A stretch of 64,000 bases of DNA, taken from positions 270 to 64,269 of the forward strand of contig JAVBOR010000018.1 in assembly GCA_031550325.1 (NCBI GenBank), given 5' to 3'. Of the stretch, positions 1 through 64,000 are shown piece by piece. Below the pieces are notes generated by a model, which was not told the origin of the DNA, searched no databases, and saw nothing but the letters and a program-made list of their open reading frames with translations. Origin of the DNA: Oscillospiraceae bacterium (GTDB taxonomy: Bacteria > Bacillota > Clostridia > Oscillospirales > UBA929). Position 1 is the stretch's first letter, and the number at the start of each line of letters is the position of its first letter. The position numbers and the translations under genes are program-made.

Positions 1-153
1 AATGATTCCGATGACAACCCGGCAAACGGGGGCAAGAATTCATCCGCTCCCAAGACAGGCGACACACCTTTGCCGTTTGTATGGCTTGTGGGTGCCCTGT
101 TGGCCCTTCTGGCCGCAGCCGGCGCGTTTGTGATGAAAAAGCGCCTGAAATAA
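1..153 (+). CDS. 3' end of a sortase-anchored cell-wall surface protein (partial, runs off window start)
   Basis: Frame 1 reads NDSDDNPANGGKNSS-APKTGD-TPLPFVWLVGALLALLAAAGAFVM-KKRLK*: xPKTG sorting motif, hydrophobic helix, basic tail. Not in the ORF track. Confidence 0.9.
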   Translation, partial: NDSDDNPANGGKNSSAPKTGDTPLPFVWLVGALLALLAAAGAFVMKKRLK

Positions 154-158
154 TACCC

Positions 159-194
159 ACAACGGCATGGCGACTGACGTCGCCATGCCGTTGT
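159..194. terminator. Bidirectional terminator-like hairpin between convergent genes
   Basis: Perfect 16-bp inverted repeat ACAACGGCATGGCGAC-tgac-GTCGCCATGCCGTTGT; no clear U-tract. Confidence 0.7.
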
Positions 195-231
195 ACTTAC
201 CCCGCAGTCTCTCCGGGATCTTGGAGCGTCT

Positions 232-939
232 TCAGTTTTTCAGCCTGTCCAGATCGAGAATTTTGATGACATCCCGATAGTAGTCGATGATCCCGTCCTG
301 CTTCATTTTCGCCATTTCACGAGACAGCGAGGACTGCGGCATAAACAAATAGGCAGCCAGCTCCGTGCGGTTGAGTGGCAGTTCAAGCTGCGTTTGCCCA
401 TAAAAACAGTACATTTCATAAATGTATGTGGCGATTTTTTGCCTGACGGATGTGTTGCGCAGGCATCGCAATGCAATCATCTGTTTTTCCGCGTACTTGC
501 ACACACAGTAGACATAGTTTTGATAGATCCGGTTGGTAAAAACCGCAGGGTCGAGCTCCGCATTCAAGATGGTTTTTTTTTCAAAAAAAAGCAGCTTGCA
601 TTGGGAACGCGCGATATAGTCCGTAGCCCAGCTTTTGCGGTTGGGGAGCATGAGAATGACCTCTCCGAACATTTGCCCCGGCTGAATTCTGTCATACACC
701 GATTTTTCGCCCGTCGCAGTGCTGCGAAGCTGCAACACTTCTCCCTGCAACACCATGAAACATCCGTTGACGGCGTCGCCCTCACGCACGACATAGTCAT
801 TTCGGTTGTATTCTCTGACCGTGGGCGCCACAGATTTCAGGAATTTCTCGTACTCTTGCATGCCAATGCCCCTGCAAAAAGGGGAATTGCTCAACACATC
901 ATAATATTCTTCGTACACCTTTTTCATCCGCTCATACAA
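232..939 (-). CDS. Crp/Fnr family transcriptional regulator
   Basis: N-terminal cyclic-nucleotide-binding fold (YVVREGD...GQMFGEV) and C-terminal HTH (LPLNRTELAAYLFMPQSSLSRE). Confidence 0.9.
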   Translation of the reverse strand: MYERMKKVYEEYYDVLSNSPFCRGIGMQEYEKFLKSVAPTVREYNRNDYVVREGDAVNGCFMVLQGEVLQLRSTATGEKSVYDRIQPGQMFGEVILMLPNRKSWATDYIARSQCKLLFFEKKTILNAELDPAVFTNRIYQNYVYCVCKYAEKQMIALRCLRNTSVRQKIATYIYEMYCFYGQTQLELPLNRTELAAYLFMPQSSLSREMAKMKQDGIIDYYRDVIKILDLDRLKN

Positions 940-1093
940 TATTTTGATTATTTTGTCCGATAACTAGTCAATATATTATCGATGAAGTGAAGCGGACTCT
1001 TGAGTGCATGTCCCGAAATATTTCGCACACTTGCAAAAGAAAACGAAATCATCGCCAACCAGTTGGCGGTGATTCCAAAATTTATCTGGTGAG

Positions 1094-1852
1094 GTGTTTG
1101 CCTTGAGAAAAGCACTTTCCCTTATCATGGTGGTTGCGTTGATCGCGGCGTTGTTTTGTGTCGGCGCCTATCTGTCCGACCTGCGGCAAAGAGAGGAGGA
1201 AACCCAGAGTATCGACGCGGCGCGCGCAGACAAGCCATCCGTACCCCCGTTGGAAACTCCGGATGCGCAAATGTCAGAGCGCACTGAGGCGCCGGTTTTG
1301 ACGGTCATGGACTTCTCGTCTCTCCAAACGCGCAATCCGGACATTGTCGCGTGGATTTCCATTGACGACACAGATATTGACTATGCCGTCACACAGACTG
1401 ACAACAATGACTTTTACCTGCGGCATGATATGTATAGGGAGAAAAACCGGAACGGCTCCCTCTTTCTGGACAGCGCGAACAGCGCCGACTTCAGCGACCC
1501 GAACAGTATCATTTACGGGCACAACATGCGTTCAGGCGCCATGTTCGCCGGGCTCAATCGATTCAAGGATCGGTCGTATTTTGATGCCCACAAAACAGGC
1601 CGGCTGTTCACACTGGACAAAACTTACTCTCTGGACATTTTCGCGGTGGCCGTTGTGCCGGCGGTGGGTGACGCGTACACGAAGGTATTCGCTTCCGCAT
1701 CCGAATGGGACACGTTTTTGCAAAAATTGAAGGACGACGCGCTTTTTTCGCGGGCGGAAGCGCTTGCGTGGGAAACGCGCCTGATTACCCTTTCCACATG
1801 CTCGTATGAATTTGACAACTCCAGAACCATTCTCGTTGCCAAAGTGACGTAG
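1094..1852 (+). CDS. srtB: Class B sortase
   Basis: N-terminal membrane anchor; NPDIVAWI, YGHNM (His), TLSTC (Cys) and downstream Arg. Confidence 0.93.
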   Translation: MFALRKALSLIMVVALIAALFCVGAYLSDLRQREEETQSIDAARADKPSVPPLETPDAQMSERTEAPVLTVMDFSSLQTRNPDIVAWISIDDTDIDYAVTQTDNNDFYLRHDMYREKNRNGSLFLDSANSADFSDPNSIIYGHNMRSGAMFAGLNRFKDRSYFDAHKTGRLFTLDKTYSLDIFAVAVVPAVGDAYTKVFASASEWDTFLQKLKDDALFSRAEALAWETRLITLSTCSYEFDNSRTILVAKVT

Positions 1853-1867
1853 GCAAACACCGATTGC

Positions 1868-3553
1868 TCAATTTGAGCGCAATATATCAAAGGTGTTGTA
1901 CAGGTTGAGCGTCCCATAGCCCCACTGCGGATTGGGGTACTTGATGTGCACGTCACGTATGCAACCCGAAATCATCAGGGCGCGGATGCGATATGTGTTA
2001 AGAGCGATGTCGTTTCCGTCCACAACCCCCCACTGGAGCATCAGCGCGCCCGCCCCCGCGGTAACGGCTGCGGCTACACTGGTGCCGCTCATGGTGCCGT
2101 GACCGCCCGGATATGTGCCCTTCACATTGCCGCCGGGCGCACAAAAATCAGGTTTGGGAACAGGCAACCTGGTCGGCCCCCAAGAGGACTCTGCCAAAAG
2201 ACTCTTTGTTGTGGCGTCATATGCGCCGCATGTGATCACACCGATCGCCGTGCCCGGAACCACAACCGTAACTTCCGGGGCGGGTTTCAAAAACTCTATC
2301 CCCGGTGTAACCTGGCCGGTGATAGGCATCCAGATGTGATAGGTTCCGTCAAGCACAATGTCGCCGGTCACGGAGAGCGTCCATATGCCGGGGGTGGGAT
2401 CCAGGATTTTTACATAGGCAAGCTGTGCGCCGGAACCGCCCACGGGGTAGAAGAACTTGACGATCACCTGGGCTCTTTCAAAGACAAACGTGGAATCCAC
2501 GCGTGTACCGGATTTTGGCGGAAAACGTCCGGTTGATTCGCCTGTGGGGGAGTGCAGCGAAATGGACAGCCGGTCGGTGCCCTGGTTCCACATTTGAAAA
2601 AGAAAGCTCTCCGGATTTTCGGGCACCTTGATCTCCACGTCCTGAGAGCTCCCCTGGCTGGGGATCTTGCCCTGCGTGTGATGCCTGGCCTGACTCTCAT
2701 TTCCGCCGGAGACACACAGGCAAACGGCCGTCCGATTGGAGATGGCGCTCAGGTATTCCTCCAGGTGCTGAAATCCGTCGTGGCCGCCAAGGTTGCTACC
2801 CAGTCCGATGCAGATGGACACAGGCATTTTGAGGCTTCTGGCGCGGCCAATAATATACTCAATGGCCAGCATAATATCACTGGATTCATATACCTCATTC
2901 TGCTTTGCAGGAACAAGGAATTCCTCCAGATAGAAGCCTCTGCATTTGCGCAGCTTAACGGCAATAATGCCGGCGTCGGGAGCCGCGCCCATGTACTCTC
3001 CGCTTTCTCGGCCCCCCGCGACGGACGCCAAAAATGTTCCGTGACCTACATTGTCGCGGTGAGAAACGACAGCATATGGGTCATCCGAACCGAGGGCGCT
3101 GCTGACGGCTTCCTCGTCGAATTCTGTCCCAAAGTGCAGCTCCGGCGGCGGAGCGCCCTCAACGGTCTGATCCCAAATGTATTTGATCTTCGTGCTTCCG
3201 TCCTCATAGCGAAAAGCGGGCTTGGTGTAGTCGATTCCCGTGTCAACAAACCCCAACAGCGTGCCGCGTCCGGTCAGATCCATATACGGCTGGCTGTGCA
3301 GCTGTTCAATGCCTGCGGCTTCATTACTTTTTTCGTCGAGCAAACCGTTTGCTGTCGGATAGACACCCACTGTGTTGGCGCCGAGATGGTTCATCACATA
3401 GGGAAGGTTGGCCTCTTCGATATAGATGATCGTGATTTCGCCGATAAGATTATAGCGACCCAGTATGACGCCGCTCATTTCCAGGCTGTCCAAGAGGACT
3501 TTTCGGCTCTTGATGACCAGATCAACGGTGGTGGGCGTTTCAAAATTTTCCAT
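1868..3553 (-). CDS. Csp-family S8 subtilisin-like spore germination protease (CspA/CspC-like)
   Basis: Intact triad FVDTG / GHGT / GTSVAAA, jelly-roll insertion, YPNPQWGYG C-terminus. Confidence 0.9.
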   Translation of the reverse strand: MENFETPTTVDLVIKSRKVLLDSLEMSGVILGRYNLIGEITIIYIEEANLPYVMNHLGANTVGVYPTANGLLDEKSNEAAGIEQLHSQPYMDLTGRGTLLGFVDTGIDYTKPAFRYEDGSTKIKYIWDQTVEGAPPPELHFGTEFDEEAVSSALGSDDPYAVVSHRDNVGHGTFLASVAGGRESGEYMGAAPDAGIIAVKLRKCRGFYLEEFLVPAKQNEVYESSDIMLAIEYIIGRARSLKMPVSICIGLGSNLGGHDGFQHLEEYLSAISNRTAVCLCVSGGNESQARHHTQGKIPSQGSSQDVEIKVPENPESFLFQMWNQGTDRLSISLHSPTGESTGRFPPKSGTRVDSTFVFERAQVIVKFFYPVGGSGAQLAYVKILDPTPGIWTLSVTGDIVLDGTYHIWMPITGQVTPGIEFLKPAPEVTVVVPGTAIGVITCGAYDATTKSLLAESSWGPTRLPVPKPDFCAPGGNVKGTYPGGHGTMSGTSVAAAVTAGAGALMLQWGVVDGNDIALNTYRIRALMISGCIRDVHIKYPNPQWGYGTLNLYNTFDILRSN

Positions 3554-3565
3554 ATTCCGAACCTC

Positions 3566-3829
3566 TTAAAAAAAGCGATCGATGTAATTTATGTCTACCC
3601 GTACGTAGTGCCAACGCCTGTTGTGCCAAAGATATCCCAATGCAACCCCGCGTGACAGTCCTGTCGGGTACATCCAGAATCCCTGTGTAAACCCATGTCC
3701 GCGTTCTATCCAGACATAGATATAGGTGCGCAAGTAGTCCGACAGCACTGCAGGTATTTGTTTGCGGCTGCATACGGTGCAGGATTCCGGGGTAATCGCC
3801 GGCGGGGCGGATGGCGGATATGCGATCAT
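3566..3829 (-). CDS. Small Pro-rich hypothetical protein inside the csp operon
   Basis: RBS GAGGTG before ATG at 3829; PPSAPP...YIYVW...FWMYP...GYLW...W pattern resembling small Firmicutes spore-associated proteins. Confidence 0.75.
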   Translation of the reverse strand: MIAYPPSAPPAITPESCTVCSRKQIPAVLSDYLRTYIYVWIERGHGFTQGFWMYPTGLSRGVALGYLWHNRRWHYVRVDINYIDRFF

Positions 3830-3833
3830 GTTC

Positions 3834-5387
3834 TCACCTCGACAGGAGATCAATTGAGTTTTTTAAGCAGAGCTTTCCATAGCCCCATACCGGACTGGGA
3901 TATTCAACTCCGTTGTCGCGGATAGCGCCCTTGATCAGCGCGGCTTTCAGGCGTTCGCCATACATAAAAGGATCCTTGCCCGCAATCACGCCCCACTCCA
4001 TCAACAACGCCGCGGCGGCTGTAGCGAAGGGCGCCGCCATACTGGTTCCGTTATAGGCGTCTACACCGCCGCCTGCTCTGGCGGAAACGACATTGACCGC
4101 GGGCGCGACAATATCCGGCTTGATGGCCCCCGTCCTCGTAAAACCGCGTCCCGAAAAGCTGGCGGATGTGTTGAGCAGGTCGTCGTACCCACCCACCGTA
4201 ATGACTTTGTCGGAGGTAGATGGCAGCGTCAGGGTGACATAGGGATCCGGGGCGGCAAATGCTGTTTTGACCGATACTTCCTCCACTGTGGGCAGCCAAA
4301 GGCTGAAGTCACCGTCTATAATCTCCCGGCCTCTGATTTCCACACGCCAAATGCCCCCGGGAATGCCTGATGCCCCGTAGAACAGAAAGTGAACTCCCTG
4401 GCTTCGGCTGTATGGCGTGGGTTCTGAGCCGTAAATGCTGACAGTGGTGTCTTTGCCGACATGCATAGTGGTGATCTGCCCGGCCAGGCCGCTCATTTTT
4501 GTCCCGTCGGGAGCGACGAGCGCAACCTCCATGTCGTCAGTAAAGCTTTTCCAAAGGCTGAGATACAATGTACTCAATCCGGAGGGGACACTAAAATCCG
4601 CGCTTTGTGACTGCCAGGAGCGAATGAACCCGGAATAGCGATGCCCGGCGGCGCCTTCGTTTCCCGTTGCCACGATTACGGAGGTTTTCCATTTGGCGGA
4701 CATTTCATCGATGAAGGTCTCGAACAAGGTTCGCCCGTCGTGCGGACCTTCGTTGGTTCCGTAGCTAATATTGACGCACACAGGCATTTTTAGCTGCCTG
4801 GCTTCGTCCACGATGTACGTAAGCGCCCGCATCAGTTCCGTGTTCATCGAATAGTTGCTGCCGGCTATCCCGCCGAGCTTGACAATGATCAAAGAGGCGC
4901 CGGGCGCGCCCGAAGCGGCAATGCCCGCCACGGCCGTGCCATGCCCGATCGTGTCGGTTTCCGGCACGACCGTCTCCGGCGCTTCCGAACGCAGCGCTCT
5001 GTCAATCTCCGCACGGTCATATGCTTTTTTTTGCGTCTGATCGTACAGTATTTCGATGCGCGTGGAGCCGTCCGCATTTCTAAAGTCGGGATGAGTGTAA
5101 TCGATCCCGGAGTCGATGATCCCAATGAGCACACCGGCCCCCGTCAAGTTATATGGCGGTTCACCCGCCTGCGGGATGCAGCTTCGTCTCAGAGCATCCG
5201 CGCGCATTAGCGCGAGAGGCTTTGGGAGTTCAATGTACTCAATTTGGGGATACGTGTATAGCGCAGGAATATCCTCTTCCCGCCGCAAGTCAACGATGGC
5301 GTAATTCTCATCCAGCAGTTCGACGGAGGCATTCAACTCCGATTCGATCTGTTTAAGACTATCATGGTACTTTACGATCACTTCCAT
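3834..5387 (-). CDS. Csp-family S8 protease (CspB-like)
   Basis: Intact triad IIDSG / GHGT / GTSMAAP; short prodomain; YPSPVWGYG. Confidence 0.9.
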   Translation of the reverse strand: MEVIVKYHDSLKQIESELNASVELLDENYAIVDLRREEDIPALYTYPQIEYIELPKPLALMRADALRRSCIPQAGEPPYNLTGAGVLIGIIDSGIDYTHPDFRNADGSTRIEILYDQTQKKAYDRAEIDRALRSEAPETVVPETDTIGHGTAVAGIAASGAPGASLIIVKLGGIAGSNYSMNTELMRALTYIVDEARQLKMPVCVNISYGTNEGPHDGRTLFETFIDEMSAKWKTSVIVATGNEGAAGHRYSGFIRSWQSQSADFSVPSGLSTLYLSLWKSFTDDMEVALVAPDGTKMSGLAGQITTMHVGKDTTVSIYGSEPTPYSRSQGVHFLFYGASGIPGGIWRVEIRGREIIDGDFSLWLPTVEEVSVKTAFAAPDPYVTLTLPSTSDKVITVGGYDDLLNTSASFSGRGFTRTGAIKPDIVAPAVNVVSARAGGGVDAYNGTSMAAPFATAAAALLMEWGVIAGKDPFMYGERLKAALIKGAIRDNGVEYPSPVWGYGKLCLKNSIDLLSR

Positions 5388-5403
5388 TGACACACCCCGA
5401 CGT

Positions 5404-5490
5404 CATTTTATGCGTTGAGCACGGTTCCGGTTCACATTTTTCTGTCTCACCGGAAACCAGGCGCGAAAAATTGACAAGAAGCATAGAATA
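5404..5490. promoter_or_regulatory. Divergent putative mother-cell (sigE/sigK-type) -10 boxes for the csp operon and sleC
   Basis: CATAAAATG on the minus strand (5412-5404) and CATAGAATA on the plus strand (5482-5490) fit CATAnnnT(A); -35 elements are weak. Confidence 0.4.
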
Positions 5491-5515
5491 AAGAAACGAA
5501 TTGGGAGTGATCAAA

Positions 5516-6733
5516 TTGGCGGATACCGGAAAGTTGACTGTCAATGTATACGACGGCGGAATCGGCAAACCGATAGAAGGCGCCACCGTCAAAATTGTTG
5601 ACCAGGGGGCCAGAACCGTCCATCAGACACAAAGCGACTCCTTCGGTGCAGTTCACACGTTCGGAATGTCGGCGCCTCCGAAGGAATATTCCTTGCAACA
5701 GGGACCGGACAGGCCGTACAGCGAATACCTGATCGAGGTGTTAGCCGAGGGCTACGGGAAAAAGACAGTTGAAGGCGTGCAGGTGTTTTCGGATGTGACG
5801 GCGCAGCAAAATGTGATTCTCCAAAAAGACGGAGGCGAAACCCGCGCAAGTGTCCCCCCTCCGGTACTGTGGGGCGCCTATCCGTCTAAACTGCCGGAGG
5901 AAGATACAAAACCACTTCCGTCGTCGAAAAACTATGTGGTTTTGCCGGATCCGGTGATTCCGGCCCAGGTCATTGTGCATGAGGGCGTGCCCACCGACAA
6001 TACGGCGCGCAACACCTGGGTATCCTTTCCCGACTATGTAAAAAATGTGGCCTCCAGCGAGATCTATGCCACCTGGCCCGACGCCGCGATACGCGCCAAT
6101 GTCCTGGCCATCATTTCCTTTACGCTCAACCGTGTTTATACGGAGTGGTACAGAGGCAAGGGCTATAATTTTACCATCACAAACTCGACGGCCTACGACC
6201 AGGCCTTCAGCCGTGACAGAACGATTTACAAGGAAATTGCCGTTGTGGTGGATGAAATGTTCACCACCTTTATCACCAAGGAGGCGATACGCCAGCCCTT
6301 GCTGACGCAGTATTGCGACGGCCGCAATGTCTCCTGCCCCGGCTGGATGACACAGTGGGGCTCCAAGGAGCAAGCCGAACGCGGCATGACAGCCGTCGAC
6401 ATCTTGAAAAATGCGTACGGGCAGGATATTTTCCTGATGCAGGCCAACAAGGTTGACGGCGTGCCCAAATCGTTTCCCGGAACCAACCTCCAGACCGGAT
6501 CAAGGGGGCAGTCGGTCAGAACCATTCAGGAACAGCTCAACGGCATCTCGGGGAACTACCCCGCCATCAAAAAGCAGAAGGTGGACGGCGTCTATGGTCC
6601 AGCTACACGCGAGGCCGTGGAAGTCTTCCAGCGCGCGTTCGGGCTGCCGGTCACCGGGATTGTGGACTTTGGTACATGGTACAAGATTTCCGATGTCTAC
6701 GTGGCCGTGACAAGGATGGCCGAACTGCGCTGA
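5516..6733 (+). CDS. sleC: Spore cortex-lytic enzyme SleC
   Basis: N-terminal pre/pro region, DYVKNVASSEIYATWP...LNRVYTEWY...STAYDQAF catalytic region, C-terminal PG-binding domain (VDGVYGPATREAVEVFQ); TTG start after GGGAGTGA. Confidence 0.92.
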   Translation: MADTGKLTVNVYDGGIGKPIEGATVKIVDQGARTVHQTQSDSFGAVHTFGMSAPPKEYSLQQGPDRPYSEYLIEVLAEGYGKKTVEGVQVFSDVTAQQNVILQKDGGETRASVPPPVLWGAYPSKLPEEDTKPLPSSKNYVVLPDPVIPAQVIVHEGVPTDNTARNTWVSFPDYVKNVASSEIYATWPDAAIRANVLAIISFTLNRVYTEWYRGKGYNFTITNSTAYDQAFSRDRTIYKEIAVVVDEMFTTFITKEAIRQPLLTQYCDGRNVSCPGWMTQWGSKEQAERGMTAVDILKNAYGQDIFLMQANKVDGVPKSFPGTNLQTGSRGQSVRTIQEQLNGISGNYPAIKKQKVDGVYGPATREAVEVFQRAFGLPVTGIVDFGTWYKISDVYVAVTRMAELR

Positions 6734-6912
6734 CAGCGGGCATGGAAACTGCCTTTCTTCATGCGGTAGCTCACGCAAGCATTGAAGGGATATTTCACAC
6801 CGCAGAGTTTGTCGAAAATTTTTTTCAAAAATTTTGATAAGGTTTTCCCATTTCCTTGGCTATAATAAGTATCCCCCGGCACTGCAGGGGGTTTTCTTCA
6901 TTACAAATAAAC

Positions 6913-6946
6913 AAAGAGAGCGCCGTAGAAATCCGGTGCTCTCTTT
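6913..6946 (-). terminator. Rho-independent terminator of the luxE/luxC-like operon
   Basis: AAAGAGAGCGCCG-8nt-CGGTGCTCTCTTT hairpin followed by a T-rich tract on the minus strand. Confidence 0.7.
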
Positions 6947-7000
6947 CTGCCTGGATATGGCGCACTTTCATAAGGTTACTCAACACTGACAAACGGAAAC

Positions 7001-8287
7001 TTACTCCACCGTCGCCACTTTCGTATATCGCCTCAGCGGATATTCCCCGTCGTGGGGCATGCCGGAGTATGCTGCCGACATGCGTTCTCCAGAACAGACG
7101 CGCACAACGCCGGATTTGAGGAGTTGCTCTGTCAGCTCCTCTTTTTCGTCCTCGGAGCAGAGCAGCGCGGCGGTTTGCAGGTAGTTTTTGTAAGGTCGAA
7201 TGGCCTTGAGCAGCTCGTTGCGCGGAAGCGGCTTGACCCACGCGTTGCCAAAGCCGATGGCGGGCTCAAGAGTTTTCTTGTTGCAGGCTGTCAGGCTGCA
7301 AGCATTGCCTTTAAAGATACGGTGTCCCGTATAAATCGTCTCAAGCTCGGCGCTGTACAGCTGCAAAGCGGCCTGTGCCCTGACGCCGATATCAAGCCCC
7401 TGGGTGTTTTGGCTTACCGCGTTCTCCAGAAACGGCAGAAACCGGCAGCAAAACGCATAGACCTCGTCCAAATCCTCCGTGTCCACAAATATACCTTGAC
7501 AGGAGGAGCACAAAAGCTGCCCCGTAGCGGCGATGTTCTTTGCGATACCGGCAGGAGCACCGTCTGTCATGCCGCCCGGCGTCACATATGCAAAGCTGAT
7601 TTTATGACCCCACTCTATAAGTCTGATGTTTGGCGAAAGCATACCCCTGAACGCCGACACAGCCTCAACTCCGCCCCACACAACAACCGCGTCGGCGGCG
7701 TCAATCAGCTTGCCCAGATGCACGATATCCTTTGAAGAGTAGTCGAACACATAGATATATTCAGAGAGTGACGGCTCAATCCGGATAAGCTCCGACAGCA
7801 GCGCAACCGACACGCCGCCCTCGGCGGCAGGAAGCTTTAGGATATTAATGTTTCCTGTAAGCAAGCCTTCGAGCACCGAAAAGGCGGGCAGACCGTCGGC
7901 ATTCCCGGCGGCGACATGCAGCAGTACGCCCAGCGGCAGGATTTGCTCGTTGACAGTCGCATTTCCGGGGGTGGAAACGTATGTATACGGCTCGTTCCAG
8001 CCGCTGCCGAACTCGCGCTCCACACGAAAACGCAGGGATGCTTCGGAAAACATGACCTTAGCTTCGGCGATATAGCTTTTACCAAGCTCAGTCGGGATGC
8101 CGAGTCCCGCCATTGCGGAGAGATAAAGCGATTCGTCCAGCGTCCGCACAAGTCTGTCGCAGGCGTTGATGACCGTTTCGGGCAGAAGGCGCGGCTTGCC
8201 CAATGTCTCCAATATGCGCTCATTCAGGCTGTCCAGCACGGCGTCACAGTCTTTTGTCTCAAGGATTCTGCCGTCCACAAGATTCAT
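7001..8287 (-). CDS. LuxC-like acyl-CoA reductase (ALDH superfamily)
   Basis: PLGVLLHVAAGN, GNINILKLP, VVVWGG, EWGHKISF, QLLCSS motifs. Confidence 0.88.
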   Translation of the reverse strand: MNLVDGRILETKDCDAVLDSLNERILETLGKPRLLPETVINACDRLVRTLDESLYLSAMAGLGIPTELGKSYIAEAKVMFSEASLRFRVEREFGSGWNEPYTYVSTPGNATVNEQILPLGVLLHVAAGNADGLPAFSVLEGLLTGNINILKLPAAEGGVSVALLSELIRIEPSLSEYIYVFDYSSKDIVHLGKLIDAADAVVVWGGVEAVSAFRGMLSPNIRLIEWGHKISFAYVTPGGMTDGAPAGIAKNIAATGQLLCSSCQGIFVDTEDLDEVYAFCCRFLPFLENAVSQNTQGLDIGVRAQAALQLYSAELETIYTGHRIFKGNACSLTACNKKTLEPAIGFGNAWVKPLPRNELLKAIRPYKNYLQTAALLCSEDEKEELTEQLLKSGVVRVCSGERMSAAYSGMPHDGEYPLRRYTKVATVE

Positions 8288-9408
8288 TTCGCACCCTCCT
8301 TCAGCACCGAAAGCAGCTCGGACGCTCCCGCAGCGCAGGTTTTAATGTCGGCAAGGCCGACCCGCCCCAGCACTTCGAAATACGGCGACGTGATCCCGCA
8401 GCCGCAGTCCTCGCCCGGACGCAGTATGGCAATGTCATCGGTCATCACACTGGTAAAGGGCATGGAATACATCATGGGTGTGAGCAGGTTGAGCAGACCC
8501 GTCGTGCCGTACGGTACGGGGCACAAATCCGTGTCCCGAATGATAACACGGGAATATACCGGCACATGAAAATGGTGGTTTGGGCAGTCGAAATAGGCAA
8601 TCGGATGTTCAACAGCGCCGAAGAACTCGCGTATGCGCTCCCCGCCGATGCCCAGCGTTTGGCGGGACATCTCATAAAGCGTCTCTTTGTCCACCTGTTC
8701 GGAAAAGAACTGCTTCCACCCGCCGGCCAGAAGGACAAGGGATTTCGGGTGAAGTTTGAGCCGGATACCCGATTCATTCAGCTCGCGCAGCAGGAACATG
8801 AAATATGCCGGAAAGCCCATGAAGCGAACGGGATGCCTGCTCTTTTCGTACCGGATAAGCGCGTTTTTGATGCCCTCAAGATTGAGGACATATTCCTCGC
8901 CTGTATCACGGAGCGCGTACTCACGATGCAGGGCGGGCGCGGCATAGGTAACGGCGTAGGCCGTTTTCACCGCACCGATTTGATTGCGTTTCGCGGGCTC
9001 ATAACCCAGCACCACATAGTTTGTCGGACGGGGAGAGACAAGCCTGTGGGTGAAAAAGGTGCCGAGCACCATACCCAACCCGCGCCAGTTGGACGGCCAG
9101 TCCATTCCCATGCGGCTGACAGTGCCGCTTGTGCCCGAGGTGGTCGAGGTGAACATCAGCTTTTTAGATGTCGACAGCAGCGTGTGCCGTTTGAGAAAGA
9201 CGGTCGGTATTGGCGGGATTTTATACAGGTCATCAACGGCTTGAACGCTGTCAGGAGAAAAACCGTGCAGTTTGAGGATTTGCGCGTACTCCGGGCAGTT
9301 TTGGCTATGGTGTTCAACGTTCTCGCGCATGGCACGCACGAACAGTGTGTCTGTATTCTTGGTGTCGTATATCCCGCGGTGGTAAAACAGTTTTAGCGCT
9401 GTGTCCAT
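8284..9408 (-). CDS. LuxE-like acyl-protein synthetase
   Basis: TSTTSGTSG adenylation loop, GGWKQF, FFGAVEHP, GRVGLADIKTC; 4-bp overlap with the reductase start. Confidence 0.88.
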   Translation of the reverse strand: MDTALKLFYHRGIYDTKNTDTLFVRAMRENVEHHSQNCPEYAQILKLHGFSPDSVQAVDDLYKIPPIPTVFLKRHTLLSTSKKLMFTSTTSGTSGTVSRMGMDWPSNWRGLGMVLGTFFTHRLVSPRPTNYVVLGYEPAKRNQIGAVKTAYAVTYAAPALHREYALRDTGEEYVLNLEGIKNALIRYEKSRHPVRFMGFPAYFMFLLRELNESGIRLKLHPKSLVLLAGGWKQFFSEQVDKETLYEMSRQTLGIGGERIREFFGAVEHPIAYFDCPNHHFHVPVYSRVIIRDTDLCPVPYGTTGLLNLLTPMMYSMPFTSVMTDDIAILRPGEDCGCGITSPYFEVLGRVGLADIKTCAAGASELLSVLKEGAK

Positions 9409-9504
9409 CGGTATCCCTTCTCTCCGCAGGCATCTCGGACTATTGGGGCTTCTTGCATATAGCGCCGTTGAGTTTCTTTGCATCATATAGAGCCTATCTT
9501 AATC

Positions 9505-10821
9505 TCACAAGTGATTGTCTTCCCTGACGACATAACGGACGTTTTTCCCTCTGCCTACCGCCGTGATTTTCGCGTCCCGCTCAAGCGACTTCAGCAGATT
9601 GCCCGCCGCCGTTTGACCGATACCCAGCAGCACCTCAATGTCCCGCCGGGACACTTCCTTGCGGTCGCAGATATAGTCGAGCACTTTCTGCATATTGGTG
9701 CCTACGGGGATGCCAGGCGAATTGTTCCCGTCGGATTCATTTCTGTTCGGCAGCCTGGTTAAAAATGCGCCGTCTGTAACGACAAAATCGGGCCGGACAG
9801 GCATTCCGGCATAACTATCAACTATCTTGGCGATACCAGTCCCATAGGCTTCAATGAGTTTCAGCCCGTAAAATACACCCGCAAGCTTTTCGTTGCGTGA
9901 CTGTGAGGCCCCGATTTTGATGGCGGCCTGCGAAAGTCCCGGCACAAGCCCGCCCAGAGAGACTACCTCTATCCGGTTGTCAAATATGCTGATAAGCGTG
10001 CTGCCGCTGAAGGAATAGTCGCGGTGTACAAGCGCGTTGAGCAGGGTCTCGCGGATGGCCACCTCGGGATAATCCCTGTTGTCGACCCGTAAAAGCCCCT
10101 CTATCTTTGCGTGTGTTTTGTTGTGAAGGTCAATGTATTCATAGACGTTTGAGAGCTGTTTTAACAAAGAACCGCTATACTCTCGTCTGTCCTTGAATAC
10201 CGATTTATCGATTCCCTCGAAAACTGCCGTTTTGATCGTATGCACACATTGGTCCGACAGCAGTAGGCCGAGGTTTGTGAATAATCCGTCGCCGCCGACA
10301 ATGCCGAGGTTCCGCATTTGCGTCGCGCCGAACTCAATGCCTCGTCGCTCAAACTCCGCTTTGGCGGAATCGAAGGACAATTCCTGATTCAGAGAACGCG
10401 CCGCCTCGAAAGAGTCGCCGTCAGTCTCCTTTATCATAGCGCGGATAGCGTCCTCTGAAGCCGGAACGGACGCGCTCCCGAGCCTGACATACACTCCGGA
10501 GGGCTTCAGTCCTTTTTCCGCGATATAATAGGGCCGCCCGGTTCCGCGCTGTACAGAAACCGCCACGACGCTTTTCCCCTCCTTTATCTGAATTTCGCCT
10601 TGCGTGAACATGGAAATATCCGGCCTGATAGCGTCCCGCAGCATGCTTGTGACCTGCAGCAGAACCTTGTCCGGCTCGCTCAGTCCGACAGCTTCACCGT
10701 TGTCGCCGACGCCGATATATACCGCGCCGCCATTTGAGTTGGCAAAGGCAACGATTTCGTTCTTCACATCCGGCGTATACTCTCGCTTAAACTCAATACT
10801 TGCATTTTCAGTCCATGCCAT
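9505..10821 (-). CDS. Schlafen/AlbA_2 domain + HATPase_c_4 + wHTH protein (RecG-C-like ATP-binding regulator)
   Basis: ENASIEFKRE...IVAFANSNGG (AlbA_2), AIRETLLNALVHRDY...SRNEKLA...IEAYGTGI (HATPase_c_4), C-terminal HTH. Confidence 0.88.
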   Translation of the reverse strand: MAWTENASIEFKREYTPDVKNEIVAFANSNGGAVYIGVGDNGEAVGLSEPDKVLLQVTSMLRDAIRPDISMFTQGEIQIKEGKSVVAVSVQRGTGRPYYIAEKGLKPSGVYVRLGSASVPASEDAIRAMIKETDGDSFEAARSLNQELSFDSAKAEFERRGIEFGATQMRNLGIVGGDGLFTNLGLLLSDQCVHTIKTAVFEGIDKSVFKDRREYSGSLLKQLSNVYEYIDLHNKTHAKIEGLLRVDNRDYPEVAIRETLLNALVHRDYSFSGSTLISIFDNRIEVVSLGGLVPGLSQAAIKIGASQSRNEKLAGVFYGLKLIEAYGTGIAKIVDSYAGMPVRPDFVVTDGAFLTRLPNRNESDGNNSPGIPVGTNMQKVLDYICDRKEVSRRDIEVLLGIGQTAAGNLLKSLERDAKITAVGRGKNVRYVVREDNHL

Positions 10822-10979
10822 AGTGCACCTCCGCGCGCATTTGGTTCTAACACATTCTAACACATTCTCACAGTGTTAGCAAGGGAGAACGCAGCAGAAT
10901 CCTGTCGAATACGGCTTTACTCTTCCACCCAAACAGTAAAAGTTCCTCTTATCAAGTGAAGGCGGAGCTTTTGTGTTGC

Positions 10980-11789
10980 TCAGCGCCATTTATTCGGGAA
11001 GAAGAAATCGGAGGTCATGTCGAGGTAGTTTTCACCCGCATAGTTGCCGCATTTGGCAAGTACCGCGGCCTTGAATGCTTCAGCGGAATCGCAGCCCGCC
11101 GCAATCTGCTTCAGGTCCTCCAGATAGGCTATCTTCGTTTCGGCGTCCTTCAAATTCTCCGACGTGTAGTGCGAGGTGAGGATGAGGTCGTAGCCCGATT
11201 TAATGTACCCCTTGAGCTCGGCGATAGTCGCGTCCGATTGTCCGTCACCCGCGACGATGGAATGGCAGTCGTGTCCGAGCATGTGCGTGTAAACCACGTT
11301 GATTTCCGGAATCTCGATTTCAAAAGCATCATCGATTCTGATAATGTTCATCCTGATACCTGCAAAGGTTACCTCGCCGCTCTCAATGATATTCGTTACG
11401 GTGAAAACCGAGGGGTCAAACAGTTCACCAAATGCGCCCTTGAAGCTCTCAATAAGCGCTTTACCGCCGCCCGTGTGACCGTAAGCATATGCGTTCTTCG
11501 TGGAATACACCGGAGCGCCCGTCAAAAAGCTCGCCCCCGCCATATGGTAGGAGAGCAGAAGCCCCTTAACCTTGACGTTCAGGGACGCGATGTAATCGGT
11601 CAGCTCTCTGATGTTGTCAAAGAAGCACGGAGCCTCAATGACGGCGAGCTTGCCGCTCTTTTCCAGAAGAAAGACCTCGTCCGCCAGAAAGTCGTTTGCC
11701 TTGTAAGCTTGAAGCTTTACCGCGCCGAAATTGTAGATGTTCATTTCGCCCTTAGAAAGCTGCACCGTTTTGTAATTTGTTTTGTTCAT
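10980..11789 (-). CDS. Hypothetical protein, probable metallo-beta-lactamase-like fold
   Basis: LLSYHMAG, YTHMLGHDCHS and LILTSHY His motifs; divergent from an HxlR regulator. Confidence 0.65.
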   Translation of the reverse strand: MNKTNYKTVQLSKGEMNIYNFGAVKLQAYKANDFLADEVFLLEKSGKLAVIEAPCFFDNIRELTDYIASLNVKVKGLLLSYHMAGASFLTGAPVYSTKNAYAYGHTGGGKALIESFKGAFGELFDPSVFTVTNIIESGEVTFAGIRMNIIRIDDAFEIEIPEINVVYTHMLGHDCHSIVAGDGQSDATIAELKGYIKSGYDLILTSHYTSENLKDAETKIAYLEDLKQIAAGCDSAEAFKAAVLAKCGNYAGENYLDMTSDFFFPNKWR

Positions 11790-11929
11790 GAGAATGACCT
11801 CCAAAGTTTTTGCTTGGCGGACTTGACTTTTCCTGCCTGCAACACTATGATAGGCCTATAACGCAAATCTGTAAAGTAAGCACTATATTATTGTATAGGC
11901 GCCATTTAGTAACTATTGGGGGAATCCTC

Positions 11930-12262
11930 ATGCTTACAAAGAGAGAACTGCCGCCCTGTCCTGTGGCGGCCACCGTTGACCTCATCGGAAACAAGTGGAA
12001 GCTGCTCATTCTGCGCGACCTTTTGACCGGTACGAAGCGTTTCGGCGAGCTTCGCAAAAGCGTTTGCGGCATCAGCCAAAAAGTGCTAACCGACAATCTG
12101 CGCGCGCTGGAGGATGACGGGCTGCTGACCCGCAAGGTCTATGCCGAGGTTCCGCCGAGGGTGGAGTACACCCTCAGCGAGCTTGGGCAGTCGCTTCGCC
12201 CCATCATGGATGTGATGGGCAAATGGGGCACGGAGTACAAGGCGATGGTGGGCAGCGCTTAA
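11930..12262 (+). CDS. HxlR family winged-helix regulator
   Basis: CPVAATVDLIGNKWKLLIL...KRFGEL...YAEVPPRVEYTLS. Confidence 0.93.
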   Translation: MLTKRELPPCPVAATVDLIGNKWKLLILRDLLTGTKRFGELRKSVCGISQKVLTDNLRALEDDGLLTRKVYAEVPPRVEYTLSELGQSLRPIMDVMGKWGTEYKAMVGSA

Positions 12263-12284
12263 GACTTTTGCATGCAAACAAGGT

Positions 12285-12322
12285 TCAGCCGCGAGAATGG
12301 GGGAGTCCCATCTCGCGGCTGA
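12285..12322 (+). terminator. Rho-independent terminator
   Basis: TCAGCCGCGAG...CTCGCGGCTGA hairpin followed by TTTTGTT. Confidence 0.75.
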
Positions 12323-12510
12323 TTTTGTTATCTTGTGAGTGTTCCGATGAGAAAAGAGTACCATCCGGTGTAAAGAGAAACATATGTTATCCTTTGCACC
12401 TATTTTGGCTCCAAAATGGCGGCGGAAACCCGGTAAAACCGTGCTCGAGTTTGTAAACATTCAAAATGGGGTTATTCTATACAAATGCAAGGGTGCGATT
12501 AACTGAGGCG

Positions 12511-13125
12511 TTATCTCGCCGTAAAAAACTCTGCCTTCACAACCTGTTTCGCCCAAATCTCCCAGAAAACAGCCTGAATGCTTTTATTTTCATTTTTGCC
12601 GTACATCCAATTATCATCTTCCTTCGTAAGGTCAAAAACCCCATCCCAGCTTTTTATAATACGATCTCTCACGGTTAGAACACTGGAGCTTACAGACGCC
12701 GCACTCCTGATTTCATCACGGCTTACACCCAACGCTGCGCTCCAGGCATCAAACAGATTATCGTCTGCCTCATCAACAGCAATGTAGGCGTAGTTCAAAA
12801 CCATATGGAAGACATCAAAGTCCGAAAGCAGAATCTGTTCATCCGGAATCTCAAGCTCAAGCTGCACGCACTTTTCGCCGCGGACAGCGAGACCGCCGGA
12901 GCGCAGGTCACGGCGGCCTCTCTTGCCTTCCCACTGATACCATGCCCATATCGGATACCGCACGCCTGCCGGAGCGGGTACTCTTTCGGAGAGCTTTTTC
13001 GCCATCCAATCGTAGGCGTAACGAAAATCATCCTGACAGAAAAGGTGCTGTTCGTTCGCTGTCAGCTCGCCGGTATTCATAAGCTCCGCATACGCGTTTT
13101 CGTTTTGTATTGTCCAAAGCCTCAT
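12511..13125 (-). CDS. DUF3841-like protein
   Basis: MRLWTIQ...AYDWM...YPIWAWY...LLSDFDVFHMVLN...SIQAVFWEI pattern. Confidence 0.8.
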   Translation of the reverse strand: MRLWTIQNENAYAELMNTGELTANEQHLFCQDDFRYAYDWMAKKLSERVPAPAGVRYPIWAWYQWEGKRGRRDLRSGGLAVRGEKCVQLELEIPDEQILLSDFDVFHMVLNYAYIAVDEADDNLFDAWSAALGVSRDEIRSAASVSSSVLTVRDRIIKSWDGVFDLTKEDDNWMYGKNENKSIQAVFWEIWAKQVVKAEFFTAR

Positions 13126-13140
13126 CGTTATCCCCCGCGC

Positions 13141-13413
13141 CTACCTCAAATAGTCCTCGAAGTCGCGGTTTCTCGCAATCTCCCGGTCAACGAGCAAAAT
13201 GTACTGCCATTTCTTCTGCGTGGAGCCTTGCAGCAAAGCGTTGACATGGCCGCAATACCGGCGCGCGGCGGCGGATTTCAACTCAACCTCGTCATCATCT
13301 GTCCGGTTATACGCCTTTATCTCCACGATATATATTCCGTTGGCGGTTTCCGCCACAAAATCAGGTTCATGCAGATGCCCAGCCATCCACTTTATCTTAA
13401 ACTGCTGTTTTTG
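13141..13413 (-). pseudogene. C-terminal fragment of a type III restriction-type (PD-(D/E)xK) endonuclease, truncated by an IS21 end
   Basis: QKQQFKIKW...HEPDFVAET...YIVEIKA...WQYILL; the open frame stops exactly at the IS terminus (TGA within TGTCAAG). Confidence 0.7.
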
Positions 13414-13957
13414 TCAAGTGAAAAATGGGGCAGTGAATATAGTTAAAAAATCCGCCACAGATGACAGCGACATTGAGTTAATATGGTATAGTAGAGTGGG
13501 CATAAGAGTGAATTATGCCCCCAGCGGAAAGCTATCGTTTGGAATCCTCAAACCAGGCGATGGTTTCCTCAAATCGGCCGCCTTTGTCCTTGAAATGTCC
13601 AGAACATGGGCTTTATGGGCAAGGCGGTCGATTAACGCGCCGGTAAGCGTCGGGTCCTTGAAAACTTCCTCCCAGCGCTCGTCGGTGAGGTTGGAGGTGG
13701 CGATGATGAAACCCTTGTCATTCCTTGAAGAGATCAGATTGAAGAGGGTTTCGCAGCCGGTTTTGTCCATCGAGACATAGCCCAGCTCGTCCAGAATGAC
13801 GAGGTCATATTTTTCGAAACGCTTTCTGTAATTCGTCATTTGGTTGGTGCCCAGCGTCTCCTTGAGCTCAACAATCATGTTGGGAACGGTGGCGAAGAGA
13901 ACGCTGTGCCCCTTCATGCAGGCGGCGATGCCGAGTGCGATTGCATAGTGGGTTTTG
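13412..13957 (-). mobile_element. istB: IS21-family remnant: terminal IR plus 3' half of istB
   Basis: End TGTCAAGTGAAAAATGGGGCAGT...AAAAAATCCGCCAC; KTHYAIALG (Walker A cut at the junction), LVILDELGY (Walker B), IATSNL, LIDRLAHKA; apparent 1-bp deletion near 13590. Confidence 0.85.
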
Positions 13958-14053
13958 CGTGACCGTGAATTGTCGCTCAAAGCAAAAGGACTCCACTCCC
14001 TTATGCTGTCCCTGCCGGACACATGGGATTATACCCTTGCCGGACTTGCTACG
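13955..14053 (+). pseudogene. N-terminal fragment of an integrative-element HTH replication-type protein
   Basis: Reads LRDRELSLKAKGLHSLMLSLPDTWDYTLAGLA, the conserved LSLKAKGLxSxMLSLPxxWDYT motif; not in the ORF track. Confidence 0.75.
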
Positions 14054-14324
14054 ATTTATTTGCCTTAGTTTTATCAGCAAATTTGAACTGCCCGAAAGTG
14101 AAATAGAACAGGAAGAACAGCCGATACGGACGAGCAAAAAGAAACTGCGCCGCGATATGACGGAGGAAGAATTACAGCGGGCGCGGGAACGCGACCATAT
14201 CCGTTATGCTCAAAAAGTTGCCGCGAAAAAAGCCGCAGAAGAAGCGGAACGGGCGGCAATTCTACAAGGCACGGCTTACGAAATCCAGCCACAGGAAAGC
14301 GAACCAGAGAAAGCTGCAAGCTGA
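14054..14324 (+). pseudogene. C-terminal tail of a large serine recombinase (TnpX-like, inferred)
   Basis: LSFISKFELPE followed by a charged helical tail (KKKLRRDMTEEELQRARERDHIRYAQK) resembling Clostridial site-specific recombinase C-termini. Confidence 0.55.
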
Positions 14325-14533
14325 TAATCCATCAATCCTATCCGTTCCATTACGAAGCCGCTCGAAAGCGAAAAGCAATCGGGCGGTTTTCATGTTGGCG
14401 TATCTTCTTTTGAAAATATGCTTTTTATATTCCTGTTCAACTTCTTCGAGCCAAAAGTGATTATCAATTCCTCAAGTGCTGAAAGGCTTGCAATGAAGCA
14501 AGGTGCTTGCTGGGATAAAAACCGCAAAAGATT

Positions 14534-14742
14534 AAGCTGAGGCTTTCCCGGATTTACTCCTGGAAAGCCTCAGCTTGTCAAAAAAGTCCCTCGCGTCCTC
14601 TTCCTCTATCGGTTTTCACGTCGAGCCTGACGCCGAAGCCGGCAGGTCCTCGCCTCTCTGAAAACCGATAAAGATAGAACCACAACGCTTTCACGGATTT
14701 ACTCCGGGAATGCCTTTCGCCGTAAACTGCCTCAGCGCATAT
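14534..14742 (-). repeat. Modular hairpin element copy (R-Q-S plus extra Q)
   Basis: GCTTTCACGGATTTACTCCGGGAA and CGTCGAGCCTGACGCC modules; overlaps the rpiB stop codon. Confidence 0.85.
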
Positions 14743-15193
14743 TGGCAGTCTCAATGTCCAGAATTTCCTGAACCTTTGGGGTGGACGGGCCGTCCACAAA
14801 CTCAAGCCCGATCCATTCGCCCGCGATTTTCTTGGCGAGGGAGTGGCCGATAACCCGTTCGCCCATGCAGAGGACGTTGGCGTTATTGCTCAGTACCGAG
14901 CGCTCTGCCGAAAAGTTGTCGTGGCAGACCGCGGCGCGTATGCCCTTGAACTTGTTCGCCGTCATGGCCATGCCGATGCCGGTGCCGCACACCAGAATCC
15001 CGCGTTTTGTGTAGCCGCTCTCAATGATGCTCTCGCACACCCGCCCGGCAATCGTCGGGTAATTGGTGCAGTCGCCGGCGCTGTCGCAGCCCATGTTCTC
15101 CACCGTCAGGCCCTTGCCCTCAAGAAAGGAGATCAGCATGTCCTTCATGGGGACGGCCGCGTTGTCGCAGCCGATGACAATGATCTTGTCCAT
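14732..15193 (-). CDS. rpiB: RpiB/LacA/LacB family sugar-phosphate isomerase (DerI-like, inferred)
   Basis: GCDNAA, CGTGIGM, AAVCHD, SNNANVLCMGERVIG. Confidence 0.9.
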   Translation of the reverse strand: MDKIIVIGCDNAAVPMKDMLISFLEGKGLTVENMGCDSAGDCTNYPTIAGRVCESIIESGYTKRGILVCGTGIGMAMTANKFKGIRAAVCHDNFSAERSVLSNNANVLCMGERVIGHSLAKKIAGEWIGLEFVDGPSTPKVQEILDIETANMR

Positions 15194-15196
15194 CTT

Positions 15197-15841
15197 TCAG
15201 TCCTCCGTTTGCGCCAGGATTCCGTCGGCCATGGCGCAGAGGATGATGCAGCAGGAGACCGCGCCCGCGTCCAAAACCCCGCGTGACCGCTCCCCAAGCC
15301 GACTCGAACGCCCAAACTTTGCAGCCAGCTCTTTGGTGGAGTCCCGCCCGTTGGCGGCTGCCTCCTTCATGGCGGGGAGGGCCTCTGCCAGGCTTTTCCC
15401 CGCGTCGGCCGCTCCCTCAAGCGCGTCAAGCGCGGGCGAGAGCGTGTCGACCAAGGTTTTGTCGCCGACGCGCGCCTCGACAATGTCATAGAGCCCGTCA
15501 AGCCCTGCCCGGAGCATCCGCGCAAGCTCACTTGCCCCTATTTCATTAAGTGCAGCGCCCGCCCCAGCCATGTCCATGAAAACCGTCCCGTAAATCGGGC
15601 CCATAGAGCCGCCGATCTCGGTGAGCAGGAGGGTTCCCAGCTCGTCGAGCCCATCGGTGAACGAAAGGGTTCTGCCGGCGGCCCGTTCGCCGAACAGGCT
15701 AAAGCCCTTGTTCATGTTCGCGCCGTGGTCGCCGTCGCCGATCAGTCCGTCGACCTCGCTGAGGTAGGCTTTGTTTGCCTTGACTGCCTCGACCATTTTG
15801 AGCAGAACCGGCAGCCCGTCCGCGTTGTAAAATGCGCCCAT
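15197..15841 (-). CDS. dhaL: Dihydroxyacetone/erythrulose kinase ADP-binding subunit DhaL
   Basis: DGLIGDGDHG, GGSMGPIYG, GDKTLVD, FGRSS...DAGA. Confidence 0.92.
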   Translation of the reverse strand: MGAFYNADGLPVLLKMVEAVKANKAYLSEVDGLIGDGDHGANMNKGFSLFGERAAGRTLSFTDGLDELGTLLLTEIGGSMGPIYGTVFMDMAGAGAALNEIGASELARMLRAGLDGLYDIVEARVGDKTLVDTLSPALDALEGAADAGKSLAEALPAMKEAAANGRDSTKELAAKFGRSSRLGERSRGVLDAGAVSCCIILCAMADGILAQTED

Positions 15842-15850
15842 AGTGCCTCC

Positions 15851-16846
15851 TTATCTCTGCTTCAGGCCCATGCCGTAGCAGGGCGCGTCGACGAGCCGCT
15901 TGAGCTCGTCGTCGAGCTTCATGAGCGTGAGCGTCGCACCCATCATCTCCAGCGACGTGAAGTAGTTCCCAACGTAGCTCCGGTGGATGATGATTCCTTT
16001 TTCGGCGAGCAGCCGGTCGACCTCGTCAAACAGCACGTACAGCTCCATGACCGGAGTCGCGCCGAGCCCGGAGATCAGTGCGACCACCTCGTCGCCCGCG
16101 ACAAAGGGATAGTCGGGGACAATCGCCTCTACCATGCGTTTGGCCATTTGCGCAGCAGTCTCCAGCGCGCAGACCTCAATCCCCGGCTCGCCGTGGTGGC
16201 CGATGCCGACCTCCATGGTTCCCTCTTTGATCTCAAAGTTCGGATGCCCCACCGCGGGCAGGGTGCAGGGGGTCAGTCCGATGCCGATGCTGCGTGTGTT
16301 GTCGATAGCCTTCTGCGCCACCCGAATGACGTCGTCAAGGCCCGCGCCGGTCGCTGCCTGTGCGCCGCCGACCTTCCACATCAGCACTTCGCCGGCCACG
16401 CCGCGGCGCTTTTCGGCCTGATCCTTGGGCGCGGAGGCCACGTCGTCGTTGGCGATGACGGTCTTCACCGCAATATTCTCTTTTTGGGCCATCTTAATGG
16501 CCATTTTAACGTTCATGTTGTCGCCGGAGTAGTTGCCGTACAGGCAGGCTACGCCCTTGCCCTGGTCGGCCGCCCTGAACGCGTCGAGGAACGCAGCCGC
16601 GGTGGGGGAGGAGCAAATTTCGCCCACAGCGACAGCATCGCAGAGGTTTTCGCCAATGTACCCGACAAACGCCGGTTTGTGGCCGCTGCCGCCGCCTGTC
16701 ACGACGCCGACATGATCCTTTGGCATGTCCGCGCGCCTGATCACGCGGGGGTTCCCGGTTGGGGAAACAATGTCGCCGTGGACTTTTACAAAGCCCTTTA
16801 GGTACTCGTCGACAATAAAGTCGGGATCGTTCAATATGCGCTGCAT
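15851..16846 (-). CDS. dhaK: Dihydroxyacetone/erythrulose kinase subunit DhaK
   Basis: GGGSGHKPAFVG, NYSGD, RRGVAG, GIGHHGEPG. Confidence 0.92.
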   Translation of the reverse strand: MQRILNDPDFIVDEYLKGFVKVHGDIVSPTGNPRVIRRADMPKDHVGVVTGGGSGHKPAFVGYIGENLCDAVAVGEICSSPTAAAFLDAFRAADQGKGVACLYGNYSGDNMNVKMAIKMAQKENIAVKTVIANDDVASAPKDQAEKRRGVAGEVLMWKVGGAQAATGAGLDDVIRVAQKAIDNTRSIGIGLTPCTLPAVGHPNFEIKEGTMEVGIGHHGEPGIEVCALETAAQMAKRMVEAIVPDYPFVAGDEVVALISGLGATPVMELYVLFDEVDRLLAEKGIIIHRSYVGNYFTSLEMMGATLTLMKLDDELKRLVDAPCYGMGLKQR

Positions 16847-16867
16847 CCTATTCTTCCTCTCATCCAG

Positions 16868-17956
16868 TTATCGTGATAGCCCCGGAACGATGGCCACCTT
16901 AATGGAGTTGTCCGCACCCGTGGTGGCCAGCTCAAAGGCCTTTTCCCAGTCGTCCAGGCCAAACTGATGGGTTACGACGCCGTCCGTGGGCATCGAGCCG
17001 TCCTGAATCCACTTGATCACCGAGGGATAGCAGTAGGGGCTGAGGTGCGCGCCCAGAAGGTCGAGCTCCTTGCGATCGCTGATGATGGACCAGTCGACGG
17101 TGACCGGGTCCTTAAACACCGAGAACTCCACAAAACGCCCCATCTTGCGGATCATGTCCAGGCCCTGCTGCACGCTGGAGGGGTGGCCGCTGGCCTCGAT
17201 ATAGATGTCGCAGCCGTACCCGCCGGTCAGCTCCATGATCTTTTCGGTCACGTTTTCCTTTCCGGGGTTCATCACGATGCCAGCGCCAAACGCCTTGGCT
17301 TTGGCAAGGCGCGCGTCGTTGAGGTCGAGCACGATAAAGGCAGCCGGGTTGCGCTTTATGACCGCTCCGACCATTCCCAGCCCGAGCGTTCCCGCGCCCG
17401 AGAGCACAACGACGTCCTCGTTGGAGATGTCCGCGCGGTCGACGCAGTGCTTGGAGCAACCGTAGGGCTCGATCAAAAGCGCCTGCTCCAGCGGCATGTC
17501 GTCGGGGATTCTGTATTTGCGGCCCTCGTGCGGATAGCGCATGTATTCGGCCATGCCGCCGTTGACGTTGTTCTGGAAGCCGTACAGGTCGTGCTTCTGG
17601 CACATCCAGTAGCGGCCGGTCCGGCAAAACCTGCATTGCCCGCAGGGCACGATTTGCTCGGAGACAACGCGGTCGCCCACCCTAAACTCCGTCTGGGCCG
17701 GGCCAATCTCCACGACCGTGCCGACAAACTCGTGGCCGGGAACCATGGGAGCCTTGATGTAGGCCGGCTGGCCGTCCCCGCCCCAAAAGCTGGGCGCGCC
17801 GCCAAACGCCTTGGTGTCTCCGGCGCAGACGCCGCAGCCCTCTACCCTGACGATGACGTCGTCGGCGACAGCGCGGGGCGTGGGAATCATCTCCAGCCGG
17901 TAATCGCCGGGCGCGTAGGCGACAAGGGCCTTCATTTTTTCAGGCAGCTGTGACAT
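16868..17956 (-). CDS. Zn-dependent polyol dehydrogenase, erythritol/L-threitol dehydrogenase (EltD)-like
   Basis: GHEF, structural Zn CxxCxxCx7C, and TVDWSIISDRKELDLLGAHLSPYC, which I recall as EltD-like. Confidence 0.82.
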   Translation of the reverse strand: MSQLPEKMKALVAYAPGDYRLEMIPTPRAVADDVIVRVEGCGVCAGDTKAFGGAPSFWGGDGQPAYIKAPMVPGHEFVGTVVEIGPAQTEFRVGDRVVSEQIVPCGQCRFCRTGRYWMCQKHDLYGFQNNVNGGMAEYMRYPHEGRKYRIPDDMPLEQALLIEPYGCSKHCVDRADISNEDVVVLSGAGTLGLGMVGAVIKRNPAAFIVLDLNDARLAKAKAFGAGIVMNPGKENVTEKIMELTGGYGCDIYIEASGHPSSVQQGLDMIRKMGRFVEFSVFKDPVTVDWSIISDRKELDLLGAHLSPYCYPSVIKWIQDGSMPTDGVVTHQFGLDDWEKAFELATTGADNSIKVAIVPGLSR

Positions 17957-18028
17957 GGATCATTCCTCCTTTTGATGATGGTTGGTGGATGCATGCTTTG
18001 AGCGGGGCGATGCGGGCAAGGGCGCGAT

Positions 18029-19477
18029 TCAAGTGGTCGCGAGGCTGACTGCGTCCTTCCACCGCTCTCGTTTTTTAGCCCGAACTTCGGGTGCCATTTG
18101 GGGATAGTAGCGGGTTCTCTCCACCGAACTGAACAGAGCCTCCCGCGTATAGATGCCGCAGGCCATCCCGGCAAGATAGGCGGCGCCCATGACAGAGAGC
18201 TCCTCCTCCCGGCGGATGTCCATTCTGACGTTGGAGATGTCGCTTTGAAACTGCATCAGGTAGCCGTCTCTCGTGGGCCCGCCGTCGGCGAAAAGTCCCT
18301 CGATTGCCACCCCGCTGTCGCTCCGCATGGCCTGAAGGACGTCGTCAATCTGGAAAGCGATGCTCTCCTCGGCGGCTTTGATGATCTCGCTGCGTCCGGT
18401 AGTTCTGGACATCCCGCAAAGGATGGCCTTCGCGCCGTCGTTCCAGTGGGGCGCGCCAAGGCCGGAAAACGCCGGAACCAGAACCGTGGTGTCCTCCGGG
18501 TTGGCAGCCGCGAGCGCAGGCTGAATGTCCCTGTGCGAGGCAATGAGCTTAAGGTCGTCCTTAAGCCAGCTCATCACGGCGCCTGTGTAGTTGATGTTGC
18601 CCTCCAGCACATAGTCGACCGTCCCGTCGATTCCCCACGCCAGAGAGGTGGCCAGCCCGTTTTGACTGCCCGCGTATTGCCTGCCGATGTTCATCATAAT
18701 CGAGGAGCCCGTGCCATAGGTCGTCTTGACCATGCCCCTGTCGTGGCAGCCCTGTCCGAACAGCGCTCCGTGCGAATCGCCGATGACGCCGTGAATGGGG
18801 ACTTTGTGGTCAAAAAGGCCCTCCATGTCCGTGTGGCCGAAGACAGCGTTGCTGTCGCAGACCTCCGGTAATGACGCCATAGGCACGCCGAACAAAGCGC
18901 AGAGCTCTGCGTCCCACGCCAGCGTGTGCAGGTTAAACAGCTGGGTGCGCGACGCGTTGGAAAAGTCAGTCTTGAACATCTCGCCGCCGGTCAGCTTGTA
19001 CACGAGCCAGCTGTCCACGGTGCCGAGCAGGCAGCTCTCCCCCCGGGCGGCGTGCCTCAGCAGCCAGGCCATCTTCCCGGCGGGGAAATACGGGGACAGG
19101 GGAAGCCCTGTCTTCTCGAGAATATGTTTTGCGTGGGGCTGGAGAGCGTCGGTGATCTCCTTGGCGCGGGCGCACTGCCATACAACCGCCTTGTCAATGG
19201 GCAGGCCTTCTTTGTCCCAGGCGACGGTGGTCTCCCGCTGGTTGCTGATCCCGATGGCCGCGACGGCGTCCTTTGAGACGCCGGTCTGCTCGAGGACATC
19301 CCGGGCGGCTTGAATCACATTGCCGTAAATCTCCCCGGCATCGTGGGACACAAAGCCCCGGTCGCTGATGTACTGCCGGTGTTCGCGGTCAGCCCGGCCA
19401 ACAATGCCGCCGGACTCGTCAAACAAAACGGCCTTGGTTCCCTGCGTGCTTTGATCGATCCCCAAAATGTACTTCAT
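18029..19477 (-). CDS. FGGY family (glycerol kinase-like) carbohydrate kinase, apulose kinase-like
   Basis: IDQSTQGTK, ISNQRETT, TDFSNASRT, KTTYGTG, DGG. Confidence 0.85.
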   Translation of the reverse strand: MKYILGIDQSTQGTKAVLFDESGGIVGRADREHRQYISDRGFVSHDAGEIYGNVIQAARDVLEQTGVSKDAVAAIGISNQRETTVAWDKEGLPIDKAVVWQCARAKEITDALQPHAKHILEKTGLPLSPYFPAGKMAWLLRHAARGESCLLGTVDSWLVYKLTGGEMFKTDFSNASRTQLFNLHTLAWDAELCALFGVPMASLPEVCDSNAVFGHTDMEGLFDHKVPIHGVIGDSHGALFGQGCHDRGMVKTTYGTGSSIMMNIGRQYAGSQNGLATSLAWGIDGTVDYVLEGNINYTGAVMSWLKDDLKLIASHRDIQPALAAANPEDTTVLVPAFSGLGAPHWNDGAKAILCGMSRTTGRSEIIKAAEESIAFQIDDVLQAMRSDSGVAIEGLFADGGPTRDGYLMQFQSDISNVRMDIRREEELSVMGAAYLAGMACGIYTREALFSSVERTRYYPQMAPEVRAKKRERWKDAVSLATT

Positions 19478-19478
19478 T

Positions 19479-20411
19479 TCACACCTCGGCAAGCGTATCT
19501 TTTACTTTTTGGGCGATGCCGCCGGCATCCATGCCATAGTGCGCGAACACCTCGTTGTTTTCCCCCGCGATAATATGGCCGTCCGGCAGGGAGATCGGCA
19601 AAAGCCTTTTGGGGTTCTTTACCGAAAGCACCTGCGAGACAAGGCTGGACAGCCCGCCAAAGGGGCAGTGCTCCTCGACGGTGACAACCAGCTTAGCGCG
19701 CGCCGCCGCGAGAACGGCCCTCTCGTCCAGCGGCTTGAGGCAGTACATGTCTGTGACGCCGGCGCTGATATTCATGTCCCGCAGCAGGGCGGCGGCCCGT
19801 ACCGCGCGGGGAACCATCTCTCCGCAGGCGATGATCGCGGCGTCGGAGCCCTCCGAGAGGACGCACGCCCTGTCAAGCGCAAAGGGCAGGCTCTCGTCAT
19901 ACACATCCTGCGTGGCCGAGCGGCTTACCCGCACATAAGAGGGCTTTTCGTCCTGCATCAGCGCTTTTATGAGCTTTGCGGTCTGGAAGCGGTCGCTGGG
20001 CAGGTACACTCGCATGCCCGGCAGCGCGGTCATGGCGGCGACGTCCTGCAGCGAGTGGTGGGTCATCCCGAGGGCGCCGTAGCTGACCCCTCCGCTGATG
20101 CCCAGCAAAAGCACGTTGGTGCCCGAGTAGGCCACGTCGATCTTTGCCTGCTCGTAGCTTCTGGTGGAGAGAAAGCTTGCCGGCGAGGCGGCGATCACTT
20201 TCTTGCCGCAGGCGGCAAGCCCCGCGGCGACGGACACCAGATTCTGCTCGGCGATGCCGATCTCCACAAACTGCTTTGGATAGCGCTCGGCAAAGGGGGT
20301 CAGGGAGGCCGAGCCGCGCGAATCCGAGCAGAGCACGACGATATCCCTGTCCTGTTCGGCAAGGGCCATCAGGGTGTCGCAGACGGCCTGCCTGTTTGTC
20401 ATGGTGTTCAC
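19479..20411 (-). CDS. Transketolase C-terminal (pyrimidine-binding) subunit, AptB-like
   Basis: SDSRGSASL, GIAEQNL, THHSLQD, VEEH. Confidence 0.88.
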   Translation of the reverse strand: MNTMTNRQAVCDTLMALAEQDRDIVVLCSDSRGSASLTPFAERYPKQFVEIGIAEQNLVSVAAGLAACGKKVIAASPASFLSTRSYEQAKIDVAYSGTNVLLLGISGGVSYGALGMTHHSLQDVAAMTALPGMRVYLPSDRFQTAKLIKALMQDEKPSYVRVSRSATQDVYDESLPFALDRACVLSEGSDAAIIACGEMVPRAVRAAALLRDMNISAGVTDMYCLKPLDERAVLAAARAKLVVTVEEHCPFGGLSSLVSQVLSVKNPKRLLPISLPDGHIIAGENNEVFAHYGMDAGGIAQKVKDTLAEV

Positions 20412-21226
20412 TTCAGCGCCTCCTCAAGCTCCGATACGGCCTGCCTGTACTGCGTCTCACTGAGCACGCCGTGGTGCCAGCCGGCCCGGTTTTCCATGAA
20501 GGAAACGCCCTTGCCCTTGCAAGTGCGGGCAATGACCGCCGTGGGCCTCTCCTTGCAGGCCCCGGCCCGCCGAAACGCGTCAAGCAGCTGGACGCAATCG
20601 TTGCCGTCGGCAGCCTCGGTCACATGCCAGCCGAACTCTCTGAACTTGGCGGCCAAATCGCCGCTGTCCATGACGTCTTTGGTCTGGCCGCTGATTTGCA
20701 GGCCGTTGCAGTCGACCACCGCGCAAAGATTGTCCAGCCCGTAGTGGCCGGCGGCCATCATGCCCTCGTAGTTGGAGCCCTCGGCCATCTCGCCGTCGCC
20801 CAGAACCACATAGGTGCGATAGCTTCGCCCGTCCATTTTGGCGGCGAGCGCCATGCCGACGCCGACGGAAATGCCGTGGCCAAGGGAACCCGAGTTGATC
20901 TCGATCCCCGGCACATCGGTGTTGGGGTGGCCGATAAACCTGGAGTCGAACCGGCTGAAGGTCTCGATGGCCTGCCGCTTGTTAAAGTAGCCTTTCTCCC
21001 CAAGCACGCAGTACAGGGCGCCGACGCAGTGGCCCTTACTGAGCAGGAGTCTGTCCCTGTCGGGGTCTTTTGGCCGCTCGGGGAAGACGTTCATCACCGC
21101 GAAGTAGAGTACCGTGAGGATGTCGACGACGCTCAGGTCACCGCCCACATGCCCCGCCCGGGAGAGATAGTCCATGTCGACAATGTCTTTGCGCAAGTTT
21201 GCCGCCACTTTGGCCAGATGCTCCAT
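20408..21226 (-). CDS. Transketolase N-terminal (TPP-binding) subunit, AptA-like
   Basis: GHVGGDLS, DRDRLLLSKGH, GSLGHG, GDGEMAEG..N, KGKG...WHH. Confidence 0.9.
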   Translation of the reverse strand: MEHLAKVAANLRKDIVDMDYLSRAGHVGGDLSVVDILTVLYFAVMNVFPERPKDPDRDRLLLSKGHCVGALYCVLGEKGYFNKRQAIETFSRFDSRFIGHPNTDVPGIEINSGSLGHGISVGVGMALAAKMDGRSYRTYVVLGDGEMAEGSNYEGMMAAGHYGLDNLCAVVDCNGLQISGQTKDVMDSGDLAAKFREFGWHVTEAADGNDCVQLLDAFRRAGACKERPTAVIARTCKGKGVSFMENRAGWHHGVLSETQYRQAVSELEEALK

Positions 21227-21236
21227 GCAGCGCCTC

Positions 21237-22016
21237 CTACCTGATGGTGAAACCACCGTCAATCACGAGGTTTTCGCCGGTGATCATGTTGGATTCGGGG
21301 CAGGAGAGGAACAAAATGGAGGCTGCGATCTCGTCTACCTCGGCAAAACGGTTGGCGGGGATGGCCTGGATCATGTCGTCCTTGACCTTGCCCTGCCAGG
21401 CGCGCTCTCCCATATAGGTGCGGACTACGGTGGGCGCAACGGCGTTGACGTTGATCCCGAACTCCGCCCACTCCAGCGCGCAGACCTTCACCATGCCGAT
21501 CAGGGCGGCCTTGCTCATGGTGTAGCCGACGTGCTTGTCGATGGCGATAAAGCTGGCCTGTGAGCCCACGCAGACGATCTTGCCGCCCTTGCCCTGCTTA
21601 ATCATCACGTTGGCCACCTTCTGGCAGAGCCTGAACACGCTCAGCGCGTTGACGTTCATCTGGTGCTCCACATGGACAAAATCAATGTCCTCGGCGTTGT
21701 CGAGATCCACGCGCCCCGCCACGTTGGCCAGAATGCCAATCTCGCCGAATGTCTCCAGCGCCGTGTTCACTATGTTGTCCATGTCGTCGGGATTCGTCAG
21801 GTCGGCCTGCACGCCGACGGCCTGAATACCATAGTCGCGCGCAATGGAGGCGGCCACCTCCGCCACGTTGTCCTTGATGTCCGCCAGGACAAGATGCGCG
21901 CCCTTTTGGGCGTACATCCGGGCGGTCGCTTCGCCGATGCCCCCGGCCCCGCCCGTGACAATGGCGACTTTTCCGGACAGATCAAATGCGCCTGTTACTT
22001 TTTCATACGCGATCAT
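21237..22016 (-). CDS. SDR dehydrogenase, D-threitol dehydrogenase (DthD/GolD)-like
   Basis: TGGAGGIG, YTMSK, SQA..IA..KHV and ITGENLVIDGGFTI. Confidence 0.85.
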   Translation of the reverse strand: MIAYEKVTGAFDLSGKVAIVTGGAGGIGEATARMYAQKGAHLVLADIKDNVAEVAASIARDYGIQAVGVQADLTNPDDMDNIVNTALETFGEIGILANVAGRVDLDNAEDIDFVHVEHQMNVNALSVFRLCQKVANVMIKQGKGGKIVCVGSQASFIAIDKHVGYTMSKAALIGMVKVCALEWAEFGINVNAVAPTVVRTYMGERAWQGKVKDDMIQAIPANRFAEVDEIAASILFLSCPESNMITGENLVIDGGFTIR

Positions 22017-22051
22017 TTCTCAGCAACTCCTTTTGTGTTCTGTTTTACTGA

Positions 22052-22080
22052 ATGGTATCACTAAATGACCCATATGTAAA
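22052..22080 (-). promoter_or_regulatory. sigA-type promoter of the polyol operon
   Basis: TTTACA-17bp-TACCAT with an extended TG on the minus strand; TAGTAAAC motif overlaps the -35. Confidence 0.6.
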
Positions 22081-22205
22081 TAGTAAACATCACAGATTTC
22101 AAGCGGAAAAACGGCCGGCGACAAGGGTGATGAAAGCGCCGGGGCCGAGATGCGGCAGGGGCTTGTCCTGAAAAGTTTCCGTTTACTAAACGGTTAATAA
22201 AATGA

Positions 22206-22234
22206 TTGACACGATTTTGCCCGGACACTATAAT
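22206..22234 (+). promoter_or_regulatory. Consensus sigA promoter of the LacI gene
   Basis: TTGACA-17bp-TATAAT; near-palindrome GTTTACTAAAC just upstream (about 22181-22191). Confidence 0.85.
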
Positions 22235-22275
22235 GAAAAGGAGAGTGCCGATAACACGATGATGAGGGTTTCGCC

Positions 22276-23304
22276 ATGACCAACAAAGAGATTGCCCGGT
22301 GTCTGGAGATCTCACCGGCAGCGCTGTCTCTGATCCTGAACAACAAAACGGGCGTTTCGGATGCCACTCGCAGGCGTGTGCTGGCGAAAATAGACGAGAT
22401 GGGTTATTCTCACCTCGTTAAAAGGAGCGCGCAGCAGAGCCCCAACCTGTGCTTTGTGGTCTACAAGCGGCATGGGGAAATCCTGGATCAGCATCCCTTT
22501 TTCCTGCTTTTGATGGAGAGCATTGAAAGTCAGGCGAGAAAGTACGGCTACAGCATTTTGCTCACGACCATCGACAACCGGAACCCGATCCAGCCCCAGG
22601 TGGCGCGCCTGGACGGCATGGACGCCCGGGGGGCGATTATCTTTGCGACTGAGATGCTCCAGCAGGACCTCTCGTTTTTCGATCAGTTGAGCATGCCCTT
22701 TATCGCGCTGGACAACGACTTTACCTGGTTTAACATCAATACGGTCTCGATCAACAACCAGATGGGAACGTATCAGGCCATCCGGCATCTGGCGGAGCTG
22801 GGGCACAAAAAGATCGGGTATCTGCGGTGCGGTGTGCGCATCAGCAGCTTTGCCGAGAGGGAAAAGGGCTTCAAAGACGCCCTGGAGGCGTACGCGCTCG
22901 AGCTGGAGCCGCGCTTTGTCTGCGACGTCAGATACACCGTCGAGGGAAGCTTCCAGGACTTCAAAAAGTTTCTGGCGGCGGCCCCGGAGCTTCCCACCGC
23001 GTTTGTCACGGATGACGACACCATTGCCTGGGGCGTGATGAAGGCGCTGCAGGAGGCTGGATTCTCCATTCCCGGGGACGTCTCCCTCGTCGGCTTTAAC
23101 GACCGGCCTGACTGCGAGATCACCATGCCGCCGCTGACGTCGGTCAACGTGCCCAGGCTGTCCTTTGGAAACGAGGCGATCGATCATTTGATGCGGCTGA
23201 TCAAGAAGCGCGAGCAGTCCGAAACAAACGGCAGGTCGAAGAAGACGCGCATCGCCACGCAGCTGGTCATTCGGGGAACGACCAGAGCTTGCGGCGCTGA
23301 ATAA
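22276..23304 (+). CDS. LacI family transcriptional regulator
   Basis: N-terminal HTH (NKEIARCLEISPAALSLILN) and periplasmic-binding-protein-like sugar-binding domain. Confidence 0.93.
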   Translation: MTNKEIARCLEISPAALSLILNNKTGVSDATRRRVLAKIDEMGYSHLVKRSAQQSPNLCFVVYKRHGEILDQHPFFLLLMESIESQARKYGYSILLTTIDNRNPIQPQVARLDGMDARGAIIFATEMLQQDLSFFDQLSMPFIALDNDFTWFNINTVSINNQMGTYQAIRHLAELGHKKIGYLRCGVRISSFAEREKGFKDALEAYALELEPRFVCDVRYTVEGSFQDFKKFLAAAPELPTAFVTDDDTIAWGVMKALQEAGFSIPGDVSLVGFNDRPDCEITMPPLTSVNVPRLSFGNEAIDHLMRLIKKREQSETNGRSKKTRIATQLVIRGTTRACGAE

Positions 23305-23418
23305 GATTCGGCCACTCTGGCAGAATGGCTTATGAGGCGCGCTTTTTGGAAAACGATGTAAAAACAGGTTCTATTTCCCTTGACTGGTGAATCCATTACA
23401 CCAAAGGGGGGAGCAGCC

Positions 23419-24045
23419 GTGGGCATTTTTGGCAGAAACGAGCGTTTCCAGAAGAGGGGCTCCGCCGTGCCGCCCGAGAGGCTGTTGGTGTTTCTGGCGC
23501 ACTACAAGGCGGTCAATCCCATGTACGGCGCCGGCAGCCGGCAGGAGTTTGAGGATCATCCCGACCATCAAAAAGTTAGAGCCATGCAGCTGGAGCTCGA
23601 GGGCCGCTTTGTCGAGCGGCGCACGGGGTTTGCCGGGGGAGGGCGGGCGCAGTGCATCTTCGGCAGGCGCGCTGCCCACATGAGGCCGCTGACCTGGAAT
23701 CCCCAAGAGACGGGGACCGTGTATCCGTTCCAATGGTATGACAGGGTTTTGGGGGTAAATGACGCCGACGACGGGCGTGTTTTGGAGAAGATGGACTTGT
23801 TCCTCCGGCTTCGCTATCTCGCGGGCGCTGCTCCGGACGAGCGCCGCCTGTTTATGCAGCGGGCCGGCCCTTCTTTTGAGGTTCTCTTCAACCCAAATAG
23901 CCGCAAAATGATGACCGTGCGGTCGGAGGCGCTGTCAACGGCCTTTTGCCTTGTGCTGGTGCCCAACGTGCGCCCGGCCGGCGCCTCTGGAGGCTTGCTC
24001 AGCGAATCCGCCGCGGCCGGCGGCGTTGTACAAAGGAAGGAGTGA
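23419..24045 (+). CDS. Hypothetical protein, no family recognised
   Basis: GTG start after a purine-rich RBS; stop overlaps the RBS of the next gene. Confidence 0.65.
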   Translation: MGIFGRNERFQKRGSAVPPERLLVFLAHYKAVNPMYGAGSRQEFEDHPDHQKVRAMQLELEGRFVERRTGFAGGGRAQCIFGRRAAHMRPLTWNPQETGTVYPFQWYDRVLGVNDADDGRVLEKMDLFLRLRYLAGAAPDERRLFMQRAGPSFEVLFNPNSRKMMTVRSEALSTAFCLVLVPNVRPAGASGGLLSESAAAGGVVQRKE

Positions 24046-24050
24046 TTCTT

Positions 24051-25283
24051 GTGGAGTCGGCCAGACTGCCGCCCGCAGAGCGCTGCGCCGGAGACTGCGG
24101 CGAGCCGGACAGGCTCGTCTGCCACGAGTGCGTGGGCGACTACGCGCTGCGCCGCTTTATCAGGCAAAACGGGGCGCGCGGGCGCTGCGATTATTGCGGC
24201 AGGAGCCGCAATAGTATTCGGCTGGGGGCGCTCATGGAACCCGTGATGGACGGCATACGGAGCCAGTACAGCGACGCCCCGAAGACGCATGAAGACCCCG
24301 GGGTGGGCAGTCTGCCGACATATGACGGCTATGATCTGATTTGCGATGAGCTGGCCGGGGAGTTGGACATCCCAAACCCCGACCTTTTGCGCGACATCGC
24401 CCGGCTGATGGACAGCCAAACCATCTGGTATGTGAACAGTTTTTTCGAGGGCAGCGAGGACGAGGACGCATACTATTCGTGGGAGCTCTTTTCAAGGCTG
24501 GTAAAGGAAGAGGCGCGCTATGTCTTTTACTCGCTGCCAGCCGAGCAGGACAGGCCGGTGGGCTCTTCCCCGGTGCAGATCCTGGACGTCATCAGGGGAT
24601 ATGTCGATCTGCTCAGGCTCGTCCATCCGGTTTCGCCCGAAAGCCACAAGATATACAGAGGCAGGGCCCACGGCCCAGAGACCAGCTTCACCGCGGTGGA
24701 GGAGTTTTGCCCTCCCGACCGCCTGAGGGCGAAGGCCAACCGGATGAGCCCGGAGGGCATCCCCATGTTTTACGGGGCGTATGAAAAGGAAACGGTTCTG
24801 GCGGAGATTTACAGCGCGGAGCAGGAGTGCGCCACCGTGGCGGAGTTCAGCCTGCAGCGCCCCATTCAGGTGCTTGACCTGACCATCCCGTTCAGGCGCG
24901 CGCTTCCCAGCCTGTTTGACAAGGAAAAGAGGGCGCAGCGATACCCGCTGCTGTTTCTGCGGCGCTTTGCCGAGGCCATCTCAAAGCCGACGCGCGGCCA
25001 AGACGGCATAGAGTATGTCCCAAGCCAGGTGGTCACCGAGTTTTTTAAGCATGTTTACAGGACGCGTGACGGGATAAAGCTGGACGGCATCGTCTACAAA
25101 AGCGCGAAACGGGAGAACGGGCGCTGCATTGTGCTGTTTATCGGTAAGGAGGGCTGCGCCGAACGCCACGAGAACCCTGAAAACAAACCGGCAAAAGATG
25201 CGCCCTTCCGCCCGCCTCTTTTGCGGATGAATCCCAAAAAGCTGGTTCGAGTTCGCAAAGAGTGGTATACTGTGTCGGGGTGA
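24051..25283 (+). CDS. Zn-ribbon/HEPN-associated N-terminal domain + RES domain protein
   Basis: CHEC...CDYC pairs; RES signature YRGR, NRMSPEGIPMFYGA, EYVPSQ, GIVYKS. Confidence 0.85.
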   Translation: MESARLPPAERCAGDCGEPDRLVCHECVGDYALRRFIRQNGARGRCDYCGRSRNSIRLGALMEPVMDGIRSQYSDAPKTHEDPGVGSLPTYDGYDLICDELAGELDIPNPDLLRDIARLMDSQTIWYVNSFFEGSEDEDAYYSWELFSRLVKEEARYVFYSLPAEQDRPVGSSPVQILDVIRGYVDLLRLVHPVSPESHKIYRGRAHGPETSFTAVEEFCPPDRLRAKANRMSPEGIPMFYGAYEKETVLAEIYSAEQECATVAEFSLQRPIQVLDLTIPFRRALPSLFDKEKRAQRYPLLFLRRFAEAISKPTRGQDGIEYVPSQVVTEFFKHVYRTRDGIKLDGIVYKSAKRENGRCIVLFIGKEGCAERHENPENKPAKDAPFRPPLLRMNPKKLVRVRKEWYTVSG

Positions 25284-25383
25284 TGAAAATGGAAAGTATA
25301 ATCAAGCATCGCGCCGTTCTTCAAGAGGCTTCCGGCCGGGACGCAGGCCGTCGGAGCCTTCGCGCCGCCGAGGGCGCCTGTTT

Positions 25384-26037
25384 ATGACGCTTACGCTTTC
25401 GGAGCCCTCCCTGCTCACGATCGCGGCGCCCGACGGCTCCGGCGATATCGGAGGCTCGCAGCTCTGGTACGCCGACAAATGGCAGCGCTTATCGGGCTGC
25501 GGCCCTACGGCAGCCGCCAATCTCATGTGGTATCTTGCGGGGTCGAAGCCGGCGCTCAAAGGGCTCCGCCCTGTGGACGGCACCGGCAGAGAGAGCTTCC
25601 TCGCGCTGATGCAGAGGCTTTTCGAGTGCATTACGCCGGGCCCTCAGGGCGTCAACACCGCCGCGCTGTTTGTGACGGGCGCTCTGGCCTACGCGCGCGC
25701 GCAAGGCGTTTTTCTGGAGGCGCGGACGCTTGAGTTTTCCAAGTTCCCGCGGCCCAAGCCGTCCGAGGAAAGCATGAAGACCTTCCTCACAGCGGCGCTG
25801 ACCGATGACCTTCCCGTGGCCTTTTTAAACTTGTCCAACGGTAGCCTCGGCAATCTTGAAAGCTGGCACTGGGTGACGCTGATCTCGTTTGACCCCGACA
25901 CCCTGTGCGCGGGCGCTTGCGACCAGGGCAAGATGCTTGAGCTTGACCTGGCGGCGTGGCGAAAGACCAGCGTGCTCGGCGGCGCCATGGTTGCGCTGAC
26001 CGGCGCCGCTGTCCCGGCTGCGGACGAGGAGAAATAA
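25384..26037 (+). CDS. Peptidase C39-like (papain-fold) protein
   Basis: SGCGPTAAANL (Cys) and HWVT (His). Confidence 0.7.
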   Translation: MTLTLSEPSLLTIAAPDGSGDIGGSQLWYADKWQRLSGCGPTAAANLMWYLAGSKPALKGLRPVDGTGRESFLALMQRLFECITPGPQGVNTAALFVTGALAYARAQGVFLEARTLEFSKFPRPKPSEESMKTFLTAALTDDLPVAFLNLSNGSLGNLESWHWVTLISFDPDTLCAGACDQGKMLELDLAAWRKTSVLGGAMVALTGAAVPAADEEK

Positions 26038-26040
26038 TCA

Positions 26041-26307
26041 CCCCTGTTCTTTTCCTGGATTTGCGTCGGCCTGACGCCGAAGGCGGCGGGTTCTTGCTGG
26101 ACCGAAAATCGAAAAAGATTGAACCACGAGGCTTTCACGGATTTACTCCGGGAAAGCCTTTCTCTGCAAACCGCCACAGCGGTTTGATTCTGCTCCCGCT
26201 TTGTCAAAGAACCAAATGTTCTTTGACAGCCAAACCCCCGCTTTGTCGAAGCATTGGTTCTTTGACAGCCCAAAAGGCCCTGGAATCGGAGTGATTCCAG
26301 GGCCTTT
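26041..26307 (-). repeat. Modular hairpin element, full copy (P-R-Q-S) plus extra P/Q hairpins
   Basis: TGTCAAAGAACCAAATGTTCTTTGACA at 26202-26228; Q at 26130-26158; S at about 26046-26120. Confidence 0.9.
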
Positions 26308-26339
26308 GACCAAAGAAGCTGTGCAAAGAAGTCGGAACT

Positions 26340-28580
26340 TTATTTGGTGACGGTGAAGGAGAAGACGTAGCTCGGGAACAGTTCGGCAAACTTGACGCCC
26401 TTGACAACGATCTTCTGTCCGGCGGCAAGAGAGTCGTACGCAACGGGAACCACGAGCGTGTTTTCCTGCTCGACGGTGGCGCTGTATACGGACGAGCCGA
26501 TGGTCACGGCGCCCGCAAACGCTGTTTTGCTGGAGATCTGCGCGTTGAAGCGGATGTTCAGCTGGCCGCTCTCGCTTCCGAAAGCAGTGGCCACCCAGAG
26601 ATCTTCGCTGTACTCCACGACAGTGATGTCGCAGGAGGAAGCATTGCCGTTTTCGCCGACGACGAGCTTGTATGTGCCGGCAGCGGGGGCGGCGGGGATG
26701 TTCAGGCGGATTTTGCCCTCGGAGGCGCTGACGATATTGCCCAGTCTGACGCCGTCAACGTCGAGGAACGCGTCCAGATTGGAGGTGTCCATGTTGTCGG
26801 CGTTATAGGTGATGTTCAGGTTTGCGCCCAGCGTGGCGACAATTTTGGGGGTGGACACGGCGACATCGGTGAGAACCGGGCCGTTGTAAATCGTGGCGCC
26901 TGTTTCCATGTCGCGCTCATACATGGAGAAGAACTCCCACATCTCCTGGGCGATGGGCTTGTAGTTCCAGTGAGCAAAGTTGTGCAAGCCGACGAGGCGG
27001 ATCAGGGGCATGCCGTCTTCGTTCTTCACGTCGCCGACAAGAGCTTCCCTGGTGCCGATCGTGGTCCATCTCTGTCCGTCCAGCGAGAGGCCGTAGTATC
27101 TGTTGAGGCTCAGATCAGCGGCCGCGCTCATGGGCAGGAAGTTCAGGGTCTGATAGGCCTTGATCTGGTTGAACAGGCTGCCGACCGGGATGGGTCTGTA
27201 GACGTCTCTGTCGCCGGCGCTAATGAACACGGGCAGGAACTGTCCTTCTTTTTTGTTGGCTTCGGCGACCACGATGTTGTTGGCAGAGCCGCCGACCGGG
27301 GCAGTGCCGCCTACGGCGGTGAGGATAGCGGCGTTTCTAAAGCCGTAGTTCAGGCTGCTGTTGGCGCCGGCGGACAGACCGCACATATACACCCTGCCGG
27401 GGTTGATCTGCGGGTATTTTTCCTGCAGGTGAGCGATCAGCGTCATGGTGCCGGCTTCGCCGAGCGCCGTGAAGGTGCCGCTGCCGCTGCCCTGCCACTC
27501 GGCAGAGACGGCGATGAAGCCATACTTGGCGGCCAGCTCAACCCAACCCGAGGTCTCCGGCTGGGTGCGGTTGTCGTTGCCGTTGCCGTGCATGAGCATC
27601 ACGAGCGGAACGGACTTCGCGGGCATATCCTTGGCGCTCAGGGGGATATACTCCTGCCACAGATTGTTGTTGTCTCCGCCGATGAGGTTCTGCTGCACGG
27701 CGGTAAACTCGATGCCGAGCGCGTCGAACATGGGATAAGAAACCAGTTCATAGGGCTCGGGGTAGTTCAGGGGGTTGGAGGTGTAGAACTCCTCGAGGTA
27801 GTTGTGGGTGCGGTAGTTTTTGCAGAAAATGTTCGCCCAGGCCTTTTCAAAGGCCACGGCCAGCGAGTCCTCTGCGCCGCCGACGGCGACGTTCTGGAAG
27901 GGCTCCGCGGAGTTGCTGTAAACGGTGACGCCGTCCAGGACGGTCTGCGTGTCGGTCGCGTTGGCGTTCTTGTAGTAGTCAACAAGGCCGGCGGCTCCGC
28001 CGGAAATATAGGCGGGGATGGGCTTTTCATAGGTCAAGCCTTCTTGGAGGTTGCCGCCGTAAGTCATAATGCCGGCAACCGGCCAGCTGTTCTGGCTGAC
28101 GTAGTTGTTGACAAAATCAGCGCCCTCGCCGATGCCGATGAACTTGATGTTGGTGCCGTTACCCGGCATGGCGTACCGAAGGATCTGCAGGTAGACTTCC
28201 TTGTCGGCTTCGCCGAAGGCGTCTCCCACGGGGTTGATGATGTACGCGTTGGTGGTGTATGTCTGTAAATGCGAGAAAATACCCATCTCGGCAAGCAGGT
28301 CATAGGCTTCCTGCTCGGTGTATTTTCCATCGCCGTAAATGTAATAGGAAGGCACGGTGCCGGGATAGCGGCCGGAGGGGGTGTTCAGGGCAGACGCGTT
28401 ATACCGGTAGATGGTTGTGTCGGTGATGTTGGGCAGAACGCCGAAGGTGACGCCTACGGGCAGTTCATATGCCGCAGCGTCTCCGCCCGAGGCAGCCGTG
28501 ACGGGCTGGGCGGAAAGCGTCAGAACAAACACTGCCAGAAGTGCTAGAGCCCATACTCTCATTTTCAAATTGGTCTTCAT
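26340..28580 (-). CDS. Secreted multidomain esterase (PHB depolymerase/LpqC-like alpha/beta hydrolase)
   Basis: Signal peptide; MHGNG, GLSAG (Ser), AGDRD (Asp), FAHW (His); C-terminal beta-rich domains. Confidence 0.8.
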   Translation of the reverse strand: MKTNLKMRVWALALLAVFVLTLSAQPVTAASGGDAAAYELPVGVTFGVLPNITDTTIYRYNASALNTPSGRYPGTVPSYYIYGDGKYTEQEAYDLLAEMGIFSHLQTYTTNAYIINPVGDAFGEADKEVYLQILRYAMPGNGTNIKFIGIGEGADFVNNYVSQNSWPVAGIMTYGGNLQEGLTYEKPIPAYISGGAAGLVDYYKNANATDTQTVLDGVTVYSNSAEPFQNVAVGGAEDSLAVAFEKAWANIFCKNYRTHNYLEEFYTSNPLNYPEPYELVSYPMFDALGIEFTAVQQNLIGGDNNNLWQEYIPLSAKDMPAKSVPLVMLMHGNGNDNRTQPETSGWVELAAKYGFIAVSAEWQGSGSGTFTALGEAGTMTLIAHLQEKYPQINPGRVYMCGLSAGANSSLNYGFRNAAILTAVGGTAPVGGSANNIVVAEANKKEGQFLPVFISAGDRDVYRPIPVGSLFNQIKAYQTLNFLPMSAAADLSLNRYYGLSLDGQRWTTIGTREALVGDVKNEDGMPLIRLVGLHNFAHWNYKPIAQEMWEFFSMYERDMETGATIYNGPVLTDVAVSTPKIVATLGANLNITYNADNMDTSNLDAFLDVDGVRLGNIVSASEGKIRLNIPAAPAAGTYKLVVGENGNASSCDITVVEYSEDLWVATAFGSESGQLNIRFNAQISSKTAFAGAVTIGSSVYSATVEQENTLVVPVAYDSLAAGQKIVVKGVKFAELFPSYVFSFTVTK

Positions 28581-29280
28581 CTGTTTTCTCCTCCTAAACT
28601 AATCTTGAGCGTGTTTTCGGGACTGTTGGCGGGTGTCCAGTCACCTCCTTAGTTCATAGCACCCATGTATACCAATACCATTCTTCCCTGCGCATACGGA
28701 CATCTATCTTTACTTTTCGCAGGCTGTTTTTACGCTCCGGCTTGAGCGGCCGGAGCAGGGCTTGTCAGGTTTTCTCTTGCGGGGCGGCTGCATACTCTGA
28801 GTCTTTATTAGCCGCGCCGAGGCACAACCAACCAACGCAAAACCTAGATGGTGGTGCGGCCGTCCCCGGGCGACTTGACGCCCGGATAGACCACATCCAA
28901 CGCAGTTTCGCACGTGCGCGGCTCTTTTTGACATGGGGTTTCCGCCGGGGCGGCAGTGTGGGAGTGCGGTTCCTTTCGCAATGGTTTTTTTGGTGACTTT
29001 TGATAAATTATAGCATATGGCTCAATAAAATACCAGCGGTTTTGTTAAAAAGGCAAAAAAGTACAGATAATGGCGACGACGGTGCGGCATGACCGTAATC
29101 GTTTGAAAGTACAATTTTTCCGTACAATACACCCAAAGCGCCGTTCTCCATTCCGTGCCGATAACAGAACGCGCGCGGCGGCGTGTCCGCCAAAAGGGAG
29201 GCGCTTGGAAAAATGAGGAAAAAGCGGGGCGTCCGGACTGAAGCGACGATGAATAATATGCATTCGTTGCGCAAGCGCAG

Positions 29281-29366
29281 TGTGGCTAAATCTTTATCGG
29301 CTTTCGGTGAGGCAGGAATCTGCCGGCAGCGCCGTCAGGCTCGACGCAAAAACCAATAAAGCCACG
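29281..29366 (+). repeat. Modular hairpin element, S module only
   Basis: CTTTATCGGCTTT...ATCTGCCGGCAGCGCCGTCAGGCTCGACGCAAAAACCAATAAAG. Confidence 0.8.
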
Positions 29367-29477
29367 GTCGCGGTGGGCCTATTTGAGAATGAACAAGAAA
29401 ATTTAGCTGATTTCCCGGTTTGTTAACACATTATTCATATTAATCTGATATCCTGAGATTTATCTTTTGGTTAGGAT

Positions 29478-32093
29478 GTGTTTCGGGTGCTTGTATTAAA
29501 AAACGTCGTCAAAGATTATGTTATGGGGGACCTAAAGGTCGAGGCGCTCAGAGGCATCGATTTGGCATTTCGGAAAAATGAGTTTGTATCTGTCCTCGGG
29601 CCTTCGGGATGCGGGAAAACCACGCTGCTCAACATCATCGGCGGACTGGACCGCTACAGCAGCGGAGACCTTTCGGTCAACGGCGTTTCCACCAAGAAGT
29701 ACAAGGACGGGGACTGGGACACCTATCGCAACCACTCCATAGGCTTTGTGTTTCAAACCTACAACCTGATCATGCATCAGACCGTATTGTCCAACGTAGA
29801 GCTTGCGCTTACGCTCTCCGGGGTTTCCAAATCAGAGCGCCGCAAGCGGGCAATCAACGCGCTCAAGCAGGTTGGACTTGGGGATCAGTTGGACAAGAAG
29901 CCCAATCAGGTCTCGGGCGGGCAGATGCAGCGCGTGGCCATCGCGCGGGCGCTGGTCAACAACCCGGAGATCCTGCTGGCAGACGAGCCGACCGGCGCGC
30001 TTGACTCGGAAACAAGCCTGCAGATCATGGAGATCCTCAAGGAGATCGCCAAGGACCGTCTGGTCATCATGGTCACGCACAATCCCGACATCGCCGAAAT
30101 GTACTCCACCCGCATCATCCGGCTGCTGGACGGCCTGGTCACTGACGACTCAAACCCCTATGCGATGGAGACTGAAATAGCCGCGCCCGCGTACCGGAAG
30201 CGGAAAAAGCCGCCCATGTCCTTTTTCACGGCGCTTTCGCTGAGCCTGAACAACCTGATGACCAAAAAGGCGCGCACGTTTTTGACCGCCTTTGCCGGCA
30301 GCATCGGCATCATCGGTATCGCGATGATCCTCGCGCTTTCCACCGGCGTGCAGGACTACATCGCCCGCGTAGAGGAGGACACGCTCTCCAGCTACCCGAT
30401 TTCCATCCAGAAGACCTCGCTGGACATCGGCGCGATGCTGAGCGCTGCGTCGGGGATGCGCACTGACGATGTCACACACGAGCTCGACAAGGTGTACTCC
30501 AACGATATCATGGGCAAGATGCTGTCCACGATGCTCTCGGAGCTGTCCACCAACGACCTGCAGGCCTTTAAGGCCTTTCTGGACAGTGAGGACAGCGGCA
30601 TGGCCGAGCTTGTCAATGATATACAGTACGGCTACGGCACGCAGATGAACATATACGCCTCAGACACGTCGGACGGCATTTTGCAGATTAACCCCAACTC
30701 GGTGTTCAAGGCGCTGGGTTTCTCGGGCGTCGGGGCAGCTTCGGCGTCCGGCGGGATGATGGCCGGGCTGAGCGGAATGGGCTCGATGTCGGGCTCAAAC
30801 GTCTGGCAGGAAATGCTGGGAAACAGTGATGTGCTGGCCGCGCAGTACGAGGTGATTGCCGGGCGGATGCCGGACGGCTACAATGAGGTTGTAATCATCG
30901 TGGATGAAAACAACGAGATTACCGACTTCACGCTGTACTCGCTCGGCCTGAAAGACCCCGAAGAGCTTGTGGACATGATGAAAACCCTCAGAGAGGGCGG
31001 GGAAGTCGAGACGCAGCAGACGGATTATAGCTATGACGAGCTCCTCTCCCTCACCTTCAAGCTGGTGCTGAACACCGATTACTACGAACGCACCGAGGAT
31101 ACCTGGGGCAGCCACAGCGAAAACGAGGCGTTTATGAAGAACGTCATTGATAACGCGACGACTGTCAAGGTCGTCGGAGTCCTGCGCCCTGCCGGAAACG
31201 CCGCGGTGGCCAACGTCAGTGGCGCCGTGGGCTACACTACGGGGCTGATGACGCACCTCATTAACGAAGTGAACAACAGCGAGATTGTCCGGCAGCAGAA
31301 GGAGCATCCCGAAACCGACGTGTTTACCGGAAAGCCGTTTGCCACCGGCGAGGAGGAGCAGGCCGAGTTTGACATCACCACGCTGCCGGAGGAGCAGCAG
31401 GCCTATCTGCAGACGCTGGACGAGGACGAGCTCAAAACGCTCCTGGAGAGCTATTCGGTCACCTCAAAGGCCACGTATGAGGAAAACCTGCAAAAGCTGG
31501 GCGCATCTGCTCTCGACAACCCCGACAGCATTAGCATTTTCCCCAGGGACTTTGAGTCCAAGGACCAGATCACCACGATCATCAACGACTACAATAAGCG
31601 CGTGACGGACGAGGACAAAGAGGAGATGGTCATTCAGTATACCGACCTTGTCGGCCTGATGATGTCCTCAGTCAGCACAATTATTAACGCCATCAGCTAT
31701 GTGCTCATCGCGTTTGTGTCCATCTCGCTCGTCGTATCCTCGATCATGATCGGCATCATCACCTATATCTCCGTGCTGGAGCGCACAAAGGAAATCGGCA
31801 TTCTGCGCAGCATTGGCGCGTCGAAAAAGGATATCTCCAGCGTGTTTAACGCCGAAACGCTCATTGTCGGGTTTGTGTCCGGCGTGCTGGGCATCGGGGT
31901 GACGCTGTTGCTGTGTATCCCCGCGAACCTGATTATTCATGCGCTGACCGATATTTCCGGCGTGGCCGCGCTGCCCATGGCGGGCGCAGTAATCCTCGTG
32001 GCCATCAGCATGGCGCTGACGTTTATCGCGGGGCTGATTCCCTCCCGGATCGCTGCCAAAAAGGATCCCGTGGTTGCGCTCAGAACCGAGTAA
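29478..32093 (+). CDS. MacB-like fused ABC transporter ATPase/FtsX permease
   Basis: GPSGCGKT, VSGGQ, LADEPTG, ERTKEIGILRSIG, PVVALR; exact start uncertain. Confidence 0.93.
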   Translation: MFRVLVLKNVVKDYVMGDLKVEALRGIDLAFRKNEFVSVLGPSGCGKTTLLNIIGGLDRYSSGDLSVNGVSTKKYKDGDWDTYRNHSIGFVFQTYNLIMHQTVLSNVELALTLSGVSKSERRKRAINALKQVGLGDQLDKKPNQVSGGQMQRVAIARALVNNPEILLADEPTGALDSETSLQIMEILKEIAKDRLVIMVTHNPDIAEMYSTRIIRLLDGLVTDDSNPYAMETEIAAPAYRKRKKPPMSFFTALSLSLNNLMTKKARTFLTAFAGSIGIIGIAMILALSTGVQDYIARVEEDTLSSYPISIQKTSLDIGAMLSAASGMRTDDVTHELDKVYSNDIMGKMLSTMLSELSTNDLQAFKAFLDSEDSGMAELVNDIQYGYGTQMNIYASDTSDGILQINPNSVFKALGFSGVGAASASGGMMAGLSGMGSMSGSNVWQEMLGNSDVLAAQYEVIAGRMPDGYNEVVIIVDENNEITDFTLYSLGLKDPEELVDMMKTLREGGEVETQQTDYSYDELLSLTFKLVLNTDYYERTEDTWGSHSENEAFMKNVIDNATTVKVVGVLRPAGNAAVANVSGAVGYTTGLMTHLINEVNNSEIVRQQKEHPETDVFTGKPFATGEEEQAEFDITTLPEEQQAYLQTLDEDELKTLLESYSVTSKATYEENLQKLGASALDNPDSISIFPRDFESKDQITTIINDYNKRVTDEDKEEMVIQYTDLVGLMMSSVSTIINAISYVLIAFVSISLVVSSIMIGIITYISVLERTKEIGILRSIGASKKDISSVFNAETLIVGFVSGVLGIGVTLLLCIPANLIIHALTDISGVAALPMAGAVILVAISMALTFIAGLIPSRIAAKKDPVVALRTE

Positions 32094-32144
32094 GCCTGTA
32101 TCAGGGCGCAGCCTGAAGAATCAGTCGCGCTCCCGTGCTTCGGA

Positions 32145-32340
32145 GGGATTGCGTCGCGCCAAAGAAGCCGCCGGGGTCCCCCTGCTGAACTGAAACTGCA
32201 AAGGATTTGTCCACAAGGCCCTCCGGATTCATTCCGAGAGGGCCTTTCGCTGCAAGTCGTCTCAACTGGTTAATCCGACCCGCGCTTTGTCAAAGTGCCG
32301 ACGGTTCTTTGGAGGCCCGGCGCGTCTTCGCAAAGACGCG
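32145..32340 (-). repeat. Degenerate full copy of the hairpin element (S-Q-R-P on the plus strand) plus T hairpin
   Basis: Q variant AAGGCCCTCCGGATTCATTCCGAGAGGGCCTT (32215-32246); TGTCAAAG...GGTTCTTTGG; CGCGTCTTCGCAAAGACGCG. Confidence 0.75.
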
Positions 32341-32479
32341 TTTCTTCGTTTTTTGCCGTGGGGTCGCAGTTGTTTTGTCCAAATAGGGCCTGCATTTGGC
32401 TTTACAACCGCTCCGCCGCGAGCTATAATAAACTGATAGAGACTGCGTGTCGAAATATGAGGATATGGAATGGTGATGG

Positions 32480-33694
32480 TTGTTGGAGGATAAACCGCTG
32501 TGGTCAAAGGACTACATACTCGTTTTGCTGGCCATTTTATTTGCGTCGCTGGCCAATGGCGCGCTGATCGTGATTCTGCCCGTGTACATCATCCAACTTG
32601 GAGGCAACAACGCGCTGACGGGACTCATGATGGCTGGCATGACCCTGGCGGGCATGATGGCGAAGCTCATCGCCGGGCCGCTGATTGACCGCGTGGGAAG
32701 AAAGAAAATTTTGGTGCTCGGCAGCTCGACGTTTGCGATAAACGCCATTTTGTATTGTTTTGTCATGACCATCCCCGGGCTGTTTGTGCTGAGGATCCTT
32801 AACGGCATTACACAGGGGATCTACTTCCCGGTGCCGCCGACGATCGTCGCCGACCTTGCTCCAAAGGGCAGGCTGGTGGAGGGCTTGGGGTATTTCGGCA
32901 TTCCTCCGGCGCTGGGCACCGGCATAGGGCCCGTGGCGGGTATGTGGGTTTACGAAAGGTTTGGAGTCGGCGCGCTGTTTGCGACGCTGGCGGTTCTTTC
33001 GGTGATTTCCTTTGTCATTACCCTGTTTGTGAAAGAAAAGTACAAGCGGGATGAGCCGCAGAGCGCACCAATCCCCGAGGACATTGGCCCTCAAAAGCGC
33101 CGTTTGAAGCTCTCGACCATTGTTGAACTGTCGGTTATTCTTCCGGCCATGGTGATCCTCTTTATCTCTCTCGGCAACAGCGCGATCATGAACTTTCTCT
33201 TGCCGTTTGGAATCGAAAGAGGCATTGCCAACATCAGCGTATTCTTCCTGATTAACAACATCGTTGTGGTCATCACTCGTCTGGGAACACCCAGGCTTAC
33301 ACGCAAGTTCGGCATATTGAGACTGATTACCGTGGGAGGCGTCTGCATCGTCTCCTCAACGCTGCTCATTGCGTTTTCGCACCATATCGCCATGGTGATT
33401 GCCGCCAGCGTGCTGTTTGGGGTGGGCGTCTCCACCACCATACAGCTTTTGCAGGTGATCACGCTGGGGATGGTGCCGGAAAACAAAAGAGGTGTCGCGA
33501 ATACAACCTGGATGCTGTTGTTTGATATTGGAGTTGGTCTTGGCGCTACGGTCTGGGGCGCCTCGACAGTCTATGGCGGCTACACCATCACCTATGCCCT
33601 GTCGGCCCTGACCGTATTGCTTTCCGTTGTCCTCCACGTCACGCTTTTGATTCCCAAACATAAAAAGAACATGCTCACAGAGAGCAGCCTATAG
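32480..33694 (+). CDS. MFS transporter
   Basis: About 12 TM helices; GPLIDRVGRKK motif A. Confidence 0.92.
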   Translation: MLEDKPLWSKDYILVLLAILFASLANGALIVILPVYIIQLGGNNALTGLMMAGMTLAGMMAKLIAGPLIDRVGRKKILVLGSSTFAINAILYCFVMTIPGLFVLRILNGITQGIYFPVPPTIVADLAPKGRLVEGLGYFGIPPALGTGIGPVAGMWVYERFGVGALFATLAVLSVISFVITLFVKEKYKRDEPQSAPIPEDIGPQKRRLKLSTIVELSVILPAMVILFISLGNSAIMNFLLPFGIERGIANISVFFLINNIVVVITRLGTPRLTRKFGILRLITVGGVCIVSSTLLIAFSHHIAMVIAASVLFGVGVSTTIQLLQVITLGMVPENKRGVANTTWMLLFDIGVGLGATVWGASTVYGGYTITYALSALTVLLSVVLHVTLLIPKHKKNMLTESSL

Positions 33695-33808
33695 TCAGGA
33701 GAGAGAGTCTCACTATGGGTTACAGGTTTTTTGAGCCGACGCGCTTCCGGCCCGTGACGGCATGGGCCGCCGGTAGCCGGAGCGATCAAAAAGAGTGGGG
33801 AGAACCAC

Positions 33809-34645
33809 ATGGCGCTTTTACAAGTAAACTTTATGTCGAAGTCCTTGATGAGGACGGTTCCCATGCAGGTCATTTTGCCCGTGGACAAGGTCACGATGCC
33901 CGGAATGCCCGTGAGAGAGGACAGGCCGTTCAAGACCCTTTACCTGCTCCACGGACTTTTCGGCAATTACACCGACTGGGTGACCAACACAAGAATCCAA
34001 AAATGGGCAGAGGAAAAGAATCTCGCTGTCGTCATGCCCTCGGGAGACAACTCGTTCTACCTTGACAGGCCCGAGCCCTGGAACAATTACGGCGAGTTTG
34101 TCGGCCAGGAGATTGTGGAGGTCACCAGAAAGATGTTTAATCTCTCGCCCGAGAGAGAGGACACTTACATCGCCGGGCTTTCCATGGGCGGGTTCGGGGC
34201 CATCCGGAACGGCCTGAAGTATCATCAGACCTTTGGGTACATCGCCGGCCTTTCCAGCGCGGTTCATATCCTTGAGGATGTGGAGAATATTCCGCCGACC
34301 CGCTCCATCGCTTACGAGGAGAGTCTTTTCGGCCCGCTGAAGGAAGCCGTGCTGACCGACAAAAACCCGAGGGTGATCGTGAACTATATCATAGAAGCGA
34401 TGAAAACTGACCCCGGCGTCCGGTTTCCGAAGCTCTTTCTCGCGTGCGGCACGGACGACGGCCTGATCGGCGTCAACCGCGTCTATCGCGACCTTTTCCG
34501 GGAGAGCGGGATCGAGCTGCTCTATATCGAGCAGCCGGGAGCGCACGACTGGGCTTTCTGGGATGAGATGATTCAAAAGGTGCTGCAGTGGCTTCCTCTG
34601 GAGGGGGCAGTGTCCAGCGTCACCAGCGGAAGCACCAAAGGCTGA
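33809..34645 (+). CDS. Intracellular esterase (acetylesterase/tributyrin esterase-like)
   Basis: LLHGL, GLSMGG, CGTDD, AHDW. Confidence 0.9.
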   Translation: MALLQVNFMSKSLMRTVPMQVILPVDKVTMPGMPVREDRPFKTLYLLHGLFGNYTDWVTNTRIQKWAEEKNLAVVMPSGDNSFYLDRPEPWNNYGEFVGQEIVEVTRKMFNLSPEREDTYIAGLSMGGFGAIRNGLKYHQTFGYIAGLSSAVHILEDVENIPPTRSIAYEESLFGPLKEAVLTDKNPRVIVNYIIEAMKTDPGVRFPKLFLACGTDDGLIGVNRVYRDLFRESGIELLYIEQPGAHDWAFWDEMIQKVLQWLPLEGAVSSVTSGSTKG

Positions 34646-34654
34646 CGCAGGCTT

Positions 34655-34946
34655 TAGACTTGCAAAGAACAGGTTCTTTGACAAAGCGAGAGCAGGATCG
34701 CGTCTTTGCGAAGACGCGCAGAGTAAGGCGTTGCGGAAGTGAATACCGCAACGCCTTGTGATTTGCTCTTTTCAGAAAACAGGCGTCAGGCTCGACGTGG
34801 TTTTGCGCAAAGGAACGAAGAGGCGGACTTTGTTTACAGGCTGAAGGCTTTCACGGATTTACTCCGGGAAAGCCTTTCTCTGCAAACCGCCACAGCGGTT
34901 TGATTCTGCCCCCGCTCTGTCAAAAAACCAAAGGTTCTTGACAGAG
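34655..34946. repeat. Two opposed copies of the hairpin element between convergent genes
   Basis: Plus copy P-T-Q'-S (34655-34845) abuts minus copy P-R-Q (34846-34946), which is nearly identical to 26130-26230. Confidence 0.9.
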
Positions 34947-34948
34947 GC

Positions 34949-35359
34949 TCAGTCATCCTGGGCAAGCGCCAGTTCGCGCCCGATCAGGTCGGCCGCGATC
35001 GCGAACGCCTTGAGCCTGCGCCGCATCAGCGTGTGCTGCGGCGTGCCCTCGGCCAGCTTCGCGTAAGCTTTTTCGCATTTGCCGATTGTCGAATCAATGG
35101 CGCGCAGGGCCTCGCGCAGCTCGCCCTGTCTGTCGGCCCCGGCGCTTTCGCCGACATACTCAAACCGCCTGACGGTCGTATCCCCAACCTCAATCGGGTT
35201 GTCCCACATGGCCAGCGGGCGCACCCAGGTTCCGCGCCGGCCATAGAGGGCCTTGTAGACGACCATGTCCTCAAGCGTTTCACTGTGCGTTGCCGGGCCG
35301 AGAACCTCGTAAAGGCCGCCCTTGTAGTGGCGGTAAATGCCGGGCCGGATGAGGGCCAT
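34949..35359 (-). CDS. DUF1653 domain protein with C-terminal helical extension
   Basis: GIYRHYKGGLYEV...HSETLEDMVVY.ALYG..GTWVRP..MW. Confidence 0.88.
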   Translation of the reverse strand: MALIRPGIYRHYKGGLYEVLGPATHSETLEDMVVYKALYGRRGTWVRPLAMWDNPIEVGDTTVRRFEYVGESAGADRQGELREALRAIDSTIGKCEKAYAKLAEGTPQHTLMRRRLKAFAIAADLIGRELALAQDD

Positions 35360-35361
35360 TT

Positions 35362-35820
35362 TCAGGCCTCCAAATCCGCGAGTTTTCGTTCATAATCCGC
35401 CACGAAGCTCTTTTTGCCCTTCTGGACGACAGTATGCCCCTCGGCCTCCAGATGCTCCCGCTGCCCGTTGGGGTACTTTTCGTTCAGCTCGCCGCCGGCC
35501 TTCAGCATCCTCCACCATGGGATCTTATCGCCCGGCCGCTCCTCGGAGGCGTGAGCGCAGACGTTGGTAAATATTCCCGCCGTGAGAGGGCAGGCGTTGT
35601 CCGCCCCGGCTTTGGCAGCGAGGTGGGCGCGGACACGGTCAACCGTCATCAGTTTTCCATCCGGAATGCGCGACATCACGTCGTTAAACTGCATCGGCGC
35701 GGGAATGAGCATTTTAGCGCCGCCCATGCGCGCCGCGACCTCCGGTTTGTCCGACAGGTCCTTGATCTTTGGCAAATCGCCGGGAGTGTTGAGCCTTTCG
35801 TTACAGGTTTTCTTTGCCAT
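35362..35820 (-). CDS. MGMT-family DNA-binding / alkyltransferase-like (ATL) protein
   Basis: IPDGKLMT...CPLTAG...IPWWRML..GEL; Trp replaces the PCHR active Cys. Confidence 0.78.
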   Translation of the reverse strand: MAKKTCNERLNTPGDLPKIKDLSDKPEVAARMGGAKMLIPAPMQFNDVMSRIPDGKLMTVDRVRAHLAAKAGADNACPLTAGIFTNVCAHASEERPGDKIPWWRMLKAGGELNEKYPNGQREHLEAEGHTVVQKGKKSFVADYERKLADLEA

Positions 35821-35914
35821 GCGCTTACGCCTCACTCTACATTATTTCAGTACACGAGGGCACTTGCTTTGTTCGTCAAAGAGGAAAAGGTTCTTTGGCA
35901 GCCTGTGAACGGCT

Positions 35915-36919
35915 TTACAGCATGCCCGCCGTTTGCCGCCGGATGTCGTCCACCAGATCAAAGGTCTCGTCTCTGATCCGCCGAGACGGCTCTTTGAAAA
36001 ACGTCACCACGGGCTCGTCCTTCTTGATGTTCCACAGCCCGGCGACCTGCCCGTTCACGGCGATGGTCGGCAGACAAATCCCCGACTTCAGAATGACCGA
36101 GCTTTTGACCTCGGGCGGCAAAGCCGCGCCGCGTTCCACATAGGACGTGATCAGCGGATCGAAACCTGACAGCAGCGTCAGCTCGGGAATGTCGCCGATA
36201 TCGTCGCCATAATCCACATAATAGTAGACGCTCCCGCCGTGTTCAAGCCGCGAGAACGCGTCCAAATCCAGGGCGGCCAGCATCTTTTTGCCTTCCCGCC
36301 ATAGGCCCAGGAACCAAGCGGCGTCGGCAAGCGTCGCCGGGCCGTAAGCGGTAAAGAACCTGCCGAGAAGCTCCGGCAGAACCTCGTTGTGCGTGTCCGC
36401 AGGCTCGGCGCTGATCAGATCGAAGTCGCGGCTCGTCATGCTGCGGAAGGCGACCTTGCCCAGCCGCGCCAGATAGACGAAAATGCCGCCCCACGGTGAA
36501 AATATATTGTCAATGACTTCTTGGTCGTAGTCGCGGGCAAATATGCGCCGCATTTCGGCGCGGGAATACACGCCGTCCTCCATGAGCGCGACGACCTTCC
36601 CGGCGATCTCGAGGAGCTGATCCTCACTGATGCCAAGCCACGCGTTGGAGAAATCATCGGCGTGAAGCGCGAGTAGCCGCGGCAGGTCGTCAAAAACCAC
36701 GCCGTGCAGCGTACCCCGGTAGAGCCATGTTTTGGTAAGCGTGGTCTTCCAGCCAAAAAGCGGCGCGCCGCGGATCAGCGCGGAAAAGGCGACATTGCGG
36801 TGAAACCAGCAATGCAGCCCGAGAAGGTGACTGGAGAGCTCGGTAATATCCCCGCACTGCCGGGACAGATACAGCCCGTGCATGCGCCTGCGCAGGATTT
36901 CTTCAGCCAATCGGTCCAT
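35915..36919 (-). CDS. AlkZ/YcaQ (HTH_42) family winged-helix DNA glycosylase-like protein
   Basis: KTWLYRGTLH, RFFTAYGPATLADAAWFLGL, LLSGFDPLI, GQVAGLW. Confidence 0.85.
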   Translation of the reverse strand: MDRLAEEILRRRMHGLYLSRQCGDITELSSHLLGLHCWFHRNVAFSALIRGAPLFGWKTTLTKTWLYRGTLHGVVFDDLPRLLALHADDFSNAWLGISEDQLLEIAGKVVALMEDGVYSRAEMRRIFARDYDQEVIDNIFSPWGGIFVYLARLGKVAFRSMTSRDFDLISAEPADTHNEVLPELLGRFFTAYGPATLADAAWFLGLWREGKKMLAALDLDAFSRLEHGGSVYYYVDYGDDIGDIPELTLLSGFDPLITSYVERGAALPPEVKSSVILKSGICLPTIAVNGQVAGLWNIKKDEPVVTFFKEPSRRIRDETFDLVDDIRRQTAGML

Positions 36920-37084
36920 GGTTACTACTTCCTTGTTTAAGCTCGTTTGTTCAGCCGCCGCTTCTGCGCAGCACGTCTTCGGCGGATTTCACAATCTCTG
37001 CAAGCGCCTGGAGCCGGCTCCCGGAACAGTCGGGAAAAACCGCGTCAAGCTCCTTGACCGATATGTGTCTTCTGCTCCTGATGC

Positions 37085-37185
37085 TGCCGGAGTTCAGGTC
37101 GTCCGGCGGGGACCGGTGCCGCCCTCAGCGTCAGGCTCGACATAAACCCCGAAAAGGTCTGGAGCGCGAAGGGTTTCTTTGACAT
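37085..37185 (+). repeat. Partial hairpin element (S module and 3' terminus)
   Basis: GCCGCCCTCAGCGTCAGGCTCGAC...GGGTTTCTTTGACA. Confidence 0.65.
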
Positions 37186-37250
37186 GCAGCAGCTTTACGG
37201 GGCCACGATTGTATTTTCGACTGAACTCAAGTATACTGTACCTTAGTCGC

Positions 37251-37441
37251 TTTGTCAAAGATCCTTCGGTTCTTTGACAAACGGGAGGGGGAAACGGTTT
37301 TGAGAAATGAATTCCCGAAACCGTTGTGGTTTATATTTTTCCTGGATTCTGTCCAGCAAGAACCTGACGCCTGTGGCGTCAGGCTCGACGCGAATCCAGG
37401 AAAAGGACGAGAGAGCGGGGGGCATTTTTGACAGGCTGAAG
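37251..37441 (+). repeat. Hairpin element copy lacking R (P-Q-S)
   Basis: Colinear with 39103-39312 and 62840-63048 apart from the R deletion; ends TTTTTGACAGGCTGAA. Confidence 0.92.
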
Positions 37442-37506
37442 CTCCTTCGGCTCTTTGGCAGTCAGGTGCAGGGGTATTAAATTGAGGAAATGGAGGGCGA
37501 TGAGAG

Positions 37507-38283
37507 TTGATCAGGATGATTGCGACCGACTTGGACCGCACGCTGCTTCGGGCCGACAAGACGATATCGGCATACACGGCCGACGTGCTTCGCCGCTGTC
37601 AGGCCAATGGGATTTGTGTGGCCTTTGCCACGGCGCGCTCTGAGAAGTCGTCCGAGCGGATCACATCAGTCTTCACGCCCGATGTGATGATCTCAAACGG
37701 AGGCGCGCTGGCGCGGCTGGGCGACGTCATCCTGCATCGCAGCGTACTGACCCGCGAGACCGCGAACAGGCTTATCGCGCGCATGTTCCGCGCCCCCGGC
37801 GTCGGCTTTATCACCGCCGACACGCCGGGCGGCTATTTCGCCGACCACCCGGTCGATCCCGAAAACAGGGAGTGGCAGGACTATCTGCACGCGGTGCATA
37901 TCGACTTCGCAAACGGCATCGGGTACGACGCCTACAAGCTGACGGTGCAGTTCTTCGACCCCGGCCTGCCGGGAAGGATCGCCGCTGATTTCCCCGAGGT
38001 GGACATGCTGCCCTTTTCCGACGACAACTGGGTTCGCTTTGCCCGCAAGGACGCGGTAAAGTGGAAAGCCGTATCCGCCGCCGCGGCGCATCTAGGCATC
38101 AGTCCCGCCGCCGTGGCGGCCTTCGGCGACGACTATAACGACATAGAAATGTTGCGCGAGTGCGGCGTCGGCGTGGCCGTCGCCGACGCGATTGACGAGG
38201 CCAAGGCCGTGGCGGACTTTATCTGCGACACGGGCGACAACGACGGCGTGGCAAAGTGGATTGAGGAGAATGTGCCGCTGTAA
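37507..38283 (+). CDS. Cof-type HAD-IIB hydrolase
   Basis: DLDRT, ATAR, FGDDYND motifs. Confidence 0.92.
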   Translation: MIRMIATDLDRTLLRADKTISAYTADVLRRCQANGICVAFATARSEKSSERITSVFTPDVMISNGGALARLGDVILHRSVLTRETANRLIARMFRAPGVGFITADTPGGYFADHPVDPENREWQDYLHAVHIDFANGIGYDAYKLTVQFFDPGLPGRIAADFPEVDMLPFSDDNWVRFARKDAVKWKAVSAAAAHLGISPAAVAAFGDDYNDIEMLRECGVGVAVADAIDEAKAVADFICDTGDNDGVAKWIEENVPL

Positions 38284-38312
38284 GTTCTGCAATGCTTAAA
38301 GGGACGGAGACG

Positions 38313-39098
38313 ATGGAAATGAGTGACTATACCGAACTAAACGCCAAAACTATTGACGGCTGGGTGAAGGACGGCTGGGAGTGGGGCGTCCCGATCTCAC
38401 ACGAAGCCTATTGCAGCGCGGTGGCCGGGCAGTGGGACGTTTTTCTCACGCCCATCAGGAAGGTGCCGCACAGCTGGTTTGCGCCTTTTTTGCGCGGCGG
38501 GCGGCTGGACGGCGCAAAGCTGCTCGGGCTGGCCAGCGGCGGCGGGCAGCAGATGCCGATCTTTGCCGCCTTGGGCGCGGACTGCACCGTGCTGGATTAT
38601 GCCGACAGCCAGCTTGAGAGCGAGTTGATGGTGTCCGAGCGGGAGGGCTACGCCATCAACGTCGTCAAGGCCGACATGGCAAAGAGGCTTCCGTTTGAAG
38701 ACGCGAGCTTTGACCTGATTTTCCATCCGGTTTCCAACTGCTATGTGGAGGATGTATACCACGTCTGGAACGAGTGCTTCCGCGTGCTCAAGAAGGGCGG
38801 GGTGCTGCTTGCCGGAATGGACAATGGGCTCAACTTCCTGATAGACGATTTCTCGGCGCTCCCGATGCAAGTCCGCAACAAACTGCCGCACAATCCCCTA
38901 AAGGATCCCGAGCTATATCAAAAGTGCGTTGAGCGCGGCGAAGGAGTGCAGTTTTCGCATACGTTTGACGAGCAGATCGGCGGCCAGCTCAAGGCGGGGT
39001 TCGTTCTCAAGGACGTCTACGAGGACTCCAACAACGACCCGAACGCCATTGCCTATGGAATAGCGTCCTTTTGGGCCAGCCGAGCTGTGAAGGGCTGA
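38313..39098 (+). CDS. Class I SAM-dependent methyltransferase
   Basis: LGLASGGGQQ motif I, LPFEDASFD, RVLKKGG. Confidence 0.9.
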   Translation: MEMSDYTELNAKTIDGWVKDGWEWGVPISHEAYCSAVAGQWDVFLTPIRKVPHSWFAPFLRGGRLDGAKLLGLASGGGQQMPIFAALGADCTVLDYADSQLESELMVSEREGYAINVVKADMAKRLPFEDASFDLIFHPVSNCYVEDVYHVWNECFRVLKKGGVLLAGMDNGLNFLIDDFSALPMQVRNKLPHNPLKDPELYQKCVERGEGVQFSHTFDEQIGGQLKAGFVLKDVYEDSNNDPNAIAYGIASFWASRAVKG

Positions 39099-39100
39099 GC

Positions 39101-39490
39101 GTTGCCAAAGAACCTTCGGTTCTTTGGCAAAACGAGGGCAGGATCAAACCGCCCCAGCGGTTTGAAGGGAAACGGTTTCGAGAAATGAATTCCCGAAACC
39201 GTTGTGGTCCCTATTTATCCTGGATTCAGTCCAGCAAGAACCTGCCGCCTGCGGTGTCAGGCTCGACGCGAATCCAGAAAAAGGACGAAGGTGTAAAGCG
39301 CTTTTTTTGACAGTCAGAAGGAACCGGGTTCTTTGTAAGTGCCGGAACCGGATTAACCGTCGCGGGCGGTCTGCGGAGCATGACTTTGCGGGAGTGAATT
39401 GCGCGAAGCCATGCCATTCAGTCTTTCACGACTGTAACCCGAAGAAGGACGAGAGGGCGGGGAGTATCTTCCCGATCATTTGTAAAAGCC
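39101..39490 (+). repeat. Full hairpin element (39103-39312) followed by a degenerate tandem copy
   Basis: P-R-Q-S; the second copy keeps a Q variant with the GGAGTGAAT loop (39378-39414) and the AAGGACGAGAG 3' segment. Confidence 0.9.
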
Positions 39491-39492
39491 TA

Positions 39493-39523
39493 TTGACCTA
39501 AACCTGACTTAAGGGTTTATACT
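39493..39523 (+). promoter_or_regulatory. MerR-type promoter/operator
   Basis: TTGACC-19bp-TATACT with dyad TAAACC...GGTTTA across the spacer. Confidence 0.75.
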
Positions 39524-39634
39524 GATGGCTGCGCTGTGCCGGAGCGGTTTCCGAGTACGCAAGAACGGACAGCATGGCCTGGCGGCGGATCAGGAATACG
39601 TTGAAGATCGTAAATGGAGGGAGAGAACAAGCAC

Positions 39635-40765
39635 ATGACGTACAATCACTTTCAAAATCTCAAACTGTCCGCGCTGGGCATGGGCGCGATGCGCCTGCCG
39701 GTGCTGGGAGGGGACGACACAAGGATTGACGTGCCGGCCGCCTCAGAGATGGTCGGCTTGGCGATGGAGCATGGGGTCAACTACTACGACACCGCCTGGG
39801 GCTATCACGGCGGCCATTCGGAAACCGTCATGGGAAAGCTTCTGGGCAAATATCCCCGTGAGCGCTTTTTCCTTGCCGACAAATTTCCCGGCTACGACCT
39901 GTCCAACATGGACAGGGTCGAGGAAATTTTTGAGCGTCAGCTTGAGAAGTGCGGCGTGGATTATTTTGACTTTTATCTGTTTCACAACGTCTGCGAGCTG
40001 AACATCGACGCCTATCTGGATGAGAAGCTCGGCGTTTTCGTCCGCCTGATGAGGCAGAAGGAAAGCGGGCGCATCCGTCACCTGGGCTTTTCGGTGCATG
40101 GCGGCACAGACGTTCTGGAGCGGTTTCTCGCGGCCTATGGCGAGTATATGGAGTTTTGCCAGGTTCAGCTCAATTACCTGGACTGGTCGTTTCAGGACGC
40201 CAAGGCAAAGGTTGACCTGCTGAACAGCCGCCGGATCCCCATCTGGGTCATGGAGCCCATGCGCGGCGGCAGCCTCGCGGCGCTCAGCGCCGCCGACGCC
40301 GCAAAACTCACGGCTCTGCGCCCCGACGAGGAGATCCCCGCGTGGGCCTTTCGCTTCCTGCAGACGATTCCCGGCGTCACGACCACGCTGACCGGCGCGT
40401 CGAGCTTAGAGCAGATGAAGTTCAATATACAGGCCTTTGAGCGTCACAGGCCGCTTGATTCTCAGGAGATGGAAACCCTGCTCTCGGTCGCCGCCGGCAT
40501 GCTGGAGGGCGTTCTGCCCTGCACGGCCTGCCGTTATTGCGTCGGCCACTGTCCGCAGGGCCTGGATATTCCGAAGCTCCTGGCGCTGTACAACGAACAC
40601 AGCTATTCCGGGGGCGGCTTTATCGCCCCGATGGCGCTGGCCGCGGTGCCGGAGGATAAACAGCCCGGGGCCTGCATCGGCTGCAAAAGCTGCGAGGCGG
40701 TCTGCCCTCAGCGCATCGGCATTGCCGACGCGCTGAGCACCTTTGTGGAGAAGTTGGGCGCGTAG
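39635..40765 (+). CDS. Aldo/keto reductase with C-terminal 4Fe-4S dicluster
   Basis: LGMGAMRLP, YYDTAWGY, CTACRYC...C and CIGCKSCEAVCPQ; start at the MTYNHF ATG after the GGAG-rich RBS (39614 is an alternative). Confidence 0.9.
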   Translation: MTYNHFQNLKLSALGMGAMRLPVLGGDDTRIDVPAASEMVGLAMEHGVNYYDTAWGYHGGHSETVMGKLLGKYPRERFFLADKFPGYDLSNMDRVEEIFERQLEKCGVDYFDFYLFHNVCELNIDAYLDEKLGVFVRLMRQKESGRIRHLGFSVHGGTDVLERFLAAYGEYMEFCQVQLNYLDWSFQDAKAKVDLLNSRRIPIWVMEPMRGGSLAALSAADAAKLTALRPDEEIPAWAFRFLQTIPGVTTTLTGASSLEQMKFNIQAFERHRPLDSQEMETLLSVAAGMLEGVLPCTACRYCVGHCPQGLDIPKLLALYNEHSYSGGGFIAPMALAAVPEDKQPGACIGCKSCEAVCPQRIGIADALSTFVEKLGA

Positions 40766-40810
40766 CGATGCTTCCCATGACTTTATTCAGGTAAGGAGAT
40801 CGATAGCGCT

Positions 40811-42019
40811 ATGACCGGTGTGACCTTAGTAGTGTTTACCCTGATGAATTTTGTTCTTGCCATGTCAGCCACGGTGTTCAGCGGCATTTTGGATATGGTC
40901 GCGGTTTCTCTGGGAGTTTCGGTGGCCAGCGCGGGCCTGCTCAGCACGATGTATTCGTATGGGGCGGCGTTCGGGGTTCCCGTCATTTTGATTCTGTTCA
41001 GAGGGGTGCAGCGCCCGAAACTCCTTAAGGTTATGCTGGCGATCACGGTTTTGATGGCCGTGTTGCTTGTTCTGGCGCAGACGTTTTGGCAACTGTTGAT
41101 CATCAGGCTTATCATGGGGATTTCGGCCAACAGCTACGCCGTATTGGCCATCTCGACGGTGGCGTCGCTCTCTGCCAAGGAAAGGCTCGGGCGCTCCATG
41201 GCGGTTTTGATCGCAGGCAATGCGTCGGCGCTTGTGATCGGCGTCCCCCTGACGCGCGCGTTGTCCTCTGTCCTGAGCTGGCAGGACATTTTCTGGGTGC
41301 TGGCCGGAATGATGATTTTGGCGCTGGTGTATTTTATTCTGCGCCTGCCCGGCGGCGAGCGGAGCCCCAGCGTGGACATCCGCAGCGAGCTGGCGTTTTT
41401 TAAGGACAAACGTGTTTTGTCCGTGGTTTTGTTTTCACTCATGATGTTTTTGGGGTATGGCGCGCTGTACACCTACATAACGCCGTTTTTGCTGGACGTG
41501 TTCCCCGCCGCCGAGTCGTCGATGACGTTCGTTCTGGTTTTGCTGGGGGCAGCCTGCTTCACCGGCAATCTGATCGGAGGGCATGTGGCGGACCGCATCG
41601 GCTGTGCCAGGTCAATGCTGCTGGGCGGGCTCATCCAGCTGATGGCGGTGGCCCTGATCCTGCTGTCTCAGCCGGTCGGATGGCTCGTCGTCGCATTTGC
41701 GCTGCTGTGGATCATGGGCGGCTGGTTCACCGGCCTGCAGCTCAACGCCGGCATCGCGCAGGCCACGCATAACCGCTCCAGCTTCATGATCAGCGTGAAC
41801 AACTCCGCCGTTCAGCTGGGCTCGGCCGTCGGGTCAAGCCTGGGCGCGGTTGTGATCTCGCTGAGCGGGATCCGCGGCATTGTCTTTATCACGCTGTCGG
41901 CCTGCCTGATCATCGTCGCCATGCAGTGGGTTACCCTGAAGAAGAAGGTCTGGCAGGACAGTGATGATGTCGAGACGCGCGATGCCGAGGAAAACGCGGG
42001 CAGTAGCGCGCTGTCCTGA
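40811..42019 (+). CDS. MFS efflux transporter (DHA1-like)
   Basis: About 12 TM helices; GGHVADRIG motif. Confidence 0.9.
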   Translation: MTGVTLVVFTLMNFVLAMSATVFSGILDMVAVSLGVSVASAGLLSTMYSYGAAFGVPVILILFRGVQRPKLLKVMLAITVLMAVLLVLAQTFWQLLIIRLIMGISANSYAVLAISTVASLSAKERLGRSMAVLIAGNASALVIGVPLTRALSSVLSWQDIFWVLAGMMILALVYFILRLPGGERSPSVDIRSELAFFKDKRVLSVVLFSLMMFLGYGALYTYITPFLLDVFPAAESSMTFVLVLLGAACFTGNLIGGHVADRIGCARSMLLGGLIQLMAVALILLSQPVGWLVVAFALLWIMGGWFTGLQLNAGIAQATHNRSSFMISVNNSAVQLGSAVGSSLGAVVISLSGIRGIVFITLSACLIIVAMQWVTLKKKVWQDSDDVETRDAEENAGSSALS

Positions 42020-42070
42020 GCGCGTGTCTGCCTTTTCCCGGCGTTCTCCGCGCTCCTGAGCGTTTCTTTA

Positions 42071-42247
42071 CGCGTCTTCACAAAGACGCGATCCTGTCCC
42101 CGCTTTGTCAAAGAACCAAAGGTTCTTTGACAGCTTAAAAGCTTTCCCGGATTCATTTCGGGAAAGCTTTCTTTGTAAGCCGCCTCAGCGGTTTGATTCA
42201 ACTTTCGTTTTGTCAAAGAACTGATGTCCTTTGACAGCCTGAAGGGA
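42071..42247 (-). repeat. Hairpin element copy (P-R-Q, then P-T)
   Basis: Perfect TGTCAAAGAACC-AAA-GGTTCTTTGACA at 42106-42132; starts 1 nt after the kinase stop codon. Confidence 0.9.
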
Positions 42248-44344
42248 TTACAGGTGCAGCTTAAGCTGTTGGATAATTTTGTCAAAGCTCAGCGGCTTGC
42301 CGATATGGTCGTTCATGCCGGCCTTTATGCACCTTTCGATGTCTTCCCGGAAGACGTTGGCCGTCATGGCGATGATCGGGATATCTTTCGAGCGCGTCTG
42401 GCAGCTTTCCCTGATCAGGCGCGTCGCCTCGTAGCCATCCATCCCCGGCATTTGAATGTCCATAAAAATCAGGCTGTACCTGTCCGGCGCCTCGCTGAAC
42501 ATATGTACAGCCTCTGCGCCGTTTTCGGCGCACTCAATTTGCAGACAGGTCGACTCAAGCAGCGCGAGGACAATCTCCCGGTTGATGGCCACATCATCCG
42601 CCAGCAAAATGCATTTTCCCGCGAAGCTGAGCTGCTTGTCGTTCTGTTCAGCCTCGACAAGCCCTCGTGCGCTCAGAACCTCGGCGACCGTATCGGCAAC
42701 CACCGACGGAAAGAGGGGCTTAAACAGAAATCTGTTGACGCCGGCGTGGTCAGCCTCGGCCCTGGACATGCCCCGGTCAGCCGAGGGGAGCATCACAACA
42801 ACGTCGTCACTGTCCGTATTGCCCGCTATCAGCGCTCTTGTCAGGGGATTGCCGTCCGTGCCCGGTATTTGACTGTCCACAAAGTACAGATGATAATCCC
42901 CGTTCTTCTCGCGAAGGGAAAGCGCCTCCCCGCCGCTTGAGGCGGTATCGCAATGCACACAAAGCCGCTGCGCGACCTCGTCAAAAAACCGCAACACAAG
43001 CGGGTCGGCATCAACCGCCATAATGCGCACGTCACCCCAGCTGATGACAGCGTCGGGCGCCGCACCGCGATCCGAGGCTCTTTTCAGCGGAACTGTAAAC
43101 AGGAAAGATGAGCCTTTGCCAAGCTCCGAGTTGACCTTTATGTTGCCGCCCATGATTTCCACAATGTTCTTGGAGATGGAGAGGCCCAGACCGGTGCCGC
43201 CAAACTTCCGCGCGGTATCGCTCTCGGCCTGGTGAAAGGACTGAAACAGGCGGGCCTGCTGCTCCGGGCTTATGCCGATTCCCGTATCGGACACGGTGAC
43301 CCGTATCTCGCAAATCCCGTTTTTCTCCTCCAAAAGGTGCGCGTCGAGGCCGATTGAGCCGCCGTCCGGGGTGAATTTCACCGCGTTTCCCAATAGGTTT
43401 GTGATGATCTGCGCCAGCCTCTGGTCGTCCCCGATCAGGCAGCAGGGGATGGCCTTGTCGATATGTACGCTAAAGCTCTGCCCCTTTTCGGCGGCCTGGG
43501 CGTTGACCATGTTGACAATTCTCTCCAGCATTGTCTCAAAGGCGAAGATCTTCGGCGAAAGCTCCAGCTTGCCGGCCTCAATTTTCGACATGTCCAAAAT
43601 ATCGTTGATCACGCCCAAGAGGTGTTTGGCCGCGTCCTCGATCTTGGCAAAGCAGCCGATCATCTTTTCCATGTCGGTGGAAACCTGTCCGATCGAGGTC
43701 ATCCCCAAAACCGCGTTCATGGGCGTGCGCATCTCATGGCTCATGGTCGCCAAGAACTGGCTCTTGGCGATGTTGGCGCTCTCAGCCTGACGCTTTGACG
43801 CCATGATATCGGTGATGTCATGGAGCAGGATCATGAACGCCTCCAGATGGCCGTCCCAATCCATCATGGGGGTGATTTGGATGTCGTACTCCTGGGGATG
43901 GTCTCCCCCGGAAAGATCAATGGAGGAGTTGACGGTGATCGTACTGCGTTTTTCCATCGCAAGGCTGATGTTTGTCTGCATGAAGCTGATCCACTCTGCT
44001 GAAACAAGTTGGGAAAAGACCGCGGAAAAGCTCTTTCCACCGACAAGGCTGGAGTCGGTTAATCCGGTCGTCTTCAAAAATGTCTTGGTAAAATAGGAGA
44101 ACTTGTTGTCCTTGTCAAACAGAAGAATGATATCCGCGCTGTTTTCCAGCAGCAGATTCATATTGCGCTCCATCTTTTTCTGCTCATGCTCCAGCATGTG
44201 GTTAACCGTGGTTCTGGCAGCCAGCATGGCCTTGTTGCGCTGGAACGTAGACTCCAAATTTCGCAGCTGACGCTTCAGGTTCCGGTTCTCCTTAACCAGT
44301 TGCTCGCTGCTTAGGGTTCTCTCCGTTTCATTCCTGTCAAACAT
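42248..44344 (-). CDS. PAS-containing cytoplasmic hybrid histidine kinase with two receiver-like domains
   Basis: FLATMSHEMRTP (H box), NLLGNAVKF, DTGIG, GGTGLG, FMDIQMPGMDG; no TM segment evident. Confidence 0.93.
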   Translation of the reverse strand: MFDRNETERTLSSEQLVKENRNLKRQLRNLESTFQRNKAMLAARTTVNHMLEHEQKKMERNMNLLLENSADIILLFDKDNKFSYFTKTFLKTTGLTDSSLVGGKSFSAVFSQLVSAEWISFMQTNISLAMEKRSTITVNSSIDLSGGDHPQEYDIQITPMMDWDGHLEAFMILLHDITDIMASKRQAESANIAKSQFLATMSHEMRTPMNAVLGMTSIGQVSTDMEKMIGCFAKIEDAAKHLLGVINDILDMSKIEAGKLELSPKIFAFETMLERIVNMVNAQAAEKGQSFSVHIDKAIPCCLIGDDQRLAQIITNLLGNAVKFTPDGGSIGLDAHLLEEKNGICEIRVTVSDTGIGISPEQQARLFQSFHQAESDTARKFGGTGLGLSISKNIVEIMGGNIKVNSELGKGSSFLFTVPLKRASDRGAAPDAVISWGDVRIMAVDADPLVLRFFDEVAQRLCVHCDTASSGGEALSLREKNGDYHLYFVDSQIPGTDGNPLTRALIAGNTDSDDVVVMLPSADRGMSRAEADHAGVNRFLFKPLFPSVVADTVAEVLSARGLVEAEQNDKQLSFAGKCILLADDVAINREIVLALLESTCLQIECAENGAEAVHMFSEAPDRYSLIFMDIQMPGMDGYEATRLIRESCQTRSKDIPIIAMTANVFREDIERCIKAGMNDHIGKPLSFDKIIQQLKLHL

Positions 44345-44361
44345 AAGTTACCCTCTATCAG

Positions 44362-45522
44362 TTACGATAATGCACAGCCGCAAAAAGTAAAGTTATGAAA
44401 ACGGTTGGCCAAGTGCTCACCCTTGACATAGTATACAGGGCAGCACTCTCCGGCAGAATAGGCCAGATGCCACGGCACCCGGTCTCCGATCTGCTCTTTC
44501 ACGATATTGATTTCGGCCAGAGGATCCAACACCAAAACCATGTTTCTACCCAGACAGGGAAACAGCAGGATGCCCGCCAAGCCCTCTGTCTTCAGAAGCT
44601 CCTTGATCGAGCTCTCGGCCGTCTGCAGGATGTCTTCCTCGTCCATTCGCCCAATATACAGCGTGCTGCCCTCGGGCATATATCCCCCGCAAAGGGCGGA
44701 TCCGTCCTCGTTTAAGCCGAAGATCGCCCGCGCGACCGGTTGGGAGCCGTCGCCGTAGTCCACGACAAAGGGCACCGAGCTCATCCCTTCAATGCCTTTG
44801 CCGGCGCTCATGCCGACCGATTCAAAGTAATCCCTTGCGGTCATGTTGTTAATCTTTTTGATCAGGCAGCCCTCCGAAGAGGTGATGACCGCCTGCTGTT
44901 TGCGCAGATTTTGTTCGCTCGTGGCGGCCACGACAAACCGCGGCTTGACGTTTCCTGAAATGAGAATAAAGGACAGGCGGTCCTGAAAGCACTCGCCGTT
45001 AAAGACCGTGTAGGTGTTGCTGTACTCCGCCGTATCATGGTCGCACGCAACGGTGCCAAAAATCGGCACGCCGTCCAGCGCGCTGTCCAGCGCGCCGAGC
45101 ATGATCTCGCCGCCCACCCCGAACATGGGAAACAGAGCCACCGACATCCGGGCGGCGCCCTCCAGGCCGGCTTTGGCCCGCTGGGTCGCGCGATCCACCT
45201 CGCCCTCCAGATCTTCCCGAAGCGAACCGGTTACCACCGCGGAAAACTGACAGTCGTCCGCCGTGAAGACCGTCAGACACAAAAGGATGGTGCCGGCCTC
45301 GGCGTTGTTGGCGTTGGTCAGCGTCGTGCACCCAATCACGTCAAAGGGGAGGGCGTCGCAGATCGCCTTGACCATCCCCGATTCCACAAAATCATAGCTG
45401 CAGGTCAACAGCCCTACAGAGCTCTTTTGGGCGTTTTCCTCCAGATTAAGCTGATCAAGAATTTGTGAGACAGCAATTTTCGGGTCATCCGGTTCCAAAG
45501 TCCAGGCGTTTAACAGTCTCAT
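44362..45522 (-). CDS. FIST N/C domain sensor protein
   Basis: IGCTT, PIFGTVACD, PVAR, FPCLGR, AYSAGECCP, FHNFT. Confidence 0.85.
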   Translation of the reverse strand: MRLLNAWTLEPDDPKIAVSQILDQLNLEENAQKSSVGLLTCSYDFVESGMVKAICDALPFDVIGCTTLTNANNAEAGTILLCLTVFTADDCQFSAVVTGSLREDLEGEVDRATQRAKAGLEGAARMSVALFPMFGVGGEIMLGALDSALDGVPIFGTVACDHDTAEYSNTYTVFNGECFQDRLSFILISGNVKPRFVVAATSEQNLRKQQAVITSSEGCLIKKINNMTARDYFESVGMSAGKGIEGMSSVPFVVDYGDGSQPVARAIFGLNEDGSALCGGYMPEGSTLYIGRMDEEDILQTAESSIKELLKTEGLAGILLFPCLGRNMVLVLDPLAEINIVKEQIGDRVPWHLAYSAGECCPVYYVKGEHLANRFHNFTFCGCALS

Positions 45523-45850
45523 TGCCAGCCCTCCATAGCATTTATGACTTTGCAGATCGATCAAGTGTACAGTATGGTAATCGCCATTTGATCAGATGTG
45601 TCACTATAATCGGTCGCACAATGACTTTTTTCACTATCACCCTGCGTCTGCTTATGCATTATAACACAAATCAAAAAGGTTTGCATAATATTTAGAGGAT
45701 TTTTTTGCCTAATTAGGAATAACGTTATAAAGCAATCTCGGATATGGTCTGTTCGGCATATAGAAAGTTGCATGGCCGCGGCGGCGCATGAGTGTCCAAA
45801 GTCCTTACATACTCTGTATCGTCACTAAGTCGGGCGACTTTATGTCCTAG

Positions 45851-45990
45851 CCCTTCAGGCTGTCAAAGAACCAAAGGTTTTTTGACAGCCTGCGACGAAA
45901 CCCTTATGGATTAGTCTTTTTCGGGTTCCCGTCCACCAAGTCCCCGCCGGCCCAAGCGTCAGGCGCGACGCGAATGCCGAAAAAACGCGG
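45851..45990 (+). repeat. Hairpin element copy (P-S)
   Basis: CTTCAGGCTGTCAAAGAACCAAAGGTTTTTTGACAGCCTG and GCGTCAGGCGCGACGCGAAT. Confidence 0.85.
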
Positions 45991-46053
45991 ACGCGATGGA
46001 GCCTTCGCCCGTCATATACGGTGACATACAGTGCGCCGGCTGCCCGGAGCGGC

Positions 46054-46404
46054 TCACCTTTGCTTATCCACCTTTTTCTTCACGGCCTCGCTCACCTTCC
46101 GGTCGGCTGTTTCCTGATAGAGCTCGGCGTATGTCTTGGAGCCCTTGATCAGGCCGTCGCAGAAGGCAGCCACGTCGCTGCCGGTCACGTCAAGGACGGC
46201 TTTCCCCAGCGCGGCGCCCTCTTCAAAGAGCTCAGCAATTCCACAGAGCAGGCCAAACTCGCGGATCAGCTCGACGGGGCCGACCTTGAAGAGATATTTC
46301 TGTATCTCTTTGTAGACAATCTGATAGTCCGGCGGCAGCGCGCTGACCCGCGCCACATGCGCCCGACACTCTTTTTTGCCGTCCAGGGTATCCCGTATGC
46401 TCAT
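46054..46404 (-). CDS. DUF1048 domain protein
   Basis: LPPDYQIVYKEIQKYLFK...LFEEGAA.GK.VLDVTGSDVAAFCD.L. Confidence 0.88.
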   Translation of the reverse strand: MSIRDTLDGKKECRAHVARVSALPPDYQIVYKEIQKYLFKVGPVELIREFGLLCGIAELFEEGAALGKAVLDVTGSDVAAFCDGLIKGSKTYAELYQETADRKVSEAVKKKVDKQR

Positions 46405-46510
46405 GAGTCTCTCCCCAGTTTTTTGAAATATTGCGGTTGAGCTGCTCGCGCCGCTTGTCGCGGAATGTTTTGCCCCCTCGCCGCCGGCAAACGCCGAGCA
46501 AAAGCCCTTG
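46401..46510 (-). pseudogene. 3' remnant of a second DUF1048-like gene
   Basis: KGFCSAFAGGEGAK / TFRDKRREQLNRNISK / LGRDS* across two 1-bp deletions in A-runs; the restored stop overlaps the next ATG (ATGA). Confidence 0.7.
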
Positions 46511-46667
46511 CTACTCAGTACGGCTTATATGAAGCATAACTATAAACTGGTATGTGGTATCACATGACAGAATGGCTGTCAAGTGGGCTTTGAAACGCCG
46601 CCATGCCGGAAAAGCGTTGGCATTGCTACTGCGGGATTTGTCAGCATTTCAATATTTTTGCGGTCTA

Positions 46668-46696
46668 TTGACCACACCGGACTGGTGCGGTATTAT
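46668..46696 (+). promoter_or_regulatory. sigA promoter with internal operator-like dyad for the ABC-2 operon
   Basis: TTGACC-17bp-TATTAT; ACCACACC-ggact-GGTGCGGT inverted repeat in the spacer. Confidence 0.65.
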
Positions 46697-46720
46697 TAGG
46701 ATGAATTTGTATCGAGTTTA

Positions 46721-46790
46721 GTCCGGAAAGAACCTGCCGGTGGCAGGCTCAACGTGGTTTTGCGCAAAGGAGCAAGGGGTTTCTTTGATC
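46721..46790 (+). repeat. Partial S module in the leader of the ABC operon
   Basis: AAGAACCTGCCGG...AGGCTCAACGTGGTTTTGCGCAAAGGA, matching about 34788-34814. Confidence 0.75.
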
Positions 46791-46822
46791 CACTGTCTGA
46801 AAAAATAGGAGGCAGCAAAACG

Positions 46823-47710
46823 GTGAGTATTATGCAGGTCAGCAATCTGACAAAGAAGTACGGGCAGTTTACCGCGCTGAGAGACGTCAGCATCAGCGTG
46901 GAACCCGGCGAGGTCTATGGCTTTATCGGCCCTAACGGAGCCGGCAAAACCACCGCCATACGTGTTTTGCTGGGAATCCTGAAGGCGACGAGCGGCGGCG
47001 CGACCATTTTCGGAAAAGACGTTTGGAAAGAGGCAGTCGAGATACACCGGAACATCGCGTACGTCCCCGGCGACGTCAACCTCTGGTCGAACCTGACCGG
47101 CGGCGAGGTTATCGACCTCTTTGTGCGGCTGCGCAAGGGGGACAACAAGAGCAGGCGGGAAGAGCTGATCAGGCGCTTTGACCTTGATCCCACGAAGCGA
47201 TGCCGCGCGTATTCCAAGGGGAACCGGCAAAAAGTGGCGCTTGTGGCGGCGTTTTCAGCCGATGCGGATTTGTACATCCTCGACGAGCCGACCTCCGGCC
47301 TTGACCCCCTGATGGAGAAGGTTTTTCAGGAGTGCGTCCTGGAGGTCAAGCAGTCCGGCAAGGCGGTCTTCCTGTCCAGCCACATTTTGCAGGAGGTCGA
47401 GCGCCTCTGCGACAAGGTCAGCATCATCCGCGAGGGCAGGATTATCGAAACGGGCACCATGAAGGAGCTGCGCCACCTGACGCGTACCAGCATCACCGTG
47501 GAAACGGATCGGCCGGTAGAAGGGCTGGAGGCCGTTCCGGGTGTCCACAATCTGCGCCGCACCGGCGGCGGGCTGACCTTCGCCGTGGATACGAAAGAAC
47601 TCAACAGCGCTATGGCGATGCTGTCCGGTTTCGGCATTGTCAAGCTGGAGAGCTCGCCGCCCACGCTGGAGGAGCTGTTCATGAGCCATTATGTGAGCGC
47701 AGGGGGCTGA
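46823..47710 (+). CDS. ABC-2 type exporter ATP-binding subunit
   Basis: GPNGAGKT, YSKGNRQK, ILDEPTSGLDP, LSSH. Confidence 0.93.
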   Translation: MSIMQVSNLTKKYGQFTALRDVSISVEPGEVYGFIGPNGAGKTTAIRVLLGILKATSGGATIFGKDVWKEAVEIHRNIAYVPGDVNLWSNLTGGEVIDLFVRLRKGDNKSRREELIRRFDLDPTKRCRAYSKGNRQKVALVAAFSADADLYILDEPTSGLDPLMEKVFQECVLEVKQSGKAVFLSSHILQEVERLCDKVSIIREGRIIETGTMKELRHLTRTSITVETDRPVEGLEAVPGVHNLRRTGGGLTFAVDTKELNSAMAMLSGFGIVKLESSPPTLEELFMSHYVSAGG

Positions 47711-47715
47711 TCAAC

Positions 47716-49299
47716 ATGTTTGAAAACACGCTTTTGCTCTGCCGCCTCATCTTTCGCCGTGACAGGCTGCGCGCGCTCATCTGGCTTGTGGGCACGCTGG
47801 CGCTGGTCGTCGGTTTCGGCGGCGCTGTTCCGGGGATGTATCCCACCGAGGCCGAGCGGCTTGTGATGGCCGAGACGATGAAAAGCCCGGCGATGGTCGT
47901 GATGCTGGGCCCTGTCTATGACGCCGGCGGATATACGGTCGGCGCGCTGTACTCGAACTTTATGCTTCTGTGGTCGGCTGTGATCATGGGCCTCATGAAC
48001 ATCTTTCTCGTCGTGCGCCACACCAGGCAGGACGAGGAACGCGGACGCATTGAGGTCATCCGCTCCCTGCCCGTGGGCAGGCTCAGCGGACTCTCGGCCG
48101 TGCTGACCAACTCGCTTGTCATGAACCTTGTCTTCGCCGTTCTGATCGGGCTGGGTCTGGCCGTATTGGGCGTCGAGAGCATGGATTTCACGGGCTCCAT
48201 GCTGTTTGGCGCGGCGCTGGGCGCGATAGGGCTGATCTTTGCCGCCGTGACCGCGGTGTTCTGCCAGCTTTGCTCGAGCCCACGAACAGCACAGTCGCTG
48301 TCGTTGGCGTTTCTCGTCATCCTGTATATGGTGCGCGGGATGGGCGATATGCAGAGCGAGCTGCTGGCCTGCCTTTCGCCGCTGGGCCTGATCCTGCGGA
48401 CGAAGGCGTACGTTGAAAACCTTTGGTGGCCGGTACTGGTGACGCTGCTGCTCAGCGTCGCCGTCGCTATGCTTGCCTTCTGGCTGGGCGGCATCCGCGA
48501 CATGGGCGAGGGCCTTGTTCCGGCGCGTCCGGGGAGGCGAGACGCGCCGCGCTATCTGAAGGGCGCCGGCGGGCTGGCCTGGCGGCTGCTGCGGACGCCG
48601 TTCATCATCTGGGTGCTGATCGTGCCGATTTTGGGCATGGCCTACGGCTCGGTCATGGGGGATATGGAGTCGTTTATCTCGACCAACGAGATTTTCAAGG
48701 TGATCGTCCCGGACGGGGACCCCGCGCAGTTTGTGTCCTTTTTGATGGTCATCATGGCCATTGTCGGCACGATCCCGATTCTGCAGTTCATCCTCAAGGC
48801 GCGCTCGCAGGAGAGCGGCGGCTATGCCGAACATGTCCTGGCCAGGGCAGCGTCACGCCATGGCCAGCTTCGGGGCTATTTCCTGATCGCCCTTGCCGCC
48901 GGCGCGCTGGTGCCCTTCTTAACCGCGGTCGGCTTTTGGGCCGGGAGCTTTCCGGTCATGGAGGATCCGATCGCCTTTACGACGTACTTGCAGGTGTCCG
49001 TGGTCTATACGCCCGCCATATGGTTCATGCTGGGCGTCGCCATGCTGCTGATCGCCTATTTGCCGCGTTTTACCGCCTTTGCGTGGGCATACTTGGGGTA
49101 CGCGTTTATCATCCTCTACATCGGGAGCGTCATGAAGCTGCCCGAGTGGCTGGGAAAGCTTTCCCCGTTTGGGTATATCCCCAGGCTCCCCATGGACGAG
49201 TTCAATGTCTGGTCAGCCGCCGCGCTCACCGCGATCGCCCTGGCGATGTTTGCGCTCGGGTTTGTGGGCTATCGCCGGAGAGACATGGCGTTCTCGTGA
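47716..49299 (+). CDS. ABC-2 type exporter permease (TnrB3-like)
   Basis: RHTRQDEERGRIEVIRSLPVGR, EESG-like repeat, RRRD C-terminus; two TM halves. Confidence 0.88.
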   Translation: MFENTLLLCRLIFRRDRLRALIWLVGTLALVVGFGGAVPGMYPTEAERLVMAETMKSPAMVVMLGPVYDAGGYTVGALYSNFMLLWSAVIMGLMNIFLVVRHTRQDEERGRIEVIRSLPVGRLSGLSAVLTNSLVMNLVFAVLIGLGLAVLGVESMDFTGSMLFGAALGAIGLIFAAVTAVFCQLCSSPRTAQSLSLAFLVILYMVRGMGDMQSELLACLSPLGLILRTKAYVENLWWPVLVTLLLSVAVAMLAFWLGGIRDMGEGLVPARPGRRDAPRYLKGAGGLAWRLLRTPFIIWVLIVPILGMAYGSVMGDMESFISTNEIFKVIVPDGDPAQFVSFLMVIMAIVGTIPILQFILKARSQESGGYAEHVLARAASRHGQLRGYFLIALAAGALVPFLTAVGFWAGSFPVMEDPIAFTTYLQVSVVYTPAIWFMLGVAMLLIAYLPRFTAFAWAYLGYAFIILYIGSVMKLPEWLGKLSPFGYIPRLPMDEFNVWSAAALTAIALAMFALGFVGYRRRDMAFS

Positions 49300-49332
49300 C
49301 AAAATGCTCTGAGCCAAGAGGGGCGGGGACGC

Positions 49333-49425
49333 GCAAAGAGCCGCTTTCCCGGAGTGAACCCGTGAAAGCATTGTGTTTGGGTCTTTATCGGTTTTTGGTG
49401 AGGCAGGGACCTGCCGGCTCGCGCC
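49333..49425 (+). repeat. Partial hairpin element (Q plus half S)
   Basis: GCTTTCCCGGAGTGAACCCGTGAAAGC then CTTTATCGGTTTTTGGTGAGGCAGGGACCTGCCGGC. Confidence 0.8.
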
Positions 49426-49499
49426 GGGAGCGGAGACAGAACCGTGCCCCACCGTACAAGTAAAGGGAACTTGCCGAGTGTACAGGAGTTAAGCTTTTT

Positions 49500-50903
49500 A
49501 TGGGGGAACAGGGAAAAAAGAAAAGACCGTTTCATCTGACACCGTCTCAAAAGATCATGGCCGGGTTTGCGGGTATGATTCTGATCGGCGCGTCGCTGCT
49601 CAACCTGCCCATCGCCAGCAAGTCCGGCGAGAGCATCGGGTTTTTAAACGCCCTGTTCACCGCCACGTCGGCCAACTGCGTCACGGGGCTTGTCGTGGTG
49701 AACACCATGGAGCACTGGACCGTGTTTGGCAAGGTGTTGATTCTCCTGCTGATCCAGTTTGGCGCCATGGGGTTTATTACGCTGATGACGGTTGCGCTGC
49801 TGCTCACAAAGCGTCAGATCTCTTTGCGCAGCCGGCAGGTTATTCAGGCGTCGTTTAATCAAAACGATATCGGCGGCATGGTAAAGCTGGTGAGAAACGT
49901 TATTATGGCCACCGTGATCGTTGAGGCAGCCGGGGCCGTTTTGCTGGCAGTTTCCTTTTTTACCACGTCCTCCATGACGGCGGGCGAGGCGATTTACCAG
50001 GGCGTGTTTCATTCGATATCCGCGTTTTGCAACGCCGGGTTTGACAACATCGGGACAAGCAGCATGACCGCTTACCGGAGCAATATCCCAGTCAACGGGA
50101 TTCTGATGGCGCTGATTGTCGCCGGAGGAATCGGTTTTCCCGTGTGGGGCGAGATGAGGCGGTTTTTCAAAAACCCGCAGAGGAAAACCCTTCGCTTTCG
50201 CACTGTCCACCTGAGTCTGCATACAAAGATCGTGTTCATCGTCACCGCCGTCCTGATCGTGTCAGGCGCTGCCTTATTTCTCACGCTCGAGTGGGCTAAT
50301 CCGGACACCCTCGGCGGTTTGCCGGTCTGGCAGAAAACCCTGGCAGCGCTGTTTCAGTCAGTCTCCCTGCGCACCGCGGGGTTTAACACCATCGCTCAGG
50401 ACGGGCTGACCGAAGCGTCACAGTTTGTCTCGTGCGTTCTCATGATCATCGGAGGCTCCTCGGCCAGCGCGGCGGGGGGCGTGAAGACCGTGACGGTCGG
50501 CATCATTGTGTTTTCGATGCTCTCGGTGCTGAGAGGGCGCGGGAAGCTGGAGGCGCTTGGGCGAACCATGCCGCTGGACTTACTTCAAAAGGCGCTGACC
50601 GTGGTCACCGCGATGCTCACCGTCGTGCTCGCGTCTACGCTCATCCTGTGCTTTACCGAGCAGGGCTCACCGATGCCCCATAGCTTTCTGGATTTGCTTT
50701 TTGAGAGCTGCTCGGCGGCGGGCACCGTCGGCGTGAGTACCGGGATTACGCCGTATCTCTCGCCCGCGGGAAAAATCGTCATCACGGTCTGTATGTATTT
50801 GGGGCGCCTGAGCCCTGTTACCGTGGTGGTTGCCTTAAACACAAGGCTCCGGACGGGCGCGGACGGCCTGACGTTCCCCCGGGAGAGGGTTATCATCGGA
50901 TAG
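49500..50903 (+). CDS. ktrB: KtrB/TrkH potassium uptake membrane subunit
   Basis: TATSANCVTG, SAFCNAG, SLRTAG, SAAGTVG selectivity-filter repeats. Confidence 0.92.
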   Translation: MGEQGKKKRPFHLTPSQKIMAGFAGMILIGASLLNLPIASKSGESIGFLNALFTATSANCVTGLVVVNTMEHWTVFGKVLILLLIQFGAMGFITLMTVALLLTKRQISLRSRQVIQASFNQNDIGGMVKLVRNVIMATVIVEAAGAVLLAVSFFTTSSMTAGEAIYQGVFHSISAFCNAGFDNIGTSSMTAYRSNIPVNGILMALIVAGGIGFPVWGEMRRFFKNPQRKTLRFRTVHLSLHTKIVFIVTAVLIVSGAALFLTLEWANPDTLGGLPVWQKTLAALFQSVSLRTAGFNTIAQDGLTEASQFVSCVLMIIGGSSASAAGGVKTVTVGIIVFSMLSVLRGRGKLEALGRTMPLDLLQKALTVVTAMLTVVLASTLILCFTEQGSPMPHSFLDLLFESCSAAGTVGVSTGITPYLSPAGKIVITVCMYLGRLSPVTVVVALNTRLRTGADGLTFPRERVIIG

Positions 50904-50915
50904 GAGGAGCCGCAT

Positions 50916-51560
50916 ATGGCAAAGCGAGGACAGTATACACAGTTCGCGGTGTTGGGGCTGGGACTATTCGGGATGAGCATCGTTCAGACGCTTTCCGAGA
51001 GCGATGTCAGCATTCTGGCCTGCGATAACGACGAAATAAAGCTGCAGCAGGCGGCAGCTTACGCAACGCACGTCGTGCAGGCCGACGTCACCGACGAAAA
51101 CGCGTTGGAAAGGCTGGGGCTGGGCAACTTTGAGGTCGTCATTGTGGCGATTGGCGAGGATTTCGAGGCGTCGCAAATCGCCGCCATGATTGCCAGGGAA
51201 CACGGCGTGAAGCACATCATTGTGAAAGCGCGCAACAACCGGCAAAAAACTATTTTGGAGAGCATGGGCGTTGGTGAGGTCATACTGCCCGAGCATGAGA
51301 TCGGCGCAAAGCTGGCCCGGAAGCTGACGGGGTCGGGCGTGCTGGATATCCTGGAGGAGTCAGACCTCTTCACGATCAAGGAAATGCGGCCGATGGACGA
51401 ATGGGTGAACAAGACGATCCGGCAGGCCGACATTCGCCGCAAGCACAATCTGACTATATTGGCGATCCGGCACGGGGAGAAGCTGAAAATCCCGGTGACG
51501 CCGGACACGGTGATGGCCGGGGACGATATACTCATAACGCTGAGCGAACACAGTAAGTAA
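50916..51560 (+). CDS. ktrA: KtrA/TrkA RCK regulatory subunit
   Basis: VLGLGLFG Rossmann motif plus TrkA_C. Confidence 0.92.
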   Translation: MAKRGQYTQFAVLGLGLFGMSIVQTLSESDVSILACDNDEIKLQQAAAYATHVVQADVTDENALERLGLGNFEVVIVAIGEDFEASQIAAMIAREHGVKHIIVKARNNRQKTILESMGVGEVILPEHEIGAKLARKLTGSGVLDILEESDLFTIKEMRPMDEWVNKTIRQADIRRKHNLTILAIRHGEKLKIPVTPDTVMAGDDILITLSEHSK

Positions 51561-51649
51561 AGGGCAGCAGGCTGATCCGGTTTCTTCTTGGACAGTTTGA
51601 CACTTTTCCGGCATCCGGTGCGCTGGGTCAATTACTATGCAAGGGATGT

Positions 51650-52533
51650 GTGATGATGGATACAGGGCCGGGCAGAAAGCATTATCTTGATGTCTTGCGT
51701 TCTTTATCGGTGTTTTTGCTTTTTCCATATCACACGTTTATGATCTATAACAGTTTCGGCGAGCGCTTTTATATCCACGGGGCGGATCTTGCGGCGTGCT
51801 GCTGCTTATCCCCGTCCAGTCTTATATCGCTGGCCTGTTTTGGAACGGTGAGGCGAATTACCTGGACTTTTTCACCAAATTTACGGACTTAACCGGATAT
51901 GACGGCGGATTCACGCCCGGACAGCTCTGGTTTATTCTGTATCTCTTCGTGATCTCCATCTTCTTTCTTCCTATAGCGGCGCTTTATCAGTCCTCGCCCA
52001 GAAGGCGCTTTGCCCACAAGCTGCCGCTGGGCGTTCTCCTTGTTCTCGGCGTTGTCCCGCTCCTGACCCATGCTCTTCTGAACATTAGCGGGAAAAGCGT
52101 TGGGGAGTTTGCGGCCTATTTCCTGCTCGGCTATTTTATCCTGTCCGATGAGGACGTTCTGGCCAAACTCGACCGGTATAGGTTTTGGCTGCTCGCTGCC
52201 ATGCTGTGCGGCGTGGTGGAGACGCTTCTCACCAACCATTTGTTCCAGGAGTTTTTCTCATGGATCAACATCTTGGCGCTGCTAGGGCTTGCCAGGCATT
52301 ATCTGAATTTTGACAACAAGCTGACCGGGTATCTTTCCAAAGCGTCGTTCGGCATCTACATATTCCATCAATCATGGATTGTCGTGATCGCGTATTTTGT
52401 CCTGCCGGTCGTCAGCGTCCCCGCAGCGCAGATTTTGATCATTCTCACCGCCAGTGTTGCGCTGACTTTTCTGACCTATGAGGGGGCCAGGCGGGTTCCG
52501 GCGTTCCGGGGAATGTTCGGCCTGAAAAAGTGA
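51650..52533 (+). pseudogene. Acyltransferase-3 (OpgC-like) gene broken by an internal deletion/frameshift
   Basis: RKHYLDVLR...PYH..IY frame (51650-51795) jumps to the LLLIPVQSY...PGQLWFILYL...SFGIYIFHQ frame; the WFMPLLF...ERxxxL segment expected in the family is absent. Confidence 0.78.
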
Positions 52534-52854
52534 CCGAAGCGCTCCGCGTGAGGGCGAAGCGGCGTTTGCATGATGCGCTGAATGAGGATAAAAGAGTTCA
52601 GATTCCCGTTTTGACCTGAGAAAATGCTTTTCCAATGAGATGAGCTTTGCAGGATTTGGGAGCTGCCTGCATTCTGTATGCATCTAGATACGTATGGCAA
52701 TGATGGTTTTTTGGGGTATAATCAGTTTGTAAACATCTCCATAAGGAGGAATATCAGAAACGCGAATAGGGCTGGAAGTATACTGTGAAAACAACATTGC
52801 CGCGGGGGTTAGGGATGGCGGGCGGCATTCATATTTCGATAGGGGACATGGCCT

Positions 52855-53259
52855 ATGGATATTGTGTATAAAGACACCAAAGATTTTGTGGCAGAGCAGC
52901 TTGAGGACTTGTTTTTGTCGGTGGAATGGTCGTCCGGCCATTATCCCGAGAAGCTGGTTGTCGCGATGAAAAACAGCGGCTCGGTATTTTCCGCCTGGGA
53001 CGGCGGCAAGCTGATTGGGCTGATCAATGCTCTGGATGACGGCGTTATGACCGCATACGTCCACTATTTGTTGGTCAACCCCTCACATCAGGGCAAGGGC
53101 ATCGGCAAAAAACTGGTGGAGCTTATTACGGAAAAATACAGGGATTACCTCCGCATTGTGCTGATCGCCTACGACAAAGAAGTTGGGTTTTATCAGCATT
53201 GCGGCTATACGTCCGGCCAGGAAAAGACGCCGATGTTTATCACGTCGCTCTGGACCTGA
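52855..53259 (+). CDS. GNAT family N-acetyltransferase
   Basis: LLVNPSHQGKGIG motif A, FYQHCGY. Confidence 0.92.
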   Translation: MDIVYKDTKDFVAEQLEDLFLSVEWSSGHYPEKLVVAMKNSGSVFSAWDGGKLIGLINALDDGVMTAYVHYLLVNPSHQGKGIGKKLVELITEKYRDYLRIVLIAYDKEVGFYQHCGYTSGQEKTPMFITSLWT

Positions 53260-53335
53260 CGGCGCACGCAAGGCTATACAGTGTTTGATTTAGGCGGCCG
53301 CGATCTGCGGCCAGTTTTTGCAAGCGAGGTGGCTT

Positions 53336-53872
53336 ATGCGTCTGTTTACCGCGGTTAACTTCTCCGAGGAGCTAAAGGATTCGCTGTCCGGCGTGATAAG
53401 CGCCCTGAAAAAGCAGGGCGTCAGCGGGAGCTTCTCGCAGCGCGACAACCTGCACCTGACGCTGGTGTTCATCGGCGAAACGGGCCGTGTGAGCGACGTC
53501 AGGGCGGCGATGGACGCGGTGACCGGCAAGCCGTTTTCGCTCACCTTGAGCGGCCTGGGCACGTTCAGGCGCGACGGAGGCGATATATTGTGGGTCGGCG
53601 TCAAGGCCGAGGCTGAGCTGTACGCCGTACAAAGGCAGCTCGCAGACGGGCTCATGGCAGCCGGGTTTGACATTGACACCCGCGCCTACAAGCCGCACCT
53701 GACCCTTGGCCGCGAGGTTCGTTTTCCCGCTGAGTTTGACCTCGCCGCCTTTTCGGCGGGTGTTCCGGCGCTCTCTGTCAAGGCGCACTGCGTCAGTCTG
53801 ATGAAATCCGAGCGCGTCGGCGGCAGACTTATATACACCGAGATGGACAACAGGAAGCTGGTACAAGTATGA
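53336..53872 (+). CDS. thpR: RNA 2',3'-cyclic phosphodiesterase (2H family)
   Basis: MRLF.A, two HLTL motifs. Confidence 0.92.
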   Translation: MRLFTAVNFSEELKDSLSGVISALKKQGVSGSFSQRDNLHLTLVFIGETGRVSDVRAAMDAVTGKPFSLTLSGLGTFRRDGGDILWVGVKAEAELYAVQRQLADGLMAAGFDIDTRAYKPHLTLGREVRFPAEFDLAAFSAGVPALSVKAHCVSLMKSERVGGRLIYTEMDNRKLVQV

Positions 53873-54648
53873 AATGCCTGATTATAAACGGCAGCCCGAG
53901 CAAGCGCTACAACTGGGGCGGTAAAATAGTGGAAGGGTTTACGGGGCAGCTGGTGGACGAGGTTAGGCGCTCGATGGCGGCGCTCGGAGAGGTGGGGTTT
54001 GAGGAAATCCGGCTTGCCGATGCGGATCTATCCTACTGCAAGGGCTGCTACAACTGTTTTTTTGGCGGCGAGGACAAGTGCCCTCACGCGGGCGTCATGC
54101 AGCCGATTCTGGAAAAGCTCGATGGGGCGGACTGCCTGATTCTGTCAAGCCCGGTGTACGCCCTGGATGTGTCGGGGCTTGTCAAAACCTTTTTCGACCT
54201 GACCGCGTTTAACTTTCACCGCCCGCGATACTTTACCAAAAAAGCGCTGGTCGTCAGCTCAACGGCGGGCGCCGCGGCGAAGAAAACCTGCGCGTACATG
54301 CGCGACACGTTGATGCACTGGGGTTTTAACCGTGTTTACATGTTGCCTGTGGTCCGCATGAGCGCTGCCGAACCGAGCAAAAAGATGAAAAAGCGCTGCG
54401 CTGATGCGGCGGAAAGGCTCTATTTCGACACAAAGTCCGGGAAGGCGCACAGCCCGAACGTTAAGCGCGTGTTCTTCTTCCAGCTGTGGAAGGCGATGGG
54501 CTTAAGCACGCCCGAAAACGCCGACGGCCGCTACTGGCTGGAGAGCGGGCTCGCGCGGCATGCCTATTCGCCCGACGTGCCGCTTGGACTGCCCAAGCGC
54601 GTTTTCGGAAAGCTGATTGGCGGGATGCTTTGCAGGGTGATGAAGTAA
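53869..54648 (+). CDS. Flavodoxin-like / iron-sulfur flavoprotein (FMN reductase family)
   Basis: INGSP, CKGCYNC...C, SSPVY. Confidence 0.88.
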   Translation: MKCLIINGSPSKRYNWGGKIVEGFTGQLVDEVRRSMAALGEVGFEEIRLADADLSYCKGCYNCFFGGEDKCPHAGVMQPILEKLDGADCLILSSPVYALDVSGLVKTFFDLTAFNFHRPRYFTKKALVVSSTAGAAAKKTCAYMRDTLMHWGFNRVYMLPVVRMSAAEPSKKMKKRCADAAERLYFDTKSGKAHSPNVKRVFFFQLWKAMGLSTPENADGRYWLESGLARHAYSPDVPLGLPKRVFGKLIGGMLCRVMK

Positions 54649-54765
54649 ATGCTCCACGCCAGGGGTTGAACCGGCGAAACCCGACCTGCCTCGGAGGAAG
54701 CTTGGCTCTGGGTGTGGCGGGGGGATGCTGCTGGCGAAGGGACTTGCTACAAGGAGGGAATTGGT

Positions 54766-55584
54766 GTGTCCGTATCAATTTTGTCCATACTTTTTATGGC
54801 GATTTCCGCCGTTATTTCCGTCGGGGTGCCGATTGCGCTGTTCTTATTCTGGCGAAAAAGATTTGATATGAATATTGTCCCCCTGTTGGTGGGCTTGGCG
54901 GCGTTTGTTCTTTTTGCTTTGGGCTTGGAGCAAATGCTGCACGCGGTTGTCTTAAGACCCGATGCGGCGGGAAACATTGCGCTCAGGAGCAACCCGATCC
55001 TGTATATGGCATACGGCTGCTTTGCCGCGGGGATCTTTGAGGAGAGCGCGAGGTTTCTATCCTTTAAGCTGCTCAAGAAAAAGTTTCACGGGGTTGGCAC
55101 CGGCTTGTCCTATGGAATCGGTCACGGCGGCGTTGAAGCAGGGCTTCTTTTGGGCATGACCATGATAAACAACATCGTGCTGGCCGTTATGATTAACTCA
55201 GGGACGATCGACGCCGTAAAGAATGCGCTGCAAGGCACGGCGGCGGCGCAGTTCGACACACAGATCACCGCCCTGACAACAACGCAGCCGTATATGTTTT
55301 TAGTCGGCGGAGCCGAACGCATCTTTGCGCTCGCGATACAGATCTCCCTGTCCGTTTTGGTGTGGTATGCCGTAAACAAAACGGGAAAGGGATGGTTGTT
55401 CCCGGCGGCAATCGCACTCCATGCGCTCATTGACGCCCCCGCCGCGCTTATGCAGACAGGCGTTTTGAACAATGTATTTGTCGTGGAGGGCATTGTTTTT
55501 GCATGCGCCGTGCTCATATCCTTGTTGGCGGTCTTTACGCACAGGAAGCTGAAGGAAAACAGCGTGGCAGTCATCCCGGAGTAG
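54766..55584 (+). CDS. YhfC family glutamic-type intramembrane protease
   Basis: AGIFEESAR, GIGHGGVEA, ER...LAIQ, IALHAL.D. Confidence 0.88.
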   Translation: MSVSILSILFMAISAVISVGVPIALFLFWRKRFDMNIVPLLVGLAAFVLFALGLEQMLHAVVLRPDAAGNIALRSNPILYMAYGCFAAGIFEESARFLSFKLLKKKFHGVGTGLSYGIGHGGVEAGLLLGMTMINNIVLAVMINSGTIDAVKNALQGTAAAQFDTQITALTTTQPYMFLVGGAERIFALAIQISLSVLVWYAVNKTGKGWLFPAAIALHALIDAPAALMQTGVLNNVFVVEGIVFACAVLISLLAVFTHRKLKENSVAVIPE

Positions 55585-55697
55585 GCGGAGGGAAAAGCGT
55601 CTCCTGTGAAACTATTGCAAACAGCCCTCGCGGGCTGATGGAGTTCCCGGCCGCCAAAGAGCCGCGCTTTTTTACGGCCCGTTTATTCAGGAGAGAA

Positions 55698-56477
55698 ATG
55701 ATGAAAAAGAGAACGGGTACGATCGAGTTTTTATGCCTGGCGGCAATCGCCCCGCTCGTTTGCGCCGCGATATTTGCGTTTTGCCCCGGCGTGAGGGACA
55801 GTGTTTTTTCCTTGCCGCTGCTTGGCCTGCAGAGCATGGCTCCCTCTCTCGCGGCGGTCCTGGTCGTTGGGCAGATCCACGCCGCAAAAGGACTGACTGC
55901 GTTTTTAAGAGAAAAGTACTTATCCGGTATCAGCCTGAAACTTTGCCTGTCCGCGTTTTTTACACCGCTTGTACTATTGCTTGTTTCAAAGACATTGGCT
56001 GTTTTTTTTCTGGAGGGTGATATTAAGTTCTTCCTGCCCGACGCGAGCAAAATGCTCATTATTCTTTGGGCGCTGATCGCCGAAGAGCTGGGATGGAGAG
56101 GTTTTTTGCAGGAAAGGGGGGAGGCAAAGCTTGGTCCGGTTCTTACGCCGCTGGTGGTCGGCGTCGTTTGGGGCCTGTGGCATGTTTTCTTTTTCCTGTC
56201 GGGGGCCATGGAGGCTCCGTTTTTCTGGCTTGTTCTGGGCTGTGTGTTTGAAAGCTACGGGTATTTTGTAATCACAAAGCTTTCGGGGGGGAATATCGTC
56301 CCAGCGAGTATATGGCACTTTTCAGGGAACCTGTTTATCCATATCTTTGGACTGAATGTGGCAGACAGCCATGGCGGCCATCTCCCTTACGCGGTCATGA
56401 CCCTTACATACGGCCTTTGTGTTTTGGGCTTTCTGGCCTATTATCGCGCGCTGCCCAGAAAGGGAAGACCCGTGTGA
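55698..56477 (+). CDS. CPBP (CAAX/Abi) intramembrane metalloprotease
   Basis: EELGWRG, WGLWH, WHF..N. Confidence 0.9.
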   Translation: MMKKRTGTIEFLCLAAIAPLVCAAIFAFCPGVRDSVFSLPLLGLQSMAPSLAAVLVVGQIHAAKGLTAFLREKYLSGISLKLCLSAFFTPLVLLLVSKTLAVFFLEGDIKFFLPDASKMLIILWALIAEELGWRGFLQERGEAKLGPVLTPLVVGVVWGLWHVFFFLSGAMEAPFFWLVLGCVFESYGYFVITKLSGGNIVPASIWHFSGNLFIHIFGLNVADSHGGHLPYAVMTLTYGLCVLGFLAYYRALPRKGRPV

Positions 56478-56607
56478 TGCGCCCCCCGGCTCAAACAAGC
56501 AGGCCCTTTCCCACCGCAAATATATTTTTTAGAGGTAGCCCGCAAAGCGGTAGTTTGGTACCATGCAGGCAATGTGTGCTGAGCATGACGGAAATGGGGA
56601 AGTCAAC

Positions 56608-57180
56608 ATGAACACCTTGGTTTTATGCGACAAAGAGGGCGCAGATTTCTGCGGACAGTCTCTTGCGGCGCGGATTGAGACGCTGGTCAGAAGCGCCGGA
56701 GGCGATGTAAAGACCGTCATGCTGGACGGCGACGCAATCGAGCCCTGTGTGGGCTGCTTAGGCTGTTGGGTGAAGACGCCGGGGTTGTGCGTGATGACGC
56801 GCGACGGCGTCAACGAGATCGCCGGACGCGAAATACGCGCCGATGTCGTTGTTTTGGTTTCCCGAATGACTTATGGAGGCTACAGTCACGACATCAAGGC
56901 GTTTTTGGATCGCTCAATCCCCAACATCCTGCCGCTGTTTGAAATCTATCGGGGAGAGATGCATCACAAGCCCCGGTACGAGCGTTTTCCGTGCCTGATT
57001 TCGGTTATGTACGGTGAGGCCACCCCCAAAGAGCTGCAAACCTTTGCCTCCCTAGCTGAACGAAACGCCCTGAACATGAGACCGCCGAAGCATTTTGTGT
57101 TCGCCTGCCAGGACGCCGGCGAGATGGAGCAAGCGATGCGCGCGCTGGAAAAGGTTTTGTCCGCACAGGTGCCGTCATGA
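56608..57180 (+). CDS. Flavodoxin-like iron-sulfur flavoprotein
   Basis: CVGCLGCW.KTPG.C, YGGYS..IK.FLDR. Confidence 0.85.
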   Translation: MNTLVLCDKEGADFCGQSLAARIETLVRSAGGDVKTVMLDGDAIEPCVGCLGCWVKTPGLCVMTRDGVNEIAGREIRADVVVLVSRMTYGGYSHDIKAFLDRSIPNILPLFEIYRGEMHHKPRYERFPCLISVMYGEATPKELQTFASLAERNALNMRPPKHFVFACQDAGEMEQAMRALEKVLSAQVPS

Positions 57181-57812
57181 CCGATATTGCAGCGATTAAC
57201 GCGAGCCCCAAGTCAACGGACAGCGCCACTAAGGCGCTCATTCGGCAAATCGGCGGCATGACCGGCGGCGAAATCCGGGTCACGCAAGCGCTGCAGCTTC
57301 TCGGCGACGAGAACAGGGAGGCCGCTCTGGCGGGGCTGTTGAGGGCCGACGCGCTGCTGATCGCATTTCCGCTGTATGTCGACGCGCTTCCTGCCCCGCT
57401 TGTCAAGGTTCTTACGCTGCTCGAGCGGGCAGCGTTCGGGGCGGGGAAGCTGCCGAAGATGTACGCCCTTGTCAACTGCGGGTTTTATGAGGCCGGGCAC
57501 AATCAAATCGCGCTGGACATCGTGGAGAACTTTTGCGCCCGCGCCGGGTTGCCCTGGGGCTATGGCCTCGGCATCGGGAGCGGAGGCTTTGCTGTCCAGG
57601 ACAAGAACATGGCCAAGGGGCCTGCCGCCAACGTCTATGCCGCTTTGCGCGAACTTGCCGACGCGATGCTGCGCGGCGGCGATGGCCAAAACAGGTTCGC
57701 CACGCCCCGGATCCCTCGGTTTGTGTATAAGCTCGGCGGGAACATGATGTGGTACCGAATGTCGAAGAAGAACGGCGTCCGGCGAGACCTCGGCGCCAGA
57801 CCGCATCTGTGA
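57177..57812 (+). CDS. Flavodoxin-like protein lacking the Cys cluster
   Basis: INASPK, FPLYVDALP, NCGFYE; ATGA overlap with the previous gene. Confidence 0.82.
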   Translation: MTDIAAINASPKSTDSATKALIRQIGGMTGGEIRVTQALQLLGDENREAALAGLLRADALLIAFPLYVDALPAPLVKVLTLLERAAFGAGKLPKMYALVNCGFYEAGHNQIALDIVENFCARAGLPWGYGLGIGSGGFAVQDKNMAKGPAANVYAALRELADAMLRGGDGQNRFATPRIPRFVYKLGGNMMWYRMSKKNGVRRDLGARPHL

Positions 57813-57908
57813 GCTCGGCGCCAGGAGAGGGGCGGTGGCGCGCGGCCACGTTCCGGTCCGGGGGCACAAGCGGTCACGCAAAATGCGGTGCAGAGGGGCG
57901 GATATCCT

Positions 57909-58826
57909 ATGGACAAGATCACCGAGAGAATACTGGCCGATTTGGGGGATACGGCGCTGCTGGACAAGCTGCTCAGCCTACCGGGGTCCGACCTCAACTC
58001 CTTTCTGCTCAAATTGTTTGATCTGCAGGCAGCCGGCGTGGCTCCCCGGGCGCTGCTGAAGGCATATGAGCAAAACCGCTTTGCCCTGCCGAGCGCCATA
58101 GACCCGGCGGAGTATCACAGGCTGGAGGCCCATCTGCTGACGCTGGCCGGACAGATGGGGATGAGGGGCGTCCTTCTTTCTCCGGCGGCGCCTGTGGGCA
58201 GCTGCTCGGCTTTTGGCTATGTGGCGCAGAACAATGTCGTCAGCGCTTTGCGGGGGAGCGAGATCCTTTCCGACCCGACGAATATGCTGGCCATCTATGT
58301 GGCCGGTCAGCTCAAGCGAAAGGCGCTGGACAACGAGACGCCGCAGTACTTTTGCACGACCGCAAGGGTTTTGCGGGCGCAGAAGTTCCCCGAGGGGATG
58401 TTCAGCCACTTCGGGCTTTTCTGCATCGTCTCCTCCGGCAAGGACAAGGGCTCCTATTCCTGCGAAAGGGCGATGCTCATCAAGCATATGGAGTTCTATA
58501 AACAGCTTCTGCGGGCTGAATCAGGCGCAGGGCTCTCCCTCGCGCTGCGGAAACGAAGCGGGTATACGGACGGTGACGGCTTCTTCACAAGTATCGGAGG
58601 GGTCATCCGGGACGAGCTGCCCGACGTTCCGATTTCCATCGATGAGGGCGACCAAGGGAACGGCTACTACAAAGGCGTCAACTTCAAACTGAACGTTGAA
58701 AATGACGGGGCTAGCCTTGAGGTGGGGGACGGCGGTTTTGTCGACTGGATACAGAGCATGACTGGAAACGGGCGCGAGCGCTGCCTGATCAGCTGCATCG
58801 CCATTGACAGATACATGCTGCTTTGA
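57909..58826 (+). CDS. Hypothetical protein with class II aminoacyl-tRNA-synthetase-like catalytic motifs
   Basis: RVLRAQ...FSHF (motif-2-like), YY.G..F, EVGDGG..DW, ER.LIS..AIDR (motif-3-like). Confidence 0.6.
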   Translation: MDKITERILADLGDTALLDKLLSLPGSDLNSFLLKLFDLQAAGVAPRALLKAYEQNRFALPSAIDPAEYHRLEAHLLTLAGQMGMRGVLLSPAAPVGSCSAFGYVAQNNVVSALRGSEILSDPTNMLAIYVAGQLKRKALDNETPQYFCTTARVLRAQKFPEGMFSHFGLFCIVSSGKDKGSYSCERAMLIKHMEFYKQLLRAESGAGLSLALRKRSGYTDGDGFFTSIGGVIRDELPDVPISIDEGDQGNGYYKGVNFKLNVENDGASLEVGDGGFVDWIQSMTGNGRERCLISCIAIDRYMLL

Positions 58827-58835
58827 CAGTCAAAT

Positions 58836-58867
58836 GGGGCAGGCAAACCGTTAGGTTTGCCTGCCCC
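58836..58867. terminator. Bidirectional terminator-like hairpin
   Basis: GGGGCAGGCAAACC-gtta-GGTTTGCCTGCCCC between convergent stops. Confidence 0.75.
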
Positions 58868-58898
58868 GATGGCGTTCATACGTAATTTGCGCTGCCCG

Positions 58899-61103
58899 TT
58901 AACCCAGGAGCTGCTGCACGGCTACGATCATTCCTGCAAATACGATCGAGACCATCGAGAGCAGCTTGATGAGGATGTTGATCGAAGGGCCGCTTGTGTC
59001 TTTAAACGGATCGCCGACAGTGTCGCCAACGACGGCGGCCTTATGGCTATCAGAGCCTTTTCCGCCCAGATTCCCCGCCTCGACATATTTCTTGGCGTTG
59101 TCCCAGGCGCCTCCGGCGTTGGCCATCATGACGGCGAGAACAAAACCGGTAACCGTGGCGCCGGCAAGCAGGCCGATGACGCCGCCGACTCCGAGCAGAA
59201 GCCCTACGACAATCGGCGCGATAATGGCGATAAGGGTGGGCAGAACCATTTCCTTCTGGGCTGCACGGGTGCAGATGTCTACGCAGGTGGTGTAGTCAGC
59301 CTCGGCCTTTCCGGCCATGAGGCCGGTGATCTCTCTGAACTGACGGCGGACTTCCACAACAATCTTGCCCGCAGCGCGGCCGACCGCTTCCATGGTCATG
59401 GCGGAGAACAGGAACGGCAGCATGCCGCCAATAAAGAGGCCAATGAGCACTTTGGGATTGGTCAGTTGGCCTTCGAGCCCTTGCAGGAGAGAGGCGGCGA
59501 CCACTGTGCCCTCATCCGCAATTTTCTCTACCAGAAGCTTCACCTGATCGATGTAAGCGGCGATCAGCGCAAGGGCCGTCAGCGCGGCAGAGCCGATCGC
59601 AAAGCCTTTGCCTGTCGCTGCGGTGGTGTTGCCCAGCGAGTCGAGCGCGTCTGTGCGCTCACGAACTTCTTCAGGCATGCCCGACATCTCGGCAATGCCG
59701 CCGGCGTTGTCGGCAATCGGTCCGTACGCGTCGGTGGCAAGCGTGATGCCGAGCGTGGACAGCATGCCAACGGCAGAAATACCTATGCCGTAAAGGCCCA
59801 TGTTAAACGCATTGGCGTCTCCGCTGAATCCGCCGCAAAGAGCAAAGCTGGCGAATACGCTGGCGCCGACAACCAGCACAGGGATGACCGTGGACTTCAT
59901 GCCGAGCGCAAGTCCGCCGATGATCACGGTCGCCGGGCCGGTTTTGGTTGTCTCAGAGAGTTTTTGCGTGGGTTTGTAGGCGTCGGCGGTGAAATACTCC
60001 GTAAAGTACCCGATGAGCACGCCCGCTGCCAATCCCGACAACACAGCGCCGTATACGCCGAGGTGTTCCGAACCCATGAGGAAGTAGATCACCGGGAAGG
60101 CCAGAACGGCGATGAGTCCCGCGGCAATGTAAACGCCTCTGCGCAGTGCGCTGAGAAGCACCTTCTGATCGGTGTTCTCGCCTGAGCGGACAAACCAGGT
60201 GCCGATCAGCGAGCAAAGAGTGCCAAGTCCGGCAAGGACCATCGGCACGATCGCGCTGCGGTACGGACTCATGCCGCCGCCAAAGCTGAACATGGCGGCA
60301 GCCGCGAGGGAAATGGTGGCGACGATGGAGCCGACATAGGACTCGTACAGGTCAGCGCCCATGCCCGCAACATCACCGACGTTATCGCCAACGTTGTCGG
60401 CAATGACCGCCGGGTTGCGCGGATCGTCTTCGGGAATGCCGGCCTCAACCTTGCCAACAAGGTCGGCGCCGACGTCGGCAGCTTTGGTAAAGATACCGCC
60501 GCCAACGCGGGCAAACAGCGCCATGGAGGACGCGCCCATGCCAAAGGTCAGCATCGCGGAAGAAATCTCAGTGATCTGCAGCGTCGGATTGGCCAGGTAT
60601 TCGGCTCCGGAAAAGAAGACGTACCGAAGCAGATAGTACCAGATGGACAGGTCAAGCAGGCCGAGGCCAACCACGACAAAGCCCATAACCGAGCCCGCGG
60701 AAAAGGCGACGCGAAGGCCTCTGTTCAGCCCTTCGCTTGCGGCCTGGGCGGTACGGCAGTTCGCGGCCGTGGCGACCCGCATGCCGATAAAGCCCGAAAG
60801 GCCGGAGAAAAAGCCGCCTGTAATGAATGCAAACGGAACAAACGGATTGAGCACTTTGAAGCCGTACGCCAGAACCGCAAGAATGATGAACAGACCGATG
60901 AAGAAGAGTCCCACGCCTTTATACTGACGCTTTAAGTACGCGTTGGCGCCCTTCCTGATGCTGTCGGATATACGGCTCATCACTTCGCTGCCCTTGGATA
61001 CTTTCATGACCTTTTTTGCCTGGAAAAATGCGAAGATCAGTGCGAGGATGGATGCCACCGGGGTAATGGCAAATAAGGCGTCTACAAGCTGCTCAGAAAC
61101 CAT
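58899..61103 (-). CDS. hppA: Membrane-bound K+-dependent (probably Na+-translocating) pyrophosphatase
   Basis: DVGADLVGKVE, DNVGDNVGD, DAYGP..DNAGG, GNTTAA (Ala variant), DTVGDPFKD. Confidence 0.93.
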   Translation of the reverse strand: MVSEQLVDALFAITPVASILALIFAFFQAKKVMKVSKGSEVMSRISDSIRKGANAYLKRQYKGVGLFFIGLFIILAVLAYGFKVLNPFVPFAFITGGFFSGLSGFIGMRVATAANCRTAQAASEGLNRGLRVAFSAGSVMGFVVVGLGLLDLSIWYYLLRYVFFSGAEYLANPTLQITEISSAMLTFGMGASSMALFARVGGGIFTKAADVGADLVGKVEAGIPEDDPRNPAVIADNVGDNVGDVAGMGADLYESYVGSIVATISLAAAAMFSFGGGMSPYRSAIVPMVLAGLGTLCSLIGTWFVRSGENTDQKVLLSALRRGVYIAAGLIAVLAFPVIYFLMGSEHLGVYGAVLSGLAAGVLIGYFTEYFTADAYKPTQKLSETTKTGPATVIIGGLALGMKSTVIPVLVVGASVFASFALCGGFSGDANAFNMGLYGIGISAVGMLSTLGITLATDAYGPIADNAGGIAEMSGMPEEVRERTDALDSLGNTTAATGKGFAIGSAALTALALIAAYIDQVKLLVEKIADEGTVVAASLLQGLEGQLTNPKVLIGLFIGGMLPFLFSAMTMEAVGRAAGKIVVEVRRQFREITGLMAGKAEADYTTCVDICTRAAQKEMVLPTLIAIIAPIVVGLLLGVGGVIGLLAGATVTGFVLAVMMANAGGAWDNAKKYVEAGNLGGKGSDSHKAAVVGDTVGDPFKDTSGPSINILIKLLSMVSIVFAGMIVAVQQLLG

Positions 61104-61320
61104 ACATCTCTCTCCCTATGTTTTTTTTAGGAATGACCAAAAATCCCCTACTTATTATACATACAATAATTTGAAAAGCAAGGGCAAATTTGAACAAACT
61201 GTGAATTGGGCTAAAATTCTGGCCCTGCCGCGCTTTTTGCGCCCTGCCGCACTTTTTGCGCCACGCCGCGCCCTGAAAAGAGTAAAAAACGGGGAAAGGG
61301 TTTCACTGAAAAGTCAACCG

Positions 61321-61349
61321 TTGTCATCCGGTCGCCCGCGATGTATAAT
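61321..61349 (+). promoter_or_regulatory. sigA promoter
   Basis: TTGTCA-17bp-TATAAT with extended TG. Confidence 0.75.
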
Positions 61350-61400
61350 GAACTCTATGAAGCAAAGCCGCACAGTATGATCGAAAAGGAGCTGCTGATC

Positions 61401-62837
61401 ATGGCGATGAAACCCTTTGCACTGGATTACGATCCCGGGAGCATAGAGGCGGGCATTCTGCATTTTGGGGTTGGAAATTTCCACAGGGCGCATCAGGCAT
61501 ACTATACAAACAAGCTTCTCTCACAGGACGGCCAGAAGGGCTGGGGCATATGCGGCGCCATGATTCTGGACAGAGACGAAAAAATATTTCGCGGGCTCAA
61601 GGCGCAGGGCGGGCAATATGGCCTGACCGTTTTTGGGCGTTCGGGAGACGACGAGTACCATCAGATCGGCGCCCTGACGGAACTGTACTGGGCCGGGGAA
61701 AATGCGGCAGCCATCATCGATAAGGTGGCGGAAGCTTCGATAAAGATCATCACCCTCACGATTACCGAGGGCGGCTACAATCTCGCGGGCGGGACCGGAG
61801 AGTTTGATTTTTCCCGCGAGGACATTCTTTACGATTTGAGGTTCCCCGAAAGACCGCGGACTGTCTTTGGCTATGTTGCGGCCGGGCTGCGCAAAAGGAT
61901 GGAGGCAAACGCCGGGCCGGTTGCCATCCTGAGCTGCGACAACCTTGTGCACAACGGGAACACCTGCAAGAAGTCGTTTCTCTCGTTTTTGGAGAGGGCC
62001 GACGCGCTGCTCTGGAGTTGGGCAAAGGAGCATGTCAGCTTCCCGAACTGCATGGTCGACCGCATCACGCCCGCGACCCTGCCGGACGACATCTCCAAGT
62101 TCTCTTCGCTGAACGGACACGAGGATCTTGTCCCTGTGTACTGCGAGGATTATGTGCAATGGGTGATCGAGGACGATTTTCCCGCCGGGCGGCCTGCCTG
62201 GGAGCGCGTCGGGGTTGAGTTTACCGACGACGTGTCGAAATATGAGTCCATGAAGCTGGGATATGTCAACTCCACACACCAAATGCTGTCGTTTCCAGGG
62301 CTTCTGGCGGGTTACCGCAGAGTGGACGAGGCCCTTGACGATAAGCGTATTGCCTCCTATTTGCGGCGGTACATGGACGAGGATGTGACGCCCTATCTGG
62401 CACCGCCGCCGAACACCAGCCTGGACACGTATAAGGCGACTTTTATGGAGCGCCTGAAGAACAAAGCAGTCAGCGACCAGCTCTCCCGGCTTTGCTTTGA
62501 CGCCGCCAATAAAATCCCGGTGTACATGGCGCCGACCATGAGCGCCATGCTTCGTGCCGGCGCGGAGCTGAAGCGCGTCGCGTTTTTGGTGGCCGCTTAT
62601 CGGTTGTATCTGCGCCGGGGCAGTGACGACAAAGGCGTTGCCTATGCGGTGGACGATCCCAAACTCACGAAAAGCGATTGGGTGCTGATTGGCGGGGACG
62701 AGCAGGACTTTCTGGGCCTGTCCTGCTTTGGCGGCCTGCGGCTGGCGGACTCGCCGCGTTTCGTAGCGCTCTATCTGGAAAGCTGCCAAAGCGTCGAGGA
62801 AAAGGGCGTTCTGGCGACAATCGAGGGACTTTTATAG
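61401..62837 (+). CDS. Mannitol dehydrogenase family (mannitol 2-DH/fructuronate reductase-like)
   Basis: HFGVGNFHRAHQA, TITEGGY, SCDN, MVDRITP, QWVIEDDF. Confidence 0.92.
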   Translation: MAMKPFALDYDPGSIEAGILHFGVGNFHRAHQAYYTNKLLSQDGQKGWGICGAMILDRDEKIFRGLKAQGGQYGLTVFGRSGDDEYHQIGALTELYWAGENAAAIIDKVAEASIKIITLTITEGGYNLAGGTGEFDFSREDILYDLRFPERPRTVFGYVAAGLRKRMEANAGPVAILSCDNLVHNGNTCKKSFLSFLERADALLWSWAKEHVSFPNCMVDRITPATLPDDISKFSSLNGHEDLVPVYCEDYVQWVIEDDFPAGRPAWERVGVEFTDDVSKYESMKLGYVNSTHQMLSFPGLLAGYRRVDEALDDKRIASYLRRYMDEDVTPYLAPPPNTSLDTYKATFMERLKNKAVSDQLSRLCFDAANKIPVYMAPTMSAMLRAGAELKRVAFLVAAYRLYLRRGSDDKGVAYAVDDPKLTKSDWVLIGGDEQDFLGLSCFGGLRLADSPRFVALYLESCQSVEEKGVLATIEGLL

Positions 62838-63200
62838 TTTGTCAAAGAACCCGCGGTTCTTTGACAAAACGAGAGCCGGATCAAACCACTGCGGCGGTTT
62901 GAAGGGAAACGGTTTTGAGGAATTAATTCCCGAAACCGTTGTGGTTCATATTCTTCCTGGATTCAGTCCAGCAAGAACCTGCCGCCTGCGGCTTCAGGCT
63001 TGACGTGAATCCAGAAAAAAGACGAAGGCGTAAAGTGCTTTCTTGACAGTCTGATCAAACCGCTTCGGCGGTTTGCAAAGAAAGGCTTTCCCGGAGTGAA
63101 TCCGTGAAAGCCTTTTGTTTCAATTCTTTGCGTAAACCCAGTTGGGCAAGGGCCTGCCGGCTGGTGCCGTCAGGCCCTGACATGAAAACCGAAAAAGGAA
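62838..63200 (+). repeat. Full hairpin element (62840-63048) plus tandem R-Q-S copy
   Basis: Begins 2 nt after the stop; high identity to 39103-39312 by eye. Confidence 0.92.
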
Positions 63201-63280
63201 CGGGAGCGCGGGGCTTTTTACCCGCTGGGCAGGCCACGCGGCTGCTCAGGCTCTCGGCCATAACGATGGGGAGGGACAAC

Positions 63281-64000
63281 ATGCGTCAGTGGAATTATTT
63301 GTTTGATGTGCCGGAGTCCAAAAAAGTGCGAATTATTGTCCACACGGACTGCAAGAATGAGGCCGACGACCAGTTTGCTCTGGCGCATCATGTCATGACG
63401 CCAAAGTTTATTGTCAAGGGAATTGTCGCCGGCCACTTTGACGGAAACCCGCAGGAATACGGCCCGGGGAAAACCGCCCAGGCCAGTTTGGATGAGGTAC
63501 ACAAGGTGCTGGCGCTCATGGGCGTCCCGTGGGATCTGCCCGGTGGTCAAGGGCGCCGAGACCGGGCTGAGGGACGAGAGTACCCCCATTCGTTCCGAAG
63601 GGGCATCGCTGATCATTGCCGAGGCGCTGAGCGCGGATGAGCGGCCGCTTTTTGTCGCGATGCAGGGCGCTTTGACCGACCTCGCGGCGGCCATTTTGAT
63701 CGAGCCCTCTATCTGCGGCAGGATGACCGCGATTTGGATCGGCGGCGGGCAGTACCCCGAGGGCGGGGCAGAGTTCAATCTGAGCCAGGACATCGCGGCT
63801 GCCAACGTGGTGATGAAATCGGGCATGGCCCTGTGGCAGGTGCCGAAGAATGTTTACAAACAAATGGCAGTTTCTTTGGCAGAGCTCCAGAACCGCGTGA
63901 TGCCGTGCGGAAAAATCGGTCGCTACTTATTCACGCAGATGGTCGAGTTCAACCGCAAATACGCCGGTATCGCCCATTGGCCGCACGGCGAAATGTGGGG
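63281..64000 (+). pseudogene. Nucleoside hydrolase (IUNH family) with a +1 frameshift near 63527-63530; runs off window end
   Basis: TDCKNEADD motif in the first frame; continues as GICPVVKGAE...GALTDLA...IWIGGG...EFNL in the +1 frame. Confidence 0.8.

Follow-up and report, generated by a model that had tools for sequence, protein, structure and literature searches.

Introduction

The insertion sequence (IS) IS1272 and its composite TnSha1, of the IS1182 family from staphylococci, target stem-loops of variable sequence, mostly terminators, without primary-sequence specificity, and they delete or replace the target hairpin without making a duplication (PMC5678879, PMC4923244). Duplication of a whole hairpin has been drawn only as an alternative route (pathway b, Fig. 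13 of PMC5678879). Among the smaller extragenic repeats, REPs are units of 20-40 nt linked to a Y1 transposase gene, the RAYT (PMC3116915), while Correia/NEMIS of Neisseria and RUP, BOX and SPRITE of pneumococcus are bacterial MITEs with folded transcripts (PMC3049150, PMC3184786). In a literature search on IS1182 together with MITEs, we found no gene-less miniature derivative of the kind described below.

We analyzed a window of 64 kb, i.e., the whole stretch of DNA under study, from the 2.0-Mb genome (95% complete) of an uncultured member of the Clostridia from an invertebrate gut. An initial annotation, made from the sequence of the window, had pointed to an intergenic four-hairpin repeat and had proposed that it is either a structured RNA or a REP-MITE system. 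Our analysis revealed that the repeated four-hairpin element is real, and that it belongs to a known kind of selfish DNA rather than being a new RNA gene. Very probably the repeats are gene-less miniature transposons (MITEs), non-coding passengers moved in trans by a DDE transposase of the IS1182 family.

Copies of the element in the window

About 16 copies had been proposed for the window, and all 16 loci were matched by R1, a covariance model that was derived from 73 full-length copies in the genome and applied to the window with filters off. A MAFFT alignment with explicit structure was preferred, as RNAalifold did not recover the P hairpin from an hmmalign alignment. Module scans of both the genome and the window returned the same order that had been described originally, P-(R or T)-Q-S-tail. 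Within the window, the P hairpin pattern gave 6 matches against 0 expected, and the inner hairpin of S gave 15 against 0.2.

The best full copy, P-R-Q-S-tail (39099..39313, +; R1 215.6 bits; fold z -5.8 and -6.8 on the two strands), begins 1 nt past the stop codon of the gene at 38292-39098 and is directly followed by a diverged tandem copy (39314..39470, +; 41.3 bits, E 2e-10). In a second full copy of the same composition (62836..63049, +; 208.2 bits), the outer TAG doubles as the stop codon for the gene at 61341-62837; this is the one stop-codon overlap (62835-62837) that had been reported. To its right end (GACAGTCTG) is joined, at the foot of its R hairpin, a P-less tandem copy R-Q-S (63050..63225, +; 90.1 bits). 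On the other strand, a full copy P-R-Q-S (26021..26232, -; 182.6 bits; modules S<, Q<, R, P) lies directly after the stop of the gene at 25384-26037, and a diverged full-length copy of repeat family D2/D3 (32109..32318, -; 73.2 bits) has a T hairpin alongside at 32321-32340.

The remaining copies have diverged ends, missing modules or both. A near-full copy with Q-S-tail and a diverged P end (14539..14775, -; R1 match 14575-14775, 145.3 bits, E 1e-39; modules Q<, Z<, S<, Q<) includes an extra Q hairpin at 14539-14571, which corresponds to the start at 14534 given in the initial annotation. The copy at 37249..37434 (+; 175 bits) consists of P-Q-S-tail without an R or T hairpin and ends in TTTTTGACAGGCTG. 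The copy T-Q-S at 34656..34839 (+; 116.1 bits; T at 34699-34718) has no canonical P end and adjoins a partial copy P-R-Q in the opposite orientation (34802..34947, -; 98 bits; Q<, R, P), which is 96% identical to 26129-26223. A mosaic T-P-Q-R-P with two P ends, representing nested or partial copies, occupies 42071..42240 (-; 88.7 and 27.6 bits), and a short copy consists of P and S (45857..46011, +; 67 bits; P 45861-45887, S> 45921-45980). Two partial copies comprise the S module and tail (29273..29389, +; 65.5 bits; S> 29297-29354) and Q with a degenerate S (49305..49445, +; 49 bits; Q> 49342-49373), respectively. The lowest scores belong to a degenerate copy that has kept S and the TTTGACA end (37002..37185, +; 36.3 bits, E 6e-9; S> 37101-37152), and to a weak partial copy (46643..46791, +; 21.8 bits, E 7e-5) with an S subtype whose outer stem is GTGGTTTTGCGC, 91% identical to 34782-34814 (D8).

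Termini shared with an IS1182-family insertion sequence

The element measures ~210 bp and holds no transposase gene. It is bounded by terminal inverted repeats (TIRs) of 15-16 bp (CAGRCTGTCAAARAA), with CAGRCTGTCAAAGAA at the P end and TTTTTTGACAGYCTG at the tail, and the aligned full copies show the pair CAGRCTGTCAAAGAA ... TTYTTTGACAGYCTG. A second subfamily has the termini CTGTAGACAAACC ... TTTGTCTACAG, and the tail of one subfamily bears a hairpin followed by a T-run (GCGCAAAGCGCTTTTTT), with a terminator-like look. A reading of the P hairpin or of the TTGACA in the tail as a -35 promoter element was also considered; no conserved -10 lies downstream, and the motif is the transposon terminus.

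No transposase is encoded in the window, as had been stated at the outset; an IS1182-family IS with the same termini sits elsewhere in the genome. It was traced from a DDE_Tnp_1_6 match at C15:925-1281 and spans two contig ends, rc(C11:1-140)+C15:1-1402, for a total of 1,507 bp. The start of C15 overlaps rc(C11:1-35), and the join is spanned by one 282-nt DNA contig of run X1. The IS ends, CAGCCTGTCAAAAAAG and CTTTCTTTGACAGGCTG, agree with the MITE termini at 14/15 and 15/16 positions, and in both elements a small hairpin directly follows the terminal repeat. Between its 16-bp TIRs the IS carries one ORF of 478 aa, the stop of which is inside the right TIR. IS1182-family elements range in size from 1.3 to 2 kb and have a single ORF between TIRs. 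The 478-aa transposase scored 380 bits (E 2e-113) against the NCBIfam IS1182 equivalog NF033551, for which the cut-off is 270, and it contains the domains DUF772, DDE_Tnp_1 and DDE_Tnp_1_6 (Pfam PF05598, PF01609, PF13751). Thousands of relatives of this transposase are present in metagenomes. Read depth over the IS was 240-264, compared with 20-23 in its flanks, corresponding to ~11-12 copies, a metagenome depth that may include other organisms. The MITE interior (R/T, Q and S) has no similarity to the IS.

Other candidates for the autonomous partner were rejected. The DDE_Tnp_1_6 matches at C28 and C36 belong to the remains of another IS, and when intervals of 0.6-4 kb bracketed by element termini were examined, the ten best held ordinary housekeeping genes, including a MATE efflux pump, phosphofructokinase and topoisomerase I.

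Genomic distribution and transcription

The genome-wide spread suspected from the window was borne out by 1,036 module matches in 369 loci, amounting to 2.2% of the genome and including 145 P hairpins. There are ~140 near-full-length copies and ~100 partial S-bearing copies, and the genome-wide module scan revealed truncated, nested and tandem forms. Truncation points bunch at hairpin boundaries and are not spread as in a LINE-like 5' truncation series, so retro-transposition was discarded. Solo P hairpins were considered as minimal TIR-TIR elements; both outer tips are present in only 4/38, and most are therefore fragments.

The placement is intergenic, as had been claimed, with 97% of module bases outside called genes. 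The elements occupy 63% of the convergent intergenic regions, compared with 16% of the tandem and 13% of the divergent ones, and with respect to the upstream gene the copies are oriented almost at random (60:44). Such elements break 92/138 contig ends. Within the bacterial family, the MITE was present in 10/30 genomes and 5/9 genera. Co-occurrence of the IS transposase and the MITE was compared across the relatives of this family, most of which are fragmentary MAGs. Given their share of the genome, their presence at contig ends and their occupation of most convergent gene gaps, the MITEs matter when genomes of gut Clostridia are assembled and annotated and when terminators and 3' UTRs are predicted.

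These data bear on the possibility that the repeats are structured small-RNA genes, each transcribed on its own. In favor of this, the element has four stable, co-varying hairpins, and the hairpin with a T-run at the tail of one subfamily resembles a terminator. The initial annotation had not recognized the family, and Rfam 15 indeed gave 0 matches in the window at gathering thresholds, the best weak matches, over two tandem copies, having E values of 2 or more; an RNA gene, if real, would thus be undescribed. However, the copies have no conserved promoter, lie in both orientations relative to genes, are truncated, nested or in tandem, and are patchy among relatives, and their TIRs match those of an IS at 14 and 15 positions, as given above. 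The ratio of RNA to DNA depth was ~0.1 for the elements and ~0.2 for flanking genes, in contrast to several hundred for the 6S RNA of that run. There is no support for an RNA that is both abundant and independent, and we regard RNA genes as a very improbable explanation. With an orientation of 60:44 and RNA depth no higher than in neighboring genes, the structured-RNA half of the original proposal was not upheld. This removes a false lead, namely that hundreds of co-varying four-hairpin repeats form a new RNA class.

Insertion at the feet of hairpins

A hairpin foot was found within 0-4 nt of 99/257 outer TIR tips (38.5%) compared with 3.6% of 1,560 post-gene control positions, i.e., ~eleven times the control value. 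The targeted hairpins are either unique stems resembling terminators or part of older MITE copies. The IS itself is bordered by AGAGGACACAATGTGTCCTCT on both sides, and at the end of C18 a second left end of the IS adjoins a T hairpin belonging to a MITE. A related IS in G008 has AGCGTCATTCGACGCT on both sides, and another, in P0037, has GAG(G/T)GGAGGCAGCGCCTCCCCTC twice, between convergent genes, while other related ISs have a hairpin on one side. Hairpins at IS termini, as in the stem-loop insertion described for IS1272/TnSha1, were observed in G000, G008 and G037 and at loci L117, L118 and L126.

In several cases each side of the element carries the complete target hairpin (about 18-41 nt), the two copies forming a direct repeat. 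This applies to the IS, to the two related ISs, which come from other organisms, and to five MITE copies (C64:13776, C27:21393, C7:8357, C30:9261 and C63:59024) with duplications of 23-41 nt. Among shuffled flank pairs, only 1/120 had a duplication of 14 nt or more. The flanking hairpin duplicate is kept in only ~5 of roughly 20-40 full copies, two of them with a non-canonical 3' end. The MITE copies have no fixed short target duplication, and beyond the five hairpin duplications nothing exceeded chance. One DNA run contains the species, and in the same-genus genome nothing but the repeat itself aligns; neither a transposition event nor an empty site was seen in these data.

It is possible to outline a mechanism from these arrangements. 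The transposase would recognize extruded stem-loops by their shape, and the element ends would be joined at the 5' feet of the cruciform, so that repair would duplicate the hairpin in full; in other events only one side would retain it. Each MITE would add four or five new hairpins, and later insertions would thus fall inside older copies. Such insertions, together with hairpin duplication, may have given rise to the truncated, swapped and tandem, BIME-like modules. When insertion occurs after a gene end, the terminator (hairpin and T-tract) would stay intact on the far side, so that insertions are tolerated and accumulate in 3' untranslated regions.

The same evidence was weighed against a REP/BIME-type or IS200/IS605-type palindrome element that would be mobilized in single-stranded form by a Y1 (HUH) transposase, such as a RAYT or the IS200 TnpA encoded on C52. 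Like BIMEs, the elements are rich in hairpins, extragenic and mosaic, target duplications are missing from most copies, and the wobble-pair strand bias described in the next section is expected under single-strand transposition. In addition, the genome has one Y1_Tnp gene, with R-Q modules ~100 nt upstream of it. RAYT genes are typically flanked by inverted REPs; no inverted modules flank this gene, which lies at a contig end, bears an unrelated end hairpin of its own, and encodes an ordinary IS200 TnpA (124 bits with the IS200 model, but only 29.6 bits with the REP-associated transposase model, cut-off 80). Being the single Y1 match, it leaves the genome with no RAYT, an absence that at 95% completeness is not absolute. 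IS200/IS605-derived elements have no TIRs, their subterminal hairpins differ between the two ends, and they make no target duplication. HUH enzymes are not known to make long direct target duplications such as those present here, and true TIRs are common to the MITE and the DDE-type IS. An IS200/IS605-derived palindrome-associated element was rejected on account of these inverted termini and duplications, and there is scarcely any chance that a Y1 enzyme moves the repeats. Of the REP-MITE label, therefore, the MITE half held, with TIRs and a partner IS, while the REP/RAYT half fell, the sole Y1 transposase being an ordinary IS200 TnpA.

A conserved Q-S core

The structured character attributed to the element was corroborated, since its stems are kept by compensatory changes, which occur at 41/51 base pairs. 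Paired cells amounted to 88%, compared with 76% in shuffles and 34-52% in slid controls. The copies are related by descent, and the covariation counts are inflated accordingly. The internal loops of S and the apical loop of Q are nearly invariant. In a same-genus genome whose coding DNA no longer aligns, the core is ~86% identical; in other genera the Q-S core is kept, while the P hairpin and the termini change. The interior is thus better conserved between genera than the termini, and simple parasitism does not explain this. On the P-to-tail strand, A.C mismatches outnumber G.T mismatches 148:79, so that wobble pairs favor folding of the complementary strand. MITE copies also occur in 3' regions and in metatranscriptome contigs.

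These observations raise the question of whether the MITE has an added host or cis function, in which the conserved, foldable Q-S core acts as single-stranded DNA or RNA. Possible roles are those of a 3'-UTR stabilizer, a terminator module or a scaffold for the transposition machinery, with selection keeping the loops and stems. The compensated pairs, pairing above both controls, the near-invariant loops and their retention across genera, the A.C bias, the 3' location and the metatranscriptome presence are all in its favor. On the other hand, the copies show the 60:44 orientation, RNA depth is not above that of neighboring genes after allowing for copy number, and 20/30 genomes of the bacterial family lack the element, which is patchy even within a genus. 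Template switching can allow palindromes to correct themselves, and an active subfamily that spread recently could look conserved. On balance, we consider an added function unlikely.

A combined reading, to which we give a similarly low probability, is that the Q-S core is a selected single-strand scaffold (DNA or RNA) and that the modular body was built by capturing duplicated target hairpins. The transposition machinery or the host would then use the core, e.g., in 3'-end formation or mRNA protection. If capture did take place, the family would document integration at cruciform feet, a pathway that for IS1182 elements has existed only as a drawing.

Comparison with described elements

Like Correia/NEMIS, RUP, BOX and SPRITE, the MITEs described here are small, non-coding, intergenic and modular (as in boxA-B-C), with TIRs. 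Those elements are co-transcribed with their neighbors and mobilized in trans by an IS transposase, as the present repeats probably are. In contrast, Correia/NEMIS, RUP, BOX and SPRITE have unrelated sequences and short fixed duplications at sequence motifs (e.g., TA), and neither targeting of hairpin feet nor copying of whole hairpins is known for them.

With REP/BIMEs and REPINs, the MITEs share an extragenic, palindromic nature, enrichment after gene ends, mosaics of alternating modules and hundreds of copies (PMC3116915). Unlike in the REP/RAYT system, there is no RAYT, the ~210-bp unit is bounded by TIRs, and the partner enzyme is of the DDE type. Target duplications of long and variable size that spare adjacent genes, seen here in part of the copies, are reportedly also made by IS1630 of Mycoplasma fermentans and ISMhom-1, both of the IS30 family (Calcutt et al. 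1999, J Bacteriol 181:7597, as cited in PMC7648426). These reportedly differ in having an IS30 transposase and in being autonomous, and no abundant miniature derivative or structured internal core is known for them.

The closest resemblance is to IS1272/TnSha1, with an IS1182 equivalog transposase of the same domains (DUF772, DDE_Tnp_1 and DDE_Tnp_1_6), 16-bp TIRs, stem-loop targets and repeated insertions at hairpins of earlier copies. Unlike in IS1272/TnSha1, the main population is a ~210-bp gene-less derivative in hundreds of copies with a conserved multi-hairpin core, and in some copies the whole hairpin is duplicated, not deleted. The 478-aa transposase and its ~210-bp passenger form a testable pair for studying the shape-based choice of DNA hairpins by a DDE transposase, and the reason why whole hairpins are duplicated here in contrast to the deletion described for IS1272.

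Distribution of the repeated element

The source genome assembly comprises 2.04 Mb in 69 contigs, with 58.6% G+C and 95% completeness; within it, the window spans C55:270-64269. The closest relatives of a housekeeping protein belong to uncultured gut Clostridia (67–68% identity), and all sequencing runs containing the sequence come from one invertebrate-gut metagenome study. A covariance model of the ~210-bp gene-less element, R1, was built from an alignment of 73 distinct near-full-length copies collected across the whole genome. The initial annotation had placed a repeated element at 16 loci in the window, which are linked by direct-repeat families, and an unfiltered R1 run on the window found all 16, at 22 to 216 bits. 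Single-module HMMs returned the same order of hairpin modules as that proposed, P-(R or T)-Q-S-tail. The window contains six occurrences of the P palindrome, TGTCAAAGAACC-N3-GGTTCTTTGACA, and 15 of the S inner hairpin, versus 0 and 0.2, respectively, in shuffles.

The predicted genome-wide spread was borne out by 1,036 non-overlapping module matches at 369 loci, amounting to 2.2% of the genome's DNA. There are 145 P hairpins and 239 S-bearing copies, ~140 of which extend to the P end; the family is evidently old and diverse, since full copies share a median of 68% identity in pairwise comparison. Placement is intergenic, as had been claimed, with 97% of module bases outside gene calls. The element is present in 90 of 143 convergent, 137 of 846 tandem and 23 of 181 divergent intergenic regions, and in tandem contexts 60 copies are co-oriented with the upstream gene and 44 opposed. 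At 62835–62837 of the window, the TAG stop codon of a dehydrogenase-like gene (61341–62837) is also the outer TAG of an element terminus, so that the insertion may have replaced the original gene end. A module lies within 150 nt of 92 of the 138 contig ends; thus, the repeats break the assembly.

Secondary structure and tests of the RNA and REP readings

In an explicit five-helix structure, standard pairs filled 88.3% of cells, versus 76% in column shuffles and 34–52% with slid partners. Changes on both sides were found in 41 of 51 base pairs, and none of 500 shuffles reached any of the measures. A representative copy folded far better than its shuffles on both strands (z of -5.8 and -6.8). 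Mismatches on the P-to-tail strand comprise 148 A.C versus 79 G.T, so that wobble pairs favour the complementary strand, an odd feature; related copies share these mismatches by descent, and the counts do not represent independent events. Two mismatches are conserved, namely a C.T in Q and a C.T in the S inner stem.

The element had been proposed as either an undescribed structured RNA or a REP-MITE system. A check against Rfam gave no window matches at gathering thresholds and nothing below an E of 2 for two tandem copies. Expression argues against an abundant RNA, because per DNA copy the element is expressed no more highly than its neighbours: by assembler contig depths, which are coarse, the element reaches ~80 in the metatranscriptome versus ~570–820 in the DNA run, and flanking genes reach ~5 versus ~25. 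The 6S RNA, a genuine small RNA used as comparison, has a metatranscriptome depth of 4,000–13,800 over a DNA depth of ~20. In the second proposal, the MITE part stood, through termini shared with an IS1182-type insertion sequence (IS), while the REP part found no support, no RAYT match having turned up in the 95%-complete assembly. The sole Y1-transposase match is an IS200 TnpA at a contig end, scoring 124 bits on the IS200 model and 29.6 bits on the REP-associated model (cut-off 80). Its gene (C52:9750-10118, locus L004) is cut by the contig end and has a typical left-end hairpin and low G+C. We rejected it as a partner of the repeats, its end hairpin being its own and unrelated to theirs; R-Q modules lie ~100 nt upstream all the same. 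Neither the RNA nor the REP reading is supported.

An IS1182-family partner sharing the MITE termini

The alignment gave inverted MITE termini of CAGRCTGTCAAAGAA at the P end and TTYTTTGACAGYCTG at the tail. A scan for termini-bracketed genes as autonomous copies yielded housekeeping genes only. A DDE_Tnp_1_6 search over genomes of the taxonomic family revealed that contig C15 of the source genome begins with a 464-aa open frame, the 3' end of which reads ...GCCTTTCTTTGACAGGCTG, the MITE terminus. The first 35 nt of C15 are the reverse complement of C11:1-35, and C11 supplies the left end of the IS, CAGCCTGTCAAAAAAGTCGCCAAAAGGCGACTTTTTTGGTATAATGG; the join is spanned by a 282-nt DNA-run contig and a 339-nt RNA-run contig. 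The reconstructed IS is 1,507 bp long (47% G+C) with 16-bp inverted termini and a single ORF of 478 aa, the stop codon of which lies inside the right terminus. Against the NCBIfam IS1182 equivalog model, for which the cut-off is 270, the transposase reaches 380 bits; it contains DUF772, DDE_Tnp_1 and DDE_Tnp_1_6 domains.

The right end of the IS agrees with the P end of the MITE at 14 of 15 positions, and its left end agrees with the MITE tail at 15 of 16. Both elements have a short hairpin after the AAAAAAG terminus (GTCGCC-aaaa-GGCGAC in the IS, GCGC-ttt-GCGC in the main MITE subfamily). Sequence comparison detected no similarity of the MITE interior to the IS. The DNA run covers the IS at a depth of 240–264 and its flanks at 20–23, corresponding to roughly 11–12 copies, provided that this organism is the source of all of them. 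Public metagenomes contain more than 7,400 transposase relatives, most of which lie on IS-sized contigs; the nearest one shares 82% identity. Remnants of a different DDE transposase gene, common to two contig starts (C28:133-402 and C36:35-178) and carrying three in-frame TGA codons in one copy, show no linkage to the hairpin elements.

Insertion at hairpins

The reconstructed IS lies outside the window at a 6S RNA gene (C11:173-362, minus strand, locus L111; RF00013, 62.5 bits, gathering score 46.4), where it separates the terminator hairpin from the T-tract. The 21-nt hairpin AGAGGACACAATGTGTCCTCT stands on either side of it with identical loop orientation, and an RNA contig runs from the 6S flank across the hairpin and 153 nt into the IS. 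A second IS left end, located at the end of C18, adjoins the 3' foot of a MITE's T hairpin. Related ISs follow the same pattern: in genome G008, an IS with termini CAGACTGTCGACAAATAGCT has AGCGTCATTCGACGCT on both flanks. The IS encoding protein P0037, from a sewage/digester organism, has the same termini as that of the source genome and lies between convergent genes with a 23-nt hairpin on both flanks. A hairpin adjoins one end of the IS in G037, where the opposite flank differs, and of those at loci L117 and L126, where the opposite flank is cut off; the G011 IS is inserted between the two arms of one hairpin.

A ~130-nt segment with the terminal hairpin CCACCCGCTAAGCGGGTGG-ATGATTAC was seen at five contig ends (C39:110, C42, C48, C56 and C67), each time followed by a different MITE fragment; these are probably rrn operon ends. 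One IS copy known from run contigs alone (L111/L112) has the rrn-type terminator hairpin at both ends. Its proximal hairpin, beside the CTTTTCTTG flank, oddly has a loop flipped with respect to its outer flank, reading TAA where TTA is expected.

The MITEs also occur at hairpin feet. A stem of at least 7 bp with its 3' foot 0–4 nt from the tip was found at 99 of 257 outer termini (38.5%), versus 3.6% of 1,560 control positions 20–100 nt after genes. Seventy of these hairpins are unique and 29 are the Q, R, T or P of other copies. Five MITEs (C64:13776, C27:21393, C7:8357, C30:9261 and C63:59024) are flanked by a 23–41-nt direct duplication containing a whole hairpin; among mismatched flank pairs, duplications of at least 14 nt appeared in 1 of 120. 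Most copies have no duplicate, possibly owing to age, to later nested insertions or to a second outcome leaving the hairpin one-sided. Among truncated copies, starts are concentrated at the 5' edges of R/T, Q and S. Nested insertion at hairpin feet of older elements, sometimes copying the hairpin, explains the mosaic.

Relatives and subfamilies

The exact P pattern was absent from 30 relatives. With 79 candidates scored per genome, the R1 search recovered the element in 10 of 30 genomes from the taxonomic family and in 5 of 9 genera, and the distribution within one genus was patchy (49, 4, 3, 2, 0, 0 and 0 matches). A same-genus genome resembles a 2.5-kb stretch of the window at the DNA level in the element only, and its S region is 82–91% identical at more than 20 places. 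Copies from this and other genera retain the Q loop, the S internal loops and AAAGGACG, and their P hairpin and termini vary with compensation, e.g., GATGACAAAC.../...GTTTGTCATC. Oddly, conservation of the Q-S core across genera exceeds that of the termini to which the transposase must bind.

A second, minor MITE subfamily in the source genome differs in its P hairpin and termini (CTGTAGACAAACC-ttcga-TTTGTCTACAG) but keeps the same T-Q-S core; its sites, none in the window, include C46:76885, C46:38829, C68:6937, C32:13768 and C24:36352. Its terminus CTGTAGACAAACC is identical at 12 of 13 positions to that of the G011 IS1182-type IS, CTGTTGACAAACC, suggesting that MITE subfamilies follow distinct variants of IS1182. 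In the same-genus genome G001 (C24, locus L088, 1601–1790), a further, unrelated-looking element of ~180 bp with similar termini (CAGTCTGTAGACAAAG ... GTTTGTCAGCAGCCTG) adjoins a main-family copy, and copies of one terminator-like hairpin, CCCCGCGGGGCCGAT, flank both.

Proposed mechanism and comparison with known elements

We propose that the MITE is moved in trans by the IS1182-family transposase, which would recognise extruded stem-loops by their shape; joining at the 5' feet, followed by gap repair, would then copy the hairpin. Such 5'-foot joining is pathway b in Fig. 13 of PMC5678879, where it is drawn but not observed for IS1272.

The observation in the initial annotation is confirmed, and the MITE reading, now with a named partner, is strongly supported. 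The element is of a known kind. IS1630, of the IS30 type, reportedly duplicates inverted repeats that vary in length. Two variants are not described in the literature searched: an IS1182-type element that duplicates whole hairpins, and a miniature derivative that is both very abundant and conserved in structure. For IS1272/TnSha1, the hairpin is deleted or replaced and no duplication arises (PMC5678879, PMC4923244), whereas some elements of this genome are flanked by a duplicate of the whole hairpin.

Follow-up and report, generated by a model that had tools for sequence, protein, structure and literature searches.

A nine-gene region of the 64,000-nucleotide stretch analysed here (the window), which comes from a gut-type Clostridia bacterium, joins two known small-sugar modules in what reads, by homology, as one operon: a putative apiose-type module that starts with a dehydrogenase, and a putative erythritol-type module. 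The parts are known and only their combination is new; it does not amount to a novel type of pathway, and its novelty is limited. The hybrid character proposed in the original prediction was borne out, in that the SDR-transketolase-transketolase-FGGY-LacI set and the Zn-ADH-DhaKL-RpiB set were each found alone elsewhere. We give about an even chance to the reading in which a polyol, perhaps D-apiitol, would be converted to apulose and then phosphorylated, yielding dihydroxyacetone phosphate (DHAP) and a transferred two-carbon unit, alongside conversion of erythritol to erythrose-4-phosphate (E4P). We infer all substrates, reactions and any coupling between the modules from sequence, and the link to characterised enzymes of apiose and erythritol catabolism rests on the Escherichia coli ST131 cluster, NCBI protein names and published papers.

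Operon organization and control region

Open reading frames, Pfam and NCBIfam matches confirmed the gene content of the region (Table 1). All nine genes lie where they had been predicted, with intact reading frames and a GGAGG-type ribosome-binding site before each; start codons were refined for the transketolase N-terminal subunit (ATG at 21226, with a ribosome-binding site) and the FGGY kinase. Also as predicted, the Pfam and NCBIfam matches of the nine genes include neither an apiose isomerase nor the TIM-type isomerase family of LerI. The operon contains no transporter. Intergenic spacing in the operon ranges from -4 to 21 nt, with the sole exception of a 72-nt spacer between the FGGY kinase and Zn-ADH genes, which falls exactly at the junction between the apiose-type module (module 1) and the erythritol-type module (module 2).

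Table 1. Features of the operon region, in window coordinates; functions given as proposed are predictions.
Feature	Coordinates	Strand	Domains or content
LacI-family repressor	22276..23304	+	Pfam LacI + Peripla_BP_3; divergent from operon
Divergent control region	22017..22275		promoter of LacI, promoter-like site facing the operon, candidate operator
SDR, GolD/DthD-like, proposed polyol 2-dehydrogenase (entry enzyme)	21237..22016	-	classical SDR
AptA-like transketolase N-terminal (TPP-binding) subunit	20408..21226	-	Pfam Transketolase_N
AptB-like transketolase pyrimidine-binding/C-terminal subunit	19479..20411	-	Pfam Transket_pyr + Transketolase_C
AplK-like FGGY kinase, GlpK-derived, proposed apulose kinase	18029..19477	-	PF00370 + PF02782
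Zn-dependent medium-chain dehydrogenase (Zn-ADH), EltD-like, proposed erythritol dehydrogenase	16868..17956	-	ADH_N + ADH_zinc_N
DhaK subunit of two-subunit DAK-family kinase, proposed erythrulose kinase	15851..16846	-	Dak1
DhaL subunit, nucleotide-binding	15197..15841	-	Dak2 and TIGR02365
RpiB/LacAB-family isomerase, DerI-like, proposed D-erythrulose-4-phosphate isomerase	14732..15193	-	LacAB_rpiB

The control region contains a perfect sigma-70 match for the LacI gene (TTGACA-17-TATAAT, + strand, 22206-22234), a promoter-like site on the operon side (TTTACA-17-TACCAT with a TG extension, - strand, 22080-22052), and the palindrome CCGTTTA-N-TAAACGG at 22179-22193. A CGTTTAGT-like motif is also present in the intergenic regions of three metagenome contigs (L062, L063 and L066) in which LacI genes, their proteins 52-56% identical to that of the window, are divergent from related clusters; the palindrome and motif mark a candidate operator. 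Both modules would be co-transcribed as a single transcript under LacI control.

The kinase and split transketolase of module 1

Module 1 may follow the transketolase route of D-apiose, a branched pentose, in altered form, with an SDR of the GolD/DthD family taking the place of the isomerase. The canonical route, credited by later work to Carter et al. (2018), consists of ApsI, AplK and AptA/AptB. The window shares with it a GlpK-derived FGGY kinase beside a dedicated split transketolase, both belonging to the same clades and carrying the same active-site signatures as the enzymes of E. coli ST131 and clostridial apiose clusters, but its operon lacks any isomerase, apiose-type ABC transporter or apiosidase, has the SDR in the entry position, and adds four tetritol-type genes.

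The kinase, in which the N- and C-terminal FGGY domains are both present, shares 42% identity with E. coli GlpK and retains R, E, W, Y and D, the residues with which GlpK binds glycerol. Its identification as the glycerol kinase GlpK is contradicted by its score against the GlpK equivalog TIGR01311 (513 bits, cut-off 590) and by the replacement, throughout its family, of the pocket-closing Phe (GlpK F270) by Ser. Where GlpK has GDQQ and GTGCF, the window's kinase, all 62 family members and the E. coli SE15 apiose kinase read GDSH and GTGSS; a paralogue elsewhere in this genome (G000:C61) keeps the GlpK residues and is the better GlpK candidate. In the kinase tree, a branch with SH-aLRT support of 96 unites the clostridial family with the kinase of the E. 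coli reference cluster (SE15, NC_013654, 572041-582988), leaving E. coli GlpK and the paralogues from this genome outside. This grouping is supportive rather than conclusive, because the SE15 sequence lies on a long branch, as do the E. coli sequences in both the kinase and the transketolase trees. Apulose kinase is classified as EC 2.7.1.233, the characterised Pectobacterium enzyme being Q6D5T8.

The transketolase N-terminal subunit is 68-74% identical to those of L062, L066 and L064, and 45% identical to that of the SE15 apiose cluster; the corresponding SE15 identities are 37% for the C-terminal subunit and 38% for the kinase. The cofactor and catalytic residues H26, H66, H100, D155, N185, H261, E411 and H473 are kept. 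Relative to TktA, H461 is replaced by S and D469 by L in 63/63 members, all of which share the C-terminal subunit motif GGVSYGALGMTHH; the Leu at the D469 position and an SYGxL..HH motif are common to the family and the SE15 transketolase. A clade with support of 100 contains the window's enzyme, those of SDR-type, isomerase-type and Zn-ADH-type clusters, and SE15 AptAB; the second split transketolase of this genome (G000:C48) and the other split transketolases of its relatives fall outside. Neither that enzyme nor this genome's GlpK-like paralogue bears the apiose-cluster signatures. Grouping with ordinary GlpK and housekeeping transketolase, the outcome that the original prediction had named as speaking against it, was not seen: both enzymes group with those of apiose clusters, including that of E. 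coli ST131.

A search with the kinase found 80 metagenome loci, the majority of which comprise LacI, a FucI-like isomerase, the two transketolase subunits and FGGY kinase, and a PF13204 apiosidase-like hydrolase is often added to these isomerase-type loci. The same isomerase-type cluster occurs in the pectin specialist Monoglobus pectinilyticus, and in the trees both the kinase and the transketolase of the window are nested within clostridial D-apiose clusters. tblastn (E<1e-8) gave no match in this genome to the apiose ABC binding protein or the apiosidase-like hydrolase; one FucI-like gene, 73% identical to the L019 type, lies on a separate contig (G000:C49).

A dehydrogenase in the isomerase position

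L062, L063 and L066 carry LacI divergent from SDR, the two transketolase subunits, FGGY kinase and an MFS_2 gene, at 52-70% identity to the window; the SDR (66-68%) occupies the position held in other clusters by the isomerase. These SDR-type clusters have one oxidoreductase, with no isomerase or second oxidoreductase nearby, and lack RpiB and DhaKL. Such conserved operons back the earlier suggestion that a dehydrogenase stands in for the isomerase, but as a new entry route this had already been proposed by Royer et al. (2026, PMC13001218), who described in E. coli ST131/STc14 and E. fergusonii a D-apiose cluster with two oxidoreductases instead of apsI, found that strains carrying the ST131-type cluster grow on D-apiose, and suggested that the oxidoreductases replace ApsI. 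Dehydrogenase entry appears to recur in three forms: the SDR type, a distinct Zn-ADH type (L112, with DeoR, FGGY, transketolase, Zn-ADH and ABC genes), and the two SDRs of E. coli.

Like the ST131 cluster, the window combines an apiose-type kinase and transketolase with dehydrogenases, equal in number to those of SE15, and no isomerase, as would fit the oxidoreductive route proposed for ST131: one dehydrogenase would act reductively on D-apiose, giving apiitol, and the other would oxidise this to apulose, the pair replacing the isomerase, with DhaKL and RpiB as accessories. We consider this quite unlikely for the window, since the E. coli SDRs are related to its SDR at family level only (26-31% identity), SDR-type clusters elsewhere make do with a single oxidoreductase, the Zn-ADH matches, at 71-80% identity, enzymes encoded beside DhaKL/RpiB in genomes without this transketolase, and this genome yielded no homologue of the apiose transporter or apiosidase in the tblastn search. 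The ST131 cluster also differs in its SorC regulator, in the presence of an ABC transporter and in the lack of Zn-ADH, DhaKL and RpiB.

In the favoured reading, the SDR would oxidise a polyol at its C2 hydroxyl, giving a 2-ketose, D-apiitol to apulose being the best-fitting candidate; the FGGY kinase would phosphorylate the glycerol-like end to give apulose-4-phosphate, and the transketolase would transfer C1-C2 to an aldose phosphate (glyceraldehyde-3-phosphate, or E4P), releasing DHAP. The SDR scores 283 bits against NCBIfam NF005309 (cut-off 286), and the names that NCBI gives to its relatives at 67-84% identity, those at 69-73% included, are GolD/DthD or D-threitol dehydrogenase. Because it probably belongs to a D-threitol/galactitol dehydrogenase family whose members also stand alone in other genomes (relatives at 74% and 63% identity), it need not be specific for apulose formation. 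D-apiitol is scarcely documented as a natural compound, figuring in the literature searched almost only as an analytical derivative. With D-threitol as substrate, the product would be D-erythrulose, feeding DhaKL and RpiB of the same operon, which counts against apiitol.

The erythritol-type module

The EltD-like Zn-ADH, ATP-type DhaK/DhaL and RpiB of module 2 are predicted to convert erythritol to D-erythrulose, D-erythrulose-4-phosphate and D-erythrose-4-phosphate in turn. Zn-ADH relatives at 83-85% identity bear the NCBI name erythritol/L-threitol dehydrogenase. Among NCBIfam models, DhaK scores best (430 bits) with NF011049, which describes a fused ATP-type family. No DhaM/EIIA-man domain (PF03610) was found in this 95%-complete genome, where HPr is present; a PTS-dependent DhaKLM dihydroxyacetone kinase was therefore set aside, and ATP is the likely phosphate donor. 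RpiB passes rpiB models and scores 137 bits against the rhizobial DerI equivalog NF051858 (cut-off 240); it is a second copy, 37% identical to a separate RpiB (G000:C58).

The same four genes form stand-alone clusters in Clostridia, a Bacillus relative and enterobacterial IncHI1B plasmids (L042-L046, L160, L161), in which Zn-ADH homologues at 62-80% identity adjoin DhaK (65-71% for L042-L046) and DhaL, with or without RpiB. Three other Clostridia have the order Zn-ADH-RpiB-DhaK-DhaL (Zn-ADH 71-80%, DhaK about 70%), with an ABC transporter beside L042, the sole annotated locus, and no transketolase more than 38% identical to that of the window; the Bacillus and plasmid versions are accompanied by polyol transporters. 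Each annotated cluster comes with a transporter (ABC or MFS), whereas the window operon has none, and with a regulator of another kind (AraC-type response regulator, SorC, DeoR); gene order differs from that of the window, and none includes AplK/AptAB-type genes. The missing transporter, the differing order and an RpiB only 46-49% identical to those of Zn-ADH-RpiB-DhaKL clusters count against the favoured reading.

Erythritol and threitol catabolism in Mycobacterium smegmatis, as He et al. (2023) summarize Huang et al. (2015), involves EltD, LerK, LerI and DerI, together with DthD and DerK; the Yarrowia EYD1/EYK1/EYI cluster is analogous. The window shares with this route three enzyme types, a putative polyol dehydrogenase, a DAK-family kinase and an RpiB-type isomerase that would lead to E4P, as well as a probable DthD-family SDR, but its kinase consists of separate DhaK and DhaL subunits, its module is fused to an apiose-type one, and its operon lacks an ABC transporter and LerI. 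The absence of LerI, to which the original prediction pointed, is no gap: EltD and LerK take erythritol to D-erythrulose-4-phosphate and DerI continues to E4P with no need for LerI (He et al. 2023). Since LerI is missing, L-threitol is probably not a substrate.

Since no enzyme family by which M. smegmatis degrades D-threitol and erythritol is missing, the whole region could be a tetritol operon, in which the DthD-like SDR and EltD-like Zn-ADH would turn D-threitol and erythritol into D-erythrulose, a substrate for DhaKL and possibly also for the FGGY kinase, RpiB would yield E4P, and the split transketolase would only pull E4P into glycolysis. The probable GolD/DthD membership of the SDR suits this reading, as do the plasmid versions of module 2, which carry tkt-tal or glpX; no transaldolase is detectable in this genome, so that use of E4P leans on transketolase, and the kinase might accept erythrulose, which differs from apulose only in lacking one hydroxymethyl group. 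We nevertheless judge it rather unlikely: the kinase and transketolase bear apiose-cluster signatures and nest in apiose clusters near apiosidase-linked ones, SDR-type clusters elsewhere do without RpiB and DhaKL, the plasmid tkt is an ordinary full-length one, and a further split transketolase is encoded elsewhere in the genome. Processing of erythrulose by transketolase, also raised in the original prediction, is unsupported by the data here.

Joining of the two modules

Among the sequences searched, the two modules were found together on this contig alone. In L062, L064 and L066 an MFS_2 gene comes after that of the kinase; the operon of the window lacks it and has the beginning of module 2 at that very point, and the flanks carry mobile and defence-type genes, such as a HEPN/RES protein. 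An erythritol module could have displaced the transporter of an SDR-type cluster by evolutionary accident, leaving two halves that share a transcript and nothing more, with either or both perhaps idle. This we regard as very unlikely, since all eight genes of the operon are intact with good ribosome-binding sites and the genome has a GlpF-type channel for polyol entry. Because the operon has no transporter, uptake under the favoured reading would have to be provided from outside it, for instance by that single channel. The GC content of the operon is 60.8%, against 58.6% for the genome, where 21% of 8.5-kb windows are equally high; GC and GC3 are even over both modules and match the genome, which argues for long residence under selection.

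Organization and genomic setting of the operon

The predicted gene set proved to be in place: eight tightly packed minus-strand genes, each with an intact frame and preceded by a GGAGG-type ribosome-binding site, and a divergent LacI-family gene. Two gene starts were shifted to ATG codons matching those of relatives. Intergenic spacing ranges from -4 to 21 nt, the exception being the 72 nt at the kinase/Zn-dependent dehydrogenase (Zn-ADH) junction. In the control region (22017-22275), lacI has a perfect match to the sigma-70 promoter, a weaker one faces the operon, and there is also a 7-1-7 palindrome. Terminator-like sites in the operon scan were no commoner than in shuffled sequence, and neither the module junction nor the region following rpiB has one.

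Genes of the operon and its divergent LacI-family gene
Feature	Position	Strand	Remark
SDR	21237-22016	-	
Transketolase N subunit (TK-N)	20408-21226	-	start refined
Transketolase pyrimidine/C subunit (TK-C)	19479-20411	-	
FGGY kinase	18029-19477	-	start refined
Zn-ADH	16868-17956	-	
DhaK	15851-16846	-	
DhaL	15197-15841	-	
RpiB	14732-15193	-	
LacI-family gene, divergent from operon	22276-23304	+	

The host genome (2.04 Mb, 95% complete; named relatives are Oscillospiraceae such as Marasmitruncus, Acutalibacter and Anaerofilum) has a GC content of 58.6%, against 60.8% for the operon. Since the latter value is ordinary for the genome, there is no compositional sign of recent transfer, and recent horizontal transfer on this ground was rejected. 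Just past lacI (23380-25283) is an ORF of 221 aa, without a Pfam match, whose end runs into the start of the gene for a HEPN/RES-domain protein of 445 aa, and the two look like a toxin or defence pair; a DUF3841 protein (12511-13125, minus strand) has the left flank of the operon on one side and DNA of lower GC (51%) on the other.

Two modules found separately elsewhere

The original prediction of a hybrid tetritol/apiose operon was borne out, in that the SDR, split transketolase and FGGY kinase genes (module 1) and the Zn-ADH, DhaK, DhaL and RpiB genes (module 2) are each found separately elsewhere. Querying metagenome contigs with the kinase recovered 80 loci, most of them in the order LacI, a ~470-aa FucI-like isomerase, TK-N, TK-C and FGGY, with a PF13204 apiosidase-like hydrolase in many; the pectin specialist Monoglobus pectinilyticus has the same isomerase-type cluster. 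Loci L062, L063 and L066 (and L064, which is cut) instead have LacI divergent from SDR, TK-N, TK-C, FGGY and an MFS_2 transporter. These SDR-type loci encode proteins 52-70% identical to those of the window, with neither an isomerase nor a second oxidoreductase in the vicinity, and module 2 of the window starts where they have the MFS_2 gene. In a third cluster type (L112:9989-18797; also L124, L137, L111, L115, L120 and L128), comprising DeoR, FGGY, split transketolase, Zn-ADH, a CUT2-type ABC transporter and a histidine phosphatase, the isomerase's place is taken by an unrelated Zn-ADH, only 27-30% identical to that of the window; the searched flanks showed no isomerase.

A second fused operon was not found among the loci examined. 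SDR and kinase relatives were linked on six contigs, none of them to Zn-ADH, by a weak cross-matching of match lists on the length of the longest contig. In Clostridium sp. AM58-1XD, the SDR and kinase matches fall on a single contig of 122,332 bp. Clostridial genomes with a stand-alone module 2 contain no transketolase more than 38% identical to the window's. The closest relatives of the kinase, SDR and Zn-ADH share 69-74%, 81-84% and 84-85% identity, respectively.

The sole other genome of the genus (G001) carries a TK-N/TK-C/FGGY set (L008, contig G001:C27) at 55-59% identity; this genome is only 80% complete, and the order-level search (E<1e-70) found no close SDR in it. Elsewhere in the host genome, at the very end of contig G000:C49 (L142:7669-11705), a FucI-like isomerase, 73% identical to those of the TK-FGGY-ABC-RbsD clusters L019 and L021, adjoins an 854-aa beta-helix protein, with no kinase, transketolase or transporter beside it. 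This isomerase may feed the window's kinase and transketolase from an aldose.

Identity of the kinase and transketolase

With E. coli GlpK the window kinase shares 42% identity, and the only GlpK model it passes is the loose subfamily one. Throughout its family (62/62 members, irrespective of gene neighbourhood), GlpK's glycerol ligands are conserved, and GDSH and GTGSS stand in place of GDQQ and GTGCF; the other GlpK-like gene of the host genome (contig C61) retains the GlpK motifs. Cofactor and catalytic histidines are retained in the transketolase, and throughout its family (63/63) TktA H461 is replaced by Ser and D469 by Leu. In E. coli SE15, the kinase of the apiose cluster likewise has GDSH and GTGSS, and the transketolase has the Leu and an SYGxL..HH motif in common with the window family, at an overall identity to the window proteins of only 37-45%. 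Contrary to the outcome that would have refuted the original prediction, neither protein falls with the GlpK-like paralogue or the other split transketolase of the host genome: the SE15 sequences, on long branches in both trees, join the clostridial families apart from GlpK (SH-aLRT 96) and from the other split transketolases tested (SH-aLRT 100). Within the family trees, the window's kinase and transketolase fall with those of the SDR-type loci, inside a wider set from loci linked to isomerases and apiosidases. On the basis of these motifs, trees and cluster context, we infer that the two are probably an apulose kinase and an apulose-4-P transketolase.

Ordinary glycerol or dihydroxyacetone catabolism by GlpK and DhaKL was set aside, since the GlpK pocket is missing from the kinase and the genome has a true GlpK-like gene at another location. 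Cleavage of erythrulose-4-P by the transketolase was likewise set aside, by reasoning only: it would yield glycolaldehyde phosphate, for which we know of no fate.

The SDR as a candidate entry enzyme

The SDR scores just below the GolD/DthD family cut-off (283 vs 286). Its relatives at 67-84% identity are numerous in Clostridia, and some are named D-threitol dehydrogenase. As an alternative to the apiitol reading given below, the SDR may just as well turn D-threitol into D-erythrulose, supplying the DhaKL and RpiB encoded downstream. A close relative stands alone in two Oscillospirales genomes (400 same-order genomes searched), and 399 same-class genomes yielded no matches. Because the SDR of the SDR-type loci occupies the isomerase's position, accompanied by a single transporter and nothing else, the simplest candidate substrate is a polyol whose oxidation at C2 would form what the kinase uses; D-apiitol would yield apulose. 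As apiitol is erythritol or threitol plus one extra hydroxymethyl group, its acceptance by a DthD-like enzyme would, by our own reasoning, be chemically reasonable; counting against apiitol, it is scarcely documented as a natural compound in the literature searched.

The proposal that a dehydrogenase substitutes for the isomerase agrees with the isomerase-free SDR-type loci, but is not novel: the E. coli ST131/STc14 apiose cluster has two putative oxidoreductases instead of apsI, the apiose isomerase gene, and strains with this cluster grow on D-apiose (Royer et al. 2026, PMC13001218). The window SDR is 26-31% identical to the SE15 SDRs, with no kinship beyond family level, and blastn of a clostridial cluster against E. 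coli genomes gave no matches. The novelty lies in a Clostridia version with one SDR only, and in the joining of this version to an erythritol module; the parts come from known families, and no new kind of chemistry is revealed. D-apiose is available from pectin (RG-II) and plant glycosides. If the dehydrogenase reading is true, ApsI, FucI-like isomerases, SDRs and Zn-ADHs can replace one another as opening enzyme of the apiose transketolase pathway, and the window offers a small enzyme set for a putative dehydrogenase entry also proposed in pandemic E. coli ST131.

Module 2 and a candidate erythritol route

Relatives of the window's Zn-ADH at 83-85% identity bear the NCBI name erythritol/L-threitol dehydrogenase, and those at 71-80% in other Clostridia are followed by RpiB, DhaK and DhaL. 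Among the family models, the fused ATP-type one gives DhaK and DhaL their highest scores, and DhaM was not found in the host genome (95% complete), where the module 2 RpiB is a second copy and a single GlpF-type channel is encoded. The EltD/LerK pair yields D-erythrulose-4-P from erythritol and L-erythrulose-1-P from L-threitol; LerI is required only for L-erythrulose-1-P, ahead of the DerI step to erythrose-4-P (E4P) (He et al. 2023). The missing LerI, initially taken to hint at a new route, is thus expected for an erythritol route. A literature search for the names DerK and LerK returned unrelated papers only; the Yarrowia erythritol cluster has the same enzyme types as module 2. Erythritol, in wide use as a sweetener, is in general held to be poorly fermented in the gut; module 2, if correctly read, provides a concrete candidate route from it to E4P in gut Clostridia.

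Plasmids carry module 2 as well: IncHI1B plasmids of enterobacteria, together with tkt, tal and an MFS transporter gene, and a Pseudalkalibacillus plasmid, together with glpX. It is because of the attached tkt, tal and glpX genes that we speculate that the two modules cooperate through transketolase and E4P, whose entry to glycolysis needs a ketol donor. The module 1 transketolase could supply Xu5P as this donor or, alternatively, transfer C2 directly from apulose-4-P to E4P. No transaldolase was detected in the host genome. It is rather unlikely, in our estimation, that the full scheme holds, in which a single GolD/DthD-family SDR would be an undescribed entry (from D-apiitol or another branched polyol, oxidised directly to apulose) to the apulose kinase/transketolase trunk in gut Clostridia, wired to the erythritol module with C2 of apulose-4-P passing straight onto E4P to give fructose-6-P and DHAP without a detectable transaldolase.

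In the one stand-alone clostridial locus annotated (L042:893-16532, genome G215), the ZnADH-RpiB-DhaKL block has genes for an AraC-type response regulator and an SBP_bac_1 ABC transporter ahead of it and additional sugar genes behind it: a different FGGY kinase, a class II aldolase-like gene and two 2-hydroxyacid dehydrogenases. L042 may be a wider tetritol/tetrulose locus. The Zn-ADH match of an E. coli plasmid (about 65% identity) recurs on Klebsiella, Salmonella and Raoultella plasmids, the context being read for the E. coli record only. There, on IncHI1B plasmid NZ_CP063469.1 (L160, 105410-114609), an IS-flanked block of tkt-tal-rpiB, then ZnADH-MFS-DhaK-DhaL-SorC, is probably a mobile erythritol-type catabolic module.

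Follow-up and report, generated by a model that had tools for sequence, protein, structure and literature searches.

The P, Q and S hairpins of the window (the whole 64,000-nucleotide stretch analysed here) are parts of one small non-coding mobile element, a MITE of about 212 nt. This element is probably mobilised by an IS1182-family transposase, and its stems are probably kept by the need for transposition while resident copies decay. The paired changes in the stems are apparently maintained because the element needs the stems to spread, not for the sake of a useful RNA. Hairpin-rich MITEs with compensatory changes are a known kind, exemplified by bcr1 and the REPINs, and the element described here is a new example.

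Architecture and abundance of the element

The modules P, R, Q and S follow one another in that order before the right end, R being a fourth hairpin between P and Q that the first-pass annotation had not used. Hairpin stems take up 124 of the 212 element columns, and the ends are inverted repeats, (T)CAGRCTGTCAAAGAA...TTnTTTGACAGYCTG(A), which read CTGTCAAAGAA...TTnTTTGACAG in subfamily 1 and are perfect in subfamily 2 (CAGACTGTAGACAAA...TTTGTCTACAGTCTG). Genome-wide, nhmmer matched 498 full or partial copies, 64 kb in total or 3.1% of the 2.04-Mb genome; 21 copies lie inside the window. The copies and single modules there include the following:

39102..39312, + strand: reference full copy, subfamily 1, left inverted repeat-P-R-Q-S-right end TTTTTTTGACAG (nhmmer model positions 2-209, E = 1.7e-55)
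39103..39129, + strand: P hairpin, both arms changed (TGCCA.../...TGGCA; from the sequence, arms covary)
39145..39164, + strand: R hairpin CAAACCGC-CCCA-GCGGTTTG (from the sequence)
39170..39203, + strand: Q hairpin, type Q1, apex GAAATGAATTC (from sequence and alignment)
39215..39282, + strand: S compound hairpin (outer stem, GTCCAG/CTCGAC stem with a conserved C.C mismatch, CAAGAA internal loop)
part of 39215..39282, + strand: S inner stem CCTGCCGCC/GGYGTCAGG, conserved C.T mismatch
39283..39315, + strand: right-end module with right terminal inverted repeat ...GCGCTTTTTTTGACAGTC
39321..39429, + strand: degenerate second P-R-Q fragment, holding the GCATG...CATGC hairpin reported at 39378 (model positions 10-120, E = 1.7e-6)
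62839..63050, + strand: full copy, subfamily 1 (E = 1.4e-56)
63052..63219, + strand: R-Q-S copy without P, adjoining 62839..63050 and holding the Q reported at 63084
26036..26229, - strand: full copy (P, R1, Q2, S; nhmmer)
37252..37435, + strand: full copy without the R module (nhmmer)
37101..37184, + strand: fragment, S and right-end modules only (nhmmer)
34662..34840, + strand: copy with R2 and Q3 stems and an internal deletion in S, holding the Q reported at 34725
34843..34943, - strand: P-R-Q fragment, adjoining 34662..34840 at its Q hairpin
32116..32311, - strand: diverged full copy, holding the hairpin reported at 32215
14500..14738, - strand: one long copy (model positions 49-212) clustered with Q-type fragments
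42059..42237, - strand: two neighbouring fragments, P-R and P-R-Q
29277..29388, + strand: fragment, S and right-end modules only (nhmmer)
45897..45999, + strand: S fragment with a solo P hairpin ahead of it at 45861-45890
49326..49419, + strand: fragment, Q to the left part of S (nhmmer)

All hairpins listed by the first-pass annotation are present, at most one or two bases from where it had placed them. The P hairpin with both arms changed is indeed found at 39103-39129 as TGCCAAAGAACC-TTC-GGTTCTTTGGCA, while the usual form, TGTCAAAGAACC-nnn-GGTTCTTTGACA, occurs at 62840 (loop CGC), 42106 (loop AAA) and 26202; its loop, described earlier as free, carries 0.33 bit per position. The left arm of P is at the same time the left terminal inverted repeat of the element. 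Its two arms covary with each other, the copy at 39102..39312 retaining TGACA in the right-end repeat. R occurs with either of two 8-bp stems that share the same geometry, CAAACCGC-nnnn-GCGGTTTG or CGCGTCTT-TGTG-AAGACGCG.

Q modules have the stems AAGGCTTTC/GAAAGCCTT at 63083-63113, AACGGTTTCG/CGAAACCGTT at 39170-39203 and AAGGCGTTGC/GCAACGCCTT at 34725-34757; 32215-32246 is a Q module on the opposite strand and 39378-39414 a degenerate copy. These stems had been called unrelated, which is wrong within the window: the inner CTTTC/GAAAG half is common, the differences lie mostly in the outer 4-6 pairs, and truly different Q stems are found only between genera. The apex was correctly seen as common to differing stems, and RGARTRAATYC is kept in four genera. 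Of the earlier proposal of a protein-recognised loop, the part concerning Q is plausible given this conservation, whereas the free loop of P does not fit it; the Q apex alone is thus a candidate for such recognition. The outer stems of S vary as described, TTTTCCTGGATTC/GAATCCAGGAAAA versus CTTTATCGGTTTTC/GAAAACCGATAAAG, around the core GTCCAGCAAGAACCTGCCGCC-TGC-GGCGTCAGGCTCGAC, and the right-end module comprises a small GCGC-AAA-GCGC hairpin with a T-run after it.

Genomes G001, G009, G012 and G004 have this architecture too, built from other stems. The distribution is patchy and covers 4 of the 30 family genomes examined and 3 of 9 genera. Subfamily 2 comprises 39 copies at least 93% identical to the subfamily consensus. 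The patchy distribution and these near-identical copies speak for recent mobility; the flanking genes in G001, a genome of the same genus, have no DNA-level alignment with those of the source genome, and filled and empty orthologous sites are not comparable with it.

Covariation and the level of selection

Stems stay complementary while their sequence changes, both within the genome and in three related genera, and the idea of structure conserved beyond sequence is thereby borne out. In a MAFFT alignment of 25 cross-genus copies, 79.0% of cells are paired versus 66.8 +/- 0.6 after shuffling (0/500) and 31-52% when partners are slid, the covariation score is 0.298 versus 0.115, and 43 of 62 pairs show two-sided change. 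On a tree of 95 diverged copies (<88% identical), only approximate because of module mosaicism, 147 same-branch Watson-Crick to Watson-Crick co-changes fall at true partners versus 2-12 at slid partners. The cross-genus copies hold about 64 distinct two-sided pair alleles, a lower bound on the number of events that needs no tree and is insensitive to conversion between copies. The covariation thus holds under a control for phylogeny and in a lower bound that gene conversion leaves untouched, the two points on which the first-pass annotation had let its reading depend.

Variants of different frequency indicate at which level the stems are constrained. Singletons, private to one copy, occur at 1.06% in stems and 1.28% outside them (ratio 0.83, p = 0.33), a result that is based on 75 stem and 45 non-stem events, may include consensus errors of the metagenome assembly and leaves room for resident copies to be under a constraint as strong as about 40%. 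Variants common to at least two copies show a roughly fivefold deficit in stems (0.71% vs 4.05% outside them, ratio 0.18, p = 3e-31), although such shared variants could have spread through conversion between copies as well. As stems are spared in shared and not in private variants, the constraint acts on transposing copies rather than on resident ones; its limitation to propagated variants points to stems that are required in cis, in the form of folded DNA, for the element to spread.

Single copies hold ten private double changes from one Watson-Crick pair to another, with fewer than one expected from independent hits. A simple model of freely decaying copies leaves them unexplained, unless they derive from unsampled source variants. 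They would fit a highly improbable alternative, in which the paired changes are a mutational by-product of palindromic DNA, one arm being rewritten from the other during replication, through template switching or hairpin-templated repair, and selection playing no part. The lack of strand bias among one-sided changes agrees with such copying, as do the rare P variants TTGGACA, TTTAACA and TTTGGTA, which are compensated between the arms while the right-end repeat is unaltered. However, efficient copying between arms would erase mismatches, and these persist: C.T in Q (156/337 copies), C.T in S-inner (182/264) and C.C in S-middle (178/225), the two S mismatches being unpaired in 17 and 22 of 24 cross-genus rows, respectively. 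Repair would also predict a depletion of private mutations in stems, which is not seen, and in close comparisons one-sided disruptions exceed compensated doubles by 280 to 21.

A reading close to the main idea of the first-pass annotation, in which the whole element or just Q and S would serve the host at each locus as a structured RNA, is very unlikely. Such an RNA could act as a terminator or insulator cassette or as a 3'-UTR stabiliser, or it could be a small RNA; an RNA-binding protein would read the Q loop. Very strong folding (z = -7.6 against shuffles), the position of most copies downstream of genes, the right-end hairpin with its T-run, and the conservation of the Q apex and S core across genera, the latter being 85% identical between two species whose flanking genes lack DNA-level alignment, would all suit such an RNA. 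However, orientation relative to neighbouring genes is unbiased (88 co-oriented vs 66 anti-oriented, p = 0.09; 28 vs 21 for full copies), and the two strands do not differ in how well they fold (-54.9 and -56.4 kcal/mol). Wobble pairs of the G:U type are not in excess on the element strand, either among one-sided stem changes in close comparisons (G:T/T:G 82 vs A:C/C:A 99) or on the 95-copy tree (137 vs 187). Private mutations do not spare the stems, the distribution is patchy, and Rfam 15 yielded no family, whether over the window at gathering thresholds or over 39050-39620 at E <= 1. Insertion at terminator hairpins accounts for the location of copies downstream of genes. With no orientation or wobble bias, two folding strands and no Rfam family, the claim of a functional RNA or of a single functional strand is unsupported.

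Insertion at hairpins and a probable IS1182-family partner

Direct repeats of 24-45 nt flank 8 of 15 testable subfamily-2 copies, and each is itself a hairpin (dG -13 to -37 kcal/mol) situated 0-6 nt from the element ends; target-site duplication is thus present in an unusual form, with the whole hairpin repeated on both sides of the element. Among older copies only 3-4 of 40 still show such repeats. Among the hairpins targeted are P1, R1, Q-type and S-inner ones that belong to older copies. Convergent spacers house 134 of 312 elements versus 15% expected (p = 2e-32), and divergent spacers are depleted of them.

The same genome encodes an IS1182-family transposase that scores 378.9 bits on NF033551 (cut-off 270) and carries the domains DUF772 (PF05598), DDE_Tnp_1 (PF01609) and DDE_Tnp_1_6 (PF13751). 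Its insertion sequence of about 1.5 kb is split across the ends of two contigs, C11 and C15, with a 35-nt overlap. It has the ends TCAGCCTGTCAAAAAAG...CTTTCTTTGACAGGCTGA, the left of which forms its own hairpin, with termini that match those of the MITE (TCAGCCTGTCAAA...TTTGACAGGCTGA), and a 19-nt hairpin, GAGGACACAATGTGTCCTC, is duplicated on both sides of it. The two elements have in common only the termini of about 12-17 nt and the footprint, R, Q and S being absent from the insertion sequence. Judging from these matching termini and footprint, the IS1182-family DDE transposase most likely moves the MITE in trans.

Assignment to REP/REPIN-RAYT or IS200/IS605-type (HUH) elements was rejected, given the inverted repeats and duplications and the lack of a Y1 gene in G009, G012 and G004, all three of them carriers of the element. 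The source genome has one Y1 gene (contig C52, 109 bits), which by similarity we take to be an ordinary IS200 tnpA, and its sole rve gene belongs to an unrelated IS3-type element.

The transposase appears to pick its targets by shape: the element would insert at the base of a hairpin, which may be a terminator or may belong to an older copy, so that the whole target hairpin ends up on both sides. Copies with broken stems would fail to seed new ones; the P, R, Q and S stems would thus stay complementary, compensated changes accumulating in the lineages of source copies while each inserted copy decays freely. During transposition the stems would work as folded DNA, either extruded as a cruciform or formed while the DNA is transiently single-stranded, and might recruit the shape-reading transposase or bend the very short element so that its ends meet; the conserved Q apex may serve as a sequence-specific contact.

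Duplication of target hairpins, together with nesting of copies at each other's hairpins, offers a route to chimeric elements with foreign hairpins at equivalent positions. The wholly different stems (R1, R2, R3, some Q and S-outer types) could accordingly be captured or swapped hairpins rather than products of point compensation, which we regard as unlikely. R1 CAAACCGC, R2 CGCGTCTT and the GCCGC form of G001 share geometry and no stem sequence, subfamilies are mosaic in module types, fragment ends cluster where hairpins end on the 3' side (model positions 64, 103-104 and 182), and insertions that are nested at R, Q and P hairpins and have duplicated the hairpin are seen directly. However, the linkers flanking R and Q are kept from one type to the next, the Q apex is conserved irrespective of its stem, and most events inferred on the 95-copy tree alter just one pair of a helix on a given branch (75 branch-by-helix cases). 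In G009 the R stem shows plain point compensation (CAAACCGC/GCGGTTTG to CAAGCCGC/GCGGCTTG), and capture leaves the avoidance of stems by shared variants unexplained. It probably contributes to module diversity without being its main cause.

Relation to known systems

Intergenic repeats made of hairpin modules in variable combinations, often near terminators, include BOX of pneumococcus, the BIMEs of E. coli and the Correia elements of Neisseria. They are reviewed in PMC3184786 and PMC2229807. None is known to have a sequence relationship to the element described here, and they differ in target rules (TA for Correia) and in their mobilising enzymes, which are other or unknown. IS1630 of Mycoplasma fermentans, a member of the IS30 family, reportedly (Calcutt et al., in 1999) inserts at terminators or inverted repeats, and the target inverted repeats that it duplicates vary in both length and sequence. 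Unlike the element here, it has an IS30 transposase with an rve domain and is autonomous rather than a MITE.

REPINs and REP sequences with their RAYTs (PMC3116915) are likewise abundant non-autonomous hairpin elements in which spacer pairing is retained by common compensatory changes, and selection has been argued to act on the replicating unit. They have neither terminal inverted repeats nor target duplication and are linked to a Y1 (HUH) single-strand transposase, whereas the ends and footprint found here match a DDE insertion sequence. In the Bacillus cereus group, bcr1 and the group A repeats (Klevan 2007, Kristoffersen 2011, reviewed in PMC3184786) resemble the element as short (about 155 bp) mobile intergenic repeats of Gram-positive bacteria that fold heavily and maintain the fold by compensatory base-pair changes. 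However, bcr1 makes 5-bp target duplications, is transcribed, and its fold is argued to act as RNA; the element here duplicates whole hairpins, and nothing points to an RNA role.

IS1272 and other insertion sequences of the IS1182 family (PMC5678879, PMC4923244) share with the present system the transposase family (NF033551 with DUF772, DDE_Tnp_1 and DDE_Tnp_1_6), terminal inverted repeats and stem-loop targets. The 212-nt non-coding derivative with four internal hairpins, undescribed for IS1272, is a feature of the system here. IS1272 of Staphylococcus targets stem-loops without common sequence (PMC5678879) and replaces the target stem-loop with no duplication, whereas the insertion sequence and the young MITE copies here keep the hairpin on both sides; the authors of the IS1272 study did draw a pathway that would duplicate the entire stem-loop (PMC5678879).

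Modular architecture and covariation of the element

The P, Q and S hairpins proposed in the first-pass annotation can be read in the sequence where they were placed, but they do not stand alone: with a further hairpin, R, they are modules of a single repeat of ~212 nt, in which P, R, Q and S follow one fixed order.

Modules of the element, from left to right
P hairpin: TGTCAAAGAACC-nnn-GGTTCTTTGACA, followed by a linker
R hairpin: 8-bp stem with a 4-nt loop
Q hairpin: 14-pair stem with the apex GGAGTGAATCC
S compound hairpin: outer stem; GTCCAG/CTCGAC stem; CAAGAA internal loop; inner stem CCTGCCGCC/GGCGTCAGG
Right end: purine-rich, terminating in TTTTTTGACAG

A search of the 2.04-Mb genome (69 contigs) with a profile made from 125 copies returned 498 copies, full or partial, which occupy 64 kb (3.1% of the genome); 21 of them lie inside the window. 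No family in Rfam matches the element. RNAalifold applied to a raw MAFFT alignment of 125 copies recovered R, Q and S only in part, because module types in differing registers blur the alignment, and the structure was therefore annotated by hand.

Over all copies, the share of cells that form Watson-Crick pairs is 85-91% for P, R and Q and 72-80% for the stems of S, and many pair columns hold two to four different Watson-Crick pairs. The same P-R-Q-S architecture is built from different stems in copies from four other genomes, representing three further genera of the same family: P is CGATGACAAAC/GTTTGTCATCG or CGCTGACAAAC/GTTTGTCAGCG, R is CAAGCCGC/GCGGCTTG, the outer stem of S is TTTTTCACT/AGTGAAAAA, and Q includes GGATCCGCAG/CYGCGGATCC, GCGGTTCGAGG/CCCCGAACCGC and others, all beneath a nearly unchanged apex. 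This apex, RGARTRAATYC, is retained in four genera; its conservation is ~1.4-1.6 bits per position, compared with 0.33 for the free P loop. The Q stems described earlier as unrelated have their inner half in common within the window; wholly different stems occur between genera only.

In a structure-blind MAFFT alignment of 25 copies spanning the genera, 79.0% of cells are paired, against 66.8 +/- 0.6 in shuffles (0/500) and 31-52% with slid partners; both sides have changed in 43 of 62 pairs, and the covariation score is 0.298 versus 0.115. The ~64 distinct two-sided pair alleles counted from the table of this alignment give a minimum count of compensatory events, inflatable neither by tree errors nor by conversion between copies. 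When changes were placed by parsimony on a FastTree phylogeny of 95 copies less than 88% identical, Watson-Crick to Watson-Crick co-changes on the same branch numbered 147 at true partners and 2-12 at partners slid by 1-3 columns, most of these branches altering a single pair in the helix concerned. Among close relatives joined by a minimum spanning tree, 91 comparisons differ at just two stem columns, and in 21 of these the two columns pair with each other (~5% expected, p = 2e-9). By the shuffles and the tree alike, the compensatory change claimed in the first-pass annotation is real; it is well supported and of a known kind.

Paired changes could also arise without selection, by copying from arm to arm within palindromes. 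Ten private compensated doubles, with fewer than one expected, hint at such copying or at unsampled source variants. As the main cause it is argued against by mismatches that persist in most copies (C.T in Q, C.T in S-inner and C.C in S-middle, both S mismatches also persisting in most cross-genus copies), by the undepleted private mutations in stems, and by an excess of one-sided disruptions over doubles of 280 to 21 in close comparisons. Module diversity probably also owes something to whole hairpins being captured or exchanged when insertions nest, as in the alternative R stem types R1 and R2 and the form of R in genome G001, but this leaves unexplained the many single-pair events, the conserved linkers and the Q apex.

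Constraint on resident and propagating copies

Conservation of structure beyond sequence had initially been taken to indicate a single-stranded function, as RNA or ssDNA; several observations argue against a strand-specific RNA role. The orientation of copies relative to neighbouring genes is unbiased (88 versus 66, p = 0.09), and the two strands of the element fold equally well. One-sided stem changes show no wobble excess, with 82 G:T/T:G against 99 A:C/C:A in close comparisons and 137 against 187 on the tree, where the excess of the latter is due to S-outer alone, the least securely aligned stem. Private variants, finally, do not spare the stems. In two homogeneous subfamilies, the frequency of single-copy variants is 1.06% in stems and 1.28% elsewhere (ratio 0.83, p = 0.33), whereas that of variants found in at least two copies is 0.71% and 4.05%, respectively (ratio 0.18, p = 3e-31), making the latter ~5-fold rarer in stems.

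A variant common to at least two copies must have undergone at least one round of copying. Resident copies therefore decay regardless of pairing, and the lineages that still produce copies retain their stems; the constraint is confined to propagating lineages. Such a pattern is the signature of a cis requirement for propagation and not of a host function at each locus. The covarying hairpin set is accordingly an abundant selfish element's own cis-acting architecture and not an undiscovered RNA gene, and covariation screens for new RNAs in such genomes will be swamped by elements like these. The contrast between private and shared variants offers a cheap way to separate a host need at each locus from the need of an element to spread.

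Hairpin targets and the presumed IS1182-type partner

The element carries terminal inverted repeats, which are perfect in the youngest subfamily (CAGACTGTAGACAAA...TTTGTCTACAGTCTG; 39 copies with at least 93% identity to the subfamily consensus). The left repeat doubles as the left arm of P, whose right arm repeats it internally in inverted form. Of 15 testable young copies, 8 lie between direct repeats of 24-45 nt, each of which forms a strong hairpin at a distance of 0-6 nt from the ends of the element. The targets are unique terminator-like hairpins and, in older copies, hairpins of the P, R, Q-type and S-inner modules. Because hairpins are targeted and duplicated, fragments stop at the 3' foot of a hairpin and copies form nested clusters. 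Insertion at target hairpins also explains the excess of elements in convergent spacers (43%, against 15% of all spacers, p = 2e-32) and their depletion in divergent spacers.

Mobile elements considered alongside the repeat
C11, first ~135 nt, reverse strand, and C15:1-1403: IS1182-family insertion sequence of ~1.5 kb, on two contig ends with a 35-nt overlap
C44:14590-16605: IS3-type element with two overlapping ORFs, an rve domain and ends TTAAACTGTACCC...GGGTACACTTTAA
C52:9560-10118 (locus L174:660-1219): IS200-type Y1 transposase gene, running off the contig end

The IS1182-type transposase scores 378.9 bits on NF033551 (cut-off 270). The termini of the insertion sequence, TCAGCCTGTCAAAAAAG...CTTTCTTTGACAGGCTGA, agree with those of subfamily 1 of the small element, and its left end has its own 13-bp hairpin ahead of a TATAAT box. 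A 19-nt hairpin, GAGGACACAATGTGTCCTC, which is that of an A5-hairpin-T5 terminator, is present on both sides of it. With matching termini and the same hairpin duplication in the insertion sequence, the small element is best read, from sequence comparison, as a MITE mobilised by an IS1182-type transposase; only termini and footprint are common to the two. To our knowledge, the mechanism of IS1182-family elements is poorly known. A solo P-type hairpin (TGTCCAAGAATCAAAGGTTCTTGGACA) lies directly downstream of the insertion sequence.

Inverted-repeat pairs 0.6-3.5 kb apart around an ORF enclosed only ordinary genes between two elements, and when genome contigs were scanned with the 16-mer GGCGTCAGGCTCGACG, the only matches were in GC-rich, unrelated genomes and attributable to chance. 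On C44, the gene with the rve domain was rejected as a partner: it belongs to the IS3-type element, which has inserted into a subfamily-2 MITE copy and interrupts its S module between GCAAGAA and CCTGCCGCC. Near the IS200-type gene, an R-Q fragment without P lies ~120 nt upstream of the left-end hairpin, immediately following the neighbouring gene's stop codon.

In the same-genus genome no comparable orthologous copies were found, DNA-level matches being confined to the elements themselves. Between G001 and G000, two species of one genus, the S core is ~85% identical, and a 4.85-kb stretch of flanking genes has no DNA match at E <= 1e-10; either the element is horizontally exchanged or it is constrained far more than genes. 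Both element ends and the inner P arm contain TTGACA, the sigma-70 -35 consensus (window 39252-39260 and equivalents in all copies). At both termini it points outward, and insertions might thereby create hybrid promoters.

Related and solitary hairpins were also noted. At C21:218, C24:1032, C28:8625, C32:29630 and C42:9921, a P2-like hairpin (TGTAGACAAAnnnnnTTTGTCTACA) precedes a different body (AAAACGATGATAAAGTGATYGGCTCTGTGGAGCC...), which may represent a sister family or another R type (GGCTC-TGTG-GAGCC). Solo P hairpins with CAGGC/GCCTG flanks, CAGGCTGTCAAAGAACCnnnGGTTCTTTGACAGCCTG (window 45861-45890; C30:1408, C19:18080, C33:5075), resemble left and right terminal repeats joined head to head and might represent minimal elements, excision products or junction products. 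Stand-alone Q-apex hairpins (YCCC-GGAGTRAATCC-GGGR) occur at 17 sites outside the window (e.g., C24:36604, C31:30874, C47:35619, C18:8203), of which ~8-10 are convincing, those with two apex mismatches being possible chance terminators; they have long perfect stems of unrelated sequence, often adjoin the element and serve as insertion targets.

A possible role of folded DNA and comparison with known systems

Most likely, the stems of all four hairpins work as folded DNA, extruded as a cruciform or transiently single-stranded, needed by the IS1182-type transposase, an apparently shape-reading enzyme that would require them inside the element it moves. They might serve recruitment, or bending of the 212-bp element so that its ends meet. 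The Q apex, given its information content relative to the P loop, is the best candidate for a sequence-specific contact. More speculatively, and with rather less likelihood, the four hairpins may form a shape code read by the transposase, with extruded hairpins needed in target and element alike; the internal ones would recruit the enzyme, bend the element or mark it as a substrate. This tentative proposal draws on the C.T and C.C mismatches, irregularities that are conserved, and on the retention of RGARTRAATYC in four genera. If true, it would make a DDE transposon dependent in cis on DNA secondary structure and would account for the recurrence of such hairpin-rich MITEs in many phyla. The stems and loops of the copies in this genome form a natural series of mutants, a possible guide to work on shape-dependent transposition. 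The genome also bears on the biology of the IS1182 family, as its insertion sequence and its MITE family each duplicate the entire target hairpin.

Compensatory changes preserving hairpins in bacterial interspersed repeats have already been described for bcr1 and REPINs (PMC3184786, PMC3116915). IS1272, of the IS1182 family, targets stem-loops without common sequence, as does the element described here, and a pathway expected to end in stem-loop duplication was outlined by its authors (PMC5678879). There, duplication was only drawn as possible, whereas here both the insertion sequence and the MITE duplicate whole hairpins. Less familiar are this duplication, the modular four-hairpin MITE and a constraint confined to propagated variants.
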